Shown: one piece after another, positions 1 to 64,000 of the stretch
Layout of the letters: every line of letters starts with the position of its first letter
Position numbering within the stretch: the first letter of the stretch is position 1
Source: an uncultured Candidatus Rokubacteria bacterium
Lineage (GTDB): Bacteria > Methylomirabilota > Methylomirabilia > Rokubacteriales > CSP1-6
Assembly: GCA_963771355.1 (NCBI GenBank)
Contig: CAVYTA010000006.1
Coordinates: forward strand, 224,001 to 288,000
DNA: 64,000 bases
Reading direction: 5' to 3'
Position numbers and translations under genes: made by a program
The notes under the pieces: generated by a model
The model's input: only the letters and a program-made list of their open reading frames with translations
Told to the model about the DNA's origin: nothing
The model's database searches: none

Positions 1-268
1 CGTCATGAACACGGCGACGGTGCTGGCCAGCCTCACCGTGGGCGTGGTCATCATCGCCGAAGCGTCGCTGAGCTTTCTGGGGGTGGGCGTGCCGCCGCCT
101 CAGCCCGCCTGGGGCCTCATGCTCTCGGAGGCGCGTGCGACCTTGATGGCGGGCCAGTGGTGGCTCACGGTGTTCCCTGGGCTGTGCATCTTGCTGATCG
201 TCCTCGCGACCCAGCTCTTCGGTGACTGGCTGCGAGTCCGCCTCGATCCCCAGCTCAAGAATCTCTAG
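1..268 (+). CDS. Peptide/nickel ABC transporter permease, DppC/OppC-like (3' part; start lies outside the window)
   Basis: EASLSFLGVGVPPPQPAWGLML and GDWLRVRLDP are typical DppC C-terminal motifs. Confidence 0.9.
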   Translation, partial: VMNTATVLASLTVGVVIIAEASLSFLGVGVPPPQPAWGLMLSEARATLMAGQWWLTVFPGLCILLIVLATQLFGDWLRVRLDPQLKNL

Positions 269-284
269 GGATGCGCGCGCGTTC

Positions 285-1292
285 ATGACGCCCGTTCTCG
301 AAGTCTCCGACCTCCAGACCCACTTCTCCACCTTCGGCGGGACACGCGTGGTCAAGGCGGTGGACCGGGTGAGCTTTTCGCTCCACGAGGGCGAGACGCT
401 GGGGCTGGTCGGCGAGTCGGGAAGCGGCAAGACGACGACGTGCCTTTCGATCGTCGGGCTCTTGCCGCGGGCCGCCCGCATCGTCGGAGGCCGTGTCCTC
501 TTCGAAGGGGAAGACCTGACCGCCATGAGCCAGCGCGAGTTGCGCCGGATCCGCGGCCGGCGGATCGCCGTCATCCTCCAGGACCCCATGGCGTCCCTGA
601 ACCCGCTCTTCACCATCTTCCGGCAGGTGGCGGAGCCCGCGTTCTTCCACCAGCGGCTCCGGGGCCGACCGCTGCGGGAACGCGTGCAGCACCTCCTCCG
701 GGCCGTCCGCATCCCCTCGCCCGAGTGGCGGATGCGCGAGTATCCGCACCAGATGAGCGGTGGCATGCGCCAGCGCATCGTCGGCGCGATCGCGCTGGCC
801 GGAGGGCCGAGCCTCGTCATCGCCGACGAGCCCACGACGAACCTCGACGTCACCATCCAGGCGCAGTACCTCGACCTCCTCAAGGACATCCAACGCGAGA
901 CGGGGGTGGCCCTGATCTTCGTGACGCACAACTTGGGCATCGTCGCGAGGATGTGTGACAAGGTCGCCGTGATGTATGCCGGCAAGCTCGTCGAGCAGGC
1001 GCCAGTGCGAGCGCTATTCGATGCTCCCAAGCATCCGTACACGCGGGCCCTGCTCGGCTCGATGCCGAAGCTGGGCAGCAAGGAGCCCCTGTATTCGATC
1101 TCGGGCCAGCCACCCAACCTGGCTACCCTGCCCACGGGATGCGCCTTCCACCCGCGCTGCCCCGTGACGGTTTCCCGCTGCACGACGGAGGAGCCGGGGG
1201 ACTTCTACCTCGGTGACGGCAGCGTCGCCCGGTGCTGGCTCCTGGACCGCGACCGGGAAGCGCAAGCGGATCGTGACCGAACCCGTTCTTGA
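285..1292 (+). CDS. Oligopeptide ABC transporter ATP-binding protein, DppD/OppD-like
   Basis: Walker A GESGSGKT, signature MSGGMRQR, IADEPTT, C-terminal CAFHPRC. Confidence 0.93.
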   Translation: MTPVLEVSDLQTHFSTFGGTRVVKAVDRVSFSLHEGETLGLVGESGSGKTTTCLSIVGLLPRAARIVGGRVLFEGEDLTAMSQRELRRIRGRRIAVILQDPMASLNPLFTIFRQVAEPAFFHQRLRGRPLRERVQHLLRAVRIPSPEWRMREYPHQMSGGMRQRIVGAIALAGGPSLVIADEPTTNLDVTIQAQYLDLLKDIQRETGVALIFVTHNLGIVARMCDKVAVMYAGKLVEQAPVRALFDAPKHPYTRALLGSMPKLGSKEPLYSISGQPPNLATLPTGCAFHPRCPVTVSRCTTEEPGDFYLGDGSVARCWLLDRDREAQADRDRTRS

Positions 1293-2235
1293 AGTCCGGG
1301 GGCTGACGAAGCACTTCCCCGCGCGGCAAGGCCTGCTGGGACGCAAGCGAACGTGGGTCCGAGCCGTGGACGGCGTGGACTTCACCATTCATCCCGCCGA
1401 GACGCTGGGCCTCATCGGCGAATCCGGATGCGGGAAGACCACCACCTCGAAGCTGATCCTGCTACAGGAGACACCCACCGCCGGGACGATCGCCTTCGAG
1501 GGCCGAGACATCGCCGGCCTCGGGGGCAAAGACCTCATGGCGTATCGCCGGGCCGTGCAGGTGGTGTTCCAGGATCCGTTCAGCTCGCTCAGCCCGCGCA
1601 TGCGTGTCGAGGACATCATCGCCGAGCCGCTGGAGATCCACACCGGTCTCTCACGTGGGGCGATTGCCGAGCGCGTCGCAGTGGTGCTGGAGCTGGTCGG
1701 TCTCCCGCCCGACGTGGCCCCGCTGTTCCCGCACGAGTTCAGCGGCGGGCAGCGTCAACGGATCGCCATCGCCCGGGCGCTCGCGACCGACACCCGTCTC
1801 ATCGTGCTGGACGAGCCCGTCTCCGCGCTCGATGTGTCGGTCAGAGCCCAGATCATCAACCAGCTCGAGCACCTGCAGCGGACCCTCGGCGTGAGCTATC
1901 TCTTCATCGGCCACGACCTGGCCACCGTCGCGCACATCAGCCACCGGATCGCGGTGATGTACCTGGGCAAGATCGTCGAGACGGCGGACAGTGACGCGCT
2001 CTGCGCCCGTCCGATGCACCCGTACACCCAAGCCCTCTTCGCCGCCGCGCTGCCATCCCATCCCGACGACCCGCCGCACGAGCGGCCCATTGCCGGGGAG
2101 GTCCCGAGCGCCCTCAGCCTCCCATCCGGGTGTCGCTTCCACCCGCGATGCCCGTCGGCGATGCCGATCTGCTCGGAGGTGGAGCCGGCGCTGAAAGCTC
2201 GCGGCGGCGGCGAGGTGGCCTGCCACCTGTATTGA
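1273..2235 (+). CDS. Oligopeptide ABC transporter ATP-binding protein, DppF/OppF-like
   Basis: GESGCGKT, FSGGQRQR, LDEPVSALD, CRFHPRC...VACHLY; GTG start overlaps the upstream gene. Confidence 0.93.
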   Translation: MTEPVLEVRGLTKHFPARQGLLGRKRTWVRAVDGVDFTIHPAETLGLIGESGCGKTTTSKLILLQETPTAGTIAFEGRDIAGLGGKDLMAYRRAVQVVFQDPFSSLSPRMRVEDIIAEPLEIHTGLSRGAIAERVAVVLELVGLPPDVAPLFPHEFSGGQRQRIAIARALATDTRLIVLDEPVSALDVSVRAQIINQLEHLQRTLGVSYLFIGHDLATVAHISHRIAVMYLGKIVETADSDALCARPMHPYTQALFAAALPSHPDDPPHERPIAGEVPSALSLPSGCRFHPRCPSAMPICSEVEPALKARGGGEVACHLY

Positions 2236-2248
2236 GAGACCGTAGGAG

Positions 2249-3286
2249 CTAGCGCTTGATCCCGAGGAGCGTGGCCGCGGTCTCGCCCAGCATCGCCACC
2301 CGCTCGGGGTCGGACAGGCCCGGCGTGCCGAGGATATGGTCCACCGAGGTGCTGGTCCACGGGTAGGGATAGTCCGTCCCCATCACGATGCGGTCCGGGC
2401 CCACCTCCGCCGCCAGGTGCCGGAGCGCCTCCGGCGTGAAGACAATGGAGTCGTAGTAGAGCTGGCGCAAATACTCGGTGGGCTTCTTCTCGAGCTTTCC
2501 CGGGCAGCGGTCGGGGAAGGTGGTGAGGATGGCGTCCGACCGCGCCCCATAGGAGGGCAGATACCCCCCGCCGTGGGCGGCGCAGATCTTGAGCCCGGGG
2601 AAGCGGTCGAGGGTGCCGTCGAAGATCAGATGCGAGAGCGCGATGGTGGTCTCGAGGGGGTTGCCGATGGTATTGGTGAGCAGGCCATTGCCCTTGAGCC
2701 GGCTCGTGCGCTCCAGCTCCGCCGTGCCCTGCGGATGGATGAAGACGAGCGCGCCGAGCGACTCCGCCTTGGCCCAGAAGGGATGGAAGCGCGGGTCGGA
2801 CAGATCTGCCCCCTCCACGCTGCCGCCGATGGCGGCGCCGCGCAGACCGTATCGCCGCATGCCGTCCTCGAGCTGCTGGGCGGCCAGATCGGGATGCTGC
2901 AGCGCCACCGACGCGAAGGCCACGAAGCGCTCCGGGTGGGCCGCGCAAGCCTCGGCGAGCGCCTCGTTCTGGAGGCGGATCAGCTCGCGGGCCAGATCGT
3001 GCTCGGCTCCGTACCAGTAGGGATTGATGCTCAGCGCCTCCACGTCGATGCCCTGCTCGTCCATGGCGCGCATCCTGGCCGCCGGGCTGGACATGAGCAG
3101 CGCTTCCGTCGGGAGCTTGAGGCCCATGAGCGCCATCGCGGCGGGCACGCCGCAATGCGCGTGCACGTCGATGGTCTTCACGCGCCGGCCGCCGACGGTG
3201 ACCGCCCGTCGCACCGCCTGGGCCTGCACCGCGCCCACCGTGCTGCATCCCACGAAGGCGACCCCTCCTGGCCCGCTATCGCTCAT
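2249..3286 (-). CDS. Amidohydrolase_2 family protein (ACMSD-like decarboxylase/hydratase)
   Basis: IDVHAH, FIHP, AHGGG, GTDYPY; ATGA overlap with the upstream alr-like gene. Confidence 0.88.
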   Translation of the reverse strand: MSDSGPGGVAFVGCSTVGAVQAQAVRRAVTVGGRRVKTIDVHAHCGVPAAMALMGLKLPTEALLMSSPAARMRAMDEQGIDVEALSINPYWYGAEHDLARELIRLQNEALAEACAAHPERFVAFASVALQHPDLAAQQLEDGMRRYGLRGAAIGGSVEGADLSDPRFHPFWAKAESLGALVFIHPQGTAELERTSRLKGNGLLTNTIGNPLETTIALSHLIFDGTLDRFPGLKICAAHGGGYLPSYGARSDAILTTFPDRCPGKLEKKPTEYLRQLYYDSIVFTPEALRHLAAEVGPDRIVMGTDYPYPWTSTSVDHILGTPGLSDPERVAMLGETAATLLGIKR

Positions 3287-4395
3287 CCGCTTCTCCGGTA
3301 GATGCGGGCCACGCGGGGCCCGATGGTGGTGGCGACCTGGTGGACGCCGATATTGTGCCGGCGGGCGACCTCGGCGAGCGTGATCTCGGCCTCGCCCTGG
3401 CGGCCGATGATCACGACCTCGTCGCCGACCTGCGCGTCCGGGATGGCGGTGAGGTCGATCCGCGTGTGCTCCAGTGACGGCGTGGCCACGATGGGGGCCG
3501 GGCGTCCGCGCACGAGCACGCGGTCGGCGTGCAGCCACAGGAGGCCGTCGGCCAGTCCCATGGGGATGACGCCGAGCCGCATGGGGGCAGTCACGGGAAA
3601 CGGCGCCACCTCGGCGAAGCGCTCACGCGGCGTGATGTCCTTGAGGGCGATGACGCGCGTGGACAGCGCGCGGAACGTCGAGCGGAGCGGCGTGGGTGCG
3701 ACCTCGTCCCGGAAGGTCAGGCCATAGAGCATGCGCCCGGGATCCACGGCATTGAGGTAGGTCTGCGGGAAGCGCAGCACGAAGGGGGAGGCGGCGAGCA
3801 GGCGGATGGGCACGCGCACCCCGCGCGCCTCGAGCTCGTCCACCACCGCGGTGAAACGGCCCAGCTGCCAGTCGGCGTACGCGGGATCGCCGCCCACGGG
3901 GGCATGGGGATGGGCGCAGAGCCCGGCCAGGCGCAGGCGCGGCAGCTCCAGCATGGCGGTGACCAGCTTCACCGCTTCCTCGGGCGCCACGCCGAGGCGC
4001 TCGAGCCCGACGTCGATCTTCACGAACACGTCGCAGGGGTCCCGTGCCGCCTCCGCGTAGGCCCGGGCCCCTTCCAGATCCACCACCGTCGGCGTGAGCC
4101 CGTGGGCGAGGGCCTCGGGCGCGGCCTCGGGCAAGGAGTTGGGATACACGAGGACGGGCGCGGTGATGCCGCGCCGGCGGAGGCGAATCCCCTCGGCGAG
4201 GTCCGCCACGCCCAGCGCGTCGGCGCCGCCGGCCAGGAAGGTCTCGGCCATCTCGGCGGCCCCGTGGCCGTAGCCGTCGGCCTTGATCACCGCGTAGATC
4301 TTTCGCTGGGGCCCGACCATCTGGCGCACCACGCGGACGTTCGAGGCGGCGGCGGCGAGATCGATCTCGAAGGTGGTCGGACGGGGTGGGAGCAT
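3283..4395 (-). CDS. Alanine racemase-family PLP enzyme (divergent active site)
   Basis: AVIKADGYGHG PLP-Lys motif, KIDVGLERLG, GDEVVIIG; the canonical SYG, GYADG and CMD motifs are altered. Confidence 0.85.
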   Translation of the reverse strand: MLPPRPTTFEIDLAAAASNVRVVRQMVGPQRKIYAVIKADGYGHGAAEMAETFLAGGADALGVADLAEGIRLRRRGITAPVLVYPNSLPEAAPEALAHGLTPTVVDLEGARAYAEAARDPCDVFVKIDVGLERLGVAPEEAVKLVTAMLELPRLRLAGLCAHPHAPVGGDPAYADWQLGRFTAVVDELEARGVRVPIRLLAASPFVLRFPQTYLNAVDPGRMLYGLTFRDEVAPTPLRSTFRALSTRVIALKDITPRERFAEVAPFPVTAPMRLGVIPMGLADGLLWLHADRVLVRGRPAPIVATPSLEHTRIDLTAIPDAQVGDEVVIIGRQGEAEITLAEVARRHNIGVHQVATTIGPRVARIYRRSG

Positions 4396-4472
4396 GGAAG
4401 GACTATGAACCCGGGCCGCGCGTTTCTCAAGGCGGCTTTCTCCCGTGGTTTCGTCGTGCTAACGTCCCCGAC

Positions 4473-5216
4473 ATGACGACATCCCTCACGCCCGCCGCGA
4501 AGTCCGAGCTGACGCCGACCGGGAAGCTCCGGGTCGGTCTGAACCATGGCAACTTCCTCCTCGTCACCCCGGGCTCGTCCGCGACGGATCCGAAGGGCGT
4601 GGCGCCCGACGTGGCGCGCGAGCTGGCCAAGCGCCTCGGCGTGCCGGTGGAGTTCAGCAAGTTCGACACCGCGGGCAAGCTGGGCGACGCGGTGCGCGAG
4701 GGGGTGTGGGACGTGGCCTTCCTCGGCGCCGAGCCGCAGCGCGCCGCGGAGATCGCCTTCACCGCCGCGTACCTCGAGATCCCCGCGACCTACCTCGTAC
4801 CCGCAGGATCAACCATTCAAACGGTCGCCGAGGTGGACCGCGAGGGCGTCCGGATCGCGGTGGCCGACAAGAGCGCCTACGAGCTCTGGCTCTCCCGCAA
4901 CATCAAGCACGCCACGCTCATGAAGACGCAGGGCATCGACGCCTCCTTCGACCTCTTCGTGAAGGACAAGCTCGAGGCGCTGTCGGGCCTCCGGCCGCGG
5001 CTCATCTCCGACGTGAAGAAGCTGCCCGGCGCGCGCATCCTCGACGGGGTCTTCACGGCGGTGCAGCAGGCCATCGGCACCGCCAAGAAGAACACCGCCG
5101 CCGCGGTGTACCTCGCCGGCTTCGTGGAGGACGTGAAGGCCTCGGGCTTCGTGGGGGAGGCGATCACGCGCAACAAGTCCGAGGGCGTGAACGCGGCGCC
5201 CCCGGCCTCCCGCTAG
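4473..5216 (+). CDS. Type 2 periplasmic-binding-fold (SBP family 3-like) protein
   Basis: GKLRVGLN, WDVAFLG, VDREGVRIAV pattern; no clear signal peptide. Confidence 0.8.
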   Translation: MTTSLTPAAKSELTPTGKLRVGLNHGNFLLVTPGSSATDPKGVAPDVARELAKRLGVPVEFSKFDTAGKLGDAVREGVWDVAFLGAEPQRAAEIAFTAAYLEIPATYLVPAGSTIQTVAEVDREGVRIAVADKSAYELWLSRNIKHATLMKTQGIDASFDLFVKDKLEALSGLRPRLISDVKKLPGARILDGVFTAVQQAIGTAKKNTAAAVYLAGFVEDVKASGFVGEAITRNKSEGVNAAPPASR

Positions 5217-5233
5217 CCCGGCGCGCCCGCCGC

Positions 5234-5761
5234 ATGCACGACACCGGCCCCGGGCGTCCCGACGCTGACGAGTGCCTGCCGTACTACTTCCAGTACATCG
5301 ACCTCGTCCCCGACGGGCACGTGCTGGAAACCCTCGAGCGTCAGATCGGCGAGAGCGCGGCGTACCTCGCCGGCTTCACGGCGGAGCAGGCGCTCCGGCG
5401 CGAGGCCCCGAAGGAGTGGAACGCCGTCGAGATCGTCGGGCACCTGGTGGACGTCGAGCGCGCCTTCGGCTACCGCGCGCTCCGCATCGCGCGCGCGGAT
5501 CCCGTCATGTGGACCCCGGTCGAGTTCGGCGACTGGGCGGCGATGGCCAACTACGAGGCGCGCCCGCTCGGCGACGTCGTGACCGAATACGCGGCGGTGC
5601 GGGCGGCGTTCGTCGCGTTCCTGCGCGGGCTGGACGCGGCCGCCTGGGCGCGCCGCGCCCCGGCGGAGTGGACGCTCCGCAGCGTGCGCGCCGTCGCCTA
5701 CGCCATGGCCGGCCACGAGCGGCATCACCTGGCGGACATCCGCCGCCAGCACCCGCGCTAG
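5234..5761 (+). CDS. DinB/YfiT family protein
   Basis: YFQYIDLV, WNAVEIVGHLVDVERAFGYRALRIAR, GHERHH. Confidence 0.85.
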   Translation: MHDTGPGRPDADECLPYYFQYIDLVPDGHVLETLERQIGESAAYLAGFTAEQALRREAPKEWNAVEIVGHLVDVERAFGYRALRIARADPVMWTPVEFGDWAAMANYEARPLGDVVTEYAAVRAAFVAFLRGLDAAAWARRAPAEWTLRSVRAVAYAMAGHERHHLADIRRQHPR

Positions 5762-5780
5762 CTGCCGTCCCTCGGTGCGC

Positions 5781-6983
5781 TCAGGCGCGCCGGTAGCGCT
5801 CCGGCACGTCGAACTTGAAGAGGCGCGCCGCGTTGAGCCCCAGCACCTTCGCCCTCGCGCCGTCCGAGAGGCCGCTCATGGTCCGCTCGATGGCCTCGGC
5901 GGAATGCGGCCACGTGCCCTCGTGATGCGGGTAGTCGTTTCCCCACATGAATGTGTCGGTCAGGTTGAAGCGCTCCGCGAGCTCGAGCCCGGCCGGGTCC
6001 TCCTGGAACGAGGCAAAGCCGTGCCGGCGGAAGTATTCGCTGGGCAGGTGCTTGAGCTTCGGTCGGACCCAGAAGTGATGCTTGCGATACGCCTCGTCCA
6101 TCGCCTCCAGCACCCACGGGAGCCAGCCGATCCCGGCCTCGATGGTGGCGAAGCGAAGCCCGGGGAAGCGCTCGAAGACCCCGGAGGCGCAGAGGTTGGC
6201 CACCGGCTCCACCGTCGGCGAGAGCGAGTGCGACACGTAGTTGATGACGGCGCCGCCGTTGCCTCGCGACGCGCGCGGGTCGCGGCCCGTCGAGATGTGG
6301 AACGTGATGGGTAGTCCCGTGTCCTGGATGGCGGCCCACAGGGGATCGAAGTGCGGCAGGTTGTAGTTCGGATGGTCGATGTCGTGCGCGCCCCAGACGG
6401 GCTTGCAGGGCAGGGTCAGTGCGCGGAAGCCCACCTTGGCCACGCGCTGCACCTCGGCGATGGAGCCCTCGAGGTCCGCGGTGGCGATGGCGGCGACGGG
6501 CGACAGCCGGTCGTTGTGCGGCCCGAAGACCTCCCACGCCCACTCGTTGAAGACGCGGCACTGCGCCTGGGCGAAGACCGCGTCCGGCGTGGCCCACATC
6601 GAGAGGCCCTTGTTCGGGAAGATCACCTCGGCGTCGATCCCGTCGCGCTCGTGATCGCGGAGCCGGTCCCATGGATCGGCGCCCGCCTGCTGACGGAGCC
6701 GGTCCTCGCCCTCCATCTCGTCCACGCGCAGCCGGTCCGGCCGGTGTCCCTCCGACACGCGCCACTTGACGCCGTTGGCGTCGGTGGTCACGCGCGGCAG
6801 GCGGTCGCGGTACTTCGCGTCGATGCGCTCCGCCCACAGGTTCGAGGGCTCGTTGGCATGGCAGTCGGCGGAGACGATGAAGTACTTGTTGGGATCGTCC
6901 GGTCGTGCGGTCCGGCTCCACCCGGCATGGCCCGGGGTTTCCAGGCGCCACCGGTTCGGGGCATTGATCTCGAGCTGGCTCAT
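5781..6983 (-). CDS. Amidohydrolase_2 family protein
   Basis: SADCHANEP, TFHI, EAGIGW, WGNDYPHHEGTWP. Confidence 0.88.
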   Translation of the reverse strand: MSQLEINAPNRWRLETPGHAGWSRTARPDDPNKYFIVSADCHANEPSNLWAERIDAKYRDRLPRVTTDANGVKWRVSEGHRPDRLRVDEMEGEDRLRQQAGADPWDRLRDHERDGIDAEVIFPNKGLSMWATPDAVFAQAQCRVFNEWAWEVFGPHNDRLSPVAAIATADLEGSIAEVQRVAKVGFRALTLPCKPVWGAHDIDHPNYNLPHFDPLWAAIQDTGLPITFHISTGRDPRASRGNGGAVINYVSHSLSPTVEPVANLCASGVFERFPGLRFATIEAGIGWLPWVLEAMDEAYRKHHFWVRPKLKHLPSEYFRRHGFASFQEDPAGLELAERFNLTDTFMWGNDYPHHEGTWPHSAEAIERTMSGLSDGARAKVLGLNAARLFKFDVPERYRRA

Positions 6984-7465
6984 CGGTCACTCCTTTGTGA
7001 GGAAACCGTCCAATGCACGAGGGTGAACGGAACCTTGGCGTCGTCGTGCGGCTCGAAGACGGCCTCGACCGGCGCGCCGATGGTCACCGCCTGGCGGGGA
7101 TCGCCGAGGAGATTGCCGAGCATGCGGATGCTGCCCGCGTGGGGCAGCTCCACCAGCACGACCAGGTAAGGGCCGTGCGCCTTGAGGGCGGGATGGACGG
7201 GATGCCAGACGCGCTCCCAGGAATAGATCGTCCCGTGCGAGGCGACCGGGGCCCAGCCGACGGCGGATGAGAGGCACGCGTGACAGATCCACTCCGGTCC
7301 CCACTGCCAGGTCTGGCACCGCTCGCAGCGCTGGACGAGGAGCTCGCCCCGCCGCGTTCCCTCCCAGTAGGGGCGGTCGAGCCCGTCCGGCTCCGGCACC
7401 GGCGCGGGCAGGCCCGCGGGCAGATAGGAGGCGGCCACCGCCATCAGTCGCTCGCCGCTCGCCAT
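6980..7465 (-). CDS. DUF35 zinc-ribbon/OB-fold protein
   Basis: PYWEG...QRCERC...ICHAC, GTIYSW, IGAPVEAVF; coupled to the thiolase-fold gene. Confidence 0.9.
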   Translation of the reverse strand: MASGERLMAVAASYLPAGLPAPVPEPDGLDRPYWEGTRRGELLVQRCERCQTWQWGPEWICHACLSSAVGWAPVASHGTIYSWERVWHPVHPALKAHGPYLVVLVELPHAGSIRMLGNLLGDPRQAVTIGAPVEAVFEPHDDAKVPFTLVHWTVSSQRSDR

Positions 7466-8646
7466 CAGAGCGTGGCCTCGCCACCCAGGATCAGGCTCGA
7501 GACCGGGGTGACCATGGGGCCCGAGATCACCATGGAGACCTCCGCGTCCGGTACCGGACTGGTCGAGTCCCCGCGGAGCTGGCGCACCGCCTCGATGACC
7601 AGCTCGAGGCCATGCATGTAGCACTCGGCGAGATTGCCGCCGCTGGTGTTGAGCGGCAGTCGCCCCGTGGGCGCGAGGAGATTGTCCACCACCAGGAAGT
7701 CATTGGCCTCGTCCGGGGTGAAGAAGCCGTGCTCCACCAGGCTCATGAGGACGCCGCCGGTGAAGTTCTCGTAGCTCTGCACCACATCCACGTCGCCGGC
7801 GGAGACCCCGGCCATCTCGTAGAGCTGCGGCGCCACCGTGGTGAAGCTCGACGTCGCGTAGAGCGGCGCGTTGTGGCCGCGCGCGGCATTGCGGTACTCC
7901 GAGCCCTGGGCGGCCCCGAGGAGATAGGCCGGCTTCGGCCGGAGGTCGCGCGCGCGCTCGGCGGAGACGACGACCACGGCGGCGGCGCCGTCGTTCTCCA
8001 TGCAGCAGTCGTAGAGCCGGAAGGGCTCCACGATCCAGCGCGCGGCATCGTACGCGTCCGCGGTGAGCGGGCGCCCGTGCATGACCGCGCGGGGATTGGC
8101 CTGGGCGTGATGGTAGGAGGCGAGCGCGATGGCGCGCTGGGCATCATGGCGGATGTCGTGGTCGTGCATGAAGCGCATCACCCGCATGGCGAAGCGCTGG
8201 GCGGGCGAGATGAGGCCATACGGGAAGGTGAGCGCCGGTTCGCCCGAGACGGTGGCAACGGGCGGCGCCGCGCCGAAGCGCTGGAACTGTCCCTGGGCGA
8301 GCGCGCGGAAGACGACGACGCAGTCGGCGATGCCGCCCGCCACCGCGGCCGCCGCATTGGCCACCGCCGCGGAGCCGCCGCCCCCGCCGCCGCCCCACTG
8401 CATGTTGGAGAAGCGCAGGGCGGGCAGACCGAGCGCGGCGGCGATGCGCGAGGGGTCGTTGCGGTCATTGCTGTACGACGCGAACCCGTCCACCTGCCGC
8501 GGATCGAGGCCGGCGTCGGCGCAGGCCTTGAGGATGGCCTCGAGCGCGAGCTTGAACTCGGAGTCCGGGGCCTGGCCGTGCTTGTAGTAGGTGGTCTCGC
8601 CGACGCCGGCGATGGCGGCCCTGCCCCGGAGCGTCCGCTCCTTCAT
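7465..8646 (-). CDS. Thiolase-fold protein (lipid-transfer/Ltp2-like)
   Basis: AIAGVGET, ANPRAVM, YDCCMENDGAAA, YENFT, NTSGGNLAECYMHG. Confidence 0.88.
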   Translation of the reverse strand: MKERTLRGRAAIAGVGETTYYKHGQAPDSEFKLALEAILKACADAGLDPRQVDGFASYSNDRNDPSRIAAALGLPALRFSNMQWGGGGGGGSAAVANAAAAVAGGIADCVVVFRALAQGQFQRFGAAPPVATVSGEPALTFPYGLISPAQRFAMRVMRFMHDHDIRHDAQRAIALASYHHAQANPRAVMHGRPLTADAYDAARWIVEPFRLYDCCMENDGAAAVVVVSAERARDLRPKPAYLLGAAQGSEYRNAARGHNAPLYATSSFTTVAPQLYEMAGVSAGDVDVVQSYENFTGGVLMSLVEHGFFTPDEANDFLVVDNLLAPTGRLPLNTSGGNLAECYMHGLELVIEAVRQLRGDSTSPVPDAEVSMVISGPMVTPVSSLILGGEATL

Positions 8647-9434
8647 GCGCCGACGAACTCCCGCACCAGGCGCGCCACGCGGTCGGGCTGCTCGACCTGC
8701 GGGGCATGGCCGGCGCCGTCCACGGTTTGCAGCCGCGAGCCGGAAATGCGCCGCGTGAACTCGTCGGCATAGACCAGCGGCACCAGCCGGTCCTCCTTGC
8801 CCCAGACCACCAGCGTGGGCGCGGTCACGCGGTGGATACGCTTCTTGAGTCCCTTGTCCGGGATGGGCCAGATGAACTTGCTGGTGGCGCCCATGGCCCA
8901 CATGAGCCGCACCCGCGCGGCGGCCGCCGCATCCGGCGGCTCGGTGGGGCCGAACATCCGCTGCGCGGCCTCGCCGGTGGGGTCGCGGAGGATATAGGCC
9001 GGCATATCGGTGGGGCTCAGCATGGTCCAGTTGACGACGGGCTCGGCGTCCCGCCAGAAGCCGATGGGATCGATGAGGGCCAGCCGGCGGACGCGCCGGG
9101 GGACCGCCGCCGCCAGCTCGCAGGCGACCATGCCGCCAAAGGAGTGGCCCACCATCGCCACCTCCTCCAGCTTCAGCGCGGTGAGGAGCTCGTCGTAGCA
9201 GAGGACGAGATCCCAGAGGCCATCGAGGTGATAGATGTCGTCATGGGCGCCCGGTGAGGTGCCCGGATGCTCGGGCGCGTACACCGTGAAGCTCTTCGCC
9301 AGCTCGGTCAGGAAGGGATCCCAGTTCAGTCCCCAGGGGCCGTGACAGTAGACCAGGGCGGGGCCCTGGCCGTCCGAGAGCACGCGCATGCGCACGCGGT
9401 TCTGCCAGACGGAAATCGTTTGCTCGGTCCTCAT
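8643..9434 (-). CDS. Alpha/beta-fold hydrolase
   Basis: GHSFGG nucleophile elbow, WGKEDRLVP, AGHAPQ. Confidence 0.88.
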   Translation of the reverse strand: MRTEQTISVWQNRVRMRVLSDGQGPALVYCHGPWGLNWDPFLTELAKSFTVYAPEHPGTSPGAHDDIYHLDGLWDLVLCYDELLTALKLEEVAMVGHSFGGMVACELAAAVPRRVRRLALIDPIGFWRDAEPVVNWTMLSPTDMPAYILRDPTGEAAQRMFGPTEPPDAAAAARVRLMWAMGATSKFIWPIPDKGLKKRIHRVTAPTLVVWGKEDRLVPLVYADEFTRRISGSRLQTVDGAGHAPQVEQPDRVARLVREFVGA

Positions 9435-10687
9435 GCCCGGGTCGCCACCGCGCCGGCGGCGGGCTGCGGGGCCGGCGCATCGCGGAGCCCCTCGGGCCAC
9501 CAGTGATTCACCCAGCCCTCCCGGTTCCAGGTGCCGCGGAGGTCGGGCAGGACTTTTCGGGCAAACAGGTCGATGTTTTCTAGCGTGAGCTCGTGCGGCA
9601 TGGAGCCGATCTGGAGCAGCACCATGAGATTGCCCACGTTCAGGTCCTTGATCACTTCTTCCTTGAGCCGGTCGCGCACCGTGGCCGGGCTGCCCGCGAT
9701 GACATAGCCCTTCTCGACGAAATCGCGGTAGCGGAGCGTCTTGGGGTCCTCGGCGCGCCGCAGCGGCTTCGCCACCGTGGCCACCAGGCTGCGATAGTCC
9801 TGATTGCCGGGAGGGGAGAGGTACTGCACGGGCCAGTGCAGGCACTTGTGATAGAAGTACTCGACGTGCTTGGCGTACTTCTCCTCCGCCTGGGCGTCCG
9901 TCTCCCCGACCACGACGAGCTGCAGGAAGCCGGCCCGATAAGGATTGGTCTCCTTTCCCTTCTCGGTGACCACCTCCCAGTAGCCGTCCATCATGGACTT
10001 GGCCGCCTTCGCCCCCGAGTAGCTGAGGAAGCAGTAGCAGACGTCGTTGTCCACGGCAAAGTCGAAGGTGCTGATGCTGCCCGAGCCCGGCACCCAGACC
10101 GGCGGGTGCGGCTGCTGGATGGGGCGCGGCCAGAGGTTCACGTTGGCGAGCTGGTAGTAGCGGCCGTTCCAGGCGAAGATCTCGCGCGCCTGCCACGCCT
10201 TGAGCGTCAGCGCGAAGGCCTCGCGGTAGCGCTCGCGGTGCTCCATGGGCGTGATGCCATAGCAGAAGTTGACGTCCATCGGGCTGCCGAGCGGGAGGCC
10301 GGCCACCAGGCGCCCGCCGCTGATGCAGTCGAGCATGGCGTACTCCTCGGCCACGCGGATGGGCGGGTTGGACGTGGGCAGGGTGGCGCCCATCTGGACG
10401 ATGGCGACCCGGCTCCCGTTCGTCGCCTTGGCGAGCACGGCGCCCATGATGTTCGGGCTCGGCATGAAGCCGTAGGCGTTCTGATGGTGCTCGTTGGTGC
10501 AGACGCCGTCGAATCCCGACCGGGCCGCGAAGAGCAGCTCGTCGAGCGTCCAGTTGTAGTACTGGCCGACCCGGCGCGGGTCGGCGAGCTCCCACCACGG
10601 CGGGGTCACCCACACCGACTCGTAGCGCTTCTCGAAGTCTGCCGGCAGCTCGCGGTGGGGCATCAGATGGAACATGCTGATCTTCAT
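9431..10687 (-). CDS. LLM-class (luciferase-like) flavin-dependent oxidoreductase
   Basis: GFDGVCTNEHH, PIRVAEEYAMLDCISGGR, PRPIQQPHPPVW. Confidence 0.9.
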   Translation of the reverse strand: MKISMFHLMPHRELPADFEKRYESVWVTPPWWELADPRRVGQYYNWTLDELLFAARSGFDGVCTNEHHQNAYGFMPSPNIMGAVLAKATNGSRVAIVQMGATLPTSNPPIRVAEEYAMLDCISGGRLVAGLPLGSPMDVNFCYGITPMEHRERYREAFALTLKAWQAREIFAWNGRYYQLANVNLWPRPIQQPHPPVWVPGSGSISTFDFAVDNDVCYCFLSYSGAKAAKSMMDGYWEVVTEKGKETNPYRAGFLQLVVVGETDAQAEEKYAKHVEYFYHKCLHWPVQYLSPPGNQDYRSLVATVAKPLRRAEDPKTLRYRDFVEKGYVIAGSPATVRDRLKEEVIKDLNVGNLMVLLQIGSMPHELTLENIDLFARKVLPDLRGTWNREGWVNHWWPEGLRDAPAPQPAAGAVATRA

Positions 10688-10715
10688 CGGATCTCCCTTG
10701 GGTGGTCTCGAGGCT

Positions 10716-11501
10716 TCAGGCGGCGGTCACGCCGCCGTCGACGGGCAGGGCCGCGCCGGTGATGAAGGAGGCTTCGTCGGAGAGAAGGAAGAGGGCGGCA
10801 TTCGCGATCTCGTCGGGCCGGCCGGTGCGGCCCAGCGGTACCGAGCCGCCGGCGCGCTTGCGCACCAGCTCCTCCGGGTCCATGCCGGCGGTGGACTTCT
10901 GGTCGGGCCGGGCCACGAACACGCGCAGCATCGGCGTGTCGATGGGCCCGGGACACACCGCGTTCACGCGGATCTTCTCGGGGGCGAGCCGCACCGCCAG
11001 GCTCTTGACGAAGCCCACCACGCCGAACTTGCACATCGAGTAGACGGGGCTATAGGCGGAGCCCTGGAGCCCGGAGGTGGAGGCGGTGAAGAGCAGGCTG
11101 CCGCCCCCGCGGGCGCGCAGCTCCGGGATGGCCGCCTCGGTGGTCATGAGCACCGTGCGGAGATTGAGATCGATGGCGAGGTCGAAGGCGCTCATGTCGA
11201 TGCCCTCGACGGCGGCCGGTCCCGGATGGCCGACGTGGTTCCAGACGAAGTCGAGCCCCTTGAAGCGGGTCACCGTGTCCCACACGATGCGCCGCGAGTC
11301 CTCGTCCCGGGTCAGGTCCGCGGGGATGCCGAGCGCGGTGCCGCCGGCGGCGGTGATCTCGCCGACGACGCGCTGCACGCCCGGCGCGTCCACGTCCACC
11401 ACCGCGACCTGCGCGCCCTCGCGCGCGAAGCGCAGGGCGCCGGCCCGGCCCATGCCCGAGGCGGCGGCGGTCACGATCCCGATCTTCCCGGCCAGGCGCA
11501 T
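10716..11501 (-). CDS. SDR family oxidoreductase
   Basis: TAAASGMG, YSMCK, VNAVCPGPIDT, VDGG. Confidence 0.9.
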   Translation of the reverse strand: MRLAGKIGIVTAAASGMGRAGALRFAREGAQVAVVDVDAPGVQRVVGEITAAGGTALGIPADLTRDEDSRRIVWDTVTRFKGLDFVWNHVGHPGPAAVEGIDMSAFDLAIDLNLRTVLMTTEAAIPELRARGGGSLLFTASTSGLQGSAYSPVYSMCKFGVVGFVKSLAVRLAPEKIRVNAVCPGPIDTPMLRVFVARPDQKSTAGMDPEELVRKRAGGSVPLGRTGRPDEIANAALFLLSDEASFITGAALPVDGGVTAA

Positions 11502-11589
11502 CGGTCCAGATTCTATACCCGTCGGGACCGGGGGGAAACACCGCCCGCGCTTGACACCCGGCCGTCGCGCGGGCAAGTTCGTGAGCGAC

Positions 11590-13608
<2,019 letters not shown>

Positions 13609-13609
<1 letters not shown>

Positions 13610-14571
13610 TGAGCGATACCCTCGCGTTCCTGCTCCAGTACGGCTACGTGATTCTCTACGCCTGCGTGCTGGCCGAGCAGGTCGGGCTTCCGGTCCCCGC
13701 GGTGCCGGTCCTGCTCGGGATGGGCGCGCTCGCCGGCGCCGGAGAGATGAGCCTGCCGCTCGCGCTCGGCGTGGTGCTGGCAGCGTCCTTGCCGCCGGAC
13801 CTCGTCTGGTACGAGCTCGGGCGGCGCCGTGGTCCGCGAGTGCTCGCTCGCATCTGCGCGATCTCGCTCGAGCCGGACTGGTGCGTCCGGCGGACCGAGA
13901 GCATGTTCATCCGGTTCGGCCGGAAGCTCCTGCTGGTCGCGAAGTTCCTGCCCGGGCTGAGCGCGGTGGCCTCGCCGCTGGCCGGGTCGGCCGGCGTGGC
14001 GCGGTGGCAGTTCGTCCTGCTCGACGTCACCGGCGCGCTGCTATGGGCCGGAACCTGGATGGGGATCGGCTATGCTTTCAGCGAGGCCCTGGACGTGGTG
14101 GCGGGTTGGGTCGCCCGGCTCGGCGGCTATGCGCTGCTGCTCGCGGGGGCCGCCTTGGCTGCCTACGTCGTGTTGAAGTATGCCAAGCGGCAGCGCATCT
14201 TCCGAGAGCTGCGGATGGCGCGCATCACCCCCGACGAGCTCAGGCGCCGGATCGACGCCGGCGACGGCGGCCTGGCCATCATCGACACCCGATCGGCGCT
14301 GGACGTGAGGGCGGTGCCCTTTCTGATCCCCGGCGCGATACGGATCGACGCCGACGAGGTCGAACGGCGCCACGCCGAGCTGCCGAAGGACCGAGAAATC
14401 GTCTTGTACTGCACCTGACCCAATGAAGCCACGAGCGCCCGGGTGGCGCTACGGCTCAAGCGACTCGGCTTCATGCGGGTCCGGCCCCTTCTGGGTGGCA
14501 TCGCGCTGTGGATGGACCAGAAATTCCCCGTGGAGGACATCCCGGAGCTTTTACTCGGTCCGCGCCCATGA
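13609..14571 (+). CDS. DedA (VTT) + rhodanese-domain membrane protein; predicted selenoprotein (TGA=Sec at 14416-14418, U270 of 320 aa)
   Basis: DedA motifs (EQVGLPVP, AKFLPG), then rhodanese DREIVLYCT-TGA-PNEATSARVALRLKRLGFMRVRPLLGGIALW up to a stop at 14569-14571; family motif recalled as YCxCPNE; hairpin follows the TGA. Confidence 0.85.
14424..14458 (+). promoter_or_regulatory. Candidate bacterial SECIS element (DedA-rhodanese)
   Basis: Upper stem AGCGCC/GGCGCT (14434-14450) with loop CGGGT at +22 to +26 from the UGA; lower stem TGA(A)GCC/GGCTCA. Confidence 0.7.
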
Positions 14572-14699
14572 CTCGTCGGTCGCCCGACGCCATGGGACCT
14601 TTTGCGGCCATGTTTCCGTGCACTTGCCGCCGGGTCGTGCTGGCTCGGTCGAGCTGGAAGCTAGTGAAGCGGCCGAGCCATCAAAAGGGCGTGGCTCAT

Positions 14700-16007
14700 A
14701 TGTTCCGTCTTCTGGGTAGTGTGGCGCTGATCGGGATGTTCTCGGGCCTGGTGGCCTGCGATCGGTCGCCTCAGGTCAACGCCGCCCCCAAGCCGCCCGC
14801 GGTCACGGTGGTGGCGGTCGCGCAACGCTCGGTCCCCGTGTACGGCCAGTACGTGGGTCAGACGGAAGCGGTGAAGACGGTCGAGGTGCGGGCGCGGGTC
14901 GAGGGCTTCATCGAGCGGCAGGTAGCGCCCGACGGGGCCAACGTCAAGGCGGGCGATCTCCTCTTCGTCATCGATGCGCGCCCCTTGCAGGCCGCGCTCC
15001 GCCAGGCGGAGGCCAATGTCGCCCGCGACAGCGCCGCGCTTCATCAGGCGGAAGCAGCCCTGACTCAGCGCGAGGCCGATGTGCGCCAGGCGCAGGCCAA
15101 TGTCGAGCGCGACGTCGCGCAGGCCGAGAATGCCCGCACGCAGGAAGGGCGCTATCGCGCCCTCCTCGAGAAAGAGCTGATCGCCCGCGAGCAGTACGAC
15201 CAGATCCGCACCAACATGACCGCGCTGGAGGCTACCGCGCAGGCCGACCGCGCCGCCCTCGAGAACGCGCGGGCCGCGCTCGCCGCCTCCCGGGCCGCCA
15301 TCGAGAACGCGCGGGCCTCGGTCCGCGCCAACGAGGCCGCGGCCGACAGCGCCCGGCTCCAGCTCGACTACACCTCCATCAGATCGCCGCTGGACGGGCG
15401 CATGGGGCGGGCCGAGGTCCGGGTGGGGGCGCTGGTCGGTAAGGGCGACGCCACGCTCCTGGCCACGGTGTCCACGCTCGATCCGATGTACGTCAGCTTC
15501 AGCGTGAGCGAGCGCGAGGCGCTGTCCGTGTGGGGGCGTCGCCGGGCGGAGATGCCGGCGCAGCCGAGCGTCTCCGGCATCACCCTGACGCTCCCGGACG
15601 ATACCCGGTACGCGCACGACGGGCGGCTCGACTTCGTCGACCGCGCGGTGGACCCGCGGACGGGCACCCTCGCTCTGCGCGCCGCCTTCCCGAACCCGGA
15701 GCGCAAGCTCCAGCCGGGCCAGTACGTACGGATCCAGGTCCTCCTCTCCGAGCGCCCCGACGCACTCGTCGTGCCTCAGGCCGCGATCCAGGAGAGCCAG
15801 GGTTCGGCGTCGCTGTTCGTGGTCGCGCCGGATCAGACAGTGCAGACACGTGCGGTGCGGATGGGACCGCGCCTGGGACCGCTGTGGGTCGTCGAGGAAG
15901 GCGTGAAGCCCGGCGAGCACGTCGTGGTCAAGGGCCTCCAGCAGATCCGGACCGGGATCCGCGTGGAGCCGACCCTGGAGCCCCTTCCGGCCGCCACCGG
16001 GGGCTAG
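14700..16007 (+). CDS. RND efflux periplasmic adaptor (membrane fusion) lipoprotein
   Basis: Lipobox LVAC, VEVRARVEG, coiled-coil hairpin, IRSPLDG, VDPRTGT. Confidence 0.92.
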   Translation: MFRLLGSVALIGMFSGLVACDRSPQVNAAPKPPAVTVVAVAQRSVPVYGQYVGQTEAVKTVEVRARVEGFIERQVAPDGANVKAGDLLFVIDARPLQAALRQAEANVARDSAALHQAEAALTQREADVRQAQANVERDVAQAENARTQEGRYRALLEKELIAREQYDQIRTNMTALEATAQADRAALENARAALAASRAAIENARASVRANEAAADSARLQLDYTSIRSPLDGRMGRAEVRVGALVGKGDATLLATVSTLDPMYVSFSVSEREALSVWGRRRAEMPAQPSVSGITLTLPDDTRYAHDGRLDFVDRAVDPRTGTLALRAAFPNPERKLQPGQYVRIQVLLSERPDALVVPQAAIQESQGSASLFVVAPDQTVQTRAVRMGPRLGPLWVVEEGVKPGEHVVVKGLQQIRTGIRVEPTLEPLPAATGG

Positions 16008-16013
16008 CCGCCG

Positions 16014-19000
16014 ATGTTCGTCAACTTCTTCATCGACCGCCCGATCTTTGCCTCGGTGCTCGCCATCGTCATCGTGGTGGCCGGCGCGGTGGCGATTCCG
16101 TTCCTGCCCATCGCGCAGTTTCCCGAGATCACGCCGCCGCAGGTGGTGGTGACCGCCACCTATCCGGGGGCGAGCGCCGAGGTCGTGGAGCAGACGGTGG
16201 CCACGCCCATCGAGCAGCAGGTCAACGGCGTCGAGGACATGATCTACATGTCCTCCCGCAGCGGCAGCGATGGCACGATGACGCTCACGGTGACGTTCAA
16301 GGTCGGTGCCGACCTCGACATCGCCGCCGTGAACGTGCAGAACCGCGTCTCCATCGCCCAGGCGAAGCTGCCCGCGGATGTGACCCGGCAGGGGATCACC
16401 ATCACCAAGCAAAGTCCGGATCTCGTCGAGATCGTCGCCTTGGTCTCCCCCGACGGGAGCCGCGACGAGCTCTACCTGGCGAACTACGCCACGCTCCAGG
16501 TCGTGGACGTGCTGGCGCGGGTGCCCGGGGTGGGGCAGGTGACCGTCTTCAACGGGCGGGACTATGGCATGCGGCTCTGGCTGAACCCCGACCGGCTCGC
16601 CGGCCTGGGGCTCACCGCCGGGGACGTGGCCGACGCGGTCCGGGAGCAGAACCTCCAGGCCGCCGCCGGTCAGATCGGCCAGCCGCCGTCACTCCCCGGG
16701 CAGCAGTTCCAGTACACGGTCACCACGCGTGGGCGCCTGTCGACGCCGGCCGAATTCGAGGACATCATCCTCCGCACGCGGTCCGACGGCTCGCTGCTCC
16801 GCGTCCGTGACGTCGCCCGGGTCGAGCTGGGCGCCCAGAGCTATGGGTCCTTCGGCCGAGTGGGCGGGAAGCCGGCCGCGCTCATCGGCATCTTCCAGCT
16901 GCCCGGCGCCAACGCCCTCGAGGTGTCGAAAGGGGTCCAGGCGGCGGTGGCGCGGCTCGCCCCGAGCTTTCCGGGTGGGGTCACCCATGAGCGCCCGTAC
17001 AACACGACGGAGTTCGTCCGGGTCTCGATCGAGGAGGTCGTGCTGACCCTCCTCATCGCGATCGGCCTCGTCGTCCTCACCGTCTACGTCTTCCTGCAGG
17101 ACTGGCGGGCCACCCTCATCCCGACCCTGACCATCCCGGTGTCGCTGGTGGGGACCTTCGCCGTCATCAGCGTGTTCGGGTTCTCGATCAATACGCTGAC
17201 GCTCTTCGGCCTCGTCCTGGCCATCGGGATCGTGGTGGACGACGCCATCGTGGTGGTGGAGAACACCCAGCGGCACCTCGACGAGGAGGGCTTGGATCCG
17301 CGCGAGGCGGCCCGTCGAGCGACCGCGGAAGTGGTGGGCCCGGTCATCGCCACCGCGCTCGTGTTGATGGCGGTGTTCATCCCGATCGCCTTCCTGCCCG
17401 GCATCACCGGCCAGCTCTACCGGCAGTTCGCGCTGACCATCGCGGTGTCGGTGGCGCTGTCCGCGCTGAATGCGCTCACGCTGACCCCGGCGCTGTGCGC
17501 GCTCCTCCTCCGTCCCGCCGGCGCGGCCCGGAAGCGCTGGCTCGGCCGGGTCTGGGACGCGGGGTTTCTCCGGCTCACCAACGGCTACGATCGGACCGTC
17601 CGGCGCATCGTCCGGCGGGCCGGGCTCGCGGTGGTGGTGCTGCTGCTCCTGGGCGGCGCCGCCTACGCGTTGCTGCGCGTGGTGCCCACGGGCTTCGCGC
17701 CCACCGAGGACCAGGGCTATCTGCTCGTCAACGCCCAGCTCCCCGACGCCGCCTCCGTGGAGCGCACCGACGCCGTCGTTCGCCAGATCGAGCAGATCCT
17801 GCTCGAGACGCCCGGTGTCGAGACGGTGGTGGCCATCGGCGGGCGCAGCTTCATCACGGGCGTCAATGGCCCGAACGTGGCCTCCCTCTTCCCCCGGCTC
17901 ACGGAGTGGTCCCATCGGAAGGCGCCCGAGCTCCAGGCCGGAGCCATCCTGGCCCGCCTGCGCGCGCGCCTCGGCAGCATCCAGGAGGCCTCCATCGTGG
18001 TCTTTCCGCCGCCCCCCATCCGGGGTATCAGCTCCGGCGGCGGGTTCCAGTTCGAGCTGCAAAGCGTGGGCGGCGGCTCGCTCCAGGAGCTCGACGCCAC
18101 CGCCCGGAAGATCATGGACGCAGCCCGCCAGCGTCCGGAGCTGGCGGCGACCTTCACGGGGTTCCGGCCGGGCGTGCCGCAGCTCGACGCGCAGGTGGAC
18201 CGCGCCAAGGCCAAGGCGCTCGGGGTGCCGCTGTCCGACGTCTTCTCGAGCCTGCAGATCTTCCTGGGCTCGCTCTACGTCAACGACTTCAACGCCTTCG
18301 GTCGTGTGTATCGTGTCCAGCTCCAGGCCGAGCCGAGCTTCCGCACCTCCCCCAGCGACGTGGCGCGACTCTATGTCCGGAGCCAGCCCTCCGCCAGCGG
18401 CCAGCCCGCCCAGATGGTGCCGCTGAGCACGCTCGTCTCCGTGAAGCCCATCACCGGGCCCGACACGATCTCCCACTACAATCTCTATCGGACGGCGGAG
18501 ATCGCGGGTGACACGGCGCCCGGCGCCAGCTCCGGTCAGGCCATCGCGGCCATGCAGGACGTGGCGCGCACCGTCATGCCACCCGGCATGTCATATGAGT
18601 GGACGGGCCTCGCCTTCCAGGAGATCGAGGCGGGCAGCCGCGCGGGGTTCGTCTTCGGCCTGTCCGCGCTCTTCGTCTTCCTCGTCCTGGCCGCCCAGTA
18701 CGAGAGCTGGCTCGTCCCTCTGGCGGTGCTCCTGGCGGTGCCACTCGGTGTGCTCGGCGCGCTGGGGGCCCTCTGGATGAGCGGCCTGGCCAACGACGTG
18801 TATGCCCAGATCGGCCTCGCGCTCCTCATCGGGCTGGCGAGCAAGAACGCCATCCTCATCGTGGAGTTCGCCAAGGAGCGCCGGGAGCACGGGACCGAGA
18901 TCCAGGAAGCGGCGCGGGAAGCCGCCCGGCTGCGCTTCCGACCCATCCTGATGACGTCCTTCGCGTTCATTCTGGGCTCGCTTCCGCTGGTCTTCGCGTC

Positions 19001-19190
19001 GGGAGCGGGCGCCGCCAGCCGGAACTCGATGGGCACCACGGTGGTGGGCGGGATGCTCGCGGTGACGGTGCTCGGCGTGCTGCTCGTCCCGGCCTTCTAC
19101 GTCGCGGTGGAGAAGCTCGCGGAGTGGCGGAAACGCCCCGAACCGATCCCCGCTCCGCCGGCCGATCGCGCCATCGAGAGGTCGCGTTAG
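16014..19190 (+). CDS. RND efflux permease, HAE1 (AcrB/MexF-like)
   Basis: FFIDRPIFA, GIVVDDAIVVVEN, KNAILIVEFA, RFRPILMTS; 1058 aa. Confidence 0.96.
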   Translation: MFVNFFIDRPIFASVLAIVIVVAGAVAIPFLPIAQFPEITPPQVVVTATYPGASAEVVEQTVATPIEQQVNGVEDMIYMSSRSGSDGTMTLTVTFKVGADLDIAAVNVQNRVSIAQAKLPADVTRQGITITKQSPDLVEIVALVSPDGSRDELYLANYATLQVVDVLARVPGVGQVTVFNGRDYGMRLWLNPDRLAGLGLTAGDVADAVREQNLQAAAGQIGQPPSLPGQQFQYTVTTRGRLSTPAEFEDIILRTRSDGSLLRVRDVARVELGAQSYGSFGRVGGKPAALIGIFQLPGANALEVSKGVQAAVARLAPSFPGGVTHERPYNTTEFVRVSIEEVVLTLLIAIGLVVLTVYVFLQDWRATLIPTLTIPVSLVGTFAVISVFGFSINTLTLFGLVLAIGIVVDDAIVVVENTQRHLDEEGLDPREAARRATAEVVGPVIATALVLMAVFIPIAFLPGITGQLYRQFALTIAVSVALSALNALTLTPALCALLLRPAGAARKRWLGRVWDAGFLRLTNGYDRTVRRIVRRAGLAVVVLLLLGGAAYALLRVVPTGFAPTEDQGYLLVNAQLPDAASVERTDAVVRQIEQILLETPGVETVVAIGGRSFITGVNGPNVASLFPRLTEWSHRKAPELQAGAILARLRARLGSIQEASIVVFPPPPIRGISSGGGFQFELQSVGGGSLQELDATARKIMDAARQRPELAATFTGFRPGVPQLDAQVDRAKAKALGVPLSDVFSSLQIFLGSLYVNDFNAFGRVYRVQLQAEPSFRTSPSDVARLYVRSQPSASGQPAQMVPLSTLVSVKPITGPDTISHYNLYRTAEIAGDTAPGASSGQAIAAMQDVARTVMPPGMSYEWTGLAFQEIEAGSRAGFVFGLSALFVFLVLAAQYESWLVPLAVLLAVPLGVLGALGALWMSGLANDVYAQIGLALLIGLASKNAILIVEFAKERREHGTEIQEAAREAARLRFRPILMTSFAFILGSLPLVFASGAGAASRNSMGTTVVGGMLAVTVLGVLLVPAFYVAVEKLAEWRKRPEPIPAPPADRAIERSR

Positions 19191-19297
19191 GGCTCGACCC
19201 GAAGCCCCGCATCCGTTTGACCTCCTCCGCGCAGTCTGGCAGGATCGACGCGCGACCTTCCCGACCCCGGACCGGTGCCGTTCCAGGAGGAGGGGAC

Positions 19298-21421
19298 ATG
19301 ATGCGCGGACATTCGATGATGGCTCTCGTGGCGCTCATCCTCGCGGGCCTGTCCGGTGGCGCCTTCGCGCAGGGCGGCGGGGCGGCCAAAGGCTCCGCCG
19401 AGCACATCCGGGCCGCGACCGGCAAGGTCGACGGCGCCGCCATCGCCGCCAATGCGCGAATGACGCGGGACTGGCCTACCCATGGCCTGGACTACGCCGA
19501 GACGCGCTTCAGCCGGCTCAGCCAGATCAACGCGGACAACGTCAAAGTCCTCGGCCTTGCCTGGGCGTACGACCTCGAGTCCACGCGCGGGGTTGAGGCG
19601 ACGCCGCTGGTGGTGGACGGTGTCATGTACGTCAGCGCCTCGTGGAGCGTCGTGCACGCCGTCGACGTGCGTAACGGCAAACGCCTGTGGGTCTACGATC
19701 CCGATGTCCCACGGGAAACGGGCTACAAGGGGTGCTGCGACGTGGTCAACCGCGGCGTCGCCCTCTACAAGGGCAAGGTCTTCGTCGCCACCTACGACGG
19801 TCGCCTGGTGGCCCTGGACGCCGCCACCGGCAACGTAGTGTGGACGAAGGACACCATCATCGACCGCTCGCGCTCCTACACTATCACCGGCGCCCCGCGC
19901 GTCTACAGGGGCAAGGTGATCATCGGCAACGGTGGCGCCGAGTACGGGGTCCGCGGGTACATCACTGCCTACGACACCGAGACCGGCGCCCAGCGCTGGC
20001 GCTGGTTCACGGTGCCGGGCGATCCCTCCAAGCCCTTCGAGGATGCCTCGATGGCCCGCGCCGCCAAGACGTGGGATCCGAGCGGCAAGTACTGGGAGGC
20101 CGGCGGCGGGGGAACCGCGTGGGACACGATGACCTTCGATCCCGACCTCAACCTCATGTACGTGGGCACCGGCAACGGTTCGCCGTGGGCGCGGAGCAAG
20201 CGGAGCCCGGCGGGCGGGGACAATCTCTACCTGGCTTCCATCGTCGCCCTCAACCCCGACACCGGAAAATACGTCTGGCACTACCAGGAGACGCCGGGGG
20301 ACAACTGGGACTTCACCTCGACGCAGCCGATGATCCTGGCCGACCTCAAGATCGACGGCGCCGCCCGCAAGGTGATCCTGCACGCGCCGAAGAACGGCTT
20401 CTTCTTCGTCATCGACCGCACCAGCGGCAAGCTCATCTCGGCGAAGAACTTCGTCGACGTGAACTGGGCCACCGGCTATGACAAGGGCGGGCGCCCGATC
20501 GAGACGCCCGAAGCCCGGGTAGTGGACCGGCCGCGCGAGATCATCCCGAGCCCCTACGGCGCGCGTAACTGGCACCCGATGTCGTTCAACCCGCAGACCG
20601 GCCTCGTCTATATGCCGGTGCAAGGCGTGCCGGTCAACCTGATGGACAACAAGAACTGGAAGCTGGGCGGCAACACGCCCGGTGAGCCCCACGGCGGGCT
20701 CGGCTGGAACCTGGCCATGTACGCCAATGCGGAGCCGCCCAAGAGCAAGCCCTTCGGCCGCCTCGTCGCCTGGGATCCGGTGCAACAGAAGGAAGCGTGG
20801 CGCCAGGAACACGTGTCCCCGTGGAACGGCGGCACGCTCACCACCGCCGGCAACCTCGTGTTCCAGGGCACCGCCGACGGGCGTTTCATGGCCTACAACG
20901 CCACCACCGGCGAGAAGCGGTGGGAAGCCCCGACGGGGACCGGCGTGGTGGCGGGGCCGGTCACGTATCTCGTGGACGGAACGCAGTACGTATCGGTGGC
21001 GGTGGGCTGGGGTGGAGTCTACGGCGTCATGCATCGCGCCACCAACCGGCAGGGACCGGGCACGGTCTACACCTTCGCTCTCGGCCGGAACGTCAAGGCG
21101 CCTGACTTCGTCGAGTACCAGCAGGGCGCGCTGGTCCAGGGCGTCAAGTACGATCCCGCCCATGTGCAGGAAGGCACCCTCCTCTACGTCAGCAACTGTG
21201 TGTTCTGCCATGGCGTCCCCGGGGTGGACCGCGGCGGCAACGTGAAGAACCTGGGCTACGCGTCAAGCGAGGTGATCGGCAACCTCGAGAAATTCGTGTA
21301 CCGGGGCCCGACCATGGCGGTGGGCATGCCCGACTTCACCGGCAAGCTCACGCCGGACCAGCTCGAGAAGATCAAGGCGTTCATCCAGGGTACGGCGGAC
21401 GCGATCCGGCCGAAGAACTAG
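19298..21421 (+). CDS. Type II quinohemoprotein alcohol dehydrogenase (PQQ + heme c)
   Basis: Signal peptide, GCCDVVNRG vicinal Cys pair, GNGGAEYGVRG, WDFTSTQ, C-terminal CVFCH heme motif. Confidence 0.93.
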   Translation: MMRGHSMMALVALILAGLSGGAFAQGGGAAKGSAEHIRAATGKVDGAAIAANARMTRDWPTHGLDYAETRFSRLSQINADNVKVLGLAWAYDLESTRGVEATPLVVDGVMYVSASWSVVHAVDVRNGKRLWVYDPDVPRETGYKGCCDVVNRGVALYKGKVFVATYDGRLVALDAATGNVVWTKDTIIDRSRSYTITGAPRVYRGKVIIGNGGAEYGVRGYITAYDTETGAQRWRWFTVPGDPSKPFEDASMARAAKTWDPSGKYWEAGGGGTAWDTMTFDPDLNLMYVGTGNGSPWARSKRSPAGGDNLYLASIVALNPDTGKYVWHYQETPGDNWDFTSTQPMILADLKIDGAARKVILHAPKNGFFFVIDRTSGKLISAKNFVDVNWATGYDKGGRPIETPEARVVDRPREIIPSPYGARNWHPMSFNPQTGLVYMPVQGVPVNLMDNKNWKLGGNTPGEPHGGLGWNLAMYANAEPPKSKPFGRLVAWDPVQQKEAWRQEHVSPWNGGTLTTAGNLVFQGTADGRFMAYNATTGEKRWEAPTGTGVVAGPVTYLVDGTQYVSVAVGWGGVYGVMHRATNRQGPGTVYTFALGRNVKAPDFVEYQQGALVQGVKYDPAHVQEGTLLYVSNCVFCHGVPGVDRGGNVKNLGYASSEVIGNLEKFVYRGPTMAVGMPDFTGKLTPDQLEKIKAFIQGTADAIRPKN

Positions 21422-21444
21422 CCGGGTCGAACAGGAGGCGTCCC

Positions 21445-22545
21445 ATGAGCACTCGTCGGGATTTCCTTCAGACCACCACCGGCGCCCTCGCCGGGCTCGC
21501 CTTCGTCGGGTGCGACCTGCTGCGCGCCGCGCCCGCGCGGGCGCAGGCCAGGCGCCGCGAGGTCGTCGTCAACGGCACGCGCGTCAAGACGGTGGATGTG
21601 CACGCGCATTGCGCGGTGCCCGAGGCGCTCGCGCTCATGAACCAGAAGCTCGCCGGCCCTGGCCTCCGGACCGACCTCGACATGGCGACCGAGGTCTCGC
21701 TGCGGCTGCGGACCATGGACGAGCAGGGGATCGACATCGAGGCGCTCAGCATCAACCCGAACTGGTACAAGGCGGATCGCGACCTGGCCAAGCAGATCAT
21801 CAGCATCCAGAACGAGAAGCTGGCGGCGGCGTGCGCCGCCAACCCGGACCGCTTCGTCGCCTTCGCCACGGTGGCGCTGCAGCATCCGGAGCTCGCCGCC
21901 GAGCAGCTCGAGGAAGGGGTCAAGAAGTACGGGCTTCGCGGGGCCGCCATCGGGGGGAATGTCAACGGGATGGAGATCAGCGACCCGAAGTTCCACCCGT
22001 TCTGGGCTAAGGCCGAGCAGCTCGGCGTGGTGGTATTCATCCATCCGCAGGGCGACGGCGCCCCCGCCCAGCTCGATCAGCGCTTCAAGGGCAACGGCTA
22101 TCTCGGCAACGTGATCGGCAATCCGCTCGAGACCACCATCGCGCTCTCGCATCTGATCTTCGAGGGCACGCTCGACCGGTTCCCGGGCCTCAAGATCTGC
22201 GCCGCCCATGCGGGGGGCTTCCTGCCGTCGTACTCGGGCCGGTCCGACTTCGGGTGTCCGACCCGGCCCGATCTCTGCCCGGGCGGGACGCACGGACCCA
22301 TCAAGAAGCGGCCGTCGGAATACCTCAAGCAGCTCTACTTCGACACCATGGTCTTCAACACGGAAGGCGTGCGTCACCTCGCCGCGGAGGTGGGCGTAGA
22401 CCGCCTGGTGGTCGGCACCGACTATCCCTATCCCTGGACGAAGACCGCGGTGGACCTGATCCTCCAGACGCCGGGGCTGAGCGACGCCGACAAGGCGGCC
22501 ATCCTGGGCGGCACCGCCGCCCGGCTGCTGGGGATCAAGAGCTAG
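21445..22545 (+). CDS. Tat-exported Amidohydrolase_2 family protein
   Basis: TRRDFLQ...ARA signal; VDVHAH, FIHP, GTDYPYPW; paralog of 2249-3286. Confidence 0.88.
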   Translation: MSTRRDFLQTTTGALAGLAFVGCDLLRAAPARAQARRREVVVNGTRVKTVDVHAHCAVPEALALMNQKLAGPGLRTDLDMATEVSLRLRTMDEQGIDIEALSINPNWYKADRDLAKQIISIQNEKLAAACAANPDRFVAFATVALQHPELAAEQLEEGVKKYGLRGAAIGGNVNGMEISDPKFHPFWAKAEQLGVVVFIHPQGDGAPAQLDQRFKGNGYLGNVIGNPLETTIALSHLIFEGTLDRFPGLKICAAHAGGFLPSYSGRSDFGCPTRPDLCPGGTHGPIKKRPSEYLKQLYFDTMVFNTEGVRHLAAEVGVDRLVVGTDYPYPWTKTAVDLILQTPGLSDADKAAILGGTAARLLGIKS

Positions 22546-22548
22546 CGG

Positions 22549-22983
22549 CTAGAGCGTCTTCACAACCTCGGCCGGCCATGCCCGGGCGTCGACGCGGGCG
22601 TGCCACTCCTTGATCTTGCCGTCCCGGTCGATCACCACGCCCACGCGCTGGGCGCCCTTCTGCGGGTCCGTGTTGGCGCCGTAGGCGGTGCCGATGTTGC
22701 GGTCGGTGTCGCAGATGAGCGGGAAGTTGAAGTGGTACTTCTCGGCGAACGCCTTGTTCTCGGCAGGGGTGTCGAACGACACCCCGAGGATCACGGCGCC
22801 CTTCTTGTCGTAGTCGGCCTTGAGGTCGCGGAACCCGCAACCCTCCGCCGTTCAGCCGGGGGTGTCGGCCTTGGGGAAGAACCACAGCACGATCGCCTTG
22901 CCCTTGAAGTCCGACAGCTTCACGGGGTTGCCGTTGTGGTCGCGGCCGGTGAAGTCGGGGGCCTTGTCGCCTGCCTTCAGCAT
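22549..22983 (-). CDS. bcp: BCP/PrxQ peroxiredoxin; predicted selenoprotein (TGA=Sec at 22852-22854, U44 of 144 aa)
   Basis: GGAGG RBS; MLKAGDKAPDF...FFPKADTPG-TGA-TAEGCGFRD...ILGVSFD...; the TGA is at the peroxidatic Cys of the PxxxTxxC motif; hairpin follows. Confidence 0.92.
22822..22845 (-). promoter_or_regulatory. Candidate bacterial SECIS element (peroxiredoxin)
   Basis: GAGGGTTGCGGGTTCCGCGACCTC from +7 of the UGA; stem GTTGCG/CGCGAC plus GAG/CTC, apex GGTTC. Confidence 0.75.
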
Positions 22984-22999
22984 ATGTCCTCCGCTGGTG

Positions 23000-23821
23000 T
23001 CACTGGTTCTGGGTTTCGAGCAGGGCCGCGAGCGCTCGGTAGGCGCGACGGGCGCGCTCGGCGGCGGGAAGATCGGCGGTGGCCCGGGACGGCGCCTCCA
23101 CCGCGAGCGGCAAGTCCGGGGGCAGCGCGGCCACGAGATCGCGCAGGGGCAGAACGCCCTCGCCCGGAAGTAGCCGCCCCGTTCGCGCCTCGCGGATGAG
23201 CGCGGGCGAGTCGGTGGGGCCGGGCATGTCCGCGGACGCGTCGCAGATCTGCGCATAGGGAAACAGCGACGGGTCCACACCGGCGATATGCGCCGGCAGC
23301 CCTCCGGATCGGCTGAAGTGGAGCGCGTCCACCACGACCGAGGCGTTCGCGCGGTTCGCGCGGCCCACCATCTGGACGGCGTGGGCGAGCGTGGGGACTC
23401 CGGTGTAGACGGCGAACTCCAGCCCGACCCGAAGCCCGTACCGGGCCGCCCGGTCGCAGAGATCACCGAAGCGCTCGAGGGTGCGGGCCTCGTCCGGCTC
23501 GGCGCTCATGACGAGGACATGCCGCGCGCCCAGGCGCGCCGAGACTTCGAGAAAGCCCTCCGGGATACCCACCGGCCGGTCGGGCTCGAAGCGCAGAAAT
23601 TCCGTGTCGAGCACGGTGATCCCGGTGTCCTTGAGGCGCGCGAGCGTGTCCCGCAGCAGGGGCCCCTCGCTCAGGATGTCATAGGGAGGGACGCCCACGC
23701 TCGGCGGAGCGGTGAGCCGGATTCCGACCGCGTGGAAACCCGCCGCCGCCGCCACCGACACCAGCTCGGGCGGTGTCGTGTCCAGCACGGTCAGGTGAGC
23801 CAGCGAGAGCTGACGAGGCAT
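23000..23821 (-). CDS. Sugar phosphate isomerase/epimerase (xylose isomerase-like TIM barrel)
   Basis: LSLAHLT, GLEF, VVDALHFSRSGG, QICDA, RLLPGEGVLPL. Confidence 0.85.
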   Translation of the reverse strand: MPRQLSLAHLTVLDTTPPELVSVAAAAGFHAVGIRLTAPPSVGVPPYDILSEGPLLRDTLARLKDTGITVLDTEFLRFEPDRPVGIPEGFLEVSARLGARHVLVMSAEPDEARTLERFGDLCDRAARYGLRVGLEFAVYTGVPTLAHAVQMVGRANRANASVVVDALHFSRSGGLPAHIAGVDPSLFPYAQICDASADMPGPTDSPALIREARTGRLLPGEGVLPLRDLVAALPPDLPLAVEAPSRATADLPAAERARRAYRALAALLETQNQ

Positions 23822-23837
23822 GGGGGAGACGAGGGGG

Positions 23838-25184
23838 TCAGCCCAGCAGCAGCTCGCAGGTATCCAGCCAGACCTGGGTGGTGAGGGCGAGCGATTCCAC
23901 GTCGACGCGCTCGTCGTTCCCGTGGAAGCGCCCGGCCATCGCCTCGGCGGTGAGGGCCCGCGAGAAGAGCCCGAAGCCATACGCGACGGCGCCCCGGTCG
24001 CGGAAATACGGCGCGTCGGTGAACCCCACGATCATCCGCGGCAGGAGGCTGGCCCCCGGATAGTGGGCGTCCACCACCCGGCGGAGCACGTCCCAGAGCG
24101 GCGTGCCGGTGGGCGACATCGAGGACGGCTTGGAGAAGAGCGTCTCCACCTCTACTTGCTCGGAGAGGTCGCCGAGGGCCTTGTCGAGATGGCGACGCAC
24201 CTCGTCCGCGTCGTCCCCCGGGATGGTGCGGATGTCCACCTCGATGTCCACCGCGTCGGGGATGATATTGGTCTTCGCGCCCGCGCTGCACATGTTCGGC
24301 GAAAACGTGGTGTGCGTGGCCGACCAGAGATACCGGGCCAGGGCGGGAGGCAGGCCGGCGATGGCGTCGTCCACCTGGGCCGGATCCAGCAGCGCCGCCT
24401 TCACCGCGGGCGGGAGCGTGAGCGAGTTGACGAAGCCCGCCCAGATCTCGTCCACGTACGGGGACGGCCGGTACTCCGCCAGGCGGCTGACCACGTGCGC
24501 GGCCTTCACCAGCGCGTTGTCCGCGCCATAGGGCATGGAGCCGTGCCCGGGCGTGCCCTTCACCTTGAGCCGGCGCCAGGCCACGCCCTTCTCGCCCACG
24601 TGGACGGTGACGCTCAGCGCGTCGCCGTGGGCGCTGACGGTGCCGCCGTTCTCCGTGAGGAGATAGTCCGCGTCGAGCGCGTCCCAGTGGCGCTCGCAGA
24701 CATGCCCGGCGCCGAGGGTGCCGCCCGCCTCCTCGTCGGCGCAGGCGAGGTAGACCAGGGTGCCCTTGGGCCGCCAGCCGCGCCGTGCCAGCGCCTTGAG
24801 CGCCACCGCCTGCGAGGCGGTGAGGTTGAGCATGTCCAGCGCGCCGCGCCCCCAGACCTCGCCGTTCACGAGCTCGCCCCCGAAGGGATCACGGGTCCAG
24901 GTCTTGAGATTCACGGGCACCACGTCGGTATGGCCCATCAGGCAGAGAGTGGGCGCATTCGGGTCGGTCCCCTCGATGCGGGCCACGAGGCTGGCGCGGC
25001 CCGGCGCGCCGTCGGGCTCGTAGACCTCGACGTCGAGCCCGCTGCCCTGGAGATAGGTCCGCAGGACGTCGGTGGTGCGCACCTCCTGACCCGAGGCCAC
25101 GGTGCCGTCGTTCACGCACTGGTTCCGGATGAGCTGCTGGAGCAGCTCCACGGTCTGATTGGTCAGGGCATTATCCACCGGCAT
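23838..25184 (-). CDS. M20 family metallopeptidase/deacylase
   Basis: GHTDVVP, GRGALDM, ADEEAGG, PGHGS, HGNDE. Confidence 0.92.
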   Translation of the reverse strand: MPVDNALTNQTVELLQQLIRNQCVNDGTVASGQEVRTTDVLRTYLQGSGLDVEVYEPDGAPGRASLVARIEGTDPNAPTLCLMGHTDVVPVNLKTWTRDPFGGELVNGEVWGRGALDMLNLTASQAVALKALARRGWRPKGTLVYLACADEEAGGTLGAGHVCERHWDALDADYLLTENGGTVSAHGDALSVTVHVGEKGVAWRRLKVKGTPGHGSMPYGADNALVKAAHVVSRLAEYRPSPYVDEIWAGFVNSLTLPPAVKAALLDPAQVDDAIAGLPPALARYLWSATHTTFSPNMCSAGAKTNIIPDAVDIEVDIRTIPGDDADEVRRHLDKALGDLSEQVEVETLFSKPSSMSPTGTPLWDVLRRVVDAHYPGASLLPRMIVGFTDAPYFRDRGAVAYGFGLFSRALTAEAMAGRFHGNDERVDVESLALTTQVWLDTCELLLG

Positions 25185-25231
25185 CGGTATCCTCCCCGGG
25201 CGACACAATAACACTGTTAGAATCCCCACCC

Positions 25232-26119
25232 ATGAGAGTCATCGACATGGAATGCACCCTGCCGAAGCGCGATCCGGGTGAGGGCGAAGCGCCGGCACCG
25301 GGCGTCGCCCCTTCCACCCCGGCGGCCGAGGACGCGCCGGCCGGTTACGGCATGGCCAACTACGGCCGCATCTTTCGCTCGCGCGCGGCCGGCGGCGATG
25401 CTCGGCCGGCGGCGGAGCTCGCCGAATACGTGGCCAAGCTCGAGAAGCTCGGCATCGTCCGCTCGGTGCCCTTCGGCGTCTCCAACGACGAGGTGGCCGC
25501 GCTGCTGCGCGATTTTCCCGGCCGCTTCATCGGTCTGGCCCGGATCAGCGGCTTCCTGGGCATGCGCGGGGTCCGCGAGCTGGAGCGGCGGGTAAAGGAG
25601 GAGGGCTTCCAGGCGCTGGGGGTCTCGGCGCTGGTGGACGGGATCCCCGCCAGCGACCGGCGCTTCTATCCGCTCTACACCAAGGCCGCCGAGCTGAACA
25701 TTCCGGTGCGCATCTACTCGTCCATGAACTACGCGAACGACCGGCCCTACGATCTCGGCCACCCGCGCCACCTCGACCAGGTGGCCATCGACTTCCCCGA
25801 GCTCACCCTCATCGGCGGGCTCGGCGGCTGGCCCTGGGTCAACGAGATGGTCGCCCTCGTCCGGCGCCACCCGAAGCTGCACCTCGACACCTCCGCGCAT
25901 CGGGGGAAGTATCTCGGCCAGCGCGGCTCCGGCTGGGAGATGCTGATGCAGTTCGGCAATACCCTCATCCAGGACAAGGTCCTGGTCGGGCTCTCGTCGG
26001 GCCTCGTGGGCCAGCCGTACGAGACGCTGATCCAGGAGTACCTGGAGCTTCCGCTCAAGGACACTGTCAAGGAGAAGTGGCTCTATAGCAATGCCGCGCG
26101 GGTGTTCGGGATCGGCTGA
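25232..26119 (+). CDS. Amidohydrolase_2-like protein
   Basis: FYPLYTKAAELNIPV, DFPEL...GGWPW, NAARVF; usual metal-ligand His positions look altered. Confidence 0.78.
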   Translation: MRVIDMECTLPKRDPGEGEAPAPGVAPSTPAAEDAPAGYGMANYGRIFRSRAAGGDARPAAELAEYVAKLEKLGIVRSVPFGVSNDEVAALLRDFPGRFIGLARISGFLGMRGVRELERRVKEEGFQALGVSALVDGIPASDRRFYPLYTKAAELNIPVRIYSSMNYANDRPYDLGHPRHLDQVAIDFPELTLIGGLGGWPWVNEMVALVRRHPKLHLDTSAHRGKYLGQRGSGWEMLMQFGNTLIQDKVLVGLSSGLVGQPYETLIQEYLELPLKDTVKEKWLYSNAARVFGIG

Positions 26120-26151
26120 GCCGTTCCGGGCCCGAGCAGGAGGAGATTCCC

Positions 26152-27021
26152 ATGCTAGAGCGGAAGGTCGGCGACATCGTGATCACGCGCGTCATCGAGT
26201 CCGAGCGTCCGGACTTCGACGCCGGGCAGTTCTTCCCCAGCATCACCCCGGAGCAGTGGGCGCCCTACCGCCAGCGTTTGGCCGGCTGGGCCATGGACCT
26301 GGCCTCCAACGGCCTGGTCTTCCCCATGCAGTCCTTCCTGGTGCGCACCGCCCACCACACCATCGTGGTGGACACCTGCGTGGGCGATCACAAGAAGCGG
26401 GTCCGGCCCAACTGGAACATGACCTCCGGCGGCGAGTTCCTCAAGCGGTTTGCCGAGACCGGCGTGCGACCGGAGCAGGTGGACTACGTGATGTGCACCC
26501 ACATGCACACGGACCACGTGGGCTGGAACACGCGCTGGGATAACGGCCGGTGGGTGCCGACCTTTCCCAACGCGAAGTACATCATGTCCGAGAAGGAGCT
26601 GGCCTACTGGACCAAGCTAAACCAGGAGACGCCCCAGAACCAGATCGAGGACAGCGTCCTCCCCATCGTCGAGCAGGGGCGCGCCCAGCTGGTGAAGAAC
26701 GACTTCGCCATCGGCGACGAGGTCCGCTTCGAGTCCACCGCGGGGCATACGCCCGATCACATGAGCGTGCACATCAGCTCCCGGGGCGCGGAGGCGGTGA
26801 TCACCGGCGACCTCATCCACTCCCCGGTGCAGTGCCTGGAGACCGAGTGGGTGCCGCGCCCGGACTACGATCCGCCGCAGGCGGCGGCCACGCGGCGCGC
26901 CTTCCTCGAGCGCTACTGCGAGCGCGACGTGCTGGTCTGCGCCTCGCACTTCCCCTCGCCCTCCTTCGGCCGCGTGGTCCGCGAGGGTAACGGCTTCTGG
27001 TTCGAGTACGCGAAGGCGTAG
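26152..27021 (+). CDS. Metallo-beta-lactamase-fold hydrolase
   Basis: THMHTDHVGWN (HxHxDH), GHTPDH, GDLIH. Confidence 0.9.
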   Translation: MLERKVGDIVITRVIESERPDFDAGQFFPSITPEQWAPYRQRLAGWAMDLASNGLVFPMQSFLVRTAHHTIVVDTCVGDHKKRVRPNWNMTSGGEFLKRFAETGVRPEQVDYVMCTHMHTDHVGWNTRWDNGRWVPTFPNAKYIMSEKELAYWTKLNQETPQNQIEDSVLPIVEQGRAQLVKNDFAIGDEVRFESTAGHTPDHMSVHISSRGAEAVITGDLIHSPVQCLETEWVPRPDYDPPQAAATRRAFLERYCERDVLVCASHFPSPSFGRVVREGNGFWFEYAKA

Positions 27022-27069
27022 AGGACGAGGCGGGCCATGGACCTCGGGCTGCAGGAAGGCGATCGTCAG

Positions 27070-28035
27070 CCGCGCGGCAGCCTGGGCATCGGCGAGGGCC
27101 ATGCGCGCACGGGAGCTGGCTCGCGACAGGCGCGGACGTGGCGATCGTGTCGCGCCCCAAGGACATGCTGGAAGAGAAGGCCCGCGGCCGGCGAGCGGCC
27201 CCGGCCGCCGGAACGCGAGCGTCCCGTCGGCCCTCGGCCGACGTGACCAGCCGTCCCACGTGCACCGCATGGTGATGCAGGCGACAGAGCAGCGCGAGAT
27301 TCGAGAGCGTCGTCGGGCCGCCCTGCGCCCAGTGGTGGAGATGGTGCCCCTCGGCGATGCGAACACCGCAACCCGGGAACCGACAGCCCCGGTCCCGATG
27401 GTGTAGGGCCCGGCGCAGGGCGGGCGGAATGGTCCGGGTCCGCGCGCCGATCGCCACGACATGCCCGTCTCTTCCCATGGCGCATCACTGTGCGGTTCGC
27501 TTCACTGGTCAGACTCCGCCACGTTCCGCGGAACGTGCGCGCCGTCCCCAGCGCCGTCGCGGCTGCCCCGGTCGGCAGAACCTGGCGTCGACAAGGATTC
27601 CACCACCTGATATCGTACGTGGGGCACCCGGTCGAGCGCGTGATGCAGCGCCGTCTCCGTCATGAAGGAGCAGCGCTCGGCGCCGCTCATCATCGTCGGC
27701 GGGCTCACCGCCGGCACTGCCGCATCTGCGGCGGCGGCCTGCCGCACTCGTGGCTGCAGCACGTCAAGACCCTGGCCGTCCAGCGCGGCCGAGGAGCGCG
27801 CCACTTCGGCATCGAGCGGTCCCCGAACTACGAGCATGCCGGCATCGCCCGCAGACCTGGAGCGCCGCGGCCTTCTCGCCGCGCGCGCCACGGCGCTGGG
27901 CGCATCGACCTGCCGCCAGACGTGGAGGAGGCGCTCGACATGCGCAGTCGTCCCCGCGGCCCCATCCGCGATCGAGGCGGGCCACCGATCGCCGGTGTGG
28001 CGCCGCGTTGCTCGCACCGACAAGGCGTGGGCCAT
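27070..28035 (-). pseudogene. Degraded DUF222/HNH endonuclease gene
   Basis: RTIPPALRRALHHRDRGCRFPGC...GHHLHHWAQGGPTTLSNLALLCRLHHHAVH, plus upstream fragments in other frames; limits approximate. Confidence 0.75.
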
Positions 28036-28138
28036 CGCGGGCGAGGGCTGATCAGCCGCGGCAGCGCCGGAGGGCGCGTGCTACAAGGACGATGGCGGCG
28101 CTCTTCTCGAACGCCCTCGCCAGGCGAGCCACTCGGCG

Positions 28139-28415
28139 GTGGAGCGGGCGCCCGTGCCGCTCCTCGCGTCGTACACGCGGATCGGCCGACGGCGCGCGGT
28201 GCTCGACATGGGGTGCGGGACGGGTTCCCTCGCCCGGACCCTGGCGAGCATGACGCGTCGGTCCGAGATCGTCGGGATCGATCCGGTGGCGCCCTTCGTG
28301 GAGTACGCCCGCAGCCAGGTGAAGGACCCTCGGGTCTCGTTCGAGGTGGGCGACGCGCAGGCCTTGCCCTATCCGCCGGCATCGTTCGACTGCGCGCTGT
28401 CGCTCCTCGTCTTCC
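28139..28415 (+). pseudogene. Truncated class I SAM-dependent methyltransferase
   Basis: VLDMGCGTGS, GIDP, VGDAQALPYPPASFD; similarity then lost; no clear start. Confidence 0.7.
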
Positions 28416-28469
28416 GACGTTTCCGGACGCCAGGCAAGCGCGGCCACGTGAGGGGAAGACGTTCGGTTC

Positions 28470-29243
28470 GAGACGCGAATGCGGAGGGCAAGTCGACCGC
28501 CTCCCGGCGCTCGCCGCCGAGCTGGAGTCGGCGAAAGTCGACTCATCGTCGCGGGAGGTCCTGCGGCCGCTCGAGCGGCCAAGGCGGCGACGAAGAGAGC
28601 CCGAGCGTGAACGCGTGGTGGGGAGGCCCTGACCTCGGCGAGTCCGGCGTGGTCGCCAGCTTCCGCGCCCGGGCGGAAACATCACCGGGGTCCACATGCT
28701 GTCAGGATCCTCGACGAGAAACGGCTCGAGCTTCTGCTCCAGGCCGTTCCCGCAGCGAGAAGGGGGTGCTGACATGAGGGCACGCAGGGCGAACCTATCT
28801 GGTCGCGATCGCGGAAGAGCGCCACCGCGCTCGCGGTGCAGCTGCATATCGTTGACGTCGGTGAGCCCGACGGGTACGAGAGGGCGTTCGACACAATGGT
28901 CCAGAAGGGCGTTCAGGCGCTCTTGGTGGTCGCATCGCCGAAGTTCGATCCGGAACGAAAGCTGATCTTTGCCCTGGCGGCCCGGCGACGAATCCCCACG
29001 ATGTACGGGGCGAGCGCCTTCGCGGCGGAGGGCGGGCTGATGGGCTACGGGCCGACTCGGGCGGAGTTGGATCGCCAGGCGGCAAGCCTTGTCGACAAGA
29101 TCCTCAAGGGCGCGAACCCTGGAGATCTGCCCATCGAACAGCCGACGAAGTTCGAGCTCGGCATCAATCTCAAGGCTGCGCGGGCCCTTGGTCTCACCAT
29201 CCCTCAATCGCTGTTGTCGCGAGCCGATCAGGTCATCGAGTGA
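28470..29243 (+). pseudogene. Fragmented ABC substrate-binding (ABC_sub_bind) gene
   Basis: DRLPALAAEL fragment near 28490; intact C-terminus GGLMGYGP...KILKGANPGDLPIEQPTKFELGINLKAARALGLTIPQSLLSRADQVIE; middle disrupted. Confidence 0.75.
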
Positions 29244-29263
29244 CACCCCCGGGCGGCACGGGC

Positions 29264-30418
29264 ATGATCACGCGCTTCTCGACCCTCTACGTGGGCCATA
29301 TCGAGCTGGAGCGGTGCGGGCTCGACGGCGTGCCCGCCGATGACCGCCGCTACCCCAACGCGCGGCTGGCCGAATCGTTCGACACCGCGGCGGCGCTGGC
29401 CCAGGCCGCCGACACCCTGGGGTACGAGACCCTCTGGCTGGCCGAGCATCACTTCCAGCACGAGGGGTGGGAGTGCATCCCGAACATCCCGATGCTGGCG
29501 GTGGACCTGGCCCATCGCACCGAGCGGGTGAAGATCGGCTGCGCGTTCAATGTGGTTCCCGCCTGGCATCCGCTCCGCCTCGCCGAGGACTATGCCACCG
29601 CGGACATCCTCACCAAGGGCCGGATCGTGTTCGGCGTGGGCCGGGGTTACCACAGCCGCGAGGTCGAGAGCTTCGGCAATCCGATGCTCGACGCCGAGGC
29701 CAACCGGGAGCTCTTCGAGGAGCAGGTGGAGGTTATCCTGAAGGCGCTCCGCGAGGAGTCGTTCTCGCACCGGGGCAAGCACTACACGATTCCGCCGGAC
29801 GTGCCCTACCGCGGCTATCAGCTGAAGGAAATCACGCTGGTGCCGCGCCCCCTGCGCCAGCCGGTCGAGGTGTGGCAGCCCATCGTGAGCGGCAGCGCGC
29901 GGGGTCTCGAGTTCATGGCGCGGAACGGCATCAAGGGCGTCATCTCCGGCACCGCCGAGGAGCTGGTCCAGCGCTGGGTCCGCGACTATCGCGAGGTGGC
30001 GGGGCGCCACGGCCGGCAACTCCAGCTCGGCGAGGACCTCATCCTCGGCTTCCGGACTTTCCTCGACGACACGACGGAGCGGGCCATCCAGCGCGCGCGC
30101 CCGTACTTCGAGGAGCACGCCAAGGTCATGGCCCCGCTCGGGATGCTGCGCTACAGCGAGGAGCACGCGCGGGCGGTGGTGGCGCGGCAGCCCCAGTCGC
30201 CCACCACCGCGACCCTGGAGGACGGCGTGCGCAATCGGTCCTGGCTCTGTGGGCCGCCGGCGGACATCGTCGCCTATCTCAAGGACGTAGAGCGGCGGTA
30301 CCCGGGGCTGGACCACGTGATGGTGGCCTGGGCGATCGGGACGCCGCGGGACGTGATGGTCGAGCAGCTCACCCGCTTCGCCCACGAGGTCATGCCGGCG
30401 TTCAGGAAGGAGCCGTGA
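29264..30418 (+). CDS. LLM-class flavin-dependent oxidoreductase
   Basis: WLAEHHFQ, HPLRLAEDYA, GVGRGY. Confidence 0.9.
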   Translation: MITRFSTLYVGHIELERCGLDGVPADDRRYPNARLAESFDTAAALAQAADTLGYETLWLAEHHFQHEGWECIPNIPMLAVDLAHRTERVKIGCAFNVVPAWHPLRLAEDYATADILTKGRIVFGVGRGYHSREVESFGNPMLDAEANRELFEEQVEVILKALREESFSHRGKHYTIPPDVPYRGYQLKEITLVPRPLRQPVEVWQPIVSGSARGLEFMARNGIKGVISGTAEELVQRWVRDYREVAGRHGRQLQLGEDLILGFRTFLDDTTERAIQRARPYFEEHAKVMAPLGMLRYSEEHARAVVARQPQSPTTATLEDGVRNRSWLCGPPADIVAYLKDVERRYPGLDHVMVAWAIGTPRDVMVEQLTRFAHEVMPAFRKEP

Positions 30419-31536
30419 TGCTCGAGCGCTTCAAGGTACCCGCGAAGGACCAGGTCTTCGTCGCGGAGGCGGCGCTGCGCCGGACGGTGACCGAGATCTT
30501 CGAGAAGCTGGGCCTCACGCCGGAAGACGCCGCCGAAGGAGCGGACGTCCTCACCATGACGGACCTTCGCGGGGTCGAGACGCACGGCGTGTCGAACATG
30601 CTCCGCGCGTACGTCCGCGACTACCGGGCGGGTAAGCTCGATCCGCGCCCGGGCTGGCGGATCGTCCGCGAGTCGCCCGGTACCGCGGTGATCGACGCGG
30701 AGCGGCGGCTCGGGATCATCCTCGGGCCCCGGGCGATGCGCCTCGCCATGGAAAAGGCCCGGCAGGTGGGCGTCGGCGTCGTGACCGTCTACAACAGCGG
30801 GCACTTCGGGGCGATCGGCCACTACGCCATGCAGGCGGCCCAGGCGGACATGGTCGGCGTCTGCTTCACCGCCGCCGGGCTCAACATGGTGCCCACCTTC
30901 GCGTCGAAGCCGCTGCTCGGCACCAATCCCATCGCGGTGGCCGCCCCCGCGCGCCACGAGGCGCCGCTGCTCTTCGACGCCGCCACCTCCGCGATCGCGG
31001 GCAACAAGATCCGCCTGGCCATCCGGGTGGGCTCGCCGCTTCTGCCGGGCTGGGTCACGGACAAGGAAGGCACGCCCATCATGGAGGAGAAGCCCGTCTT
31101 CGACCGCGACGAGTTCTACCAGGCACCGCTGGGCGGCACGCGCGAGCAGGGCTCGCACAAGGGCTATGGCTTCGCCCTCATGGCCGAAGTGCTCGCCACC
31201 ATGCTGTCCGGCACCGTGCCCACCATGCTCGTGGCCGGCAGCGGCTCCAAGAACCACTTCGCCGCGTACAGCATCGAGGCCTTCACCAGCCTCGAGGACT
31301 TCAAGGCCACCATGGACGAGACGCTGAGGACGCTGCGAACGGCCGAGCCCGCCCCCGGGGAGGAGCGCGTGCTTTATCCCGGGCTTCTGGAGGCGGAAGA
31401 GCTCCGCGAGCGGCGGGCCCACGGTATTCCGCTCCACAAGGAAGTCATCGAATGGTTCGGCGAGTGCACGCGGGAGATGGGGCTCGCGCCGCTCACCTCG
31501 CTGTCATCCGGTGCCACAAGCTCGCGCGCCAGGTGA
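30418..31536 (+). CDS. Ldh_2 family (malate/L-lactate/ureidoglycolate-type) dehydrogenase
   Basis: DLRGVETHG, SGHFGA, GTNPIA, SHKGYG. Confidence 0.9.
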   Translation: MLERFKVPAKDQVFVAEAALRRTVTEIFEKLGLTPEDAAEGADVLTMTDLRGVETHGVSNMLRAYVRDYRAGKLDPRPGWRIVRESPGTAVIDAERRLGIILGPRAMRLAMEKARQVGVGVVTVYNSGHFGAIGHYAMQAAQADMVGVCFTAAGLNMVPTFASKPLLGTNPIAVAAPARHEAPLLFDAATSAIAGNKIRLAIRVGSPLLPGWVTDKEGTPIMEEKPVFDRDEFYQAPLGGTREQGSHKGYGFALMAEVLATMLSGTVPTMLVAGSGSKNHFAAYSIEAFTSLEDFKATMDETLRTLRTAEPAPGEERVLYPGLLEAEELRERRAHGIPLHKEVIEWFGECTREMGLAPLTSLSSGATSSRAR

Positions 31537-32749
31537 TCCCGGCGAGCAGGGTGAAGAGCAGGCCGACCGAGGCCAGCGCGGCGACCGTCGGCGCATAGCC
31601 GATGCGCCCGATGAGCGCGCCGGAGGTCATCAGGCCCAGCGGCAGACCGTACACGGCGAGCATGCGCACGCCCATGACCCGCCCCCGGAAGCGGTCGCCC
31701 GCGACGGCCAGGAGCCAGGCGGCCATGGAGATCATCGTCACGCTCTGGACGAGGCCGGCGAGGAAGAGCGCGACCAGGCCGGCGCCGAGCGTCTCCACGA
31801 AGGCGAAGCCGAGCAAGACCGCATACCAGAAGGTCGCGTAGACGAGCATGGAGCGCTCGGGCCGGCGAGGCCCTCCCGTCGCCACCATGGTGATGGAGCC
31901 GAGGAGGGCGCCGAGCGAGAAGCTGGCGACCAGATAGCCGAGGCCGGTGGCGTCGACGCGGTAGACCTGCTTGGCGACATAGGGCAGGAGCCCGCCGGAG
32001 ATGGGATAGGCGGTGGAATTGAGGAGGAAGGCGAGCCACATGGGCCCGTGCAGCGCGGGCGTTCGCCAGACGTGCAGGAGGCCCTCCTTGACGTCGCCGA
32101 TCCGCGAGACCCCGGAGGCGGCGGACGCGGTGCCCTGGGCGGCGGCGCGCGGCATCGCCCCCGGGTCCGGCACGAAACGGCGGCGCGCCACGCCCAGGGT
32201 CAGCGCGCCGCTGGCAAGGTAGAGCCCGGTGACCAGGACATAGGCGGGTCCGATGCCGAGGGCGGTGAAGAGTCCGGCGCCCACGAGCGCGCCCACCACG
32301 CGCGCCGAGTCCATGGTGGCGCGGGACAGGCCCAGCGCCCCCATCAAGTGCGGCGCGGGGATCGTCTCGCCCACGAGGATGTTTCGCAGCACCTGATCAT
32401 TGGGGCGGAGGATGCCGACCAGGGGGGCGACCGCGAATACCCAGGCGGGGGCCAGGTGCCCGGTCAGCGCGAGCAGCATCAGCAGCGCGGCGAGGCCGGC
32501 ATAGCTCGTGCGCATCGTGGTGAGCATGACCCGGGCTCCGAGCCGATCGCTCAGCGCGCCGAACATGGGCGCGGCGAGGGTGCCCAGGAAGTACAGCGAG
32601 CCGAAGATCGTGAGGAGCAGCACGGAGCCGGTCTGCACCAGCACGTACCACGAGAGGATGACCGTCTCCATCTCGAAGGCCAGCGAGGTGAGAAGGTCCG
32701 CCGGCCACTGGAAGCGGTAGCTGCGGACGCGGAACGGGGCCAGGATCAA
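31493..32749 (-). CDS. MFS transporter
   Basis: Multiple hydrophobic helices, GALSDRLG, FRGRVMG; TTG start uncertain. Confidence 0.85.
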   Translation of the reverse strand: MILAPFRVRSYRFQWPADLLTSLAFEMETVILSWYVLVQTGSVLLLTIFGSLYFLGTLAAPMFGALSDRLGARVMLTTMRTSYAGLAALLMLLALTGHLAPAWVFAVAPLVGILRPNDQVLRNILVGETIPAPHLMGALGLSRATMDSARVVGALVGAGLFTALGIGPAYVLVTGLYLASGALTLGVARRRFVPDPGAMPRAAAQGTASAASGVSRIGDVKEGLLHVWRTPALHGPMWLAFLLNSTAYPISGGLLPYVAKQVYRVDATGLGYLVASFSLGALLGSITMVATGGPRRPERSMLVYATFWYAVLLGFAFVETLGAGLVALFLAGLVQSVTMISMAAWLLAVAGDRFRGRVMGVRMLAVYGLPLGLMTSGALIGRIGYAPTVAALASVGLLFTLLAGITWRASLWHRMTAR

Positions 32750-32837
32750 GGGACGTCGGTGTCCTCGCGGGGCATTCTAGCAACTGGTTGCGGCGCCGGC
32801 TCGGTTGGAGTAGAAGCCTCTAGAGGGAGGACCGGCC

Positions 32838-33470
32838 ATGGCCAAGGGGACGCTGATTGCCGCGATGAACTTCGCGAACGCCGCGGAGGACGAGTTCCAC
32901 GACTGGTACGACACCGAGCATCTGCCCGAGCGGCAGCGGGTGCCGGGGTTCCTGGTCTGCGAGCGCTGGATCGGGGTGGGCGAAGGCAAGATCTCGCTGG
33001 CCACCTACGATCTGGAGCAAGTCGCGGTCATGAAGAGTCCGGCCTATCTCGCGGTGGCCCATGACAATCTCTCCCCCTGGTCCAAGCGCGTCACCGCGCG
33101 CATCGAGCTCCTGATGCGCTTCGAGGGGGATCAGATCCTGCCCGGCGATCAGCTGCCGCCCCGGCCGGCGGGCGGGCTCCTGCTCAACGCCATGAACATC
33201 GCGCCCGAGCTCGAGGCCGAGTTCAACGAGTGGTACGACAAGGAGCATATCCCGGCGCTGGCCGCCGTCCCCGGCGTCCTGGCCGCCCGCCGGTTCCGGG
33301 GCGTGGTCGGCAACCGCAAGTACGTGGCCCTCTATCACCTCACCACCCCGGATGTGGTGGAATCCCCGGAGTGGAAAGAGGCGCGGCAGAGTGACTGGAC
33401 CACCCGCCTCACCCCGCATTTCCGCGATCACCTGCGCCTGGTCACCCGCCGCTACGTGCGCGGCGGCTAG
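32838..33470 (+). CDS. Tandem dimeric alpha-beta barrel (DUF4286/EthD-like) protein
   Basis: Two copies of EFxxWYDxEH(L/I)P...VPG. Confidence 0.75.
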   Translation: MAKGTLIAAMNFANAAEDEFHDWYDTEHLPERQRVPGFLVCERWIGVGEGKISLATYDLEQVAVMKSPAYLAVAHDNLSPWSKRVTARIELLMRFEGDQILPGDQLPPRPAGGLLLNAMNIAPELEAEFNEWYDKEHIPALAAVPGVLAARRFRGVVGNRKYVALYHLTTPDVVESPEWKEARQSDWTTRLTPHFRDHLRLVTRRYVRGG

Positions 33471-33481
33471 GGGAGCCCGCG

Positions 33482-33988
33482 ATGGAGTTCCAGCTGCGGA
33501 AGATCGGGCATGTCGTGCTGAATGTGACCGATCTGGAGACGTCGCTGCGCTTTTACACCGAGGTGCTGGGCCTCCAGGTCAGCGATCGCTACCCGGACAC
33601 CATGGTGCCGGGCGGCATGATCTTTCTCCGCTGCAACACCGACCACCACGGCGTGGCCCTCGTCGGCGGGGCCGCGATGAGCGAGCGCAGCAGCCTCAAT
33701 CACTTCGCCTTCGAGGTAGGCTCGGTGGACGAGGTGTTCCGCGCGCGGGCCTGGCTGCGGAAGCACGACGTGCCCATCGTCTTCGAGGGCCGCCGGCGTG
33801 CTGGGTGCCAGATTGCCCTGGAATTCCGGGACCCTGACGGCAACAACCTCGAGATCTACTGGAATATCGACCAGATCGGGACCGAGGGGACGGCGCGCCC
33901 CGCGGCCGAGTGGCGCCAGGCCAAGACCCTGGAGGATGCGGTCGCCAATCCCGTGAAGGGCCAGCAGCTTCCCACCCGGATCGCCTGA
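33482..33988 (+). CDS. VOC/glyoxalase family protein
   Basis: IGHVVLNV, LNHFAFEV, FRDPDGNNLE. Confidence 0.88.
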   Translation: MEFQLRKIGHVVLNVTDLETSLRFYTEVLGLQVSDRYPDTMVPGGMIFLRCNTDHHGVALVGGAAMSERSSLNHFAFEVGSVDEVFRARAWLRKHDVPIVFEGRRRAGCQIALEFRDPDGNNLEIYWNIDQIGTEGTARPAAEWRQAKTLEDAVANPVKGQQLPTRIA

Positions 33989-34004
33989 GCGGAGACCTCC
34001 AGCC

Positions 34005-35192
34005 ATGGTCGAGAATCGCTCCCTGCCGCTCGCCCGCTACACGGTGCTCGACCTCACGCGCGCGCGCGCGGGCCCCACCTGCGTGCGCCAGCTCGTGGAC
34101 TGGGGAGCGCGCGCCATCAAGATCGAGATGCCGGGCGGCCGCTCGGGCGACGGCATGGGCGGTAACCGCCACGGCTTCGACTTCCAGAATCTCCACCGCG
34201 GCAAGCAGGCGCTGACACTCAACCTCCGCGAGCCGGAGGGCGTGGCGGTCTTCAAGAAGCTGGTGAAGGCCGCCGACGTCGTGGTGGAAAACTACCGGCC
34301 CGACGTGAAGCGGCGCCTCGGCATCGACTACGAGAGCTTGCGTCCGCTCAACCCCCGGCTGATCTATGGGAGCATCTCGGGCTTCGGGCAGAGCGGGCCG
34401 TATCGCGACCGGCCGGGCGTGGACCAGATCGCGCAGGGGATGGGCGGGCTCATGTCCATCACCGGGATCCCGGGGCAGGGGCCCGTGCGCGTGGGCATTC
34501 CCATCGCCGATCTCTGCTCGGGCATCCTGCTCGCCCAGGGCATCCTGGTGGCGCTGATCGAGCGGGAGACCACCGGCGAGGGGAAATGGGTGCACACCTC
34601 GCTGCTGGAGGCCATGCTCTCCATGCTGGACTTCCAGGCCTCCCGCTGGCTGATGAGCGGCGAGGTGCCGCCCCAGGCGGGCAATAACCATCCCACCGGC
34701 ATTCCCACCGGCGTCTTCGAGACGCGCGACGGCCACATCAATATCGCCGCCGCCGGCGACGAGATCTACGAGCGGTTCTGCAAGGCCATCGAGCGCCCGG
34801 ATCTCCTCTCCGATCCGCGCTTCGCCACGTCGCGCGCCCGCTCGGACCATCGGGACACTCTCATGGAGGTGCTCATGCCGGTGACCCGGCAGAAGGCAAG
34901 CGCCGACTGGGTGGCCCTCCTCAACAAGGCGGGCGTCCCGTGCGGGCCGATCTACCGGATCGACGAGGCGTTCGCCGATCCGCAGGTACGCCATCTCGAG
35001 ATGGCCCAGCCCGTCCACTCGCCGGCGCTGGGCGATCTCACCATCCTCGGTCACCCCGTCTCGCATGGAGCCAAGCGCCTGCCCATCATGGGTCCGGCGC
35101 CCGAGCTGGGGCAGGACAACGAGGACATCCTCACCGCGCTCGGCTATACCAAGGACCAGATCGCCGACCTCGCCCACCGCGGCATCGTCTGA
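34005..35192 (+). CDS. Family III CoA-transferase (CaiB/BaiF)
   Basis: VLDLTRARAGP, ADVVVENYRP, SISGFGQSGP, DQIAQGMGG. Confidence 0.93.
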   Translation: MVENRSLPLARYTVLDLTRARAGPTCVRQLVDWGARAIKIEMPGGRSGDGMGGNRHGFDFQNLHRGKQALTLNLREPEGVAVFKKLVKAADVVVENYRPDVKRRLGIDYESLRPLNPRLIYGSISGFGQSGPYRDRPGVDQIAQGMGGLMSITGIPGQGPVRVGIPIADLCSGILLAQGILVALIERETTGEGKWVHTSLLEAMLSMLDFQASRWLMSGEVPPQAGNNHPTGIPTGVFETRDGHINIAAAGDEIYERFCKAIERPDLLSDPRFATSRARSDHRDTLMEVLMPVTRQKASADWVALLNKAGVPCGPIYRIDEAFADPQVRHLEMAQPVHSPALGDLTILGHPVSHGAKRLPIMGPAPELGQDNEDILTALGYTKDQIADLAHRGIV

Positions 35193-35211
35193 CGAGAGGA
35201 CTCCGACCCCC

Positions 35212-36222
35212 ATGCCCGATCAGCCCTACCAGGTGTATGTCGTCCAGGGACGCGGCGCCCGCGACTACTCGGACTGCCAGGCCGCGCTGGCCGAGGTGCC
35301 CGCCCACATGACCGCGCTGCCTTTCATCGGCACCGAGGACGAGATGATTTCCCGTACCCGGGATGCCGACGCGCTGGTGATCTCGTCCTCACCGGTCACC
35401 CGCGGCGTGATGGGGGCGCTGGAGGGGCTCAAGGTGGTGGCGCGCACGGGGGTGGGCTATGACGTCATCGACGTGCCCGCGGCCACCGAGCTGGGGGTGA
35501 TCGTCGTCAACATCCCCGACATCTGGGTCCGCGAGGTCGCCAATCACGCGCTCGCCCTGATGCTGGCCTGGAACCGGAAGATCGTCACGCTGGACCGGCA
35601 GGTGCATGCCGGCGTCTGGTCCGCGGGGGTGCCCGGCGAGCGCACCGGCTCCCTGCACGGCGAGACGGTCGGCATCGTGGGCCTGGGCAATATCGGCAGC
35701 GCCTTCGCCCGGCGCGTGGCCGCCTTCGAGACGAAAGTGATCGCGCACGATCCCTACGTGGACGACGCGCGCTTCGCCGCGCTGGGCGTGGAGCGGGTGA
35801 CGCTCGAGGCGCTGGCCGAGCGCGCCGACTATGTCTCGGTGCACACGCTCCTCAACGCCGAGACCCATCACCTCATCGGCGAGGCTTTCTTCCGCCGCAT
35901 GAAGCCGACGGCCATTCTCATCAATACTTCGCGCGGCCCGGTGGTGGACGAGGCGGCCCTGGCGAAGGCGCTCGCCGAGAAGCGGCTGGCCGGCGCCGCG
36001 CTGGACGTGTGGGAGCGGGAGCCGGTGGCCGCCGACAACCCGCTCCTGCGGATGGACAATGTCCTCGCCACGCCGCACGCCGCCTACTTCTCGTCGCCGG
36101 CGGTGGCCCAGGTGCCGCGGCGGTGCGGGGAAGAGGTGGCGCGCGCGCTCCGCGGTCAGCGGCCCGTCAACGTGGTGAACCCGGAGGTCTACGCGCCAGG
36201 GGCGGTGCGCCGCGCCCGCTGA
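35212..36222 (+). CDS. D-2-hydroxyacid dehydrogenase family protein
   Basis: GVGYD, GLGNIG, NTSRGPVVDE, TPHAA. Confidence 0.92.
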   Translation: MPDQPYQVYVVQGRGARDYSDCQAALAEVPAHMTALPFIGTEDEMISRTRDADALVISSSPVTRGVMGALEGLKVVARTGVGYDVIDVPAATELGVIVVNIPDIWVREVANHALALMLAWNRKIVTLDRQVHAGVWSAGVPGERTGSLHGETVGIVGLGNIGSAFARRVAAFETKVIAHDPYVDDARFAALGVERVTLEALAERADYVSVHTLLNAETHHLIGEAFFRRMKPTAILINTSRGPVVDEAALAKALAEKRLAGAALDVWEREPVAADNPLLRMDNVLATPHAAYFSSPAVAQVPRRCGEEVARALRGQRPVNVVNPEVYAPGAVRRAR

Positions 36223-36223
36223 G

Positions 36224-36682
36224 TCAGCGCGTCCCCGCCGGCGTGGACGTGGCGGGGCCCATGCCCCAGACCTGGATCACCGTCTCCTCGTCCTTGGCGC
36301 CGTCGTAGTGCACCTTGCCCCCGTAGTGGATGACGTAGCTCCCCGCCGGCGCGGGCACGGTGCTCGCGGGGTCGAAGGTCTCGCCGGTGCCCATCCACCA
36401 GGTCCCCGAAATCACCACGAAGAAGCGGTCGTTGGGGTGGAAGTGCGGCCGGCTCATATTGCCGGGCAGCCACTTGAGGCGCACCACATAAGGCCCGGGC
36501 TTGCTGGGGTCGCCGAACAGCACCGCCTGCTCATTGGTGCCCGCCGCGTTGCGCACCCACTTGATCTCGGCCGGCGTCTTGAAGTCCACCGCGGAGCGGT
36601 CGAGATCGGCCCCGTACGCGGCTGGGCCCAGGGGCAAGAGGGCGAGAGCGACGAGGAAGAGTAGCCGGGTCGGGACGTTCAT
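36224..36682 (-). CDS. Secreted cupin-domain protein
   Basis: Signal peptide, GDPSKPGPYVVR, PHFHP, HYDGA. Confidence 0.85.
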   Translation of the reverse strand: MNVPTRLLFLVALALLPLGPAAYGADLDRSAVDFKTPAEIKWVRNAAGTNEQAVLFGDPSKPGPYVVRLKWLPGNMSRPHFHPNDRFFVVISGTWWMGTGETFDPASTVPAPAGSYVIHYGGKVHYDGAKDEETVIQVWGMGPATSTPAGTR

Positions 36683-36753
36683 GAGCTCTCCTTTTATGTT
36701 ACGCTGCGCGCGCTCGCCGGAGATCCGGCCACTCCATATCATGAGGTGAGATC

Positions 36754-37521
36754 GTGCGACCGAACAAGATGAAGCAGATCTGGCGCGAGGGACGGTGGAT
36801 CAGCATGGGCTGGCTCTCGATCTCCCACGGCTTCACCGCGGAGATCATGGCCCGCCAGGGCTTCGACGCCCTGGTGGTGGACATGCAGCACGGGCTCACC
36901 GACATGAACGATGTGTGGCCCATGCTCCAGGCGATCTCGCAGACCGACACCGTGCCGGTGGTGCGCGTGCCGTGGAACGACCCGGCCACCATCATGAAGG
37001 CGCTGGACTTCGGCGCCTACGGCATCCTCGTGCCGCTGATCAATACCGCCGAGGACGCGGCGAAGGCGGTGGCCGCGTGCCGCTATCCGCCGGTGGGCAT
37101 GCGCTCCTCCGGACCGGTGCGCGCCGTGCACTACGGGGGTCCCGACTACCTGGCCAAGGCCAATGACGAGATCGTGGTCATGGGGATGATCGAGACCAAG
37201 GAAGGCCTCGCCAACCTGGACGCGATCTGCGCCACCCCCGGCCTCGACGCTGTCTACATCGGCCCGTCCGACCTGGCCTTCGCGCTCGGCATGAATCCGC
37301 GCCCCGACAACCCCGACCCGGTGCACATGGCGACCTGCGACAAGATTCGCGACGCGGCCCACAAGCACGGCATCAAGGTTTGCATGCACTGCGCCAGCGG
37401 TACCTTCGCGGCGGGGGCGGTGAAGCGCGGCTACGACCTCGTCATGGTGACCTCGGAGCTGGCGTCCATGATGGCGGGCGTGCGCCGCCACCTGGACGAC
37501 CTCAAGGCGGGGACGACCTAG
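36754..37521 (+). CDS. HpcH/HpaI aldolase family protein
   Basis: VDMQHG, VRVP, MIETKEG, IGPSDL. Confidence 0.9.
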   Translation: MRPNKMKQIWREGRWISMGWLSISHGFTAEIMARQGFDALVVDMQHGLTDMNDVWPMLQAISQTDTVPVVRVPWNDPATIMKALDFGAYGILVPLINTAEDAAKAVAACRYPPVGMRSSGPVRAVHYGGPDYLAKANDEIVVMGMIETKEGLANLDAICATPGLDAVYIGPSDLAFALGMNPRPDNPDPVHMATCDKIRDAAHKHGIKVCMHCASGTFAAGAVKRGYDLVMVTSELASMMAGVRRHLDDLKAGTT

Positions 37522-37531
37522 GGCGTGGCCC

Positions 37532-40500
37532 TCACGGCCGCCGATATCGCCAGAGGTCGCTGATGCCCCCCGAGGAGGTCCCCGGGACGCCGTAACTGGA
37601 GCGCGAGCTCAACCCCACGCAGTAGACGGAATCGGGGTCACACGCGAAGGTCCACCAGGCGAGGTTCGGAGCCCCCGGCATGGCCAGCCAGGCCCAGGTG
37701 CCCCCGTCATCATCGTTCTGAATCCAGGCGCCGGTGGCGAGCATGAGCCACGTCTGACCCGGCAGCCGCGTGACGAGGCGGGCGCGCGTATCGTCCGTGG
37801 CAAACACCTGGTCGTATTGCGGCGTCCCGGGCACCCAGGATTGGTCCCAGACGGGCGGCGCTTCCGAGTCCAAGTTGAAGCGCCAGATGCGGTTCCGGGG
37901 ATTGCTCGTGGTGGTCGAGCTCGGCGTGACCACGAGAATGGCCTCACGCCGCTCCTTCGCGTACATCGCGGTGATGAGGTTATAGGCCCAGTTCCAGTTC
38001 AGTGTCGACGGCCAGGCCCGGACGAACCGCTTCACGATGACGGCGCCGCTGGCGTCGAAGCGGTACTCGTAGATCCCGCGCGCGGCTCCGTTGCCCGAAG
38101 TGCTGACGAAGAGCCATACGCTATCGCGCACGTCGTCGAAGATGATCCCGCCGGCCGAGCCCCAGACCACTTCGGACACGTCCTTATTGGTCCCCGCGAG
38201 GATGGTCCACTCCCCTTCGGGCTTTCCAGCCGTCGGGAAGGTGTACGCCTGGAGTCCATTGCCGTTGATCACGAGATAGCGGCCCCGGATGGAGTCCCAG
38301 GCGTGGTTCATGTACATGTGCTGAACCCACGGCTTGCCGGTGGGTGATAGCCCCCCCGTCATCACCGCGCCGCCTCTGATACCGCGCCAGATCGAGTTGG
38401 GCGTCCCGTCCGGGTTGTAGGCGGGCGGGCATTCGGCGACGAAGGGGTAGGTCCGCGCGGCGTTCACATAGTCGATGGTCTGGAGATCATTGCCCGGGTG
38501 CCCGGCGTGGCCGCCGCCCATCACCAGGAGGTCGCCATTGGCGATCAGGACCCCGGAGTAGGACCGGAAGATCCCCGCCCCGTTTGTTTGGATCGGGCGC
38601 GGGCAGTTCGTGTAGGCGGCGCCCGGCTGGCCCTCGGTGAGGTTTTGGTCTCCGCCGAGGAGCGGCTGATAGATGTTCTGCGTGGGGAAGACGAGCTTCT
38701 GCCAGGTCCCCGGCGCTTGCTCCCCGGGGGGCGGGGGAGGCGCCGGGGTAACGGTGAGGGTGAGCCGACGGCTGACGCCGTCGGCGAGCAAGTCATAGTT
38801 GGTCGTGGTCGTCGGCGAGACCGTGAGTGCGCCGTCCACGGAGACCGTGGCGCCATTCAGCGTGACCGTCGTCGCGTTGGACGTTTGCCAGCTCAAGGTG
38901 GCTGATTGCCCCACCGCGATTGTCGTGGGCACGGCCGTGAAACTGTCGATGCTGGCAGCCGGCGGGGGGGAGGCGGCTGTGTCACGGTGAGGATGAGCCG
39001 AAGGCTGACGCCGTCGGCGAGCAAGTCATAGTTGGTCGTGGTCGCCGGCGCGACCGTGAGCGTGCCGTCCGCGGGGACGGTGGCCCCATTCAGCGTGACC
39101 GTCGTCGCGTTGGACGTTTCCCAGGTCAAGGTGGCCGATTGCCCCACCGTGATCGTCGGGGGTACGGCCGTGAAACGGTCGATGGTGACTGTCGGCGGCG
39201 GCGGCGGGGGAGGCGGCTGAGTCACGGTGAGGGTGAGCCGACGGCTGACGCCGTCGGCGAGCAAGTCATAGCTGGTCGTGGTCGCCGGCGCGACGGTGAG
39301 CGTGCCGTCCGCAGGCACCATGGCGCCATTCAGCGTGACTGTCGTCGCGTTGGACGTTTCCCAGGTCAAGGTGGCCGATTGCCCCACCGAGATCGTCGTG
39401 GGCACGACCGTGAAACTGTCGATGGTGACGGTCGGCGGCGGGGGCGGCGCGGTAACGGTGAGGGTGAGGCGGCGGCTCACGCCATCGGCGAGCAAGTCAT
39501 AGTCGGTGGTGATCGTCGGCGCGACGATGAGCGCCCCGTCCGCAGGGACGGTGACGCCATTCAGCGTGACCGCGGTCGCATTGGACGTCTCCCAGCTCAA
39601 GGTGGCCGATTGCCCGGCCGTGATCGTCGTGGGTATGGCCGTGAAGCTGTCGATGGTGACGGTCGGCGGCGGGGGCGGCTGGGTAACGGTGAGAGTGATG
39701 CGACCGCTTACGCTGTCGGCGAGCAAGTCATAGTCGGTGGTGGTCGTCGGCGCGACGATGAGCGCCCCGTCCGCAGGGACGGGGACGCCATTCAGCGTGA
39801 CCGCGGCCGCGTTGGACGTCTCCCAGGTCAAGGTGGCCGACTCCCCCGCCGTGATCGTCGTGGGCGTGGCCGTGAAACTGTCGATGGTGACGGTCGGCGG
39901 CGGGGGCGGCGGCTGGGTAACGGTGAGGGTGATGCGACCGCTGACGCCGTCGGCGAGCAATTCATAGTCGGTGGTGGCCGTCGGCGAGACGGTGAGTGTC
40001 CCGTCCGCGGGGACGGGGACGCCATTCAGCGTGACCGCGGCCGCGTTGGACGTCTGCCAGGTCAAGGTGGCCGATTCCCCCGCCGTGATCGTCGTGGGTA
40101 TGGCCGTGAAACTGTCGATGGTGACGGTCGGCGGCGGGGGCGGCGGGGGCTGGGTAACGGTGACGGTGACGCGACCGCTCACGCTGTCGGCGAGCAAGTC
40201 ATAGTCGGTGGTGGTCGTCGGCGCGACGGTGAGCGTGCCGTCTGCAGGGACCGGGACGCCGTTCAGCGTGACCGCGGCCGCGTTGGACGTTTCCCAGGTC
40301 AAGGTGGCCGATTCCCCCAGCGTGATCGTCGTGGGCGTGGCCGTGAAACGGTCGATACTGACGGTCCGCGGCGGGGATGAAGTGACCTGCAGGAATTCCT
40401 GTGGCGAGTACCCGTCCACGCCCGTGTCGTAGTTGATCTGCCACCAATGGAACCCCCCGACCAGCGCGCCGGTACCCCCGACGATCGTTCCCGTCGCGCC

Positions 40501-40668
40501 GCCGGGCTGCGTACCTACAGTCGAAGCGGAGTTCGGCGCGCTCCGCACCTTCAACTTCTTCGTATTGATCACCGTGACGCGCGCCCCGATCTCGAACCCC
40601 GTCTGCGCCCACGTGGGAGGGGCCAGGAGGAGCACCAGACTGAGCGCGAGCAGCCGCCGAGCACTCAC
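37532..40668 (-). CDS. Secreted repeat protein: SH3b-like domain, seven Thr-rich Ig-like repeats with poly-Pro linkers, and a C-terminal domain; one frameshift at about 38964-38970
   Basis: Signal peptide; the ORFs 38893-40668 and 37532-38932 join if one C is added to a C7 run; repeat 7 continues seamlessly in the second frame. Confidence 0.8.
38735..40365 (-). repeat. Seven tandem coding repeats of about 231-240 bp
   Basis: Unit TVTIDSFTAxPTTITxGxSATLTWETSNA..VTLNG..VPADGxLxVAP..TTxYDLLADxVS.R.TLTVT followed by a Pro run. Confidence 0.92.
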
Positions 40669-40953
40669 TCGATGGCGGCGACTGCCGCGTAGATCTCGCC
40701 CGCCGCTAAGGAGGCGAAGATCGGAGAATGTCGGACACCCTTACTTCCGTATTGCGACCCGATGGCAGCGTAGGCTGGCTTCGCAGCTCGTCTCCCGGCG
40801 TCACCCGGATGAAGCAGGGACACCGGTGCCAATGTGCAGGGATTGCTTGGCCACTTTGATTTGCCGGAGACTTTATCGCGGGCGTGGCCTGGACGTAAAG
40901 GAGATTCTCCAAGTATTCGATAAAGTGGACCTTATCGGCGAAAAACAAGGCGC

Positions 40954-41562
40954 TCACCTCGGCGGGCGAGGAAGGTGGGCGAAGAAGTGCGCCACGTCCT
41001 GCAGGTCGTCGTCGCTCAGTCGCTGCAGCTCGGTAGCCATGGCCCCGGCATAGCCGATCCGCGACCCGCTCTTGTACTCCCGCATCGCCTTGAGGAGATA
41101 GTCCTCGCGCTGGTTGGCGAGCCGCGGCATCTGCTCGCGGCCGGAGAAGTCCGGGTTGTGGCAGACGCCGCACGGGTGCTGGCGAGTGACCGCCTGCCCC
41201 CGCGCGAAGCGGGCGGCATCAGGGGGATCCGGCGGAGGAGCGGGGGAGGGTAAGCGGGAGATGTAGCCCGCGAAGGCGCGAAGGTCGTCGTTGGTGAGCC
41301 CCTTGGCGGCTTCGACCATGGGGGCGTTGTTGCGCCGGCCGTCGCGAAAGAGGAAGAGCTGGGCCACCACGAAGAACGAGGGCTGCCCTCCGAGGGAGGG
41401 CGTGTCCGGCAAGACCGACTGCCCGGCGGGGCCATGACAGGCGTGGCACAGCTTGACGCGCTCCTCGAGCGGCTGGGCCATCCCCGGGGCCGCCATCGCC
41501 ATCACGGCCAGCCCCAGCAGCGCCGCCGTCAGCGCCACCGCGCGGGACGAGGGCGGGATCAC
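40954..41562 (-). CDS. Diheme cytochrome c4/c553
   Basis: Signal peptide; CHACH and CGVCH; PRLANQREDYL. Confidence 0.9.
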   Translation of the reverse strand: MIPPSSRAVALTAALLGLAVMAMAAPGMAQPLEERVKLCHACHGPAGQSVLPDTPSLGGQPSFFVVAQLFLFRDGRRNNAPMVEAAKGLTNDDLRAFAGYISRLPSPAPPPDPPDAARFARGQAVTRQHPCGVCHNPDFSGREQMPRLANQREDYLLKAMREYKSGSRIGYAGAMATELQRLSDDDLQDVAHFFAHLPRPPR

Positions 41563-41584
41563 CGCCCTCGCCCCGCCTGGCGGA

Positions 41585-42835
41585 TCACTTGCGATAGCTG
41601 ATGCGGTAGATGGCGCCGGCGTGGTCGTCGGAGACGAGCAGGGAGCCGTCCTTGAGGACGAGCACGTCCACCGGCCGGCCGAGATAGGCATTGTCCTCCA
41701 CGAGGCCGGTCAGGAAGGGCTCCACGCTCCTGACCGTCCCGTTGTCGTTGAGGAATACCGCCACCACGTCCGCCGCGTACTTCTTGGTGCGGTTCCACGG
41801 CCCGTGGCGCGCGACGAAGATGGCGTTGTGATACTTCTCCGGGAACATCTTGCCGGTGTAGAAGCGCATTCCGAGCGGCGCCGCGTGCGCGCCCAGGAGC
41901 ACGGCGGGCTTCACGTATTCCGCGCAGGACTTGCCCCAGCCGAACTCGGGGTCGGCGAAGTCGCCCTGATGGCAGTAGGGAAAGCCGAAGTGCTGCAGGC
42001 CGGGCTTGCTGAGGCGGTTCAGCTCGTCATTGGGTAGATCCTCCGACAGCCAGTCCCGCTGGTTGTCGGTGAACCAGAGCTCCTTCGTCTTGGGATGGAA
42101 GTCGAACCCCACCGTATTGCGCACGCCGCGCGCCACGACCTCCATGCCAGTGCCGTCGAGATTGATGCGCCGGATCTGCGCGTACTGATCCGACGGCTCG
42201 CAGATATTGCAGGGCGCCCCCACCGGGAGGTAGAGCTTGCCGTCGGGCCCGACCTTGATGAACTTCCAGCCGTGCGGGATGTCGCCGGGGAGCTGGTTGT
42301 AGACCATCACCGGGTCGCGCGGCTTGTCCAGCGTGTCCTCGATATTGTCGTAGCGCGTGATCTCCTTGGGCGTGGCCACGTAGAGCGAGCCCTTGTGGAA
42401 CTCGATGCCGTTGGGCAGCATCAGCTTCTCGGCCAGCGTCTTGACCTCGCGCTTTCCGCCCTTGTCCACGACGGCGTAGATCTTCCCGGCCACGAAGTTG
42501 GAGCTGACGAAGACCGTCCCCTTGTCGCCCTGACGCATCCCCCGGGCGTCGAGGATCTCCGACACCCATATTTCCGCCTTGAAGCCCGGCGGAAGCTTGA
42601 TCTTGCTGATGGGGAGCTTGTCGGCAGGCGTCGGAATGGGGAAGGGAGGCACCGGCGCCATTTGATTGCCGGGACCACCCTTGGGACGCCCGACGGCCCA
42701 GAAGGGCTCTTCTTCCTTGGGCGGCGGCTGCTGGGTGGGCGGTTGCTGCGCGACGGCCGGCCACGGGACGAGCCCGGCACAGGCAGCGGCCAGGGTGAGG
42801 GCCAATCTCCACCGCATCGTCGACGACCAAGTCAT
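41585..42835 (-). CDS. PQQ-dependent sugar dehydrogenase (glucose/sorbosone family)
   Basis: GPDGKLY, GAPCNIC, GVRNTVGFDF, HAAPLGMRFY, GRPVDV. Confidence 0.9.
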   Translation of the reverse strand: MTWSSTMRWRLALTLAAACAGLVPWPAVAQQPPTQQPPPKEEEPFWAVGRPKGGPGNQMAPVPPFPIPTPADKLPISKIKLPPGFKAEIWVSEILDARGMRQGDKGTVFVSSNFVAGKIYAVVDKGGKREVKTLAEKLMLPNGIEFHKGSLYVATPKEITRYDNIEDTLDKPRDPVMVYNQLPGDIPHGWKFIKVGPDGKLYLPVGAPCNICEPSDQYAQIRRINLDGTGMEVVARGVRNTVGFDFHPKTKELWFTDNQRDWLSEDLPNDELNRLSKPGLQHFGFPYCHQGDFADPEFGWGKSCAEYVKPAVLLGAHAAPLGMRFYTGKMFPEKYHNAIFVARHGPWNRTKKYAADVVAVFLNDNGTVRSVEPFLTGLVEDNAYLGRPVDVLVLKDGSLLVSDDHAGAIYRISYRK

Positions 42836-42933
42836 GGCGGGCCTCCCGGTCAGCGAGCGTGATGAGTCTGGGCTGATCTGCCGCGGAGACTCTATCGCGC
42901 CCGCCGCCGGGACGCAAAGGAGAAGCTAGCGAG

Positions 42934-43332
42934 CTACACGTGATGCGTGTGGTGAACCTCCTCCGTCCGGCGGCTCATCGCCACCAGGCCGACCACGATC
43001 ACGATGAAGAGGACGGCGCCGATGGCGAGCGCGACCGTCGGATCCATTCCCAGGAAGCTCCCGCCGGGCCGCTCCACTACGCGCTCGGTGCGCTCCGTCC
43101 GGCTCTCGATCTGCACGTTGGACGACGGCACCTGCGGCGTCTGTACCTGACCCGAGGGCTGCTGCTGCTGCGCGGGAGGCGTCGAGCCGCTGTCAGACGG
43201 CGCCGCGGGCTTCGACTCCGTCTGCGCCGGAGGCGCGGGTGCAGGCGGCTGCTGCGCGCTCACGTCGAGGGCGAGGCCGCCGACCAGTAGAAGGGCTAGC
43301 ATCGATCCCATTATCCAGCTCATGCGCTTCAT
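42934..43332 (-). CDS. Small hypothetical membrane-anchored protein
   Basis: N-terminal signal, Pro/Gln-rich linker, C-terminal TM helix, His-rich tail; GGAG RBS. Confidence 0.6.
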   Translation of the reverse strand: MKRMSWIMGSMLALLLVGGLALDVSAQQPPAPAPPAQTESKPAAPSDSGSTPPAQQQQPSGQVQTPQVPSSNVQIESRTERTERVVERPGGSFLGMDPTVALAIGAVLFIVIVVGLVAMSRRTEEVHHTHHV

Positions 43333-43542
43333 AGGTTCGCTCCTCCATGTCGAGGCTCGGCCAGTCGAGGCTCGGCTCGACTTCAAGATAGTTGCAATTG
43401 TAGAGGTAGCAACGGAGATGCCACGGCGTTCAATCGAAAGATCAGGCACTTGCAGAGAGGGGTACTTCATCTCTCCCAGGTCAGGGTTACCGCGTGGGCA
43501 GACTGTGTTTTATAGTATGGACACTCATAGAGCCTCTCGGTC

Positions 43543-44391
43543 ATGACCCACTCCATCGCTACTCCGATCTCCGCGCGACGGACGCGTGCGCGTACGCGTC
43601 CCGCTCGCGCCGTCCGCGCCCGGCGCCGATCGCGCCGTCGCGTGCTCCTCTTGCTGCTGGCGGCGCCGCTGGTGCTCCGGATCGTGGTGGGCGCGATACT
43701 CGTGCTGGCGATCTGGGTGGCGGTGAACTGGGTGTACCAGGTGATCCGCAAGCCGTCGGAGCTGTTCTTTCCCGTGGACCGCGTGCTGGCCAAGGCGCCC
43801 GCCGAGACGTGGCGGCGGTACGGTCCGCTCTTCCGCGAGCATTCGACCTCCGTCATCAGCGCCGAGCTGCTGGGCGCACTGGCGCAGGTCGAGAGCGCCG
43901 GCGACCCGCTGGCACGGACTTACTGGCGCTGGCAGCTGAGCTGGAATCCGTTCGCGCTCTACCAGCCGGCCTCCAGCGCGGTCGGCATGTTCCAGCTCAC
44001 GGACGCGACCTTCAACGAGGCGCGGCGCTTCTGCATACACGGCCACGTGGTGGTGGAGGACGGCCCGTGGCACGATCTCCACTCGTGCTGGTTCAACCGC
44101 TTCTACACCCGCGTGGTGCCGAGCCACGCCGTCGAGCTCACCGCCGCGCTGCTGGACCGTCAGGTGGCGCGCGTGCTCGCCCGCCACCGGCTCAGCGCGG
44201 CGACGCTCAAGCAGAAGCAGGACCTGGCCGCCCTCATCCATCTGTGTGGCGCGGGCGCGGGCGACGCCTTCGCCCGGCGAGGCCTCCGGCTGACGCCGGG
44301 CCAGCGGTGCGGCGACCACGACGTGCGACGCTACCTGGGCCAGGTCAACGCATTGAAGCGCCAGTTCGCCAACATGACGGCACCCGCATGA
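43543..44391 (+). CDS. Lytic transglycosylase (SLT-like) membrane protein
   Basis: N-terminal TM helix; AQVES catalytic Glu motif; SSAVGMFQ. Confidence 0.75.
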   Translation: MTHSIATPISARRTRARTRPARAVRARRRSRRRVLLLLLAAPLVLRIVVGAILVLAIWVAVNWVYQVIRKPSELFFPVDRVLAKAPAETWRRYGPLFREHSTSVISAELLGALAQVESAGDPLARTYWRWQLSWNPFALYQPASSAVGMFQLTDATFNEARRFCIHGHVVVEDGPWHDLHSCWFNRFYTRVVPSHAVELTAALLDRQVARVLARHRLSAATLKQKQDLAALIHLCGAGAGDAFARRGLRLTPGQRCGDHDVRRYLGQVNALKRQFANMTAPA

Positions 44392-46139
44392 CCGCGAGGA
44401 CTCCCATGCGCAAGACGATCACCGGCACCGGCGGAATGCTCCTCCTCCAGACCCTGAAGGACGCGGGGGTGGAGTATCTCTTCACCAACCCGGGCTCCGC
44501 CGAGACGGGGATCTTCGCCGCCATCGCCGAGGACGGTGACCAGCGGCTGGTGATGGGCAAGCACGAGGGGCTGGTGGCGGCCATGGCCGACGGCTATCAC
44601 CGGCTCAGCGGCAAGGTAGGCGTGGTCATCGCGCACGTGATGGGCGGCTCGTACCAGCTCGCCGGGCAGCTCTTCAATGCCCAGGTGGCCGGCTCCTCGC
44701 TCCTGGTCATCGCCGGCGACTGGGCCTCCGAGCTCCAGGACTATCGCGGGCTCGCGCCCTTTCCGGGGCTGAGCCAGGCGGAGTCCATGCGGCCGATCAC
44801 CAAGGAAGCGCGCGCGTCCTATCAAGTGCACGCGAACCCGGCCGCGATCACGGTGGCGACCATCCGCGCGCTGCGCGAGGCGACCACGCCGCCCACCGGG
44901 CCCGTCTACCTGTCCATCAGCGCGGAGCTCCTCCTCCGTGAGGGGCTGGAGGCCCAGATCGGGGAGGGGGCCGGGTATCAGATCGAGCGACCCGCGGCCG
45001 CGCGCCCGCAGACCGTCGAGGCAATCGCGCGCCGCCTCGCCGAGGCGCAGTGCCCGGTGCTCATGTTCGGCGACGACGTCACGCGCGAGGGGGCGCAGGC
45101 GGAGGCGGTCCGGCTCGCGGAGGCGCTCGAGGCGCCGGTCTTCGCCAGCCGGCAGATCTTCGCCAACTTCCCCACGCGGCATCCGCTCTACTGCGGCATG
45201 TATCCCGTCTCCAAGGACTTCGAGAAGGTCACGAGGCTCAAGCCCGATCTCCTGTTTCTGGTGGGTTGCCAGGGCGTGCACGGCGCCGTCAGCGAGCCGG
45301 CGGTGATGCAGATCGGGCCGAATCCCCTGTTGATGGGCCGGCACTATCCGCTGGACCTCGCGGCGCAGTGCGAGCTGCGCGACACGCTCCGGCATCTCGG
45401 CGACGCGGTGACCCGGCTGGCCGGCGGGGACAAGGCGGCGGGCTGGGCCCGGCCGCGCGCCACGGTGCGGGCCTACGCCAAGCTCCTCATCGAGCGCGAG
45501 GAGACGCTCGCGCGCGAGCACCAGCACGACTCGCCGGTGCATCCGGCGGTGCTGGGCGCCCACCTCGCGGAGATCCTCCCGCGCGAGACGGTGATGGTGC
45601 AGGAGAGCTCGACCGCGCGCACGGGGCTGGTGCCCTTCGGCCACGGCGGCCTCGCCTGGACGCGGAGCGGCGGCGGCTCGCTCGGCTGGGGCGTGGGGGC
45701 GGCCATCGGCGCCAAGCTCGCGGTGGGCCGCGACCGGCCGGTGGTGCTCAATCTGGGCGACGGCGCGCTGACCTATAGCGCGGTGGGCTTCTGGACCATG
45801 GCGCGGTACAACACCGCGGTGCTCACCGTCGTCTCCAACAACGAGAGCTATCAGATCGTGCGCCACAACTGGGCGCGCGAGGTGCCGGACAGCAAGATGA
45901 TCCAGGAGGGGAAGTACCCCGGGCTCTTCCTCGGCGCGCCCGCCACGGACTACGTGGCGCTGGCCCGCGCGCAGGGGGTGGAGGGGGAGTGCGTGACCAC
46001 GGTGAAGGAGCTGGAGCCCGCGCTCCGCCGGGGGATGGAGCGGATCACGCGCGACAACCGCCCCTACCTGGTCGAGGTCGCGGTGGCCCGGGAAGGTATC
46101 GGCGCGGACTCGACCTGGTACCAGGACTGGCGCCTCTAG
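44388..46139 (+). CDS. Thiamine-diphosphate enzyme (benzoylformate decarboxylase-like)
   Basis: FTNPGSAE, HEGLVAAMADGY, GGSLGWG, GDGA...SNNESY. Confidence 0.9.
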   Translation: MTARTPMRKTITGTGGMLLLQTLKDAGVEYLFTNPGSAETGIFAAIAEDGDQRLVMGKHEGLVAAMADGYHRLSGKVGVVIAHVMGGSYQLAGQLFNAQVAGSSLLVIAGDWASELQDYRGLAPFPGLSQAESMRPITKEARASYQVHANPAAITVATIRALREATTPPTGPVYLSISAELLLREGLEAQIGEGAGYQIERPAAARPQTVEAIARRLAEAQCPVLMFGDDVTREGAQAEAVRLAEALEAPVFASRQIFANFPTRHPLYCGMYPVSKDFEKVTRLKPDLLFLVGCQGVHGAVSEPAVMQIGPNPLLMGRHYPLDLAAQCELRDTLRHLGDAVTRLAGGDKAAGWARPRATVRAYAKLLIEREETLAREHQHDSPVHPAVLGAHLAEILPRETVMVQESSTARTGLVPFGHGGLAWTRSGGGSLGWGVGAAIGAKLAVGRDRPVVLNLGDGALTYSAVGFWTMARYNTAVLTVVSNNESYQIVRHNWAREVPDSKMIQEGKYPGLFLGAPATDYVALARAQGVEGECVTTVKELEPALRRGMERITRDNRPYLVEVAVAREGIGADSTWYQDWRL

Positions 46140-46150
46140 GCCGCGCGTAG

Positions 46151-47002
46151 GTGGTATTGCTCGCGGCGAAGATCGTCTGCTCGGCGGGCTTCGTGCTGGC
46201 GATCACGGCGGCCATCGAGCGCCTGGGGCCGCGGCTGGGCACCCTCATCGCGATGGTGCCGCAGCTCGCGGTGCTCTCGCTGGTCTTCTTCGCCATCGAG
46301 CAGGGGTACGCCTTCGCCGCGGAGACGGCGTTCTGGAATATCCCCGGCATGTGCGCGACGGTGCCGGTCTTCGTCGGCTATCTGGTGGCGAGCCGGCTCG
46401 TGCCCGCCCCGCGCTGGGCCTCCATCACCGCCGGCGTGGCGTTCGGTACCGTCTGTTTCGTGATCCCCGCGTATCTGCTCAGCGTGATCGCGATGCCGCG
46501 CTGGGCGGTGGTGCCCCTCGCCGTCGCGGTGTGCTTCGGGACGGGGTGGATCGTGCGGCGCCTGCCGGACACCGTCCCCCTGCGGCGGGTGGCCACCGGT
46601 CCGCTGCTCCTCGCCATTCGAGCCAGCACCTCGGTGCTGACCGTGCTGGCGGTGACCGCGCTCGCCCAGCTCCTGGGTCCCAAGTGGTCCGGGCTCGTGG
46701 TCGGCTTCCCCGTCAACAGCCTGCCGGTGATGGTGATCCTGCACGTCCACTACGGCCGGGACGTGGTGAAGCCCTTCATCAAGACGTTTCCCGCGGGCGC
46801 CTTCGGGATCTGCCTCTTCGACCTGGTGGCCTGGCTCTGGCTCGAGCGGATCGGGCTCACGCTCACCGTCGTCCTCGGCTATGCGGTCGCCGTCGCCTAT
46901 CTCACCGTGGTGGGCTGGCTCCGCTACGCGGGAAGCTTGTCGCCGTCGGGGGGCGCGGGCACCTCGAACGCGTTGACCATGCCCGAGAGGAGCGCGAAGT
47001 AG
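46151..47002 (+). CDS. Hypothetical integral membrane protein with internal duplication
   Basis: Many hydrophobic helices; repeated LGPR/LGPK...P motif. Confidence 0.7.
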   Translation: MVLLAAKIVCSAGFVLAITAAIERLGPRLGTLIAMVPQLAVLSLVFFAIEQGYAFAAETAFWNIPGMCATVPVFVGYLVASRLVPAPRWASITAGVAFGTVCFVIPAYLLSVIAMPRWAVVPLAVAVCFGTGWIVRRLPDTVPLRRVATGPLLLAIRASTSVLTVLAVTALAQLLGPKWSGLVVGFPVNSLPVMVILHVHYGRDVVKPFIKTFPAGAFGICLFDLVAWLWLERIGLTLTVVLGYAVAVAYLTVVGWLRYAGSLSPSGGAGTSNALTMPERSAK

Positions 47003-47472
47003 TTCGCGGCGGCAGTCAGCTCGACCAGCCACGTGGTCCCGTAGCGCTTCTGGAGCGCGTCGAAGGCCGCCTGGTCCACGCGGTTGGTCCGCATGAGCTG
47101 GCGCGTATAGGCCACGATCTCCCGTTCTTCCGCCGGCAGGCTCGCCGGGTCGCCCTTGGCGCGGATGAGGTCGATGGCCTCTTCCCGCACCCCGGCGCGC
47201 CGCGCGGCGCCCACCTGGGCCGCCCACACATAGGCCGCCTCGCGCTCGCGCACGGCGGTGAGGATGGCGAGCGAGCGGAGCCGGCCCTCCACCACGCTCT
47301 CGTCGCGGTAGAACTTGACGAAGCTCAGCACCCGCTCCGCGAGCTTGGGGCTGTGAAGCAAGATGCTGAAGGGCCCGCGGACATTGCCGAACATCTCCAC
47401 CACGCCGTCCACCACGGGGGCGTGCTCGGGAGAAACATCCGACTTTCCGGTGATGGGGGCGACTCGGGGCAT
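46924..47472 (-). CDS. Carboxymuconolactone decarboxylase/AhpD-fold protein without Cys
   Basis: GPFSILLHSP, LAILTAVRERE AAYVW, ELTAAANYF. Confidence 0.82.
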   Translation of the reverse strand: MPRVAPITGKSDVSPEHAPVVDGVVEMFGNVRGPFSILLHSPKLAERVLSFVKFYRDESVVEGRLRSLAILTAVREREAAYVWAAQVGAARRAGVREEAIDLIRAKGDPASLPAEEREIVAYTRQLMRTNRVDQAAFDALQKRYGTTWLVELTAAANYFALLSGMVNAFEVPAPPDGDKLPA

Positions 47473-47519
47473 GGGTATACTCCTCTCGCGGCACACTCTA
47501 GCAAAAATCGGAGGTCACC

Positions 47520-48548
47520 ATGCGCTATCGCCCGTTCGGCCGGACTGGATTGCAGGTGTCGGTGGTGGGCTTCGGCTGCTGGCCGATGGCGGGCGACCGC
47601 TACGGGGCGATCGAGGACGGCGAGGCGGTCAAGGCCATCCATCGCGCCCTGGACCGGGGCGTGAACTGCGTGGATACGGCGCCGGCCTATGGCGCCGGGC
47701 ACTCGGAGGAGGTCGTCGCGAGCGCGCTCGAGGGGCACCGCAAGGACGTCATCCTCGTCACCAAGTGCGGGGTGAAAGTCCCGCCGCCCGGGCAGCTCGG
47801 GCCGCTGCGCGACGCGAGCCGATCGAACATCCTCCAGGAGATCGACGCGAGCTTGAAGCGCCTCCGCACCGACTGGGTGGACGTGCTCCTCATCCACTGG
47901 CCGGATTCGGCCACCCCGTTCCAGGAGAGCATGCGCGCCCTGGAAGAAGTGGTGGTCTCCGGGCGCGCCCGCTTCGTCGGCGTCTCGAACTTCACCAGCG
48001 CGATGCTGTCGGAGTGCCTGGGTACCCGGCGCGTGGACGTCTCCCAGGTGGGCTACCACATGCTGGACCGGCGCCAGGAACGGGAGACCTTTCCCTTCTG
48101 CCTGGCGAACGGCATCGGCGTGATGGGCTACGGCTCGCTGGGCCACGGGCTCCTCACCGGAGCCTTCACCGCCGCCACCACCTTCGAGGCCGGTCGGGAC
48201 TGGCGCGCGGGCGGGGTCGCCTTCGGCCAGCCGCTGTTCCGCGAGGCCAACCTCAAGACGAATGTCGGCGTGGTGGAGCGGCTGCGCCGCGAGATCGCGG
48301 AGCCCCGCGGGGTCTCCCTGAGCCAGCTCGCGCTGGCCTGGGTGCTCGGCCATCCGGCGATCAGCACCGCGCTGGTCGGCGCGCGCACGCCCGCGGAAGT
48401 GGACGCCAACGACGCCGGCGCGGAGATCGATCTGTCCGCCGAGGAGCGGGCGCGGATCGACGCCATCGTCGCGGGGGCGGCCGGCCGGGTGCGCGAGTTC
48501 ACCCCGCTCCGGCCGGCCATGGAAGCCTGGGGCGAGGAGATCCGCTGA
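47520..48548 (+). CDS. Aldo/keto reductase
   Basis: DTAPAYGAGHSE, SLKRLRTDWVD, HWPD, GVSNF. Confidence 0.93.
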   Translation: MRYRPFGRTGLQVSVVGFGCWPMAGDRYGAIEDGEAVKAIHRALDRGVNCVDTAPAYGAGHSEEVVASALEGHRKDVILVTKCGVKVPPPGQLGPLRDASRSNILQEIDASLKRLRTDWVDVLLIHWPDSATPFQESMRALEEVVVSGRARFVGVSNFTSAMLSECLGTRRVDVSQVGYHMLDRRQERETFPFCLANGIGVMGYGSLGHGLLTGAFTAATTFEAGRDWRAGGVAFGQPLFREANLKTNVGVVERLRREIAEPRGVSLSQLALAWVLGHPAISTALVGARTPAEVDANDAGAEIDLSAEERARIDAIVAGAAGRVREFTPLRPAMEAWGEEIR

Positions 48549-48552
48549 GCCG

Positions 48553-50172
48553 CTACTTGGCCTCCTCCAGCCAGACCACCTCGAGCTGGGCGCCCTTGTC
48601 GAAGGAGTTCTTCATGCCGAAGTTTTTCACTCGCGCGCTCCACGACGACACCTGCTTGGGATACGGCGTGTAGACGTAGTACACCTGGTCGGCGGTGTAG
48701 CGCTGGATGTCGTCGATCACCTTCTTGCGCGGCGAGCGGACGGTGTAGCGGCGCTGGGCGTCCAGCATCACGTCGAGCTGGGTGTCGCTGACGTGACTGC
48801 GGTTGTCGGGCTCGCCGGTGCGGAAGAAGTTGTAGAGGTAGGCGTCCACCTCGGTGAAAAGCGAGGACGGTCCCCAGCTCGCCTCGTCGAACTTGCCGAG
48901 GAACGAGCCCCGGAGGTAGTTGCCGTACTCCTCGTTCACGATCTGAAGCTCCACGCCGATGGCCTTGAGGTAGAAGGCGAGGAGCTCTAGCTCCTCCACG
49001 TACTCGGGGCCATAGCCCGGCCAGTGCGTGCACTTCACCTTCAGGCCGTTGGGGAAGCCGGCCTCGGCCAGGAGCTTCTTGGCCAGGGCAGGGTTGTACT
49101 CGAGCCACCGCGCCCCGGGCCCCACCTGCTTGCCGGAGAGCTTCCACTCGCGCATCGGCGCGGGGATGGGGCCGTGGTCCTCGTAACCGTGACCCTCGAG
49201 GAACTGGGCCACCCATTTCTTGCGGTCCACCGCGAGGGAGAAGGCCCGGCGGACCCGCACGTCGTTGAACGGCGCCTTGTCGGTGCGGAAGGCGAGGGTG
49301 CGGACCGCGAGCCAGTCCCAGAACCGGATGGGATTGGCGCGGTTCGACTTCTGGAAGGCCGCCACCTCCGAGCGCGGGATGCGCCCGTCGTAGTAGGGGA
49401 TCTCGATTTGGCCCGCGCGAAAGAGCGAGAGCTGGGTGGCCCGGTCCTTGAGGAACAGCCACTCCACCCGGTCGAGGTAGGGCAGGCCCTTCTCGTAGTA
49501 GTCGGGGTTGCGCACGAAGGTGGCCTTCACGCCGGGCTCGTACCTGTCGAGCACGAAGGGCCCGCAGCCGATGAGCGACTCCGCCGTCTTGAAATCGCCC
49601 ATCTTCTCCTCGACCTCGCGGGGGAGGATGGCGTTCCAGGGCTCGGCGAGGTTGTGCAGGAAGGGCGCGTAGGCGTCGGCGAGGTGCACGCGCACGGTGT
49701 GGCTGTCCGGCGTCTCCACGCCCTCGATCTTGCCCAGCAGGTTGGCGTAGGCGGACTTCTTCAGCGCCCGCTCCCAGGTGTATTTCACGTCGGCGGCCAC
49801 CAGCTCGCGCCCGCTCACGGGCGCGCGCTTCTCCCAGCGGATCCCGCGCCGCAGGGTGATGGTGTAGGTCCGCCCGTCCTTGGACACCTCCGCCCTCTGG
49901 GCGATGTCGGGGGCGAGGGTGAAGTCGGAGGGCCCGTACTTGCTCCCGTTCACGTACTTGAACAGGGTGCGATGCACGAAGGACGAGATGAGCTGGGTCG
50001 GGAACGACACCGAGGCGTGGATGTCGAACGTGGGCGGCTCGAAGCCGACCTGGCGCAGCGTCCCGCCCCGTCTGGGCTGGGGGCCCTGGGCCCATGCGGG
50101 CGTCGCCGCCAGCGTGGCCGCCGCCGCGCTCGCCCGGATGAAGTCACGCCGCCGCATCGTTGCGTTCGCCAT
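48553..50172 (-). CDS. ABC transporter solute-binding protein, family 5, Tat signal
   Basis: RRRDFI, GGTLR, GCGPF, PFNDVRVRRA. Confidence 0.9.
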   Translation of the reverse strand: MANATMRRRDFIRASAAAATLAATPAWAQGPQPRRGGTLRQVGFEPPTFDIHASVSFPTQLISSFVHRTLFKYVNGSKYGPSDFTLAPDIAQRAEVSKDGRTYTITLRRGIRWEKRAPVSGRELVAADVKYTWERALKKSAYANLLGKIEGVETPDSHTVRVHLADAYAPFLHNLAEPWNAILPREVEEKMGDFKTAESLIGCGPFVLDRYEPGVKATFVRNPDYYEKGLPYLDRVEWLFLKDRATQLSLFRAGQIEIPYYDGRIPRSEVAAFQKSNRANPIRFWDWLAVRTLAFRTDKAPFNDVRVRRAFSLAVDRKKWVAQFLEGHGYEDHGPIPAPMREWKLSGKQVGPGARWLEYNPALAKKLLAEAGFPNGLKVKCTHWPGYGPEYVEELELLAFYLKAIGVELQIVNEEYGNYLRGSFLGKFDEASWGPSSLFTEVDAYLYNFFRTGEPDNRSHVSDTQLDVMLDAQRRYTVRSPRKKVIDDIQRYTADQVYYVYTPYPKQVSSWSARVKNFGMKNSFDKGAQLEVVWLEEAK

Positions 50173-50216
50173 CGGTCGCGGGGCGTAGTGTACGATACCC
50201 GGAGGAGGAGACAGCC

Positions 50217-50735
50217 ATGGCCAGGATGGAGCCGCTGGGGATCCACGAGGTCGATGACGAGATCCGCCACTTCTGCGAGGACGCCGAGCGCCAGACCGGT
50301 ACCTCCGCGAGCACCCGGACCTACGCGCGGAATCCCGCCGTGTTCAAGGCGCTCACCGCCTTTCGCGGCGCCCTGGTGCGCGAGGGCACGCTGGATCCCG
50401 TGCTCCGCGAGCTGGTGCGGATCAAGATCGCCGGACTGAACGCCTGCCGCTACTGACTCACCCTGCGCTATGCCGGGGCCCGGCATGCGGGGGCGACCGA
50501 AGCGAAGATCGCCGCGATCAACGACGAGACCTCCGACCTCCTGACCCCGCGCGAGCGGGCGGCCGTCCGCTTCGCCGAGAAGCTCGCGGTGGACCACCAG
50601 AAAGTGGACGACGCGCTCTGGGCGGAGATGCGCCAGCAGTTCACGGAAGCCGAGATCATCGAGCTGGTGGCCCACACCACGCTCTTCATCGGCTTCGGGC
50701 GCTTCAACGAGATCGTGGGGCTGGACCCGGCCTGA
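50217..50735 (+). CDS. AhpD/CMD-family peroxidase-like protein; predicted selenoprotein (TGA=Sec at 50454-50456, U80 of 172 aa)
   Basis: GGAGGAGG RBS; LRELVRIKIAGLNACRY-TGA-LTLRYAGAR...LTPRERAAVRFAEKLA...FTEAEIIELV...GFGRFN; CxxC becomes CxxU; hairpin follows. Confidence 0.9.
50461..50492 (+). promoter_or_regulatory. Candidate bacterial SECIS element (AhpD-like)
   Basis: Upper stem ATGCCG(G)/(C)CGGCAT with G-rich apex at about +20 to +24; lower stem CCCTGC/GCGGGG with a GCT bulge. Confidence 0.72.
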
Positions 50736-50737
50736 CC

Positions 50738-51496
50738 CTACTGGGCGAGCGCGCCCCCGTCGATGAGCAGCTCGGCGCCGGAGATGTAGGAGGCATCGTC
50801 GGAGGCGAGATAGAGGACCGCGCTGACGATCTCGGCCACTGTGCCCATGCGGCCCATCGGGATGCGCTGGAGCCGGCGCTCCATGGCCTCGCGGTCGCGG
50901 AAGGCGCTGTGGAACATCTCCGTGTCCACCGGTCCCGGATGCACCGAGTTGCAGCGGATCTTGTCCTTGGCGTGCTGGGCCGCCGTCACCTTGGTGAAGA
51001 TGCGGACGGCGCCCTTGCTGGCGGCGTACGCGGGCTCCTGGTGCAGCGACTGCCCCATGCCCGCGATCGACGAGATGTTCACGATGGAGCCGCCGCCGGC
51101 CCGGCGCATGGCGGGGATGGCGTGCTTGGTGCCGAGGAACACGCCCTTGGCGTTCACCGCCATCACCTGATCCCACTCGGCGGCGGTGCGCTCCTCGATG
51201 GGCACGCGCGGGATGACGATGGCGGCGTTGTTGATGAGGATATTCAGCCGTCCGTAGAGGACGATGGCCGCCTGGACGGCCTTCTGCCAGTCCGCCTCCT
51301 GGGTGACGTCGAGGTGCACATAAGTGGCGTCCCCTCCGGCCTTGCGAATGGCCGTCTCCACCTCCTGTCCCTCGGCGTCCCGGATATCGCCAAAGACCAC
51401 CTTGGCGCCTTCGCGCGCGAAGGTCTCGGCCTCCGCCGCGCCCTGACCTCGCGCGCCCCCGCTGATCAGCGCGACCTTCCCGTCCAGCTTTCCCAT
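50738..51496 (-). CDS. SDR family oxidoreductase
   Basis: SGGARGQG, NNAA, YAASK, HPGPVDT. Confidence 0.92.
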   Translation of the reverse strand: MGKLDGKVALISGGARGQGAAEAETFAREGAKVVFGDIRDAEGQEVETAIRKAGGDATYVHLDVTQEADWQKAVQAAIVLYGRLNILINNAAIVIPRVPIEERTAAEWDQVMAVNAKGVFLGTKHAIPAMRRAGGGSIVNISSIAGMGQSLHQEPAYAASKGAVRIFTKVTAAQHAKDKIRCNSVHPGPVDTEMFHSAFRDREAMERRLQRIPMGRMGTVAEIVSAVLYLASDDASYISGAELLIDGGALAQ

Positions 51497-51529
51497 GGTG
51501 TTTGTATGATAGTCCAGGAGACCTCGCCC

Positions 51530-52942
51530 ATGCTCGAAGAGCCCACTTCGCTCCGCATCGAGGACCCCGGCGTCCGGGCGCTGTTCACCGAATCTGCGCG
51601 GTTTCAATCGTGGCTGGACGTCGAGGCCGCGCTCGCCCAGGCGCAGGGCGAGCTGGGCGTCATTCCCGAGGCCGCCGCGCGGGAGATTGTCGACAAGGCG
51701 CACCTCTCCTTCCTGGATCTGGCGGCGGTCCGGGAGGGGCTGGCGCGAACGGGTCATCCGCTGGTTCCGCTGGTGTGGGCGCTGGACCGAGCCTGCGAGG
51801 GAGACGCCGGCGGTTACGTGCACTGGGGCGCCACCACCCAGAACATCACCCAGACGGGCCAGCTCCTCCAGGTGCGCCGGGCCCACGACATCTTCCTCCG
51901 CCAGCTCGCCGCCATTCTCGCCACGCTGGCCGACCTTGCCGAGCGGACGAAGGACGTCCTGCTCCCCGGCCGCACCCACGGCCAGCACGCGGTGCCAGCC
52001 ACGTTCGGGTTCAAGGTGGCGGTGTGGATCGACGAGCTGGACCGCCACGTGGAGCGCCTGCAAGGCTGCGAGAGGCGCGTGTTCGTGGCCATGCTGGGCG
52101 GCGGCGCCGGGACCCTCGCCTCGCTCGGCGAGGGCGGTCTCGTCACGCAGGAGAAGATGGCGGCCCGGCTGGAGCTGCGACCCATGCCGATGCCCGCGCG
52201 CACCATCGGCGATCATCAGGCCGAGTACGTCCTGCTCCTCGGCATGCTGGCGGCGACGTGCAGCAAGATCGGGCGCGAGATCTACACCCTGATGAAGCAG
52301 GAGTTCGGCGAGGTCGAGGAGCCGGTGCCGGCGGGCACGGTGGGTAGCAGCACCATGCCCCAGAAGCGCAACCCGAAGCTGTCCCAGGACATCATCGCCG
52401 CCGCCGCCCAGATCCGCGCCCTGGTGCCGCTTGCGCTCGAGGCCATGCAGACCGAGCACGAGGCCGACCGCACCACCAGCATCATGATGAGCCGGGCGCT
52501 GGTGCAGGCCTGCGAGCTCACCGGCGACGTGCTGCAGCGGATGATCGCGCTCTTCGCGGGGCTGCAGGTGTTTCCGGAGCGGATGCGCCAGAACCTCGAT
52601 CTATCGGGCGGCCTCATCATGGCGGAGGCACTCATGCTCGATCTCGGCAAGCAGATCGGACGGCAGCGGGCCCACGACGCGGTCTACGACGCGGCACAGG
52701 CCTCGGTCACCCGGGGGCGCCCGTTCCGCGAGATGCTGGCGGAGGAGCCTCAGGTGAGCGCCCGGCTCACCCCCGCGCAGGTCGAGGCGCTGCTCGACCC
52801 CGCCCGGTACACGGGGCTCTGTCGCGAGTTCGCGGAGCGCGGCGCGGCGCGGGGGCGCGAGATCGCCGCCGGCCTCACGCGTGCGACTCGTGGCTCGCGA
52901 GCCGCCGGCCGGAATCCCGCTCGAACAGGTGATAGCGCCTGA
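51530..52942 (+). CDS. Adenylosuccinate lyase / 3-carboxy-cis,cis-muconate cycloisomerase family lyase
   Basis: HWGATTQ, GRTHGQHA, signature GSSTMPQKRNP. Confidence 0.9.
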   Translation: MLEEPTSLRIEDPGVRALFTESARFQSWLDVEAALAQAQGELGVIPEAAAREIVDKAHLSFLDLAAVREGLARTGHPLVPLVWALDRACEGDAGGYVHWGATTQNITQTGQLLQVRRAHDIFLRQLAAILATLADLAERTKDVLLPGRTHGQHAVPATFGFKVAVWIDELDRHVERLQGCERRVFVAMLGGGAGTLASLGEGGLVTQEKMAARLELRPMPMPARTIGDHQAEYVLLLGMLAATCSKIGREIYTLMKQEFGEVEEPVPAGTVGSSTMPQKRNPKLSQDIIAAAAQIRALVPLALEAMQTEHEADRTTSIMMSRALVQACELTGDVLQRMIALFAGLQVFPERMRQNLDLSGGLIMAEALMLDLGKQIGRQRAHDAVYDAAQASVTRGRPFREMLAEEPQVSARLTPAQVEALLDPARYTGLCREFAERGAARGREIAAGLTRATRGSRAAGRNPARTGDSA

Positions 52943-53978
52943 ACCGGAGCCACACGTTGTCACCAACCGCCGGGGGCGCGGCGCGCGTGAGAAGCGCGTG
53001 GACCTTGTCCTCTCCGACCCGGATGGTGACGAGCGTCGAGTGCCCCAGGCCGAGCGGCAGGATGTCGGTGACGATCCCGGGCATCCTTCTCTCGGCTCGC
53101 TCCCTGGAGATGTCCACGTCCTCGGGGCGCACGCCCACCCACTCATTCCCGGGCTGATCCCGTCCCGGCATCCACCGGCCCGCGATGAGGTTGATCGGTG
53201 GCGTTCCGACCTGCAGGCTCAGGAACCCGGCCACGAAGAGATTCGTCGGCTGGTCGTAGATCTCCTGGGGGGTGCCGACCTGCTCGATCCTCCCGCGGTT
53301 CATCACCGCGATGAGGTCCGCGAGAACCAGCGCTTCGTGGTGATCGTGAGTGACATACACCGTGGTGATCTCGAACTGTCGCAGGAGGATCTTCAGGTTG
53401 ACGCGATACTTTTCCCGGAGCGCCTGATCGAGATTCGCGAACGGCTCATCTACCAGGAAGAGCCTCGCGTCCCTGGTGATGCAGCGTCCCAGGGCTACCC
53501 GCTGCTTCTCGCCGCCGGACAGCGTGGGTGGCTTTCGGTCGAGGAGATGCGCGAGCTCGACGCCCATGAGCTCGCTGGTCCGCTGGAACTTCGCCCGCTT
53601 CAGCGCGTCCAGCTCCGGCGTCCTCTTGCGAAACAGGAAATACGACAAGATATTGGTGCGGGAGGTCACGTGGGGATAGAGGGCGTAATTCTGAAAGACC
53701 ATGCCGATGCGCCGATTGCCAGGGGGAACCTCCTTGGCGTCCACGTCGTCGTACCGCACGTGACCGGAGTCGGGAGGGATCAGCCCGGCGATGATCTTGA
53801 GGAGGGTGGTCTTGCCGCAGCCGCTCGGGCCGAGCACGACCAGGGTCTTGCCGTCGGGGATCCGGAGGGTCAGGTCCCGGATCGAAAAGGTCGACGCCCG
53901 TCCGCTCCCGCCCAGGGCGGTGAGCGTGGCCGCATCCCGGAGCGTCTTGCACACATCGACCAGGTCAATGCGCGCCAT
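52875..53978 (-). CDS. MalK-like ABC transporter ATP-binding protein
   Basis: GPSGCGKT, VFQNYALYPH, LSGGEKQR, YVTHD. Confidence 0.9.
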   Translation of the reverse strand: MARIDLVDVCKTLRDAATLTALGGSGRASTFSIRDLTLRIPDGKTLVVLGPSGCGKTTLLKIIAGLIPPDSGHVRYDDVDAKEVPPGNRRIGMVFQNYALYPHVTSRTNILSYFLFRKRTPELDALKRAKFQRTSELMGVELAHLLDRKPPTLSGGEKQRVALGRCITRDARLFLVDEPFANLDQALREKYRVNLKILLRQFEITTVYVTHDHHEALVLADLIAVMNRGRIEQVGTPQEIYDQPTNLFVAGFLSLQVGTPPINLIAGRWMPGRDQPGNEWVGVRPEDVDISRERAERRMPGIVTDILPLGLGHSTLVTIRVGEDKVHALLTRAAPPAVGDNVWLRFRRYHLFERDSGRRLASHESHA

Positions 53979-54823
53979 GGAGCGATGCCAGCAGGGCGGG
54001 AAGGGTGTCCAGGACCTCGCCGAGGCACTGCCGCACGCGCGCGATGTTCGCGTCCGCCTTCTCGGGAATGCCCCCGCGCGAGACGTGAGCGATGAACTCG
54101 TCGCGGCTGGTGGTCATGAGGAGCGCGGCGTTGATCTCGAGCTGGAGCGCGTGGACCTGCCGGGTCCGCGGCTGGCCGAACGTCGCCACGATATTGCCGC
54201 CGGTATAGCCGGCGACGTTATCGTCCACCTCGAAGCCGTGGCGGGTGAAGATCGCGCCCACCGCGGCGGCGAGCTCCGGCGCGCAGGTGGCCTCGTGGCG
54301 TGTGCCGATGATCACCTCGTGGTCCTTCATCCGGCGGGGGCTGCCGGTGTGGCCGTCGAGGAGCAAGGCGTAGCCGTAGGTGTCGCAGAGCCGGCCGAGG
54401 AGGCCGTCGAGGGTCGAGTAGTAAGGGTCGTAGAGGGCCTGGAGGCGCTCCTCGAGCTCGAAAAGGCCGAGAGGGCGCGTGAAGATGGGCACGTCCCGCA
54501 TGGTGTGGGTGCGGACCACCCCCCGCCGCGAGCGCACCTCGCCGTCGGTATGCTCGAAGTCGTCCCGGCGGCGGTTGACGTCCACGAACATGCGGGAAAA
54601 CGGGGTGGCCAGCACGGTGGCGCCGTGCTCGTGCAGGTCTCCGTAAAGGTCCCGCGCGAAGGTGTCGGCGAAGCCGTAGGCGAAGGTCTCGAACCACGGC
54701 TCGCCGTAGTCGCCCGCGGGTGATGTGCGGCAGGGGGTGGGTGCCGTAATGCGGCACGCTGACGAGGACGGGAGAGTGCGTCCCGGGCTCGGGATGTCGG
54801 ATGATCGGGAAGGCGTGCTCCAT
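53965..54823 (-). CDS. N-formylglutamate amidohydrolase family protein, with a single-base frameshift at about 54712-54720
   Basis: N-terminal SPVLVSVPH; after the shift ...SRMFVDVNR, YDPYY, LLDGH, YTGG, HALQLEIN. Confidence 0.8.
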
Positions 54824-54904
54824 CGGCTGTCGTGATGCTACGGCGGGCGGCGACCGCTAGGCAAGGGGAGGATGTAGGATAGGGCCCCGGGAGGGCCGAT
54901 CCAG

Positions 54905-55798
54905 ATGCTGCCGACGCACGGGCGTTACGACTACTCGAACATCACGACACGCCCGGACTATACCTGGCCGGGCGGGCGCCGCCTGGCCGTCTACCTGGCG
55001 CTCAACATCGAAGCCTTCGGTTTCGGCGTCGGCAAGGGTGCCGCCATCGCCCCGCCGGACCAGGCGCAGAGCCACAGCATCTATAGCTGGCGCGACTACG
55101 GCAATCGCGTGGGCATCTGGCGCCTGTTCGAGCTGCTCGACGAGCTCGGGATGCCGGCCGAGGCCCAGATGAACACCGCGATCTACGAGATGGCGCCGGA
55201 TGTGCCGTCGCGGCTGCGCGCCCGGGGCGACGAGATCCTCGGCCACGGCGTGACCAACTCCGACGAGCAGGGCCAGCTCACCGAGGATCGGGAGCGCGCG
55301 CTGATCGAGGACGTCACCGCCACCATCGCGCGGCACGAAGGGGGGCCGCCGATCGGCTGGATGAGCCCGTGGCTGTCGAACAGCGCCGTCACCATGGATC
55401 TCCTCCAAGAGGCGGGCTACCGGTACGTGATGGACTGGACCATGGACGACCAGCCCATCTGGCTCCGCACCCGCAAGGGCCGGATCCTCGCCATACCCTA
55501 TCCGATCGAGGTGAACGACACGCGGGGCATCGTCTGGTATCGCTACACCGCCGATGAGTTCGCCGACATGATCGTGGACCAGTTCGACGAGATGCTGGCG
55601 CAGTCCGCGCGCCAGCCGCTGGTGTGCCCCATCTCGCTGCATCCCTTCGTCATCGGCCGGCCCTACCGGATCCGCCGGCTGCGGCGAGCCCTCCAGCACA
55701 TCCTCGCGCACGCCGATCGGGTCTGGCTGACACGCCCCCGCGAGATCTGCGCGCACATCGAATCCTTGCCGCCCGGGATCGTGCCGGGCAGCGCCTGA
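54905..55798 (+). CDS. Polysaccharide deacetylase/PuuE-like hydrolase
   Basis: WPGGRRLAV, WRDYGNRVGIWR, GWMSP, SLHPF. Confidence 0.88.
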   Translation: MLPTHGRYDYSNITTRPDYTWPGGRRLAVYLALNIEAFGFGVGKGAAIAPPDQAQSHSIYSWRDYGNRVGIWRLFELLDELGMPAEAQMNTAIYEMAPDVPSRLRARGDEILGHGVTNSDEQGQLTEDRERALIEDVTATIARHEGGPPIGWMSPWLSNSAVTMDLLQEAGYRYVMDWTMDDQPIWLRTRKGRILAIPYPIEVNDTRGIVWYRYTADEFADMIVDQFDEMLAQSARQPLVCPISLHPFVIGRPYRIRRLRRALQHILAHADRVWLTRPREICAHIESLPPGIVPGSA

Positions 55799-55820
55799 CC
55801 ATCCCCACGAGGAGACATCC

Positions 55821-56693
55821 ATGAAGATCGGCGTCGTGCTCCCGCAGACCGAGATCGGCAACGACCCCGCCGCCATCAAGGCCTACGCCGAGGCGGTCGA
55901 GGGTATGGGCTTCACCCATATCCTGGTCTTCGACCACGTGCTGGGCGCCAATCCCGAGCGCCCCGGGGGCTGGAAGGGGCCCTACACCTACCGTCACGGC
56001 TTTCACGAGCCCTTCGTGCTCTTCGGGTTCCTCGCCGCGGCCACGCGCCGGGTGGAGCTGGTGACCGGCATCATCATCCTGCCGCAGCGCCAGACCGCGC
56101 TGGTCGCCAAGCAGGCGGCGGCGGTGGACGTGCTCTCCGGCGGGCGGCTGCGGCTCGGCGTGGGGGTCGGCTGGAACCCGGTGGAGTTCGAGGCGCTCGG
56201 CGAGGACTTCACCACCCGCGGCCGGCGCGTGGAGGAGCAGGTCGAGGTGATGCGCGCGCTCTGGACGCGGGAGCTGGTCACGTTCAAGGGGGCGCACCAC
56301 CAGATCTCGGACGCCGGCCTCAACCCGCTCCCGGTGCAGCGGCCCATCCCCATCTGGATGGGCGGGGAGAGCGAGCCGGTGCAGCAGCGCATGGCCCGCA
56401 TTGCCGATGGCTGGATGCCCCACTTCCGCCCCGGCGCGCCGGCCCAGGCGACAGTGGACCGGCTCCACGAGATGATCCGCGGAGCCGGGCGCGACCCGAG
56501 GGCCTTCGGGATCGAGGGTCGCATGGCGCTGCCCCAGATCCCGGCGGCGGACTGGGGCAAGGAGCTGGAGGCGTGGCGCGCCATGCGCGGGATCACGCAC
56601 CTGTGCGTCCACACGGCCGGCATGGGGCTGGCGACGCCGGACGATCACGTGAAGACGCTGCGCCGCTTCCGCGAGACGGTAGGGCTCGGCTGA
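55821..56693 (+). CDS. LLM-class (putative F420-dependent) oxidoreductase
   Basis: FDHV, EPFVLFGFLAA, PQRQTALVAKQAA, GVGVGWN. Confidence 0.9.
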   Translation: MKIGVVLPQTEIGNDPAAIKAYAEAVEGMGFTHILVFDHVLGANPERPGGWKGPYTYRHGFHEPFVLFGFLAAATRRVELVTGIIILPQRQTALVAKQAAAVDVLSGGRLRLGVGVGWNPVEFEALGEDFTTRGRRVEEQVEVMRALWTRELVTFKGAHHQISDAGLNPLPVQRPIPIWMGGESEPVQQRMARIADGWMPHFRPGAPAQATVDRLHEMIRGAGRDPRAFGIEGRMALPQIPAADWGKELEAWRAMRGITHLCVHTAGMGLATPDDHVKTLRRFRETVGLG

Positions 56694-57079
56694 TGCCCCG
56701 GAAGGAGATCGTCAGCGTCGAGATCGGGCGGCCGAATCCCAACCTGTCTCTGGCCACCAAGTTCGGCAATCTCGTCTTCGTGTCCGGGCAGACGGGGCGC
56801 CACCCGGTCACCGGCGAGGTGGGCAAGGATATCCGGGAGCAGACGCGCTTCACGCTCGAGCGTATCAAGGTGATCCTGGCCGCGGCCGGCACGTCGCTCG
56901 ACAACGTGCTGACCGCGATGACGCATCTGACCCGCCGCGAGGACGTGGCCGCCTACAACGAGGAGTACGCGAAGTATTTTCCCACCGGAAAGCCCGCGCG
57001 GACCACGGTGACCGTCGCGGCGCTGAACTTTCCGGAGCTCCTAGTGGAGATCACGGTCACCGCGTGCATTCCGGAGTGA
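56693..57079 (+). CDS. RidA/YjgF family protein
   Basis: VFVSGQ, NEEYAKYF..KPART, LVEI. Confidence 0.9.
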   Translation: MPRKEIVSVEIGRPNPNLSLATKFGNLVFVSGQTGRHPVTGEVGKDIREQTRFTLERIKVILAAAGTSLDNVLTAMTHLTRREDVAAYNEEYAKYFPTGKPARTTVTVAALNFPELLVEITVTACIPE

Positions 57080-58236
57080 GAGGGCCCAGCGCGTGGCGGG
57101 CGGTAGCGGCCGCCACCGCGCTGAATGCCCCCCTCGGCTCGATCTACGCGTTCAGCGTCTTTCTCAAGCCCCTGGAATCGCTGCTCGGCCTGAGCCGGGC
57201 AGATCTTGCCTTCGTCTTCGCGCTGGCGGCGGCGGCATTCGCCGCCGGGATGAACCTGGTGCCGCTCGGGTTCGGGCGCGTGTCGGCGCCGGTGCTGGCG
57301 CTGGCGTGTGCGGGGCTGAGCGCGCTCGGCATCGCGCTGGTCGCCACGGCGGGGGGCCTCCGCCAGCTCGCTCTGGGCTACGGCTTATGCTTCGGCGCCA
57401 GCGTGGGCGCCGCCTACATTCTCTTCCAGCAGATTGTGAACCTCGCGGCGACCTCGCGCCGCGGCCTGGTCAATGGCTACCTCGTCAGTCTGCTGCCCGC
57501 CGGGGCCATGATCGCCGCGCCCGTTTTCGGGTGGGCGATCCCGACCATCGGCGTGCGCGCTGCGCTCGGCTGGTTCGCGGGCGTTCTCGCGCTCCTGGGA
57601 CTCATCAGCGCGTGGCTGACCGCGCGATCCGGCGTCACCCTTGCGACGGCGTCCGCCGGCGTCCGCATGAGTGAGGACGAGCGGCGCCGGCCGGTGTTCT
57701 GGCGGCTCTGGCTCATCTTCTTCCTCGCGGCATCCGCGGGGCTGATGGTGCTGAGCCAGGCGGCCGGCATCATCACGGCCTATGGGGGCTCGGCGGCCCT
57801 CGCCGTGTACGGCACGACGCTCATCACCGCCACCGTCGCCGCCGCGCGGCTGGGCGGGGGCTGGATGGCGGACTGGCTCGCGATTCCCCGCGTGGCGGCG
57901 GGTGCTCATGCCGTCGCCCTCGCCGGAGGTGTCGCGCTGATCCTCTGGCCCGGCGCCGGGATGTCGGTGCTGGCGCTGGGTCTGGTGGGGCTCGGGTACG
58001 GCCTGGTCTCGGGGGTCACCGCCGCGGCCGTCGCCGCCTACTGGCGGCGCGCGCTCTACGGCCGCGTGGCGAGCCGCATCTACATCGCGTGGTCCGCCGC
58101 CGCAATCGTCCTGCCGATCATCGCCGCGCGGCTGTTCGACCTGACCCAGGGTTATGGCCCGGCGGTAATGATCGCCGCCGGCGGCAATGCCCTGGGCATC
58201 CTGGTCGCGCTCGGGCTGCCCCGGCAAGAACGCTAG
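57076..58236 (+). CDS. MFS transporter (OFA-like)
   Basis: GSIYAFSVFLKPL; about 12 hydrophobic helices. Confidence 0.82.
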   Translation: MRGPSAWRAVAAATALNAPLGSIYAFSVFLKPLESLLGLSRADLAFVFALAAAAFAAGMNLVPLGFGRVSAPVLALACAGLSALGIALVATAGGLRQLALGYGLCFGASVGAAYILFQQIVNLAATSRRGLVNGYLVSLLPAGAMIAAPVFGWAIPTIGVRAALGWFAGVLALLGLISAWLTARSGVTLATASAGVRMSEDERRRPVFWRLWLIFFLAASAGLMVLSQAAGIITAYGGSAALAVYGTTLITATVAAARLGGGWMADWLAIPRVAAGAHAVALAGGVALILWPGAGMSVLALGLVGLGYGLVSGVTAAAVAAYWRRALYGRVASRIYIAWSAAAIVLPIIAARLFDLTQGYGPAVMIAAGGNALGILVALGLPRQER

Positions 58237-58860
58237 CTACTCGGCGTCGCCCTCGGCCTTGACCTTGGTCACGAGCTGCTCGAGCGCCTCGTAGGGTTGC
58301 GCGCCCACGACGCCGCGGCGGCCGACCACGAAGGTCGGCACGCCCGTGATTCCGTACTCGCGGGAGAGCTTCCAGTCCGCGTCGACGGCGGCCTTGTAGG
58401 TCCGCTTCTCGAGCACTTCGCGGGCGGCGTCGATCGGCAGGCCCACCGACTGCGCGATCTCGAGGAGCACGGCGGGCTGGGAGATGTCCCGCGCCTCGAC
58501 GAAGTAGGCCCGGAACATCGCGTCGTGGAAGGCCTCGCCGCCGGGCTGGGTGTCCGCCCACTTACCCAGCTCCTGGGAGAGCCGGCTATTGTAGGTGTGG
58601 GTGCGCTCGCCATACGGCAGCCCTTCAGCGTCCATGCGCGCCTTCATCTGGGCATGCATGGCCTTGATATCCAGCCCGCGCCCGGCGAAGAGATCGGCCA
58701 GGGCCAACCCTTCCGCCGGCGTTTCCGGGTGCAGGGGAAAGTGCACCCACTCGACCTTCACCCCGTGCTCTTTCTTCAGCCTCTCAATACGCCCGGTACT
58801 GAGATAGCACCACGGTCAGACATAGTCGGAGAAGATCTGCATCGTCACGGGCTCGGGCAT
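58237..58860 (-). CDS. FrnE/DsbA-like thiol-disulfide oxidoreductase; predicted selenoprotein (TGA=Sec at 58816-58818, U15 of 207 aa)
   Basis: AGGAGG RBS; MPEPVTMQIFSDYV-TGA-PWCYLSTGRIERL...FPLHPETP...GITGVPTF; CPWC becomes UPWC; hairpin follows. Confidence 0.92.
58782..58804 (-). promoter_or_regulatory. Candidate bacterial SECIS element (DsbA-like)
   Basis: 9-bp stem TCTCAGTAC/GTATTGAGA (one G-U pair), loop CGGGC at +21 to +25 from the UGA. Confidence 0.75.
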
Positions 58861-58906
58861 CACGACACCTCCTGTCGTTGGGTTTCCACGGCCTCAGCCT
58901 ACACCG

Positions 58907-60238
58907 TTACCGTCGCGCGAGGAGCATGCGGATGCCCGGCTCCGGGCGCAGCGTGATGTAGGGGGTGGGCGTGATGCGCTGGCTGGGGACCAGCGACAGC
59001 CGGAAGCGCTGGGCGATGGTGGCGAGGATCAGAACGGCTTCCATCTGGGCGAAGCTATTGCCGATGCACTGGCGCGGCCCGCCGCCGAACGGGAAGTAGG
59101 CGAACCGCGGCAGCCGCTGGGCGAGGTCGCCGGCCCAGCGCTCCGGGCGGAAGGTCGCGGGCTCCTCGAACCAGCGGCGGTCGCGTTGCACCGTCCACGT
59201 GGGCGCGATGAGGATGTCCTTGGGCGCGATGGCGTGGCCCGCGATCTCGGTCGCCCGGGCCGCCTGGCGCCCGATCCCGTAGGCCGGCGGGTAGAGCCGC
59301 ATCGCCTCCGTCACCACCGTGGCGGCATACGTCAGCCGGGGCAGATCCGCGACGCTCGGAGGACGCCCGCCTAGGACCTCGCGCAGCTCGGCGGCGAGCC
59401 TCGCGTCGGCCTCGGGGTGCTGGGCGAGCAGGTACCACGTCCACGACAGCGCCACTGCGGTCGTCTCGTGGCCGGCTAGAAACATCGTCATGGCCTCGTC
59501 GCGGACCTGCTGCCCGGTCATCCGGGAGCCGTCGTCGGCGTCCTGGGCGTGCAGGAGCATGGAGAGAAGATCGCCCCGGTCCTCGCCGCTCGCGCGGCGC
59601 TCGGCGATCAAGCGGTGGATGAGCCGGTCGAGGCGCTGGATCGCCCGTCGCGATCGGAGGTTTCTCGGGGTCGGCACCCAGTAGGGAATCAGCTGGAAGC
59701 TGGACAGCCGGGCGCCGAAGTCCTCCGCCAGGACCCGTGCCGCTTGACCGACCTCGTGGGCATCGCCGGAGACGTCGGCGTCGAAGAGGGTCTTGCCGAC
59801 TATCGCCTGGGTCAGCGCCATCATCTCCCCGTGCACCTCGAGGACGCCACCGTCCTTCCAGCCGACGACATGGCGCCCGGCGAACGCGGCCATCACGTCG
59901 CCGTAACCGGCCACGCGCTGGCGGTGGAACACGGGCTGGAGCAGACGGCGCTGGCGGAGCCACGTGTCGCCCTCGGAGAGGAAGAGCCCGTCGCCGAGCA
60001 GGGGACGGAGCAGGCGCACGCCGGGACTCTTGACGAAGTCCCGGTTCCGGGTCACGAAGATCTCCTCGATTGCGTCCGGATGGTAGATCAGCAGGATGCG
60101 GTAGGGGCCCATCCGGGTGTCGACGACGTCTCCGTACTCGCGCGCGCAGGCCTCGTAGAAGCCCAGCTGATCGCGCCGGAAATGGGTCACGCTTCCGGAG
60201 AAGTAGCCGCCCTTCGGGCCTCGAAGGCCCGCTTTCAC
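58907..60238 (-). CDS. Cytochrome P450
   Basis: AGHETT, EAMRLYPP, FRPERW, heme motif FGGGPRQCIG; GTG start uncertain. Confidence 0.92.
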   Translation of the reverse strand: MKAGLRGPKGGYFSGSVTHFRRDQLGFYEACAREYGDVVDTRMGPYRILLIYHPDAIEEIFVTRNRDFVKSPGVRLLRPLLGDGLFLSEGDTWLRQRRLLQPVFHRQRVAGYGDVMAAFAGRHVVGWKDGGVLEVHGEMMALTQAIVGKTLFDADVSGDAHEVGQAARVLAEDFGARLSSFQLIPYWVPTPRNLRSRRAIQRLDRLIHRLIAERRASGEDRGDLLSMLLHAQDADDGSRMTGQQVRDEAMTMFLAGHETTAVALSWTWYLLAQHPEADARLAAELREVLGGRPPSVADLPRLTYAATVVTEAMRLYPPAYGIGRQAARATEIAGHAIAPKDILIAPTWTVQRDRRWFEEPATFRPERWAGDLAQRLPRFAYFPFGGGPRQCIGNSFAQMEAVLILATIAQRFRLSLVPSQRITPTPYITLRPEPGIRMLLARR

Positions 60239-60255
60239 GGCGTGGGCATCGACGC

Positions 60256-61216
60256 CTACACCTTGACGAGCTTTCGCAGGCTGCGCAGCCCGGGCGGGTG
60301 TGGCTGGTCCTTGTAGCGATTGCGCCAGTTGGTGTAGGACACCTCGCCGATGTAGATGTCGCCGTGCGAGTCCACGGCGAGCCCGTGCGGCGAGACGAAC
60401 TGGTCCGGCTCGAGCCCGGCCGGGCGGTGGCCCACCCGCGCCAGCAGGTGTCCCCGCGCATTGTAGATGCTGACGCGAGGTCCGATATTGGGCATGTCGT
60501 AGTTGACGCCCAGCCCGCCGCCGATCTCGCCCACGTAGAAGCGCGGCCGCTCGCCGCGCTGCAAGCAGAGGCCCGAGGGGCGGTGCATGTTGTTCCACTG
60601 GGTCTCGTAGCGGCCATTGCCGTCGAAGACCTGGACGCGGTGGTTCTCTCGGTCGGCAACGTAGACCCAGCCCTCCTCGTCGCAGCAGATATTGTGCGGG
60701 ATATTGAACCGGCCCGGATCGGTGCCCGGCTCGCCCCACGAGAGCAATAGCCTCCCGTCGGGTGCGTACTTGTGGACGCGCGCATTGCCGTACCCGTCGG
60801 AGACGTAGAGCTCGCCACGCGGCGACAGCGCGGTGTGAGTGCAGCGGTGAAACGGCTCGCCGCTCATGTAAGGCCGCGGCGTCTCCGGGGATGCCGATGG
60901 TCAGCAGCACCTTGCCGTCCAGCGTGCAGTGCCGGACGGTGTGGTCACCGTCGTCGGTGAGCCAGAGGGTGTCGTCCGGCGCCATGTGGACGCCGTGGGC
61001 GCGGTGAAACACTCCCTCGCCCCAGGAGTGCAGGAAATTGCCGTCGCGGTCGAAGACCACCATCGGATGCGCGCCGCGGTTGAACGCGTAGACGCGGTCC
61101 TGCGCGTCCACCCCCACCGCCGCGACGTCGGCGTTGAACTCCCGCCCCGGCGGGAGCTTCGCCCAGTCGTTCACGACCTCATAGCGAAACGCGTCCGTGC
61201 CCAGGATGATCGCCAT
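60256..61216 (-). CDS. NHL-repeat beta-propeller (peptidyl-alpha-hydroxyglycine lyase-like), with a single-base frameshift at about 60880-60890
   Basis: WAKLPPG...AHG...DDGDH, then after the shift SDGYGNARVHK, FNIPH, ADRENHRVQ, SPHGLAVD. Confidence 0.82.
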
Positions 61217-61219
61217 CGC

Positions 61220-62197
61220 TCAGGCCCCCTTGAGGAAGTCCGCGAAGTATTCCTCCGGCGTGACCAGGCGGGTCGTCAGCCCCAGCTTGAAGGCTTCGCC
61301 GGCGAACATCTCGATCTGCGCCCGGTTACGCTCGAAGCCGTAGGGGTGGAAGTCCTCGCCCATCACGGCCGCCGTCTCCTCCAGCTCGGCCTCCAGCCAC
61401 GGCGTGGCGTAGGGGAAGCCCTTCTGGGCCGCGGTGAAGCAATCATTGGCCGCGCTGAACGCGGCGGTGAGGGTCTTGGCGATCCAGGGATTCGCCTCCC
61501 AGGCCTCCCGCCGGAGGACGATCAGGTGCTGGGGAGGAAAGGCGCCGGTCTTGCGGAAGTACTCTTGCTCGACCGGGCGGAAGTCCGGGAACAGGCGCGC
61601 GATGGCGCCGGTCTCCGAATGATAGGCCTGCGGGCGCGGGGGACTGTAGATGGCCTCGAGCTCGCCCGCGATCAGCATGTCCGACAGTGATCGACCGGGC
61701 GGGGGCGAGCTCACGCCGGGCGGCAGGGACAGGTCCATGGGCTGCGCAGACCACGGCGTGTCGATGTCCCCGATCCACCACCGGATGGCGGCCGGGTCCA
61801 GCCCCACATAGCGCAGGAAGTGGCGATACCAAATGGAGCCGCTCGCGCTGTAGCTGTACATGCCGATGCGCTTCCCCGCGAGATCCTCGGGCCGCCGGAT
61901 CGGACCGCTCCGGCGGACGTAGAGGTCGCGCGCCGTGAAGTTTCGCAGCGGGAAGACCGGCAGGCCGACATAGCGGCGGTCACCCTTGTCGACTCGATAG
62001 AGATACTGCGCCATGGACCACTCGCCGCCCTGCACCTTGGGGTCCTGCACGGCGCGGCTGAGCATCTCCGCGCGCGCCGGCCACGAGCCGCGGCTCCCCA
62101 GGACCAGGGAGAGCGCGATGCCCTCCGGCTTCACCTCCCCGGTCGCCAGCGGCATGACGCGGGCATAGTCGGCGCAGGTGAGCGTGATCGGGATCAT
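61220..62197 (-). CDS. 4,5-dihydroxyphthalate decarboxylase-like protein (periplasmic-binding fold)
   Basis: ITLTCADYARVMPLATGEVKPEG, LPVFP, YFRKTGAFP..H, PYGFERNR. Confidence 0.75.
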   Translation of the reverse strand: MIPITLTCADYARVMPLATGEVKPEGIALSLVLGSRGSWPARAEMLSRAVQDPKVQGGEWSMAQYLYRVDKGDRRYVGLPVFPLRNFTARDLYVRRSGPIRRPEDLAGKRIGMYSYSASGSIWYRHFLRYVGLDPAAIRWWIGDIDTPWSAQPMDLSLPPGVSSPPPGRSLSDMLIAGELEAIYSPPRPQAYHSETGAIARLFPDFRPVEQEYFRKTGAFPPQHLIVLRREAWEANPWIAKTLTAAFSAANDCFTAAQKGFPYATPWLEAELEETAAVMGEDFHPYGFERNRAQIEMFAGEAFKLGLTTRLVTPEEYFADFLKGA

Positions 62198-63150
62198 CAG
62201 GCCCTCCCCGGCTTCCGCGCCTCGAAGATGGCCCGCGGGTTGCGCACGAGCATCTGCTCGATCTGATCATCGGGAACGCCCGCCTTGCGGAGGGCGGGGA
62301 GGATGTCGTCGGAGATGTGGTTGTAGTGCCAGAGGGGCCGGGTCCGGCGCTTGGCGTCCTCGGAGAGCATGTCCGACCAGCAGTTGGCGTCGTGGGAGAG
62401 GACCATCTTGCCCGCATAGCCCTCGGCGCAAAGCTTCGCCAGCACCTCGACCCGCTTCGCGGTGGGCAGGTATTGCTCGAGTCCAAAGCGGTCCATGCCG
62501 ATGGTGCTGCCCCGCTCCATGAGCCCGCGCAGATAGCCCAGGTCCTCGCTGTCGCCGCTGTGGCCGATGATGACGCGGCTCAGGTCGACGCCCTCCTGAG
62601 CGAAGATCGCCTGCTGCGCCTCCCCGGAGCGGCCCGCGGCCCAGGTGTGGGTGGAGATCGGTACGCCGGTCGCTTTCTGGGCCCGCGCGGAGGCGCGCAG
62701 CACGTTCTCGATCACCGGCGTCACGCCGGCGGTGTCGGTGGCGCACTTGATGATGGCGGCCTTGACGCCGCTGGCGCCGATGCCCTGGGTGATGTCGCGG
62801 ATGAAGAGCGCGGCGACCTCGTCCACGCCATGGGCGGTGAAGTAGCGCTGGGGCATCCACCAGACGCCGGTGGCCACGATCACGCGGACCGGCGAGCGCT
62901 TGGCCACCGCGGCGATCAGGTCGATGTCCCGCCCCAGGTCCACCGTGGTCAGGTCCACGATGGTGCGGATGCCACGCTTGTGCAGATCGGCCATCTTCCG
63001 CTCGGCGATGTCGAGGATGCCGCCCCGGTCCCAGAGATGCGGCCAGTTCTCCTGGACGCCGGGAGAGCGCGTGACGATGTGCTCGTGCATCAGGGTCGGG
63101 CCCAGCTCCGCCGTGGCCACCGGGCCGAGCGCAGTATCTACCGTGTTCAT
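62197..63150 (-). CDS. Phosphotriesterase-family lactonase
   Basis: TLMHEH, IIKCAT (carboxylated Lys), STHT, IGH, LSHD. Confidence 0.9.
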   Translation of the reverse strand: MNTVDTALGPVATAELGPTLMHEHIVTRSPGVQENWPHLWDRGGILDIAERKMADLHKRGIRTIVDLTTVDLGRDIDLIAAVAKRSPVRVIVATGVWWMPQRYFTAHGVDEVAALFIRDITQGIGASGVKAAIIKCATDTAGVTPVIENVLRASARAQKATGVPISTHTWAAGRSGEAQQAIFAQEGVDLSRVIIGHSGDSEDLGYLRGLMERGSTIGMDRFGLEQYLPTAKRVEVLAKLCAEGYAGKMVLSHDANCWSDMLSEDAKRRTRPLWHYNHISDDILPALRKAGVPDDQIEQMLVRNPRAIFEARKPGRA

Positions 63151-63920
63151 CGCGTGAAGACCTCCAGGACGGGTTTATCATCGCGCAGCGAGGCGAGCAG
63201 CACCGAGTGGATGGCCGGCTCCCGGAGCAGGCGCTCGGCGGTCTCGCGCGCCGGCGTTCGATCCGGGAGGCTCTCCACCTTGTTGATGAGGACCACGACC
63301 CGGGCGCCGGGCGGCACGCCCTTGCGGCCGCCCTCGGGATGGGCCATGACGCGGGCGACGATCTCGGGGGTGATCGATGCCCCCAGCGGCGCGCCGCCAA
63401 GCGCGGCGACCAACTCGGGGCGGTGCACGTGGTCGTCGTCGAGCGGCTTGCCGAAGACGTCGGCGCCCACGACGGGAATCACCAGTGTCGTCTCCGGCGG
63501 GATCACCGGCTCGTGCGCGGCCGGCGCCTTGAAAGGCCGCGTGCGCGAGCCATCCGCCTCGTTGAGGATGCACGCGTCGGAGAACCAGCTGCACAGCGCG
63601 CTGAAGAGCTCGAGCGAGACGCCGCCGGCACGATTGGTGGCCGGGTCAGTTGGTCCCACCACGAGCACGTGCCGGTGAGCGGCCAGCGCCGCCGCGACGC
63701 GGTCCCGCGTGGCCTCGGCCGCGAGGACTCGCGCGGGCGCACGTGCGGCCTGCGCGCCGAAGATATGGGTGGTGGTGGTCGTGATGACGCACCCACCTGT
63801 CTCCGTCACCTCGCGCGCCAGACGAAACATGGCCGTGCTCTTGCCGCCCCCACCGACCAGGGCGACGACCTCGCCGGGCTTCACAACTAGGGCGTCAACC
63901 AGACGACGTGCTGCGGTCAC
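63147..63920 (-). CDS. yqeC: YqeC-like selenium cofactor biosynthesis/accessory protein
   Basis: VALVGGGGKST, ITTTTTHI, NEADGSRTRPFKAPAAHEPVIP, VIPVVG, HRPE, LINK are motifs characteristic of YqeC. Confidence 0.85.
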   Translation of the reverse strand: MTAARRLVDALVVKPGEVVALVGGGGKSTAMFRLAREVTETGGCVITTTTTHIFGAQAARAPARVLAAEATRDRVAAALAAHRHVLVVGPTDPATNRAGGVSLELFSALCSWFSDACILNEADGSRTRPFKAPAAHEPVIPPETTLVIPVVGADVFGKPLDDDHVHRPELVAALGGAPLGASITPEIVARVMAHPEGGRKGVPPGARVVVLINKVESLPDRTPARETAERLLREPAIHSVLLASLRDDKPVLEVFTR

Positions 63921-64000
63921 CGGATGACCTCGTCGGCCTGGACCAGCACCGAGGCAGGGACGGTGAGGCCTAGCTCCTTGGCGGTCTTGAGGTTGACGGC
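63917..64000 (-). CDS. ABC substrate-binding (ABC_sub_bind) protein, C-terminal end only
   Basis: AVNLKTAKELGLTVPASVLVQADEVIR*; GTGA overlap with yqeC. Confidence 0.8.
   Translation of the reverse strand, partial: AVNLKTAKELGLTVPASVLVQADEVIR

Follow-up and report, generated by a model that had tools for sequence, protein, structure and literature searches.

Four predicted selenoprotein genes of thiol-redox families, each with an in-frame TGA, in a Rokubacteria genome

Four genes interrupted by a single TGA

The window analysed here is a stretch of 64,000 nucleotides from the genome of an uncultured Candidatus Rokubacteria bacterium (contig CAVYTA010000006.1 of assembly GCA_963771355.1), and it holds four genes that each carry a single internal in-frame TGA, with family similarity running on past that codon to a natural C-terminus. 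The source genome (5.5 Mb, 70% GC) is nearly complete at 99.8% in 8 contigs and is of a type that occurs in soil and rhizosphere metagenomes. In a listing of public sequencing runs, at least 0.79 of the words of positions 13500-23100 are found in 14 DNA runs from four soil or rhizosphere studies, and two metatranscriptome runs contain 0.23-0.28 of them. A preliminary description had proposed one in-frame TGA in each of the four genes, and translation of the intervals with TGA read as U, with Pfam domains called against the gathering score, yields exactly the products that it described.

The first gene (13609..14571, + strand) encodes a 320-aa fusion of a DedA/VTT membrane domain and a C-terminal rhodanese domain (PF00581, 43.6 against a cut-off of 22.2). 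Its TGA, placed at 14416..14418 (+) by translation and aligned relatives, specifies U270 in the motif LYCTU, and this L-Y-C-x-U motif lies within the rhodanese domain. The second (22549..22983, - strand) encodes a BCP/PrxQ-type peroxiredoxin of 144 aa with U44 in the motif TPGUTAEGC, the TGA being located at 22852..22854 (-) by translation and aligned loci. The match to PF00578 (132.4 bits against 26) bridges U. In the alignment with the BCP structure 2ywn, TPG-U-TAEG-C, with U in the T-x-x-C context, pairs with TQV-C-TKEM-C, which places U44 on the peroxidatic Cys and C49, five residues further on, as the resolving Cys.

The third gene (50217..50735, +) encodes a 172-aa AhpD-like protein of the carboxymuconolactone-decarboxylase family (PF02627, 69.4 against 23; AhpD core TIGR00778, 33 against 27.8), with its TGA at 50454..50456 (+) by translation and aligned loci. 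Its C77-R-Y-U80 aligns to C-A-Y-C of PA0269 (2o4d), so that U80 occupies the second Cys position in the CxxC of AhpD-like proteins. The fourth (58237..58860, -) encodes a cytoplasmic FrnE-like protein of the DsbA family (207 aa; PF01323, 123.9 against 25.6), whose sequence is on inspection without a signal peptide. The TGA at 58816..58818 (-), again from translation and aligned loci, gives U15-P-W-C18 at the N-terminus of helix 1, and this motif aligns to C-P-W-C of FrnE (5cnw) with U15 as the first Cys. The proposal that the TGA always falls on a redox Cys position thus holds exactly for the peroxiredoxin, the AhpD-like protein and the DsbA-family protein, but not for the DedA-rhodanese protein, where C268 is the canonical rhodanese Cys and U270 follows two residues later (C-x-U).

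That translation of these genes stops at the TGA, or begins anew beyond it, so that truncated or split proteins are made, is how public gene calls would have it. Among the 120 best public homologs of the DedA-rhodanese protein, 106 are 269 aa long, end at the TGA and are named only 'DedA'; a simple gene caller likewise cut all four genes at the TGA (this one at 14418, leaving 269 aa), much as had been predicted of standard callers. A true stop, however, would bisect the catalytic motifs, breaking off the peroxiredoxin fold at residue 43 and the DsbA fold at residue 14. Moreover, Pfam domains above the gathering score bridge the TGA in all four genes (VTT_dom and Rhodanese, AhpC-TSA, CMD and DSBA, respectively), and the sequence beyond it is conserved in frame, with no start codon needed to account for it. 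Termination at these codons is, on this evidence, barely credible.

Two further positions in the window were considered as TGA-containing genes and set aside: 38322 (+) has no family match, and 61222 (-) lies between two neighbouring genes that share a frame.

Conservation of the TGA and its exchange with cysteine codons

In all 48 loci fetched (12 per gene), drawn from many independent assemblies, the aligned codon is TGA, and in relatives of each of the four genes the protein similarity extends on both sides of it. Wider searches in other genomes gave the same picture for the peroxiredoxin (one TGA in 53/53 matches at 76% identity or more), for the AhpD-like gene (27/27 site-covering matches) and for the DsbA-family gene (18/18 matches covering residue 15). 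For the DedA-rhodanese gene, 28 of the 30 site-covering matches among 60 related genomes keep the TGA, and 10 further site-covering loci from other assemblies comprise five with TGA, four with Cys and one with Thr. In homologs from Verrucomicrobia, Lysobacter and Terriglobales, the U position of this gene is TGT or TGC, the Cys homologs reading C-x-C. Paralogs within the genome also align either C or another TGA at the Sec site.

These observations bear on the possibility that the TGAs are nonsense mutations, marks of pseudogenes or errors of assembly, with the similarity downstream a mere relic. Such decay has a counterpart elsewhere in the genome, in a degraded-looking, TGA-interrupted DUF4118 sensor kinase (L092). 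Chance mutation or misassembly would hardly place TGA at the same codon in 48 loci of many independent assemblies, however, and relics would not stay open, whereas the peroxiredoxin is conserved at full length past the TGA, with a protein identity of 76-92%, in about 50 genomes. We regard this explanation as extremely improbable.

SECIS-like hairpins downstream of the TGA

A SECIS-like hairpin lies 3' of the TGA in each gene. That of the DedA-rhodanese gene (14427..14456, +) has a core stem formed by 14434-14439 and 14445-14450 and a CGGGT loop; that of the peroxiredoxin gene (22815..22850, -) has a core stem of 9 bp at 22823-22843 and an apical GGU/GGUUC loop. In the AhpD-like gene (50467..50488, +) a perfect 8-bp stem closes a GGC loop, and in the DsbA-family gene (58779..58809, -) a 9-bp core stem, built of AT-rich codons seldom used in this genome, closes a CGGGC loop. 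A search of the window against Rfam gave no family at the gathering score.

The preliminary description had noted a stem-loop after each TGA, and a hairpin is indeed found at all four, although in a genome of 70% GC its stability by itself says little. When 1500 Cys-codon controls were folded, the fractions at least as stable were 0.40, 0.087, 0.046 and 0.65 for the DedA-rhodanese, peroxiredoxin, AhpD-like and DsbA-family genes, respectively. Stability was accordingly discarded as a discriminator, the first and last of these being individually unremarkable; as a set, the Sec sites fold at -17.9 kcal/mol against -15.4 for the controls (P=5.5e-5). More informative is the form of the hairpin, for which we required 6 bp or more of uninterrupted pairing beneath a loop that contains GG and begins 14-34 nt away from the U of UGA. 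Such a hairpin is present at 22 of the 40 Sec sites found in the genome, against 596 of 4943 Cys-codon controls (12.1%), and in all four genes of the window; in the same order, their stems measure 6, 8, 8 and 9 bp and their loops begin at +24, +19, +23 and +23.

Conservation 3' of the codon in relatives, which had been put forward as a test, is borne out by hairpins that are invariant across 12 orthologs of each gene; in the peroxiredoxin, alignment columns 19-38 are identical in 12/12. Because the hairpins are invariant, RNAalifold found essentially no covariation among these 12 orthologs per gene. The DedA-rhodanese hairpin stands at +24 in 17/17 forms with TGA, among which protein identity falls as low as 50%, and in one of five Cys or Thr forms, and synonymous variation is seen just upstream of it and none inside. 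In the DsbA-family gene, synonymous diversity is lowest at the hairpin (0.088 vs 0.289 within the gene, P=0.001). In a fixed window of 14 codons after U, the reduction in synonymous change is significant for this gene only, and not for the other three (P=0.14-0.24).

The selenocysteine machinery and the genetic code of the genome

A search of the genome for selA, selB, selD and selC, proposed as the first check of the Sec reading, recovered all four above their curated cut-offs: selA at 555 bits, selB at 367 bits, selD at 266 bits and a tRNA-Sec at 69 bits against a cut-off of 47, the latter also called by ARAGORN as SeC(tca). SelD is of the Cys form, with an N-terminal pyridine-nucleotide-disulfide-oxidoreductase-like domain fused to it.

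TGA is not reassigned in this genome, where it stays the main stop codon and terminates 1111 of 1961 strong long ORFs (57%); the terminal stops of the DedA-rhodanese and AhpD-like genes are TGA as well. This weighs against a readthrough that needs no selenium, in which a reassigned code, or a near-cognate or suppressor tRNA, would insert Trp, Cys or Gly. Open frames past the TGA are compatible with such readthrough, as they would be with any code that reads the codon as a residue, and they favour nothing more specific. Against it also stand the encoded tRNA-Sec, selA, selB and selD, and the finding that recoded sites occur only where homologs carry Cys and a GG-loop hairpin follows. Readthrough of this kind thus appears highly improbable.

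Selenoproteome size and arrangement of the genes

A genome-wide scan identified at least 40 selenoprotein genes, mostly of thiol-redox families, a count that is a conservative lower bound from an in-house procedure rather than from the published predictors. A search for a class with C-terminal Sec and a relaxed scan, screened for a Cys within 4 residues together with a GG hairpin, gave 40 and 16 candidates, respectively, none of them convincing. The TGA-interrupted DUF4118 sensor kinase gene at L092 appears degraded downstream.

It had been suggested that the four genes belong to an unusually dense Sec-based thiol-redox network. The genome is indeed rich in selenoproteins, but the local density is not significant and no network can be demonstrated. 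Given 40 randomly placed genes, four within 44.4 kb have P=0.12, and other cluster sizes give uncorrected values of P=0.04-0.62, so that local clustering was rejected as a real feature; with 40 or more such genes in the genome, four of them come to share one window. A shared operon or conserved neighbourhood was likewise rejected, as the neighbours are unrelated and were recovered in only 0-4 of 11 orthologous loci. The four genes are independent and form no operon.

Interpretation and implications

Taken together, the complete machinery, the TGA conserved in dozens of genomes, the SECIS-like hairpins and the pairing of Sec with Cys support the earlier interpretation that these are genuine bacterial selenoprotein genes in which UGA is decoded as Sec. 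We put the probability of this at about 0.93, incorporation and the enzymatic roles being what we infer from sequence. In such a scheme, the ribosome would reach the in-frame UGA in each mRNA, where the downstream hairpin, whose apical loop is rich in G and lies some 20-25 nt from the UGA, would bind SelB-GTP carrying Sec-tRNA(Sec). SelA would form the latter with selenophosphate that SelD provides, and, with Sec inserted, translation would run on to the natural C-terminus. The predicted products are a peroxiredoxin with a peroxidatic Sec and Cys49 as its resolving partner, an AhpD-like C-x-x-U oxidoreductase, a cytoplasmic FrnE-like U-x-x-C oxidoreductase of the DsbA family, and a DedA membrane protein whose rhodanese domain would present a C-x-U active-site loop.

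For this last protein, a role as a membrane module for selenium or sulfur trafficking could be imagined, with DedA moving species across the membrane and the rhodanese loop trapping them, in selenenylsulfide or perselenide form, before passing them on to an acceptor such as SelD. The idea stems from the link of DedA to selenite uptake in Ralstonia metallidurans, which PMC11422209 mentions at second hand in the part available, from the DedA-rhodanese fusion being widespread among soil phyla, where the site is occupied by Sec or Cys, and from the almost invariable loss of its active site in public databases. It is nonetheless speculative, and we consider it unlikely.

The practical value of the finding lies in the correction of annotation. 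In this lineage, dozens of redox enzymes have their active sites cut off or divided by standard gene calling, and metabolic or stress-response readings of Rokubacteria from public protein sets therefore miss a large selenium-dependent thiol-redox system. The finding leaves knowledge of how selenocysteine is encoded unchanged. It does add a genome of soil or rhizosphere type with at least 40 selenoprotein genes, most of the selenoprotein-rich bacteria described being anaerobes.

Comparison with known systems

The families are already catalogued and the large selenoproteome of the phylum is in print, so that nothing here is new in kind. In E. coli, Sec insertion of the fdhF/fdnG type employs SelA, SelB, SelC and SelD together with a SECIS hairpin immediately following the UGA. 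An identical scheme for bacteria is set out in the available part of a 2026 review (PMC13188914). The genes described here share with fdhF and fdnG a UGA in frame, a hairpin shortly after it, inside the coding sequence, that carries G in its apical loop, and the four machinery genes; they differ in their gene-specific hairpin sequences and in a SelD of the Cys form with the oxidoreductase-like fusion.

Selenoproteome surveys reportedly include Prx-like selenoproteins. A 'Redoxin family protein' (PF08534, UxxC) has a row in the family table of PMC13188914, as far as that source could be consulted. The peroxiredoxin of the window resembles PrxU (PF00578; NF040737 peroxi_PrxU) in that Sec takes the peroxidatic place in an AhpC/TSA fold. 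It differs in belonging to the BCP/PrxQ subtype, its resolving Cys standing at +5 from the peroxidatic residue, and reaches only 47.7 bits on the PrxU model against a cut-off of 270. It also falls below the cut-off of the BCP equivalog NF006960 (108.5 vs 140 bits).

AhpD-like or CMD-like selenoproteins are said to have been first predicted in the Sargasso Sea selenoproteome. They are tabulated as TIGR01926, PF02627 and CxxU in the part of PMC13188914 available. The third gene is like them in its CMD domain bridging U and its C-x-x-U motif, but lies below the cut-offs of the specific models (TIGR01926, 61.8 vs 81.8; NF053654, YciW-related (seleno)protein, 79.7 vs 310).

The same partly available table lists a DsbA-like selenoprotein form 1 (PF01323, UxxC) and a rhodanese-like selenoprotein form 3 (CxU). 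Like FrnE of Deinococcus radiodurans (PDB 5cnw), a Cys enzyme, the fourth protein has a DSBA domain and sets U-P-W-C on C-P-W-C; unlike FrnE, it has 207 rather than 260 aa, and the alignment stops at FrnE residue 221. Among NCBIfam models, no selenoprotein-specific one matches the whole protein. For the DedA-rhodanese protein, the best NCBIfam match is NF041203 rhodanese_LYCAU (E=1.7e-26), with which it shares the L-Y-C-x-U loop. That family is stand-alone and about 126 aa long, whereas the protein here is a 320-aa DedA/VTT fusion that scores 92.3 against a cut-off of 115 bits; two stand-alone relatives are present in the genome. Among the papers searched, none combines 'DedA', 'rhodanese' and 'selenocysteine'.

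At the level of the genome, the closest precedent is a metagenome-assembled genome of the Methylomirabilota with 63 predicted selenoproteins (Deng et al. 2026, as cited in the consulted part of PMC13188914), and the ten largest selenoproteomes of BSepDB range from 63 to 46 genes in Table 2 of PMC13326102. The genome described here belongs to the same phylum as the former and is similarly selenoprotein-rich, with at least 40 genes and thiol-redox families dominant, although its lower-bound count falls below the published maxima. On a more modest reading, a better predictor might put it among the published top ten (46 or more).

Four genes predicted to read through an in-frame TGA

Translation with TGA read as selenocysteine (Sec, U) reproduces exactly the intervals, stop codons and motifs of the preliminary description. 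The genes encode a DedA/VTT-rhodanese fusion (13609-14571, + strand; 320 aa, U270, LYCTU), a BCP/PrxQ-type peroxiredoxin (22983-22549, - strand; 144 aa, U44, TPGUTAEGC), an AhpD-like/CMD protein (50217-50735, + strand; 172 aa, U80, CRYU) and an FrnE-like DsbA-family protein (58860-58237, - strand; 207 aa, U15, UPWC). A Pfam domain runs across the TGA well over its gathering score in all four: VTT_dom plus Rhodanese in the fusion, AhpC-TSA (132 bits), CMD (69 bits) and DSBA (124 bits). The observation of a single in-frame TGA per gene, with its motif and family match, is confirmed, and the interpretation of the four as predicted selenoprotein genes is supported by the evidence that follows.

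The expectation that gene callers would split or truncate such genes also held. All four were cut at or around the TGA by our own simple codon-usage gene caller, and 106 of the 120 best public homologs of the fusion are exactly 269 aa long and end at the TGA. Those that carry a name are called 'membrane protein DedA', and just one of the 120 is full-length.

When related genomes were searched in six frames, the TGA proved to be conserved inside the protein match. Across 201 genomes of the phylum, the peroxiredoxin gene has exactly one TGA in 53/53 matches of at least 76% identity in other genomes, one further fragment stopping short of the site. The TGA is likewise present in 27/27 matches of the AhpD-like gene that reach the site, in all 18 FrnE-like matches covering residue 15 (60 family genomes, 20 with a match) and in 28 of 30 fusion matches covering residue 270, the exceptions being one match without a stop and one with two TAG codons. 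The aligned codon is TGA in 48/48 extracted loci (12 per gene, the window's own copy counted), which excludes sequencing error or recent nonsense mutation, as the preliminary description had argued. Two genomes among the relatives are flagged as unpublished; each contributes one row or sequence, and no result rests on them.

Decoding machinery and hairpins

The assembly (5.53 Mb in 8 contigs, 70% GC, 99.8% completeness, 2.2% contamination), in which the window corresponds to C6:224001-288000, carries selA, selB, selD and tRNA-Sec. The tRNA-Sec scores 69 bits against a cut-off of 47 and is called SeC, anticodon tca, by ARAGORN; selA (555 bits) and selB (367 bits) adjoin it, and selD (266 bits) lies on another contig. 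SelD is of the Cys form (GGCAAKVG; contig C4, extracted locus L019:49-2475, + strand), and its open frame of 808 aa appears to fuse it to an N-terminal region resembling pyridine-nucleotide-disulfide oxidoreductases or NADH dehydrogenases. Of 1961 strong long ORFs in the genome, 1111 end in TGA, more than in any other stop; the code is therefore not reassigned.

The stem-loop claimed after each TGA is present in all four genes and invariant across the 12 orthologs of each, so that almost no covariation is seen. Among the 40 in-frame TGAs of the genome spanned by a family model (the Sec sites), the minimum free energy of positions +3..+50 is modestly better than at 1500 in-frame Cys codons (-17.9 vs -15.4 kcal/mol, P=5.5e-5), and by this measure the fusion and the FrnE-like gene are not set apart from Cys codons. 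A perfectly paired stem of 6 bp or more closing a GG-containing loop of 3-8 nt, the loop starting 14-34 nt from U, occurs at 22/40 Sec sites vs 596/4943 controls (12.1%), and in each of the four genes. In the FrnE-like gene, synonymous diversity is lowest in the hairpin region (0.088 vs 0.289, P=0.001); the fixed-window test for reduced diversity at the hairpin was not significant in the other three. In the fusion, AGCGCC-CGGGT-GGCGCT stands at +24 in 17/17 genes with TGA, at protein identities as low as 50%, with synonymous changes in the codons directly before it and none inside, and is kept in just one of five Cys/Thr forms, with a compensatory pair change. This one is a Verrucomicrobia record (locus L076) with TGT, the CGGGT loop and the compensatory stem change, and would fit a recent Sec-to-Cys switch. 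Overall, the predicted mechanism is ordinary SelB/SECIS recoding.

The residue replaced

Each TGA had been placed at a redox Cys position, which stands for three genes. U44 of the peroxiredoxin aligns with the peroxidatic Cys of BCP peroxiredoxin 2ywn and Cys49 with its resolving Cys, U15 with the first Cys of CPWC in FrnE (5cnw), and U80 with the second Cys of CxxC in PA0269 (2o4d). In the fusion, however, it is C268 that occupies the place of the canonical rhodanese Cys, with U270 two residues beyond it in the active-site loop. Among DedA-rhodanese homologs, this codon is TGA in more Methylomirabilota/Rokubacteria records and in one 'Candidatus Acidoferrum' and one Nitrospirota record, and TGT/TGC in Verrucomicrobia, two Lysobacter and one Terriglobales record, while a single Terriglobia record has ACG. 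With TGA or TGT/TGC at the site, the loop thus reads C-x-U or C-x-C.

A genome rich in predicted selenoproteins

Every in-frame TGA of the genome was tested for coding signal on both sides, paralogs with C or TGA at the aligned position were then sought, and finally 171+13 candidate windows were compared, with TGA=U, against Pfam and NCBIfam. In 40 genes the TGA lies within the reach of a family model; this is a lower bound, given that sites near protein ends, with weak codon signal or in families lacking a model are missed. They comprise AhpC-TSA/redoxin (12), CMD/AhpD-like (6), UGSC (6), formate dehydrogenase alpha (3), rhodanese (3), DsbA-like (2) and OsmC (2) genes, and one each of Thioredoxin_3, ThiF/MoeB, HMA (UxxU metal-binding), Rdx/SelW, ArsC-related and CUAEP radical SAM. 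Two nearly identical Sec-containing FdhA copies at contig ends (L094:256-708, C4 end; L169:256-708, C7 start) could be strain variants, or a single locus duplicated in the assembly.

The unusually dense Sec network of the preliminary description thus stands as a selenoprotein-rich genome (at least 40 genes), but not as local clustering, which was rejected: when 40 sites are scattered at random over 5.5 Mb, some four of them come to lie within 44.4 kb in 12% of trials, so that a selenoproteome of this size accounts for the density in the window. The neighbours are also unrelated (flavin monooxygenase and RND efflux; amidohydrolase; solute-binding protein and lyase; P450 and MFS) and were found again in just 0-4 of 11 orthologous loci. 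The fusion gene shares one base with the FMO-like flavoprotein gene upstream, its start codon overlapping the latter's stop (TGATG, 13607-13611), which suggests translational coupling; this pairing recurs in only 1/11 orthologous loci.

Further TGA sites were of mixed standing. One probable selenoprotein is a metal-binding protein of the DUF411 family (L090:256-708, + strand; C2, TGA at 110813), which has a TAT-type signal and reads SPT-U-GCC where the family has CGCC; it drew no match from the seleno-specific NCBIfam models, and its Pfam match lies downstream of U only. A TGA between two AhpD-like half-domains (L183:256-708, - strand; C7, 706095) has Cys in the adjacent repeat, and no Pfam or NCBIfam model spans it. 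Three sites were rejected as Sec. In a DUF4118 sensor-kinase N-terminus (L092:1-429, + strand; C4, TGA at 61480) the domain crosses the TGA, a paralog has Ala at this position, and the frame downstream looks degraded, so that a pseudogene or assembly error is likely. Within the window, two further TGAs have some coding signal: that at 38322 (+; MYMCU, 43-aa ORF) lacks family support, and that at 61222 (-) separates two adjacent genes sharing a frame.

Relation to known selenoproteins

A 2026 review (PMC13188914) tabulates rhodanese form 3 (NF041203, CxU), CMD-like and AhpD-like (CxxU), DsbA-like form 1 (UxxC) and redoxin (PF08534, UxxC) selenoproteins, and gives 63 predicted selenoprotein genes for a Methylomirabilota MAG, citing Deng et al. 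2026; the top ten genomes of BSepDB range from 63 to 46 (PMC13326102, Table 2). The families and the habit of the lineage are therefore already in print, and the four genes belong to known selenoprotein families. The main value of the present analysis lies in corrected annotation and in flagging a very large predicted selenoproteome. The DedA fusion is the least documented item, and no paper combining 'DedA', 'rhodanese' and 'selenocysteine' was found in the literature searched. Its motif is like that of NCBIfam NF041203 'rhodanese_LYCAU' (C-x-U/C-x-C), which is its best NCBIfam match at 92 bits, below the 115-bit cut-off. Another rhodanese protein of this genome (L-L-Y-U-A-C; L194:1-396, - strand; C6, TGA at 847752) has Sec and Cys in exchanged places compared with the LYCAU motif of NF041203.

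Follow-up and report, generated by a model that had tools for sequence, protein, structure and literature searches.

Where does a gene end when its reading frame meets a TGA codon and then runs on, in frame, for many codons more? This is the question raised by a gene for a fusion of a DedA membrane domain with a rhodanese domain in an uncultured Candidatus Rokubacteria bacterium, and two others come with it: if the codon is read as selenocysteine (Sec), what might such a protein do, and how much of it is already known? The window, by which we mean the whole stretch of DNA that was analyzed, comprises 64,000 nucleotides (GCA_963771355.1, CAVYTA010000006.1:224001-288000); all positions are counted from its first letter, and the features discussed are collected in Table 1. 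Taken as a whole, the evidence is best explained by a 320-residue inner-membrane selenoprotein that combines Sec recoding, a C-x-U center, and a DedA link, and we regard this explanation as very probable.

Two protein alignments are referred to throughout. The full-length alignment A1 sets 19 relatives and one Cys form against the window protein, and A2 consists of Cys forms retrieved by protein searches. Please note that A1 and the set of 20 relatives' loci used below include one locus (L036) from an unpublished genome (G016); no conclusion rests on that locus by itself.

Table 1. Positions of the DedA-rhodanese gene, its parts, and its neighbors in the window
Feature	Position	Strand	Remarks
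Upstream flavin monooxygenase, Baeyer-Villiger type (BVMO)	11864..13609	+	Pfam FMO-like, Pyr_redox_3; NCBIfam PtlE-like 303 bits, below cut-off
Full DedA-rhodanese CDS, predicted selenoprotein	13609..14571	+	320 residues, Sec at 270, terminal TGA 14569-14571; translated with TGA = U
ATG start	13609..13611	+	Its A is also the last base of the stop (TGA, 13607-13609) that ends the upstream monooxygenase-like ORF
DedA/VTT membrane domain	13693..14073	+	aa 29-155; PF09335 36.1 bits; hhalign to E. coli YghB, probability 97.4%
Cys83 codon, first of subfamily-specific pair (C-x3-LEPD-x-C)	13855..13857	+	Invariant in A1 and A2
Cys92 codon, second of pair	13882..13884	+	Invariant in A1 and A2
Last predicted membrane helix	14125..14208	+	aa 173-200, AF2 model; followed by the basic stretch KYAKRQRIFRELRMAR leading into the rhodanese domain
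Rhodanese domain	14227..14517	+	aa 207-303; PF00581 43.6 bits, match spans the TGA; NF041203 92.3 bits
Cys268 codon	14410..14412	+	End of rhodanese central strand
Predicted Sec codon, TGA = U270	14416..14418	+	TGA 75, TGC/TGT 25 among 100 related loci; sel genes and tRNA-Sec in the genome
SECIS-type hairpin AGCGCC-CGGGT-GGCGCT	14434..14450	+	15 nt past the UGA
RND adaptor, lipoprotein-like N-terminus	14700..16007	+	TIGR01730 270.9 bits, over cut-off
RND permease, multidrug (HAE1) type	16014..19190	+	NF000282 1382 bits, over cut-off

The in-frame TGA

The frame opens with 269 sense codons (...EIVLYCT), meets the TGA, and continues with 50 further sense codons (PNEATSARVALRLKRLGFMRVRPLLGGIALW...; in full, PNEATSARVALRLKRLGFMRVRPLLGGIALWMDQKFPVEDIPELLLGPRP). 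An earlier examination of this DNA (hereafter the sequence-only reading) had described an ORF that halts at EIVLYCT in a frame that stays open for 50 codons more, and the sequence bears it out. Around codon 270 the motif reads LYCTU-PNEATS. The position of the start agrees among relatives: in 19 of 20 loci it lies 269 +/- 1 codons ahead of the TGA. Contigs from two DNA runs, belonging to two studies, cross the TGA unchanged; one of these runs may be the source sample of the window itself. Contigs from RNA libraries match the gene in places, at an identity of at least 98%; none of them spans the TGA, and they may stem from DNA carry-over.

The same codon recurs in related genomes, well beyond what chance would give. 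A search of 41 of these found the DedA-rhodanese fusion in 25 and returned 31 full-length matches, 29 of which have the TGA and align through residue ~311, and 2 of which are without it. At all 20 of the relatives' loci there is a TGA at the Sec column, within a shared motif ([LV]YC[TSA]U-P[NDS]EA[TS]SAR…RVRPLxGGxxxW). Scanning one genome per species brought up 590 relatives, and we read the codon at this column in the best 80 loci, which carry TGA in 55 cases, TGC in 17, and TGT in 8. The motif accounts for 54 of the 55 TGA codons; the remaining one, at locus L050, was missed by the motif and has TGA at 270 with Tyr at 268. Labels among these 80 loci include Rokubacteria/Methylomirabilota, Acidobacteriota, Nitrospirota, Verrucomicrobiota, "delta proteobacterium," and Dormibacterota, as well as others. 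Pooling them with the 20 relatives' loci gives the 100 loci, and the 75 to 25 split between TGA and Cys codons, of Table 1.

The sequence-only reading had described homologous fusions with YCxCPNE, that is, with Cys at the TGA column, and had proposed comparing Cys with TGA there in an alignment of DedA-rhodanese homologues. Both were found, the Cys codons in 25 of the best 80 loci, and P0095, which at 59% identity is the closest full-length protein in the database, is itself a Cys form that reads LYCSCPDE. The peptide beyond the TGA is conserved as well. In A1 the residues S276, A277, R278, G296, G297, and W301 are invariant, and ~40 residues past the TGA are conserved as protein down to 45-50% identity, with synonymous sites varying. 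Together with the Pfam match across the TGA, this conservation upholds the view that the 50 downstream codons complete the rhodanese fold.

A hairpin with loop CGGGT had likewise been noticed after the TGA. It is present, with a 6-bp stem (14434-14439 paired with 14445-14450) closed by a 5-nt loop, CGGGU (14440-14444), for 17 nt overall, and it proves to be a conserved SECIS-type element when 69 distinct Sec-form sequences are compared with 25 Cys-form sequences (positions counted from the T of TGA). The stem is intact in 65 of the 69 Sec forms versus 5 of the 25 Cys forms. From +18 to +34 the 69 Sec-form sequences are nearly invariant (AGCGCC-CGKGY-GGCGCT), and the loop G at +25 is kept. The entropy at the four third-codon positions within the stem is 0-0.11 bits in Sec forms, as against 1.1-1.4 bits in Cys forms; the other (flanking) third positions in Sec forms have a mean of 1.49 bits. 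The cited part of the Sargasso Sea paper (PMC1088965) describes bacterial SECIS elements as commonly having a small apical loop that contains a guanosine. When soil and rhizosphere contigs were placed on the window, a depth spike was limited to 14387-14480, formed by many foreign contigs that match only ~14401-14450 and diverge on either side, which is another view of this nucleotide-level conservation.

The sequence-only reading had also proposed a check of the SECIS for covariation, and here the outcome is divided. The invariant stem has almost no compensatory changes; a possible stem-extending pair, +17/+35, does alternate between C-G (24 sequences) and G-C (15), and the synonymous sites are frozen. 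Because the stem is too conserved for classical covariation, the case for Sec is a comparative one, built on those frozen sites and on the contrast with the Cys forms. A single-sequence fold of 14410-14500 gave a modest z-score of -1.58 in which the hairpin was not singled out, and an Rfam scan of 13000-15500 (E <= 10) returned chance-level matches only, with no bacterial SECIS family among them.

Machinery for Sec is encoded in the same genome: contig 7 carries tRNA-SeC (anticodon tca) beside selA and selB, and contig 4 carries selD. All four score over curated cut-offs, with 555 bits for selA, 367 bits for selB, and 266 bits for selD. Four independent lines, namely the Sec/Cys pattern, the hairpin, the sel machinery, and the domain type, support the assignment of this TGA as a Sec codon, and we consider it almost certain, on comparative grounds, that this is a genuine selenoprotein gene with UGA270 read as Sec. 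The tRNA-Sec and SelB would decode UGA codon 270, with the hairpin (6-bp stem, loop CGKGY) 15 nt downstream recruiting both. If the TGA encodes Sec, then the full-length DedA-rhodanese protein is made, and the database entries are too short.

Two other accounts of the codon need to be weighed against this. Were the TGA a true stop, the product would be a 269-residue protein made of DedA and half a rhodanese domain, followed by a decaying remnant of the frame; this is how the gene callers of public entries have it, all of which end the protein at the TGA, and the long frame is likewise terminated by TGA. We give this account next to no credence, however, in view of the ~40 downstream residues that are conserved as protein over variable synonymous sites, the Cys codons at the column in orthologous loci, and a hairpin that is retained only where the TGA is retained; moreover, judging from the structural model, a rhodanese domain cut at this point would be without its last strand and helices. 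Very little credence is due to read-through by a near-cognate or suppressor tRNA, which would place Trp, Cys, or Gly at 270. It can appeal to the fact that the case for selenium in the protein is comparative, but it leaves aside a conserved hairpin that stands at the expected bacterial SECIS distance and is lost in Cys forms, a complete selC-selA-selB cluster with selD, Cys at 270 in orthologues, and a domain type that is a catalogued selenoprotein.

The rhodanese loop and its C-x-U motif

With UGA270 read as Sec, the residue would fall in the active-site loop of a rhodanese domain. Foldseek and phmmer gave matches to solved rhodanese domains; in the Foldseek search against the PDB, the rhodanese domain alone was matched, and no solved DedA structure was found. 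The AF2 model (pLDDT 85, pTM 0.74) has helices to residue 200; in the rhodanese fold that follows, residues 263-267 form a strand, 268-273 a loop, and 274-285 a helix. In this model, the point at which the strand ends would favor C268 as the catalytic position. Counting against the explanation given at the outset, the loop also contains an acidic residue, E273; acidic residues are unusual in the anion-binding loops of sulfurtransferases.

Alignments to solved structures divide between the two candidate residues. A gapless alignment to both 6mxv domains sets U270 on the catalytic Cys, and alignments to 6pfz, 3tp9, 3nhv, and 5ve3 set C268 on it, with a loop that is two residues longer. Natural variants exist without C268 or without Sec or Cys at residue 270 (L050 and members of the best 150 cluster representatives). 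Elsewhere in the genome, a secreted rhodanese carries the mirror motif LYUACPHE, and 26 matches in relatives keep its TGA. A UxU form of rhodanese has been reported earlier (PMC1976440, in the part cited here). The split alignments, the natural variants, the mirror motif LYUAC, and the UxU form argue for a chalcogen pair rather than for one catalytic residue and a bystander. On balance, we favor C268-x-U270 as the reactive center in the rhodanese active-site loop, where the Cys268/Sec270 pair could act as a sulfane-sulfur carrier or cycle through a selenenylsulfide.

What the DedA domain may do

The DedA half has a cysteine pair of its own, C83-x8-C92, which sits in a very basic helix-loop. 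C83 is present in 100/100 fusion loci; C92 belonged to the retrieval pattern for 80 of these 100. The hhalign alignment places Ala of E. coli YghB at the C83 position and Tyr at the C92 position, and three DedA-only paralogues have R, R, and Y instead of C83. In one fusion (L133) the loop reads LYCASSDD, with Ser, neither Sec nor Cys, at 270, and there is Ser at 83 too. From this fusion and the DedA-only paralogues came the idea that C83 is an obligatory partner of U270, which was weakened by exceptions in both directions among the best 150 representatives: approximately nine have C268/C270 but are without one or both of the loop Cys residues, and approximately six have the loop Cys residues but S, A, or E at 270. 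The coupling of C83/C92 with position 270 is thus a tendency, not a rule.

By the positive-inside rule, the Cys-pair loop and the rhodanese domain probably face the cytoplasm. Contact prediction on A2, with the DedA and rhodanese parts split, scored 0.00 and gives no answer for or against contact. We put forward only tentatively that the rhodanese center works in concert with the DedA domain; the C-x-U center would then communicate with the membrane domain, possibly by way of C83/C92 in their basic, probably cytoplasmic helix-loop.

What the membrane domain may transport is a related matter. Four residues of YghB (Glu39, Asp51, Arg130, and Arg136) are essential for the proton-driven flipping of undecaprenyl phosphate (UndP), according to the cited passages of Todor et al. 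(PMC10127716). The domain is homologous to those of E. coli YghB/YqjA and B. subtilis UptA, which are proposed PMF-driven UndP flippases, and when the four residues are mapped by one profile alignment at 30% identity, two are kept (Glu39 as E23, Arg130 as K112, an invariant and still basic Lys) and two are lost (V32 for Asp51, S118 for Arg136). The acidic pair at the first re-entrant tip and the basic pair at the second are both incomplete, and V32 (consensus PAVP) lies beside a 3-residue deletion at the first tip. The presence of C83/C92 and of a rhodanese domain further sets the window protein apart from these flippases. Because two of the four defining residues are replaced, the substrate of the DedA domain need not be UndP, and the domain may move something other than, or besides, UndP.

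If so, one can imagine the fusion as a chalcogen-trafficking machine, complete in itself, in which an atypical DedA domain, devoid of equivalents of Asp51 and of the phosphate-binding Arg136, moves an inorganic or small sulfur or selenium species across the inner membrane to its own rhodanese domain, although we hold this to be quite improbable. Selenite, thiosulfate, or polysulfide, for instance, would be handed straight to Sec270/Cys268, with Cys83/Cys92 as a relay. Ledgham et al. reportedly tied a DedA protein to selenite by genetics in 2005, and trafficking of this kind, if true, would explain that old link. It would also make the protein a fused counterpart of a transporter and sulfurtransferase pair. 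YeeE/YedE is a thiosulfate transporter with TusA as its cytoplasmic sulfurtransferase partner. In the cited part of PMC13188914, YeeE/YedE appears among the selenoprotein families. The comparison is one of analogy: in each case a membrane transporter would be combined with a sulfur-carrier module, and Sec forms occur, but the folds are not related to each other, and the present protein joins both parts in one chain.

Two further explanations compete for the function of the fusion. It could be an ordinary COG0586-type UndP flippase whose Sec-rhodanese domain only senses redox state or stress and turns the flippase on or off. In one subset of loci, labelled Acidobacteriota, the gene is preceded by genes for MarR (22 of the 100 loci), YceI (23), and nitroreductase (25), an arrangement with the look of a stress operon, and YceI is presumably a polyisoprenoid-binding protein. 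Of the DedA models, PRK10847 DedA and UptA fit best, and DedA-rhodanese fusions are placed in COG0586 by Todor et al. (PMC10127716, cited passages). We nevertheless judge it unlikely, as only two of the four UndP-flipping residues are kept, the UptA/DedA equivalog scores are all far under cut-offs, and the link between rhodanese and UndP is itself called unclear in those passages of PMC10127716. The other explanation would treat Cys83, Cys92, Cys268, and Sec270 as a soft-metal or metalloid site in a protein that handles Hg, As, Cu, Te, or similar. All four positions hold a thiol or selenol throughout A1 and A2, the cited part of PMC13188914 counts several membrane metal transporters among selenoproteins, and ChrE, a chromate-resistance rhodanese, is a weak match for 19 of the 20 members. 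Against this, no metal-resistance genes recur beside the gene, the adjoining RND pump is of the multidrug type and not CusA/CzcA (1382 bits, over cut-off, versus 394 bits, under), and some variants are missing one or two of these four residues; a metal site is decidedly improbable. To return to the reading that we prefer, the Sec center, the Cys pair, and the two lost "flippase" residues argue for redox or sulfur chemistry at the membrane over plain UndP recycling.

Neighbors, known relatives, and annotation

The sequence-only reading had linked the gene to its neighbors, with translational coupling to the BVMO gene upstream and an RND pump downstream. The overlap of the BVMO-like ORF with the DedA-rhodanese gene, by ATGA, is real, but its functional meaning is weak: the monooxygenase is adjacent in 4/100 loci, all from very close relatives, and such a genus-specific link carries little functional weight. 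The BVMO was accordingly rejected as a functional partner, and it probably belongs to the context and not to the system. The RND pump is indeed present and is of the multidrug (HAE1) type, for which reason a metal-efflux context was rejected. Its adaptor is adjacent in 7/100 loci and its permease in 8/100, labelled Methylomirabilota, Nitrospirota, and Acidobacteriota; adaptor and permease are context.

The mostly Acidobacteriota-labelled subset mentioned above, in which the gene also follows an SDR gene (28 loci), has housekeeping genes conserved alongside, so that much of the neighborhood reflects shared ancestry. Across the 100 loci, neighborhoods differ by clade, and there is no universal neighbor.

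How new is the protein? The closest rhodanese model is NF041203, "rhodanese_LYCAU, rhodanese-related (seleno)protein," which is the best one for 20/20 members; the window protein scores 92.3 bits where the cut-off is 115, and no other member surpasses it. Like NF041203, the domain has the rhodanese fold, a C-x-U after a hydrophobic strand (LYCTU here, LYCAU there), and an interchange of Sec and Cys at the column. Unlike NF041203 (~126 positions), it occupies residues 199-310 as the C-terminal third of a membrane protein 320 residues long, and the first 15 positions of the model are unmatched here. Because it falls under the cut-off and is not single-domain, we do not count it as a member of that equivalog. 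Sec-rhodaneses with CxU are also catalogued elsewhere, as "form 3" (PMC13188914) and as "COG0607 form 2" (PMC9312934), in the parts cited.

On the side of the fusion, the architecture (PF09335 plus PF00581) is the same as that of the Cys DedA-rhodanese fusions that Todor et al. place in COG0586, whose role is called unclear in the passages cited (PMC10127716). P. aeruginosa PA1209 (311 aa), with which the comparison is by architecture alone, is described as DedA-rhodanese in the cited part of PMC12893004. Selenocysteine is not mentioned for DedA-rhodanese fusions in the cited passages of PMC10127716 and PMC12893004. In the literature searched we found no mention of a Sec-bearing DedA fusion, and the word "DedA" is absent from the main text of PMC13188914 and PMC9312934.

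The claim of a novel selenoprotein family, made in the sequence-only reading, therefore has to be narrowed. The CxU rhodanese is catalogued, in NF041203 and in reviews, and the DedA fusion is unlisted there. The degree of novelty is moderate, the CxU rhodanese selenoprotein and the Cys DedA-rhodanese fusions being already known and the Sec-bearing fusion to DedA being absent from both selenoprotein reviews searched. New here are two observations on the DedA half, which keeps two of the four UndP residues and has a conserved Cys pair of its own. A known type of Sec-rhodanese thereby gains a membrane-anchored architecture.

If you look for this protein in public databases, what you will find is mostly its truncated form. 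Among the 120 best matches in a collection of 5.8 billion proteins, nearly all homologues are exactly 269 aa long, down to 64% identity. Those sourced from NCBI are unnamed, and the JGI name for the 269-aa entries is "membrane protein DedA with SNARE-associated domain." Because such entries end at the Sec codon, annotation, domain statistics, and structure predictions all lack the rhodanese active site and the C-terminus; a widespread membrane protein of soil and groundwater would thus be systematically cut short. Cys forms occur in culturable bacteria, which makes the redox/sulfur idea for DedA-rhodanese testable. Among the best 150 of the 1186 representatives of 50%-identity clusters that match at E <= 1e-30, 43 stop at 268/269, and another 73 are Cys forms that run to full length and retain all four Cys residues.

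Rhodanese frames with an in-frame TGA elsewhere in the genome

The genome that the window comes from also holds features related to the DedA-rhodanese selenoprotein (see table).

Table. Related features outside the window (G000, source genome; other G numbers, related genomes; C, contigs; L, fetched loci).
Feature	Location	Strand	Character
Rhodanese, 138 residues	G000:C6:847627-848040 (= L023:1501-1914 / L134)	minus	in-frame TGA
Short frame	G000:C5, about 27100-27340 (L021:1456-1689)	+	TGA; rhodanese C-terminal half
DedA-only paralogue (L129)	G000:C6:332778-333374		51% identity to the selenoprotein over residues 2-201
Rhodanese-part-only matches, examples	G011:C150, G024:C13, G015:C162, G009:C90		one TGA
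Rhodanese-part match, own-genome copy	G000:C7:513412-513744		without TGA

The TGA of the 138-residue protein, whose N-terminus is signal-peptide-like, sits in LLYUACPHE, that is, U-x-C, the mirror motif. Past it the frame carries on the rhodanese domain, and a GC-rich hairpin follows. In related genomes, 26 matches keep one TGA; more distant matches are without it.

The short frame is of the stand-alone LYCAU type and reads …IIFYCAU-PAEASAAGQAAR…GGVQAW…; 15 nt 3' of its TGA stands a hairpin (GCUGCC…GGCAGC). Because it covers only model positions 64-124 of the rhodanese domain, the gene may contain a frameshift or be mis-assembled.

Larger fusions and the DedA-only paralogue

Many matches in related genomes that are restricted to the rhodanese part (residues ~202-311) carry one TGA within open frames of ~500-560 residues, which suggests that Sec forms of larger rhodanese fusions exist there; these are possibly CoA-disulfide-reductase-like. 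The DedA-only paralogue lacks the rhodanese domain and, of the Cys pair in the DedA half, keeps Cys92 and has Arg for Cys83.

Downstream junction and the motif segment in metagenomes

The RND adaptor's ATG (14700) is separated from the selenoprotein stop by a gap of 128 nt (window 14572-14699), and a consensus scan of window 13300-14800 found no + strand terminator. From this ATG the adaptor N-terminus resembles a lipoprotein signal (…LVAC); the alternative start in the ORF list, GTG 14508, overlaps the end of the selenoprotein gene.

In public soil and rhizosphere runs, contig depth rises several-fold at window 14387-14480 only, the LYCxU-plus-hairpin segment. Since many unrelated contigs match it over just ~50 nt, this segment could be used to probe metagenomes, at the nucleotide level, for the Sec forms in the DedA-rhodanese family.

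Follow-up and report, generated by a model that had tools for sequence, protein, structure and literature searches.

An AhpD-like gene of Rokubacteria with an in-frame TGA, most likely read as selenocysteine, and an arginine at the relay-histidine position

The window, that is, the whole 64-kb stretch of DNA analysed here, from an uncultured Candidatus Rokubacteria bacterium, carries one intact AhpD-like (CMD-family) selenoprotein gene with a TGA lying within a C-R-Y-U motif. Direct reading of the DNA bears out the layout put forward in an earlier, sequence-only reading, namely a ribosome-binding site, 79 codons that end in NACRY, a TGA at codon 80 and 92 further codons (LTLRYAGARHAG...LTPRERAAVRFAEKL...FTEAEIIEL...RFN...) that lead to a terminal TGA at 50733–50735. 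The gene comprises the following features:

50201–50210, + strand: Shine–Dalgarno-like GGAGGAGGAG, read directly from the sequence, 6 nt upstream of the ATG at 50217
50217–50735, + strand: coding sequence of the AhpD-like/CMD selenoprotein, 172 residues including U80, followed by the terminal TGA
50409–50411, + strand: Glu65 codon, equivalent by alignment to Glu36 of PA0269 and Glu118 of Mycobacterium tuberculosis AhpD (MtAhpD) in the arrangement E-x11-C
50445–50447, + strand: Cys77 codon (TGC), first residue of CxxU and presumed resolving Cys; TGC or TGT in 46 of 46 sequences
50454–50456, + strand: in-frame TGA, codon 80, most likely read as selenocysteine; TGA in 46 of 46 sequences, Cys in the Cys homologues
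50466–50468, + strand: Arg84 codon CGC at the canonical relay-His position, which doubles as the 5′ side of the lower stem (3 bp) of the hairpin described below

Both stop-to-stop halves of the gene lie in the same frame and are coding-like, with GC3 values of 0.85 and 0.94 in a window of 70% G+C. The Pfam CMD domain (PF02627) is matched over residues 40–121 (69.4 bits against a cut-off of 23) and spans TGA80; together with the conservation of the TGA, this supports the proposal of a single AhpD/CMD-family gene with a CxxU motif. When the curated cut-offs of NCBIfam are applied, the window protein passes the generic AhpD family core domain, TIGR00778 (33.0 bits against 27.8), and no other model. 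Scores fall short for TIGR01926 (61.8 bits against 81.8) and for the (seleno)protein models of the AhpD superfamily, NF053654 (79.7 against 310), NF041047 (28.1 against 110) and NF041238 (19.2 against 175). NF053654, a YciW-related (seleno)protein model, is the best-scoring NCBIfam model both for the window protein and for the Cys-containing Arg-type members described below, and its score makes the window protein a relative rather than a member of that family. A scan of 49900–51000 for promoters and terminators found none. The gene is flanked by genes on the opposite strand, encoding an SBP_bac_5 protein upstream and a short-chain dehydrogenase downstream.

A scan of species-representative genomes with the patterns GI[HND]EVD[DE]E and FAEKLAVD, which biases the sample to sequences bearing those motifs, returned 55 loci. 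Loci L001–L046 are orthologues of the window gene (75–95% identity); without the partial L042 they give 45 full-length loci, and 46 sequences when the window is included. Rokubacteria/Rokuibacteriota or Methylomirabilota are named in 37 of the 46 titles of L001–L046 (partial L042 counted), and the remaining nine, which name other taxa or none, are likely binning noise. The ATG start, the Cys77 codon and TGA80 are kept in all 46 sequences, and the partial L042 also has a TGA in the codon-80 column. The same column holds a TGA in two distant sequences of 40–43% identity, L048 from a Deltaproteobacteria metagenome-assembled genome (MAG; 43% identity to the window protein) and L049 from a Pseudomonadales MAG. 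Purifying selection is equal on the two sides of the TGA, with a mean dN/dS of 0.20 over codons 1–79 against 0.19 over codons 92–170 (44 sequences). L045 and L046 (2 of the 45 loci) were excluded from this set for loss of the frame in the C-terminal half, which sets in past about residue 128 in L045 and past about residue 107 in L046 and may reflect assembly error or decay.

These observations bear directly on one objection, that TGA80 is a true stop and the locus a pseudogene or two small separate genes. The downstream frameshifts of L045 and L046 speak for it, as does the output of gene callers: among 102 protein-database matches, 28 stop exactly at C[RH][YF] and 22 begin just past column 80. 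Against it stand the TGA fixed in 46 of 46 sequences, the matching selection on both sides, and the Pfam domain and the confidently predicted single-domain fold, both of which cross TGA80. Moreover, in the window no ATG, GTG or TTG occurs in frame past TGA80 before 50589, and the C-terminal half therefore could not be made alone. Nor is any start codon past TGA80 conserved among the 44 orthologous sequences, codon 83 being GTG in just 10 of them. A true stop is thus scarcely credible, and the database halves are annotation artefacts. Two database relatives, P0005 and P0006, are 145-residue entries that lack 28 residues around the Sec column, as if the stop had been spliced out.

Downstream of TGA80, the RNA folds into a hairpin with two parts:

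50466–50489, + strand: conserved core of 3 bp, a bulged U at 50469, 7 bp and the loop GGC at 50477–50479; MFE −14.3 kcal/mol
50461–50493, + strand: full two-part hairpin as folded, its outer 4 bp specific to the window variant

The inner stem pairs 50470–50476 with 50480–50486, the lower 3 bp pair 50466–50468 with 50487–50489, and the outer 4 bp pair 50461–50464 with 50490–50493. The two-part hairpin seen in the sequence-only reading is indeed present and its inner part is conserved, but its outer part is not: the four outer pairs are kept in 27, 17, 11 and 41 of 41 sequences, and conservation is confined to the inner stem and the adjoining 2–3 bp. Compared with shuffled sequences, the hairpin has z values of −1.5 (73 nt), −2.2 (24-nt core) and −1.8 (33 nt, 50461–50493), none of them significant. 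Because this single-sequence signal is weak, the evidence for the hairpin is taken from comparison with relatives. Not one base of codons 85–90 (TAT GCC GGG GCC CGG CAT) varies among the 44 sequences, whereas synonymous variants occur in 81 of the 93 other codons whose residue is conserved; the Arg84 codon, which precedes them, is CGC in 43 of 44 sequences and CGA in one. Over codons 81–91, dS falls to 0.154, against 0.52–0.61 outside the hairpin, and the 7-bp stem is paired in all 41 sequences. The stem is invariant within the 39 distinct orthologue sequences, so all of its covariation rests on the two distant ones: L048 and L049 each form a 7–8-bp stem that is again capped by GGC and keeps the register, and in which six of the seven stem pairs differ in their letters and pairing is intact through compensatory changes. 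The stretch YAGARH (residues 85–90) is under two constraints at once, one on the protein and one on the SECIS stem. The criteria for bacterial SECIS elements, as given in the available part of a 2026 review (PMC13188914), are a loop of 3–9 nt, a stem of 4–16 bp, a G in loop positions 1–2, a distance of 16–37 nt from the UGA and an MFE of at most −7.5 kcal/mol. The window hairpin falls within all of these values, with a GGC loop, a 7-bp stem, a distance of 20 nt from the UGA and −14.3 kcal/mol.

The window contains two further genes with an in-frame TGA at a classic Sec position (TPGU and UPWC), each accompanied by a hairpin with a G in loop positions 1–2:

22549–22983, − strand: Sec-BCP peroxiredoxin, TPGU, TGA at 22852–22854; candidate partner, unlinked to the AhpD-like gene
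58237–58860, − strand: DsbA-like protein (Pfam DSBA), FSDYV-U-PWC, with TGA at 58816–58818 in place of the first active-site Cys

The Sec-BCP (Pfam AhpC-TSA, 1.4e-38) has its Sec at the peroxidatic position, in FFPKADTPGUTAEGCGF, and is followed 17 nt past the UGA by a 9-bp hairpin with a GUU loop. In the DsbA-like gene, the Pfam DSBA match covers the part past the TGA, and the hairpin (loop CGGGC) lies 20 nt from the UGA. A P450 gene (58931–60244, − strand) adjoins the DsbA-like gene and is 79% identical to the P450 found beside the Sec-AhpD-like gene in L019; another P450 adjoins that gene in L034. At about 43148 (+ strand), an in-frame TGA lies in a Cys-rich, coding-like frame (CTLDDGTCGVCTUPEGCCCC), which may be due to chance in G+C-rich DNA. 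The gene at 63150–63920 (− strand) encodes a protein (PF19842, 1.9e-40) of the YqeC family, which marks the selenium-dependent molybdenum hydroxylase trait. Neither tRNA nor tRNA-Sec was found in the 64-kb window with ARAGORN, nor were selA, selB or selD, and Rfam gave no match in the window at its gathering thresholds. The two additional candidate selenoprotein genes argue indirectly for a Sec trait in the host genome.

This distribution of evidence allows a second objection to be weighed, according to which UGA80 is decoded, but as Trp, Cys or Arg, through a genome-wide reassignment or near-cognate read-through. Besides the Sec machinery missing from the 64-kb window, it can draw on the residue-80 column of the 102 database matches, which holds W in three entries and R in two. 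However, TGA terminates this very gene and many other coding-like open reading frames of the window, the hairpin downstream of TGA80 is conserved and fits the SECIS criteria available from PMC13188914, and the two other genes carry their TGA at TPGU and UPWC. In homologues, moreover, column 80 is a redox Cys: no close relative among the 102 matches has Cys there, and more distant homologues, such as loci L050–L053, do. Decoding as another amino acid is accordingly judged highly improbable, and TGA80 is decoded most likely as selenocysteine, as far as comparison of sequences can tell. The sequence-only reading had itself singled out two findings that would tell against it, a non-Cys residue in this column of the homologues and halves existing as separate proteins; the Cys homologues carry Cys, and the halves found in databases are the artefacts described above. 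At the Sec column, the database relatives P0008 and P0009 read Arg (CRYR). In P0131 and P0236, two Arg-type representatives, the second-Cys column holds W, which may be a TGA misread as Trp.

An AlphaFold model of the protein, built with 67 aligned sequences, has a pLDDT of 96.4. Its best matches in the protein data bank are the AhpD-core structures 2prr, 3c1l, 2oyo and 6k40 and PA0269 (TM 0.7–0.83), and the debrominase Bmp8 (6ohi/6ohj) superposes with a TM of 0.85 normalised to the query at 18–19% identity. Similarity with the two-domain M. tuberculosis AhpD (1knc, 1gu9) is poor (TM 0.47–0.49). The helix that follows CxxU is broken at residues 82–85 in the model. In the alignment with PA0269 (2o4d/2ijc), C-A-Y-C-V-N-M-H lies over C-R-Y-U-L-T-L-R. 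This alignment, combined with the residue correspondences in the available text of PMC3141380, gives the following active-site mapping:

E65: Glu36 of PA0269, Glu118 of MtAhpD
C77: Cys48 of PA0269, Cys130 of MtAhpD
Y79: Tyr50 of PA0269, His132 of MtAhpD
U80: Cys51 of PA0269, Cys133 of MtAhpD
R84: His55 of PA0269, His137 of MtAhpD

Of the five relay positions mapped in this way from PMC3141380, four are retained, with Sec standing for Cys at one of these, and Arg takes the place of the fifth, the relay His. The relay Glu that the source places 12 residues ahead of the first Cys is E65, invariant in 67 sequences; of the Cys-x-x-Cys, C77 is kept and the second Cys is a TGA, so that the motif is complete if Sec is taken as the Cys analogue. 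The His expected at +4 from the second Cys is absent, its column being occupied by R84. This confirms the Arg in place of the canonical His that had been noticed in the sequence-only reading, and it contrasts with the statement, in the available text of PMC3141380, that the relay His is invariant and essential in the AhpD-like family. Because this His is missing, the protein is classed here within the CMD superfamily as AhpD-like and Arg-type, rather than as an AhpD. The C termini of the distant relatives L048–L052 contain a conserved Cys (AACEIY, KFCPTD, AACPI, ASCPI and PSCELP), which the window protein does not have.

It had been suggested that the low pKa of Sec removes the need for the His, in which case Arg84 would be a consequence of Sec. 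R84 does occupy the position of the His (mapping of PMC3141380, available text), and every Sec form found here has Arg at +4. The Cys relatives, however, share the Arg. The Cys loci L050–L053 read CVLCKSVR, CVLCKSVR, CKACKSAR and CQPCQLAR, each with Arg at +4. When 1.84 billion representatives were searched with a profile, 10,205 matches were obtained at E ≤ 0.001; the 150 best proteins contribute 187 domain rows, of which 112 have C..C...R and 4 have C..C...H. The search profile was built from Arg-bearing sequences and so favours Arg-type matches, but the sheer number of the latter nonetheless stands. A quick tree of 76 rows, computed by maximum likelihood, contains a branch with 98% SH-aLRT support that divides 14 rows, either His-type or without the motif, from 62 that are nearly all Arg-type. 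On the Arg-type side, the Sec forms are nested among Cys forms: the Rokubacteria Sec group is one clade (100%), and L048 and the Cys protein P0105 are sisters (97%). The five best relatives in the protein data bank are all His-type and all Cys-type. Arg at +4 is thus the rule in Cys relatives as well. An exchange of the His for Sec is unsupported, because the Cys relatives share the Arg and the Arg clade predates Sec, and a causal role of Sec in the loss of the His must be regarded as very unlikely. As judged from these sequence comparisons, Arg84 instead characterises a large clade, CxxCxxxR, most of whose members contain Cys, and is older than and independent of the use of Sec. The Cys members of this clade that were run against NCBIfam pass no model cut-off.

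The earlier reading also proposed that the protein could recycle the Sec-BCP. These genes are separated by 27 kb in the window, where they occupy opposite strands, and neither here nor at any of the 45 orthologue loci does a BCP or other peroxiredoxin gene occur within about 6 kb of the Sec-AhpD-like gene. In the distant L048, by contrast, the Sec-BCP begins 37 nt past the Sec-AhpD-like gene, which hints at such a link and gives this part of the proposal weak support. The L048 segment at 5343–7953 (+ strand) encodes a nitroreductase, the Sec-AhpD-like protein (5989–6489), the Sec-BCP (6527–7003, TGA at 6656–6658) and a luciferase-like monooxygenase, and this Deltaproteobacteria MAG therefore has two adjacent selenoprotein genes. 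Clustering of this kind is noted in the accessible parts of PMC2398784 and PMC13188914, with one read carrying adjacent Prx-like and AhpD-like selenoprotein genes. We tentatively regard a BCP-type peroxiredoxin as the best single guess for the physiological partner. A second CMD-family gene of the window (46927–47496, − strand) was dropped as a partner, having no Cys motif. It scores 22.1 against the Pfam cut-off of 23 and recurs within 12 kb of the Sec-AhpD-like gene in 13 loci.

Gene neighbourhoods vary among the orthologue loci, the synteny of which gives no functional clue, and the neighbours found in the window (SBP_bac_5, short-chain dehydrogenase and aldo-keto reductase) are common to L001 and L002 only. 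Genes for the large subunit of a Mo-hydroxylase, a ThiS/MoaD-like protein and the Sec-AhpD-like protein follow one another in this order on one strand in 15 of the 45 loci (L003, L005, L007–L009, L012, L014, L016, L018, L023, L026, L035, L037, L043 and L046). A type I phosphodiesterase gene comes directly after the Sec-AhpD-like gene in 14 of these 15 and about 1.5 kb further in L035. Four more loci have the ThiS-like and Mo-hydroxylase genes only, 2.4–6.5 kb off and on the other strand. The other 26 loci lack the block, and none of its genes was found in the window.

An alternative role for the selenoprotein would be that of a stand-alone weak peroxidase, or of a reductase for a substrate other than a peroxiredoxin, tied either to the Mo-hydroxylase/ThiS-like/phosphodiesterase block or to reductive chemistry like that of Bmp8. 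The position of the gene between the ThiS-like and phosphodiesterase genes in a third of the loci and the TM of Bmp8 to the model both point this way, as do the want of a Prx neighbour in the window and the weak H2O2-reducing activity that PA0269 shows on its own (PMC3141380, available text). On the other side, the block is missing from the window and from most loci and is partial in four, L048 pairs the family with a Sec-BCP, and the Bmp8 fold match is not tied to Bmp8 chemistry. With evidence on both sides, we hold such a role to be a serious contender, somewhat short of an even chance.

The literature has included AhpD-like CxxU selenoproteins since 2005. Among Sargasso Sea sequences, Zhang, Fomenko and Gladyshev (2005, PMC1088965) counted 27 AhpD-like (CxxU) and 4 CMD-domain (CxxU) selenoprotein sequences; AhpD-like 1 and AhpD-like 2 selenoproteins were described from the GOS data (Zhang and Gladyshev 2008, PMC2398784), and several AhpD-related families are catalogued in the 2026 review (PMC13188914), each as given in the part of the source available. 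The window protein resembles these metagenomic proteins in its fold family, in having Sec second in CxxU and in a SECIS just past the UGA. It differs from them in that its group comes mostly from Rokubacteria/Methylomirabilota MAGs and passes no family-level NCBIfam cut-off. With PA0269 and the AhpD-core proteins (2o4d/2ijc/7xw1, 2prr, 3c1l, 2oyo and 6k40), which are its best sequence and fold matches, it shares the Glu, the first Cys and the Tyr; it departs from them in that the second Cys is Sec and the relay His is Arg84 (mapping of PMC3141380, available text), and also in the break that the model shows in the helix past CxxU. The active-site spacing E-x11-C-x2-C-x3 and the presumed function as a reductant of peroxiredoxin are those of MtAhpD. 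Unlike MtAhpD (His137, His132), the window gene has no adjacent ahpC and no known lipoamide partner. With Bmp8 it shares the fold, and nothing in the window protein suggests halogenated substrates. A literature search on selenoproteins of Rokubacteria and Methylomirabilota found no paper describing this protein. The window gene is accordingly of a known kind, and its orthologue group has been missed by curated models.

Given the structure of the gene, the conservation of its TGA, the RNA hairpin, the fold of the AlphaFold model and the active-site mapping, all established above, the locus is very probably an intact gene for a 172-residue AhpD-like (CMD-family) thiol/selenol oxidoreductase of the Arg type, with the active site C77-R-Y-U80 and a UGA decoded by means of a SECIS. 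The hairpin 20 nt past the UGA would recruit SelB and Sec-tRNA and so cause the UGA to be read as Sec, giving a protein predicted to be all-helical, with selenocysteine U80 as its second active-site Cys. The nucleophile of M. tuberculosis AhpD is the second Cys of CxxC. The oxidised partner attacked by U80 would be a peroxide, a disulfide or the sulfenate or selenenate of a peroxiredoxin. Resolution of the adduct by C77 would yield an intramolecular selenenylsulfide, and a reductant would reopen the C77–U80 bond. Glu65 and Tyr79 of the published AhpD relay are retained, with Arg84 replacing the relay His.

On a broader and decidedly more tentative level, CxxC/U-xxx-R may represent a large, unnamed branch of the AhpD superfamily in which the Arg, instead of the supposedly invariant His, tunes the reactive (seleno)Cys, which works with BCP-type peroxiredoxins and which has recruited Sec more than once. 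The L048 operon is the basis for the link with BCP, and the repeated recruitment, as a part of this joint proposal equally tentative, would be represented by the Rokubacteria group and by L048 and L049 beside their Cys sisters.

Gene callers split or misread this gene (28 N-terminal halves, 22 C-terminal halves and three W readings among the 102 matches), so that reading it correctly supplies the annotation of this lineage with a full-length redox enzyme. A Methylomirabilota MAG with 63 predicted selenoprotein genes is cited in the available part of the 2026 review (PMC13188914), where the lineage is reported as very rich in selenoproteins. The more useful result is a negative one, namely that the missing His is no adaptation to selenium. 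Among the curated models and solved structures examined, none represents the Arg-type clade. This clade has natural Cys and Sec versions of one active site, which would make it a clean system for finding out what Sec adds to CxxC.
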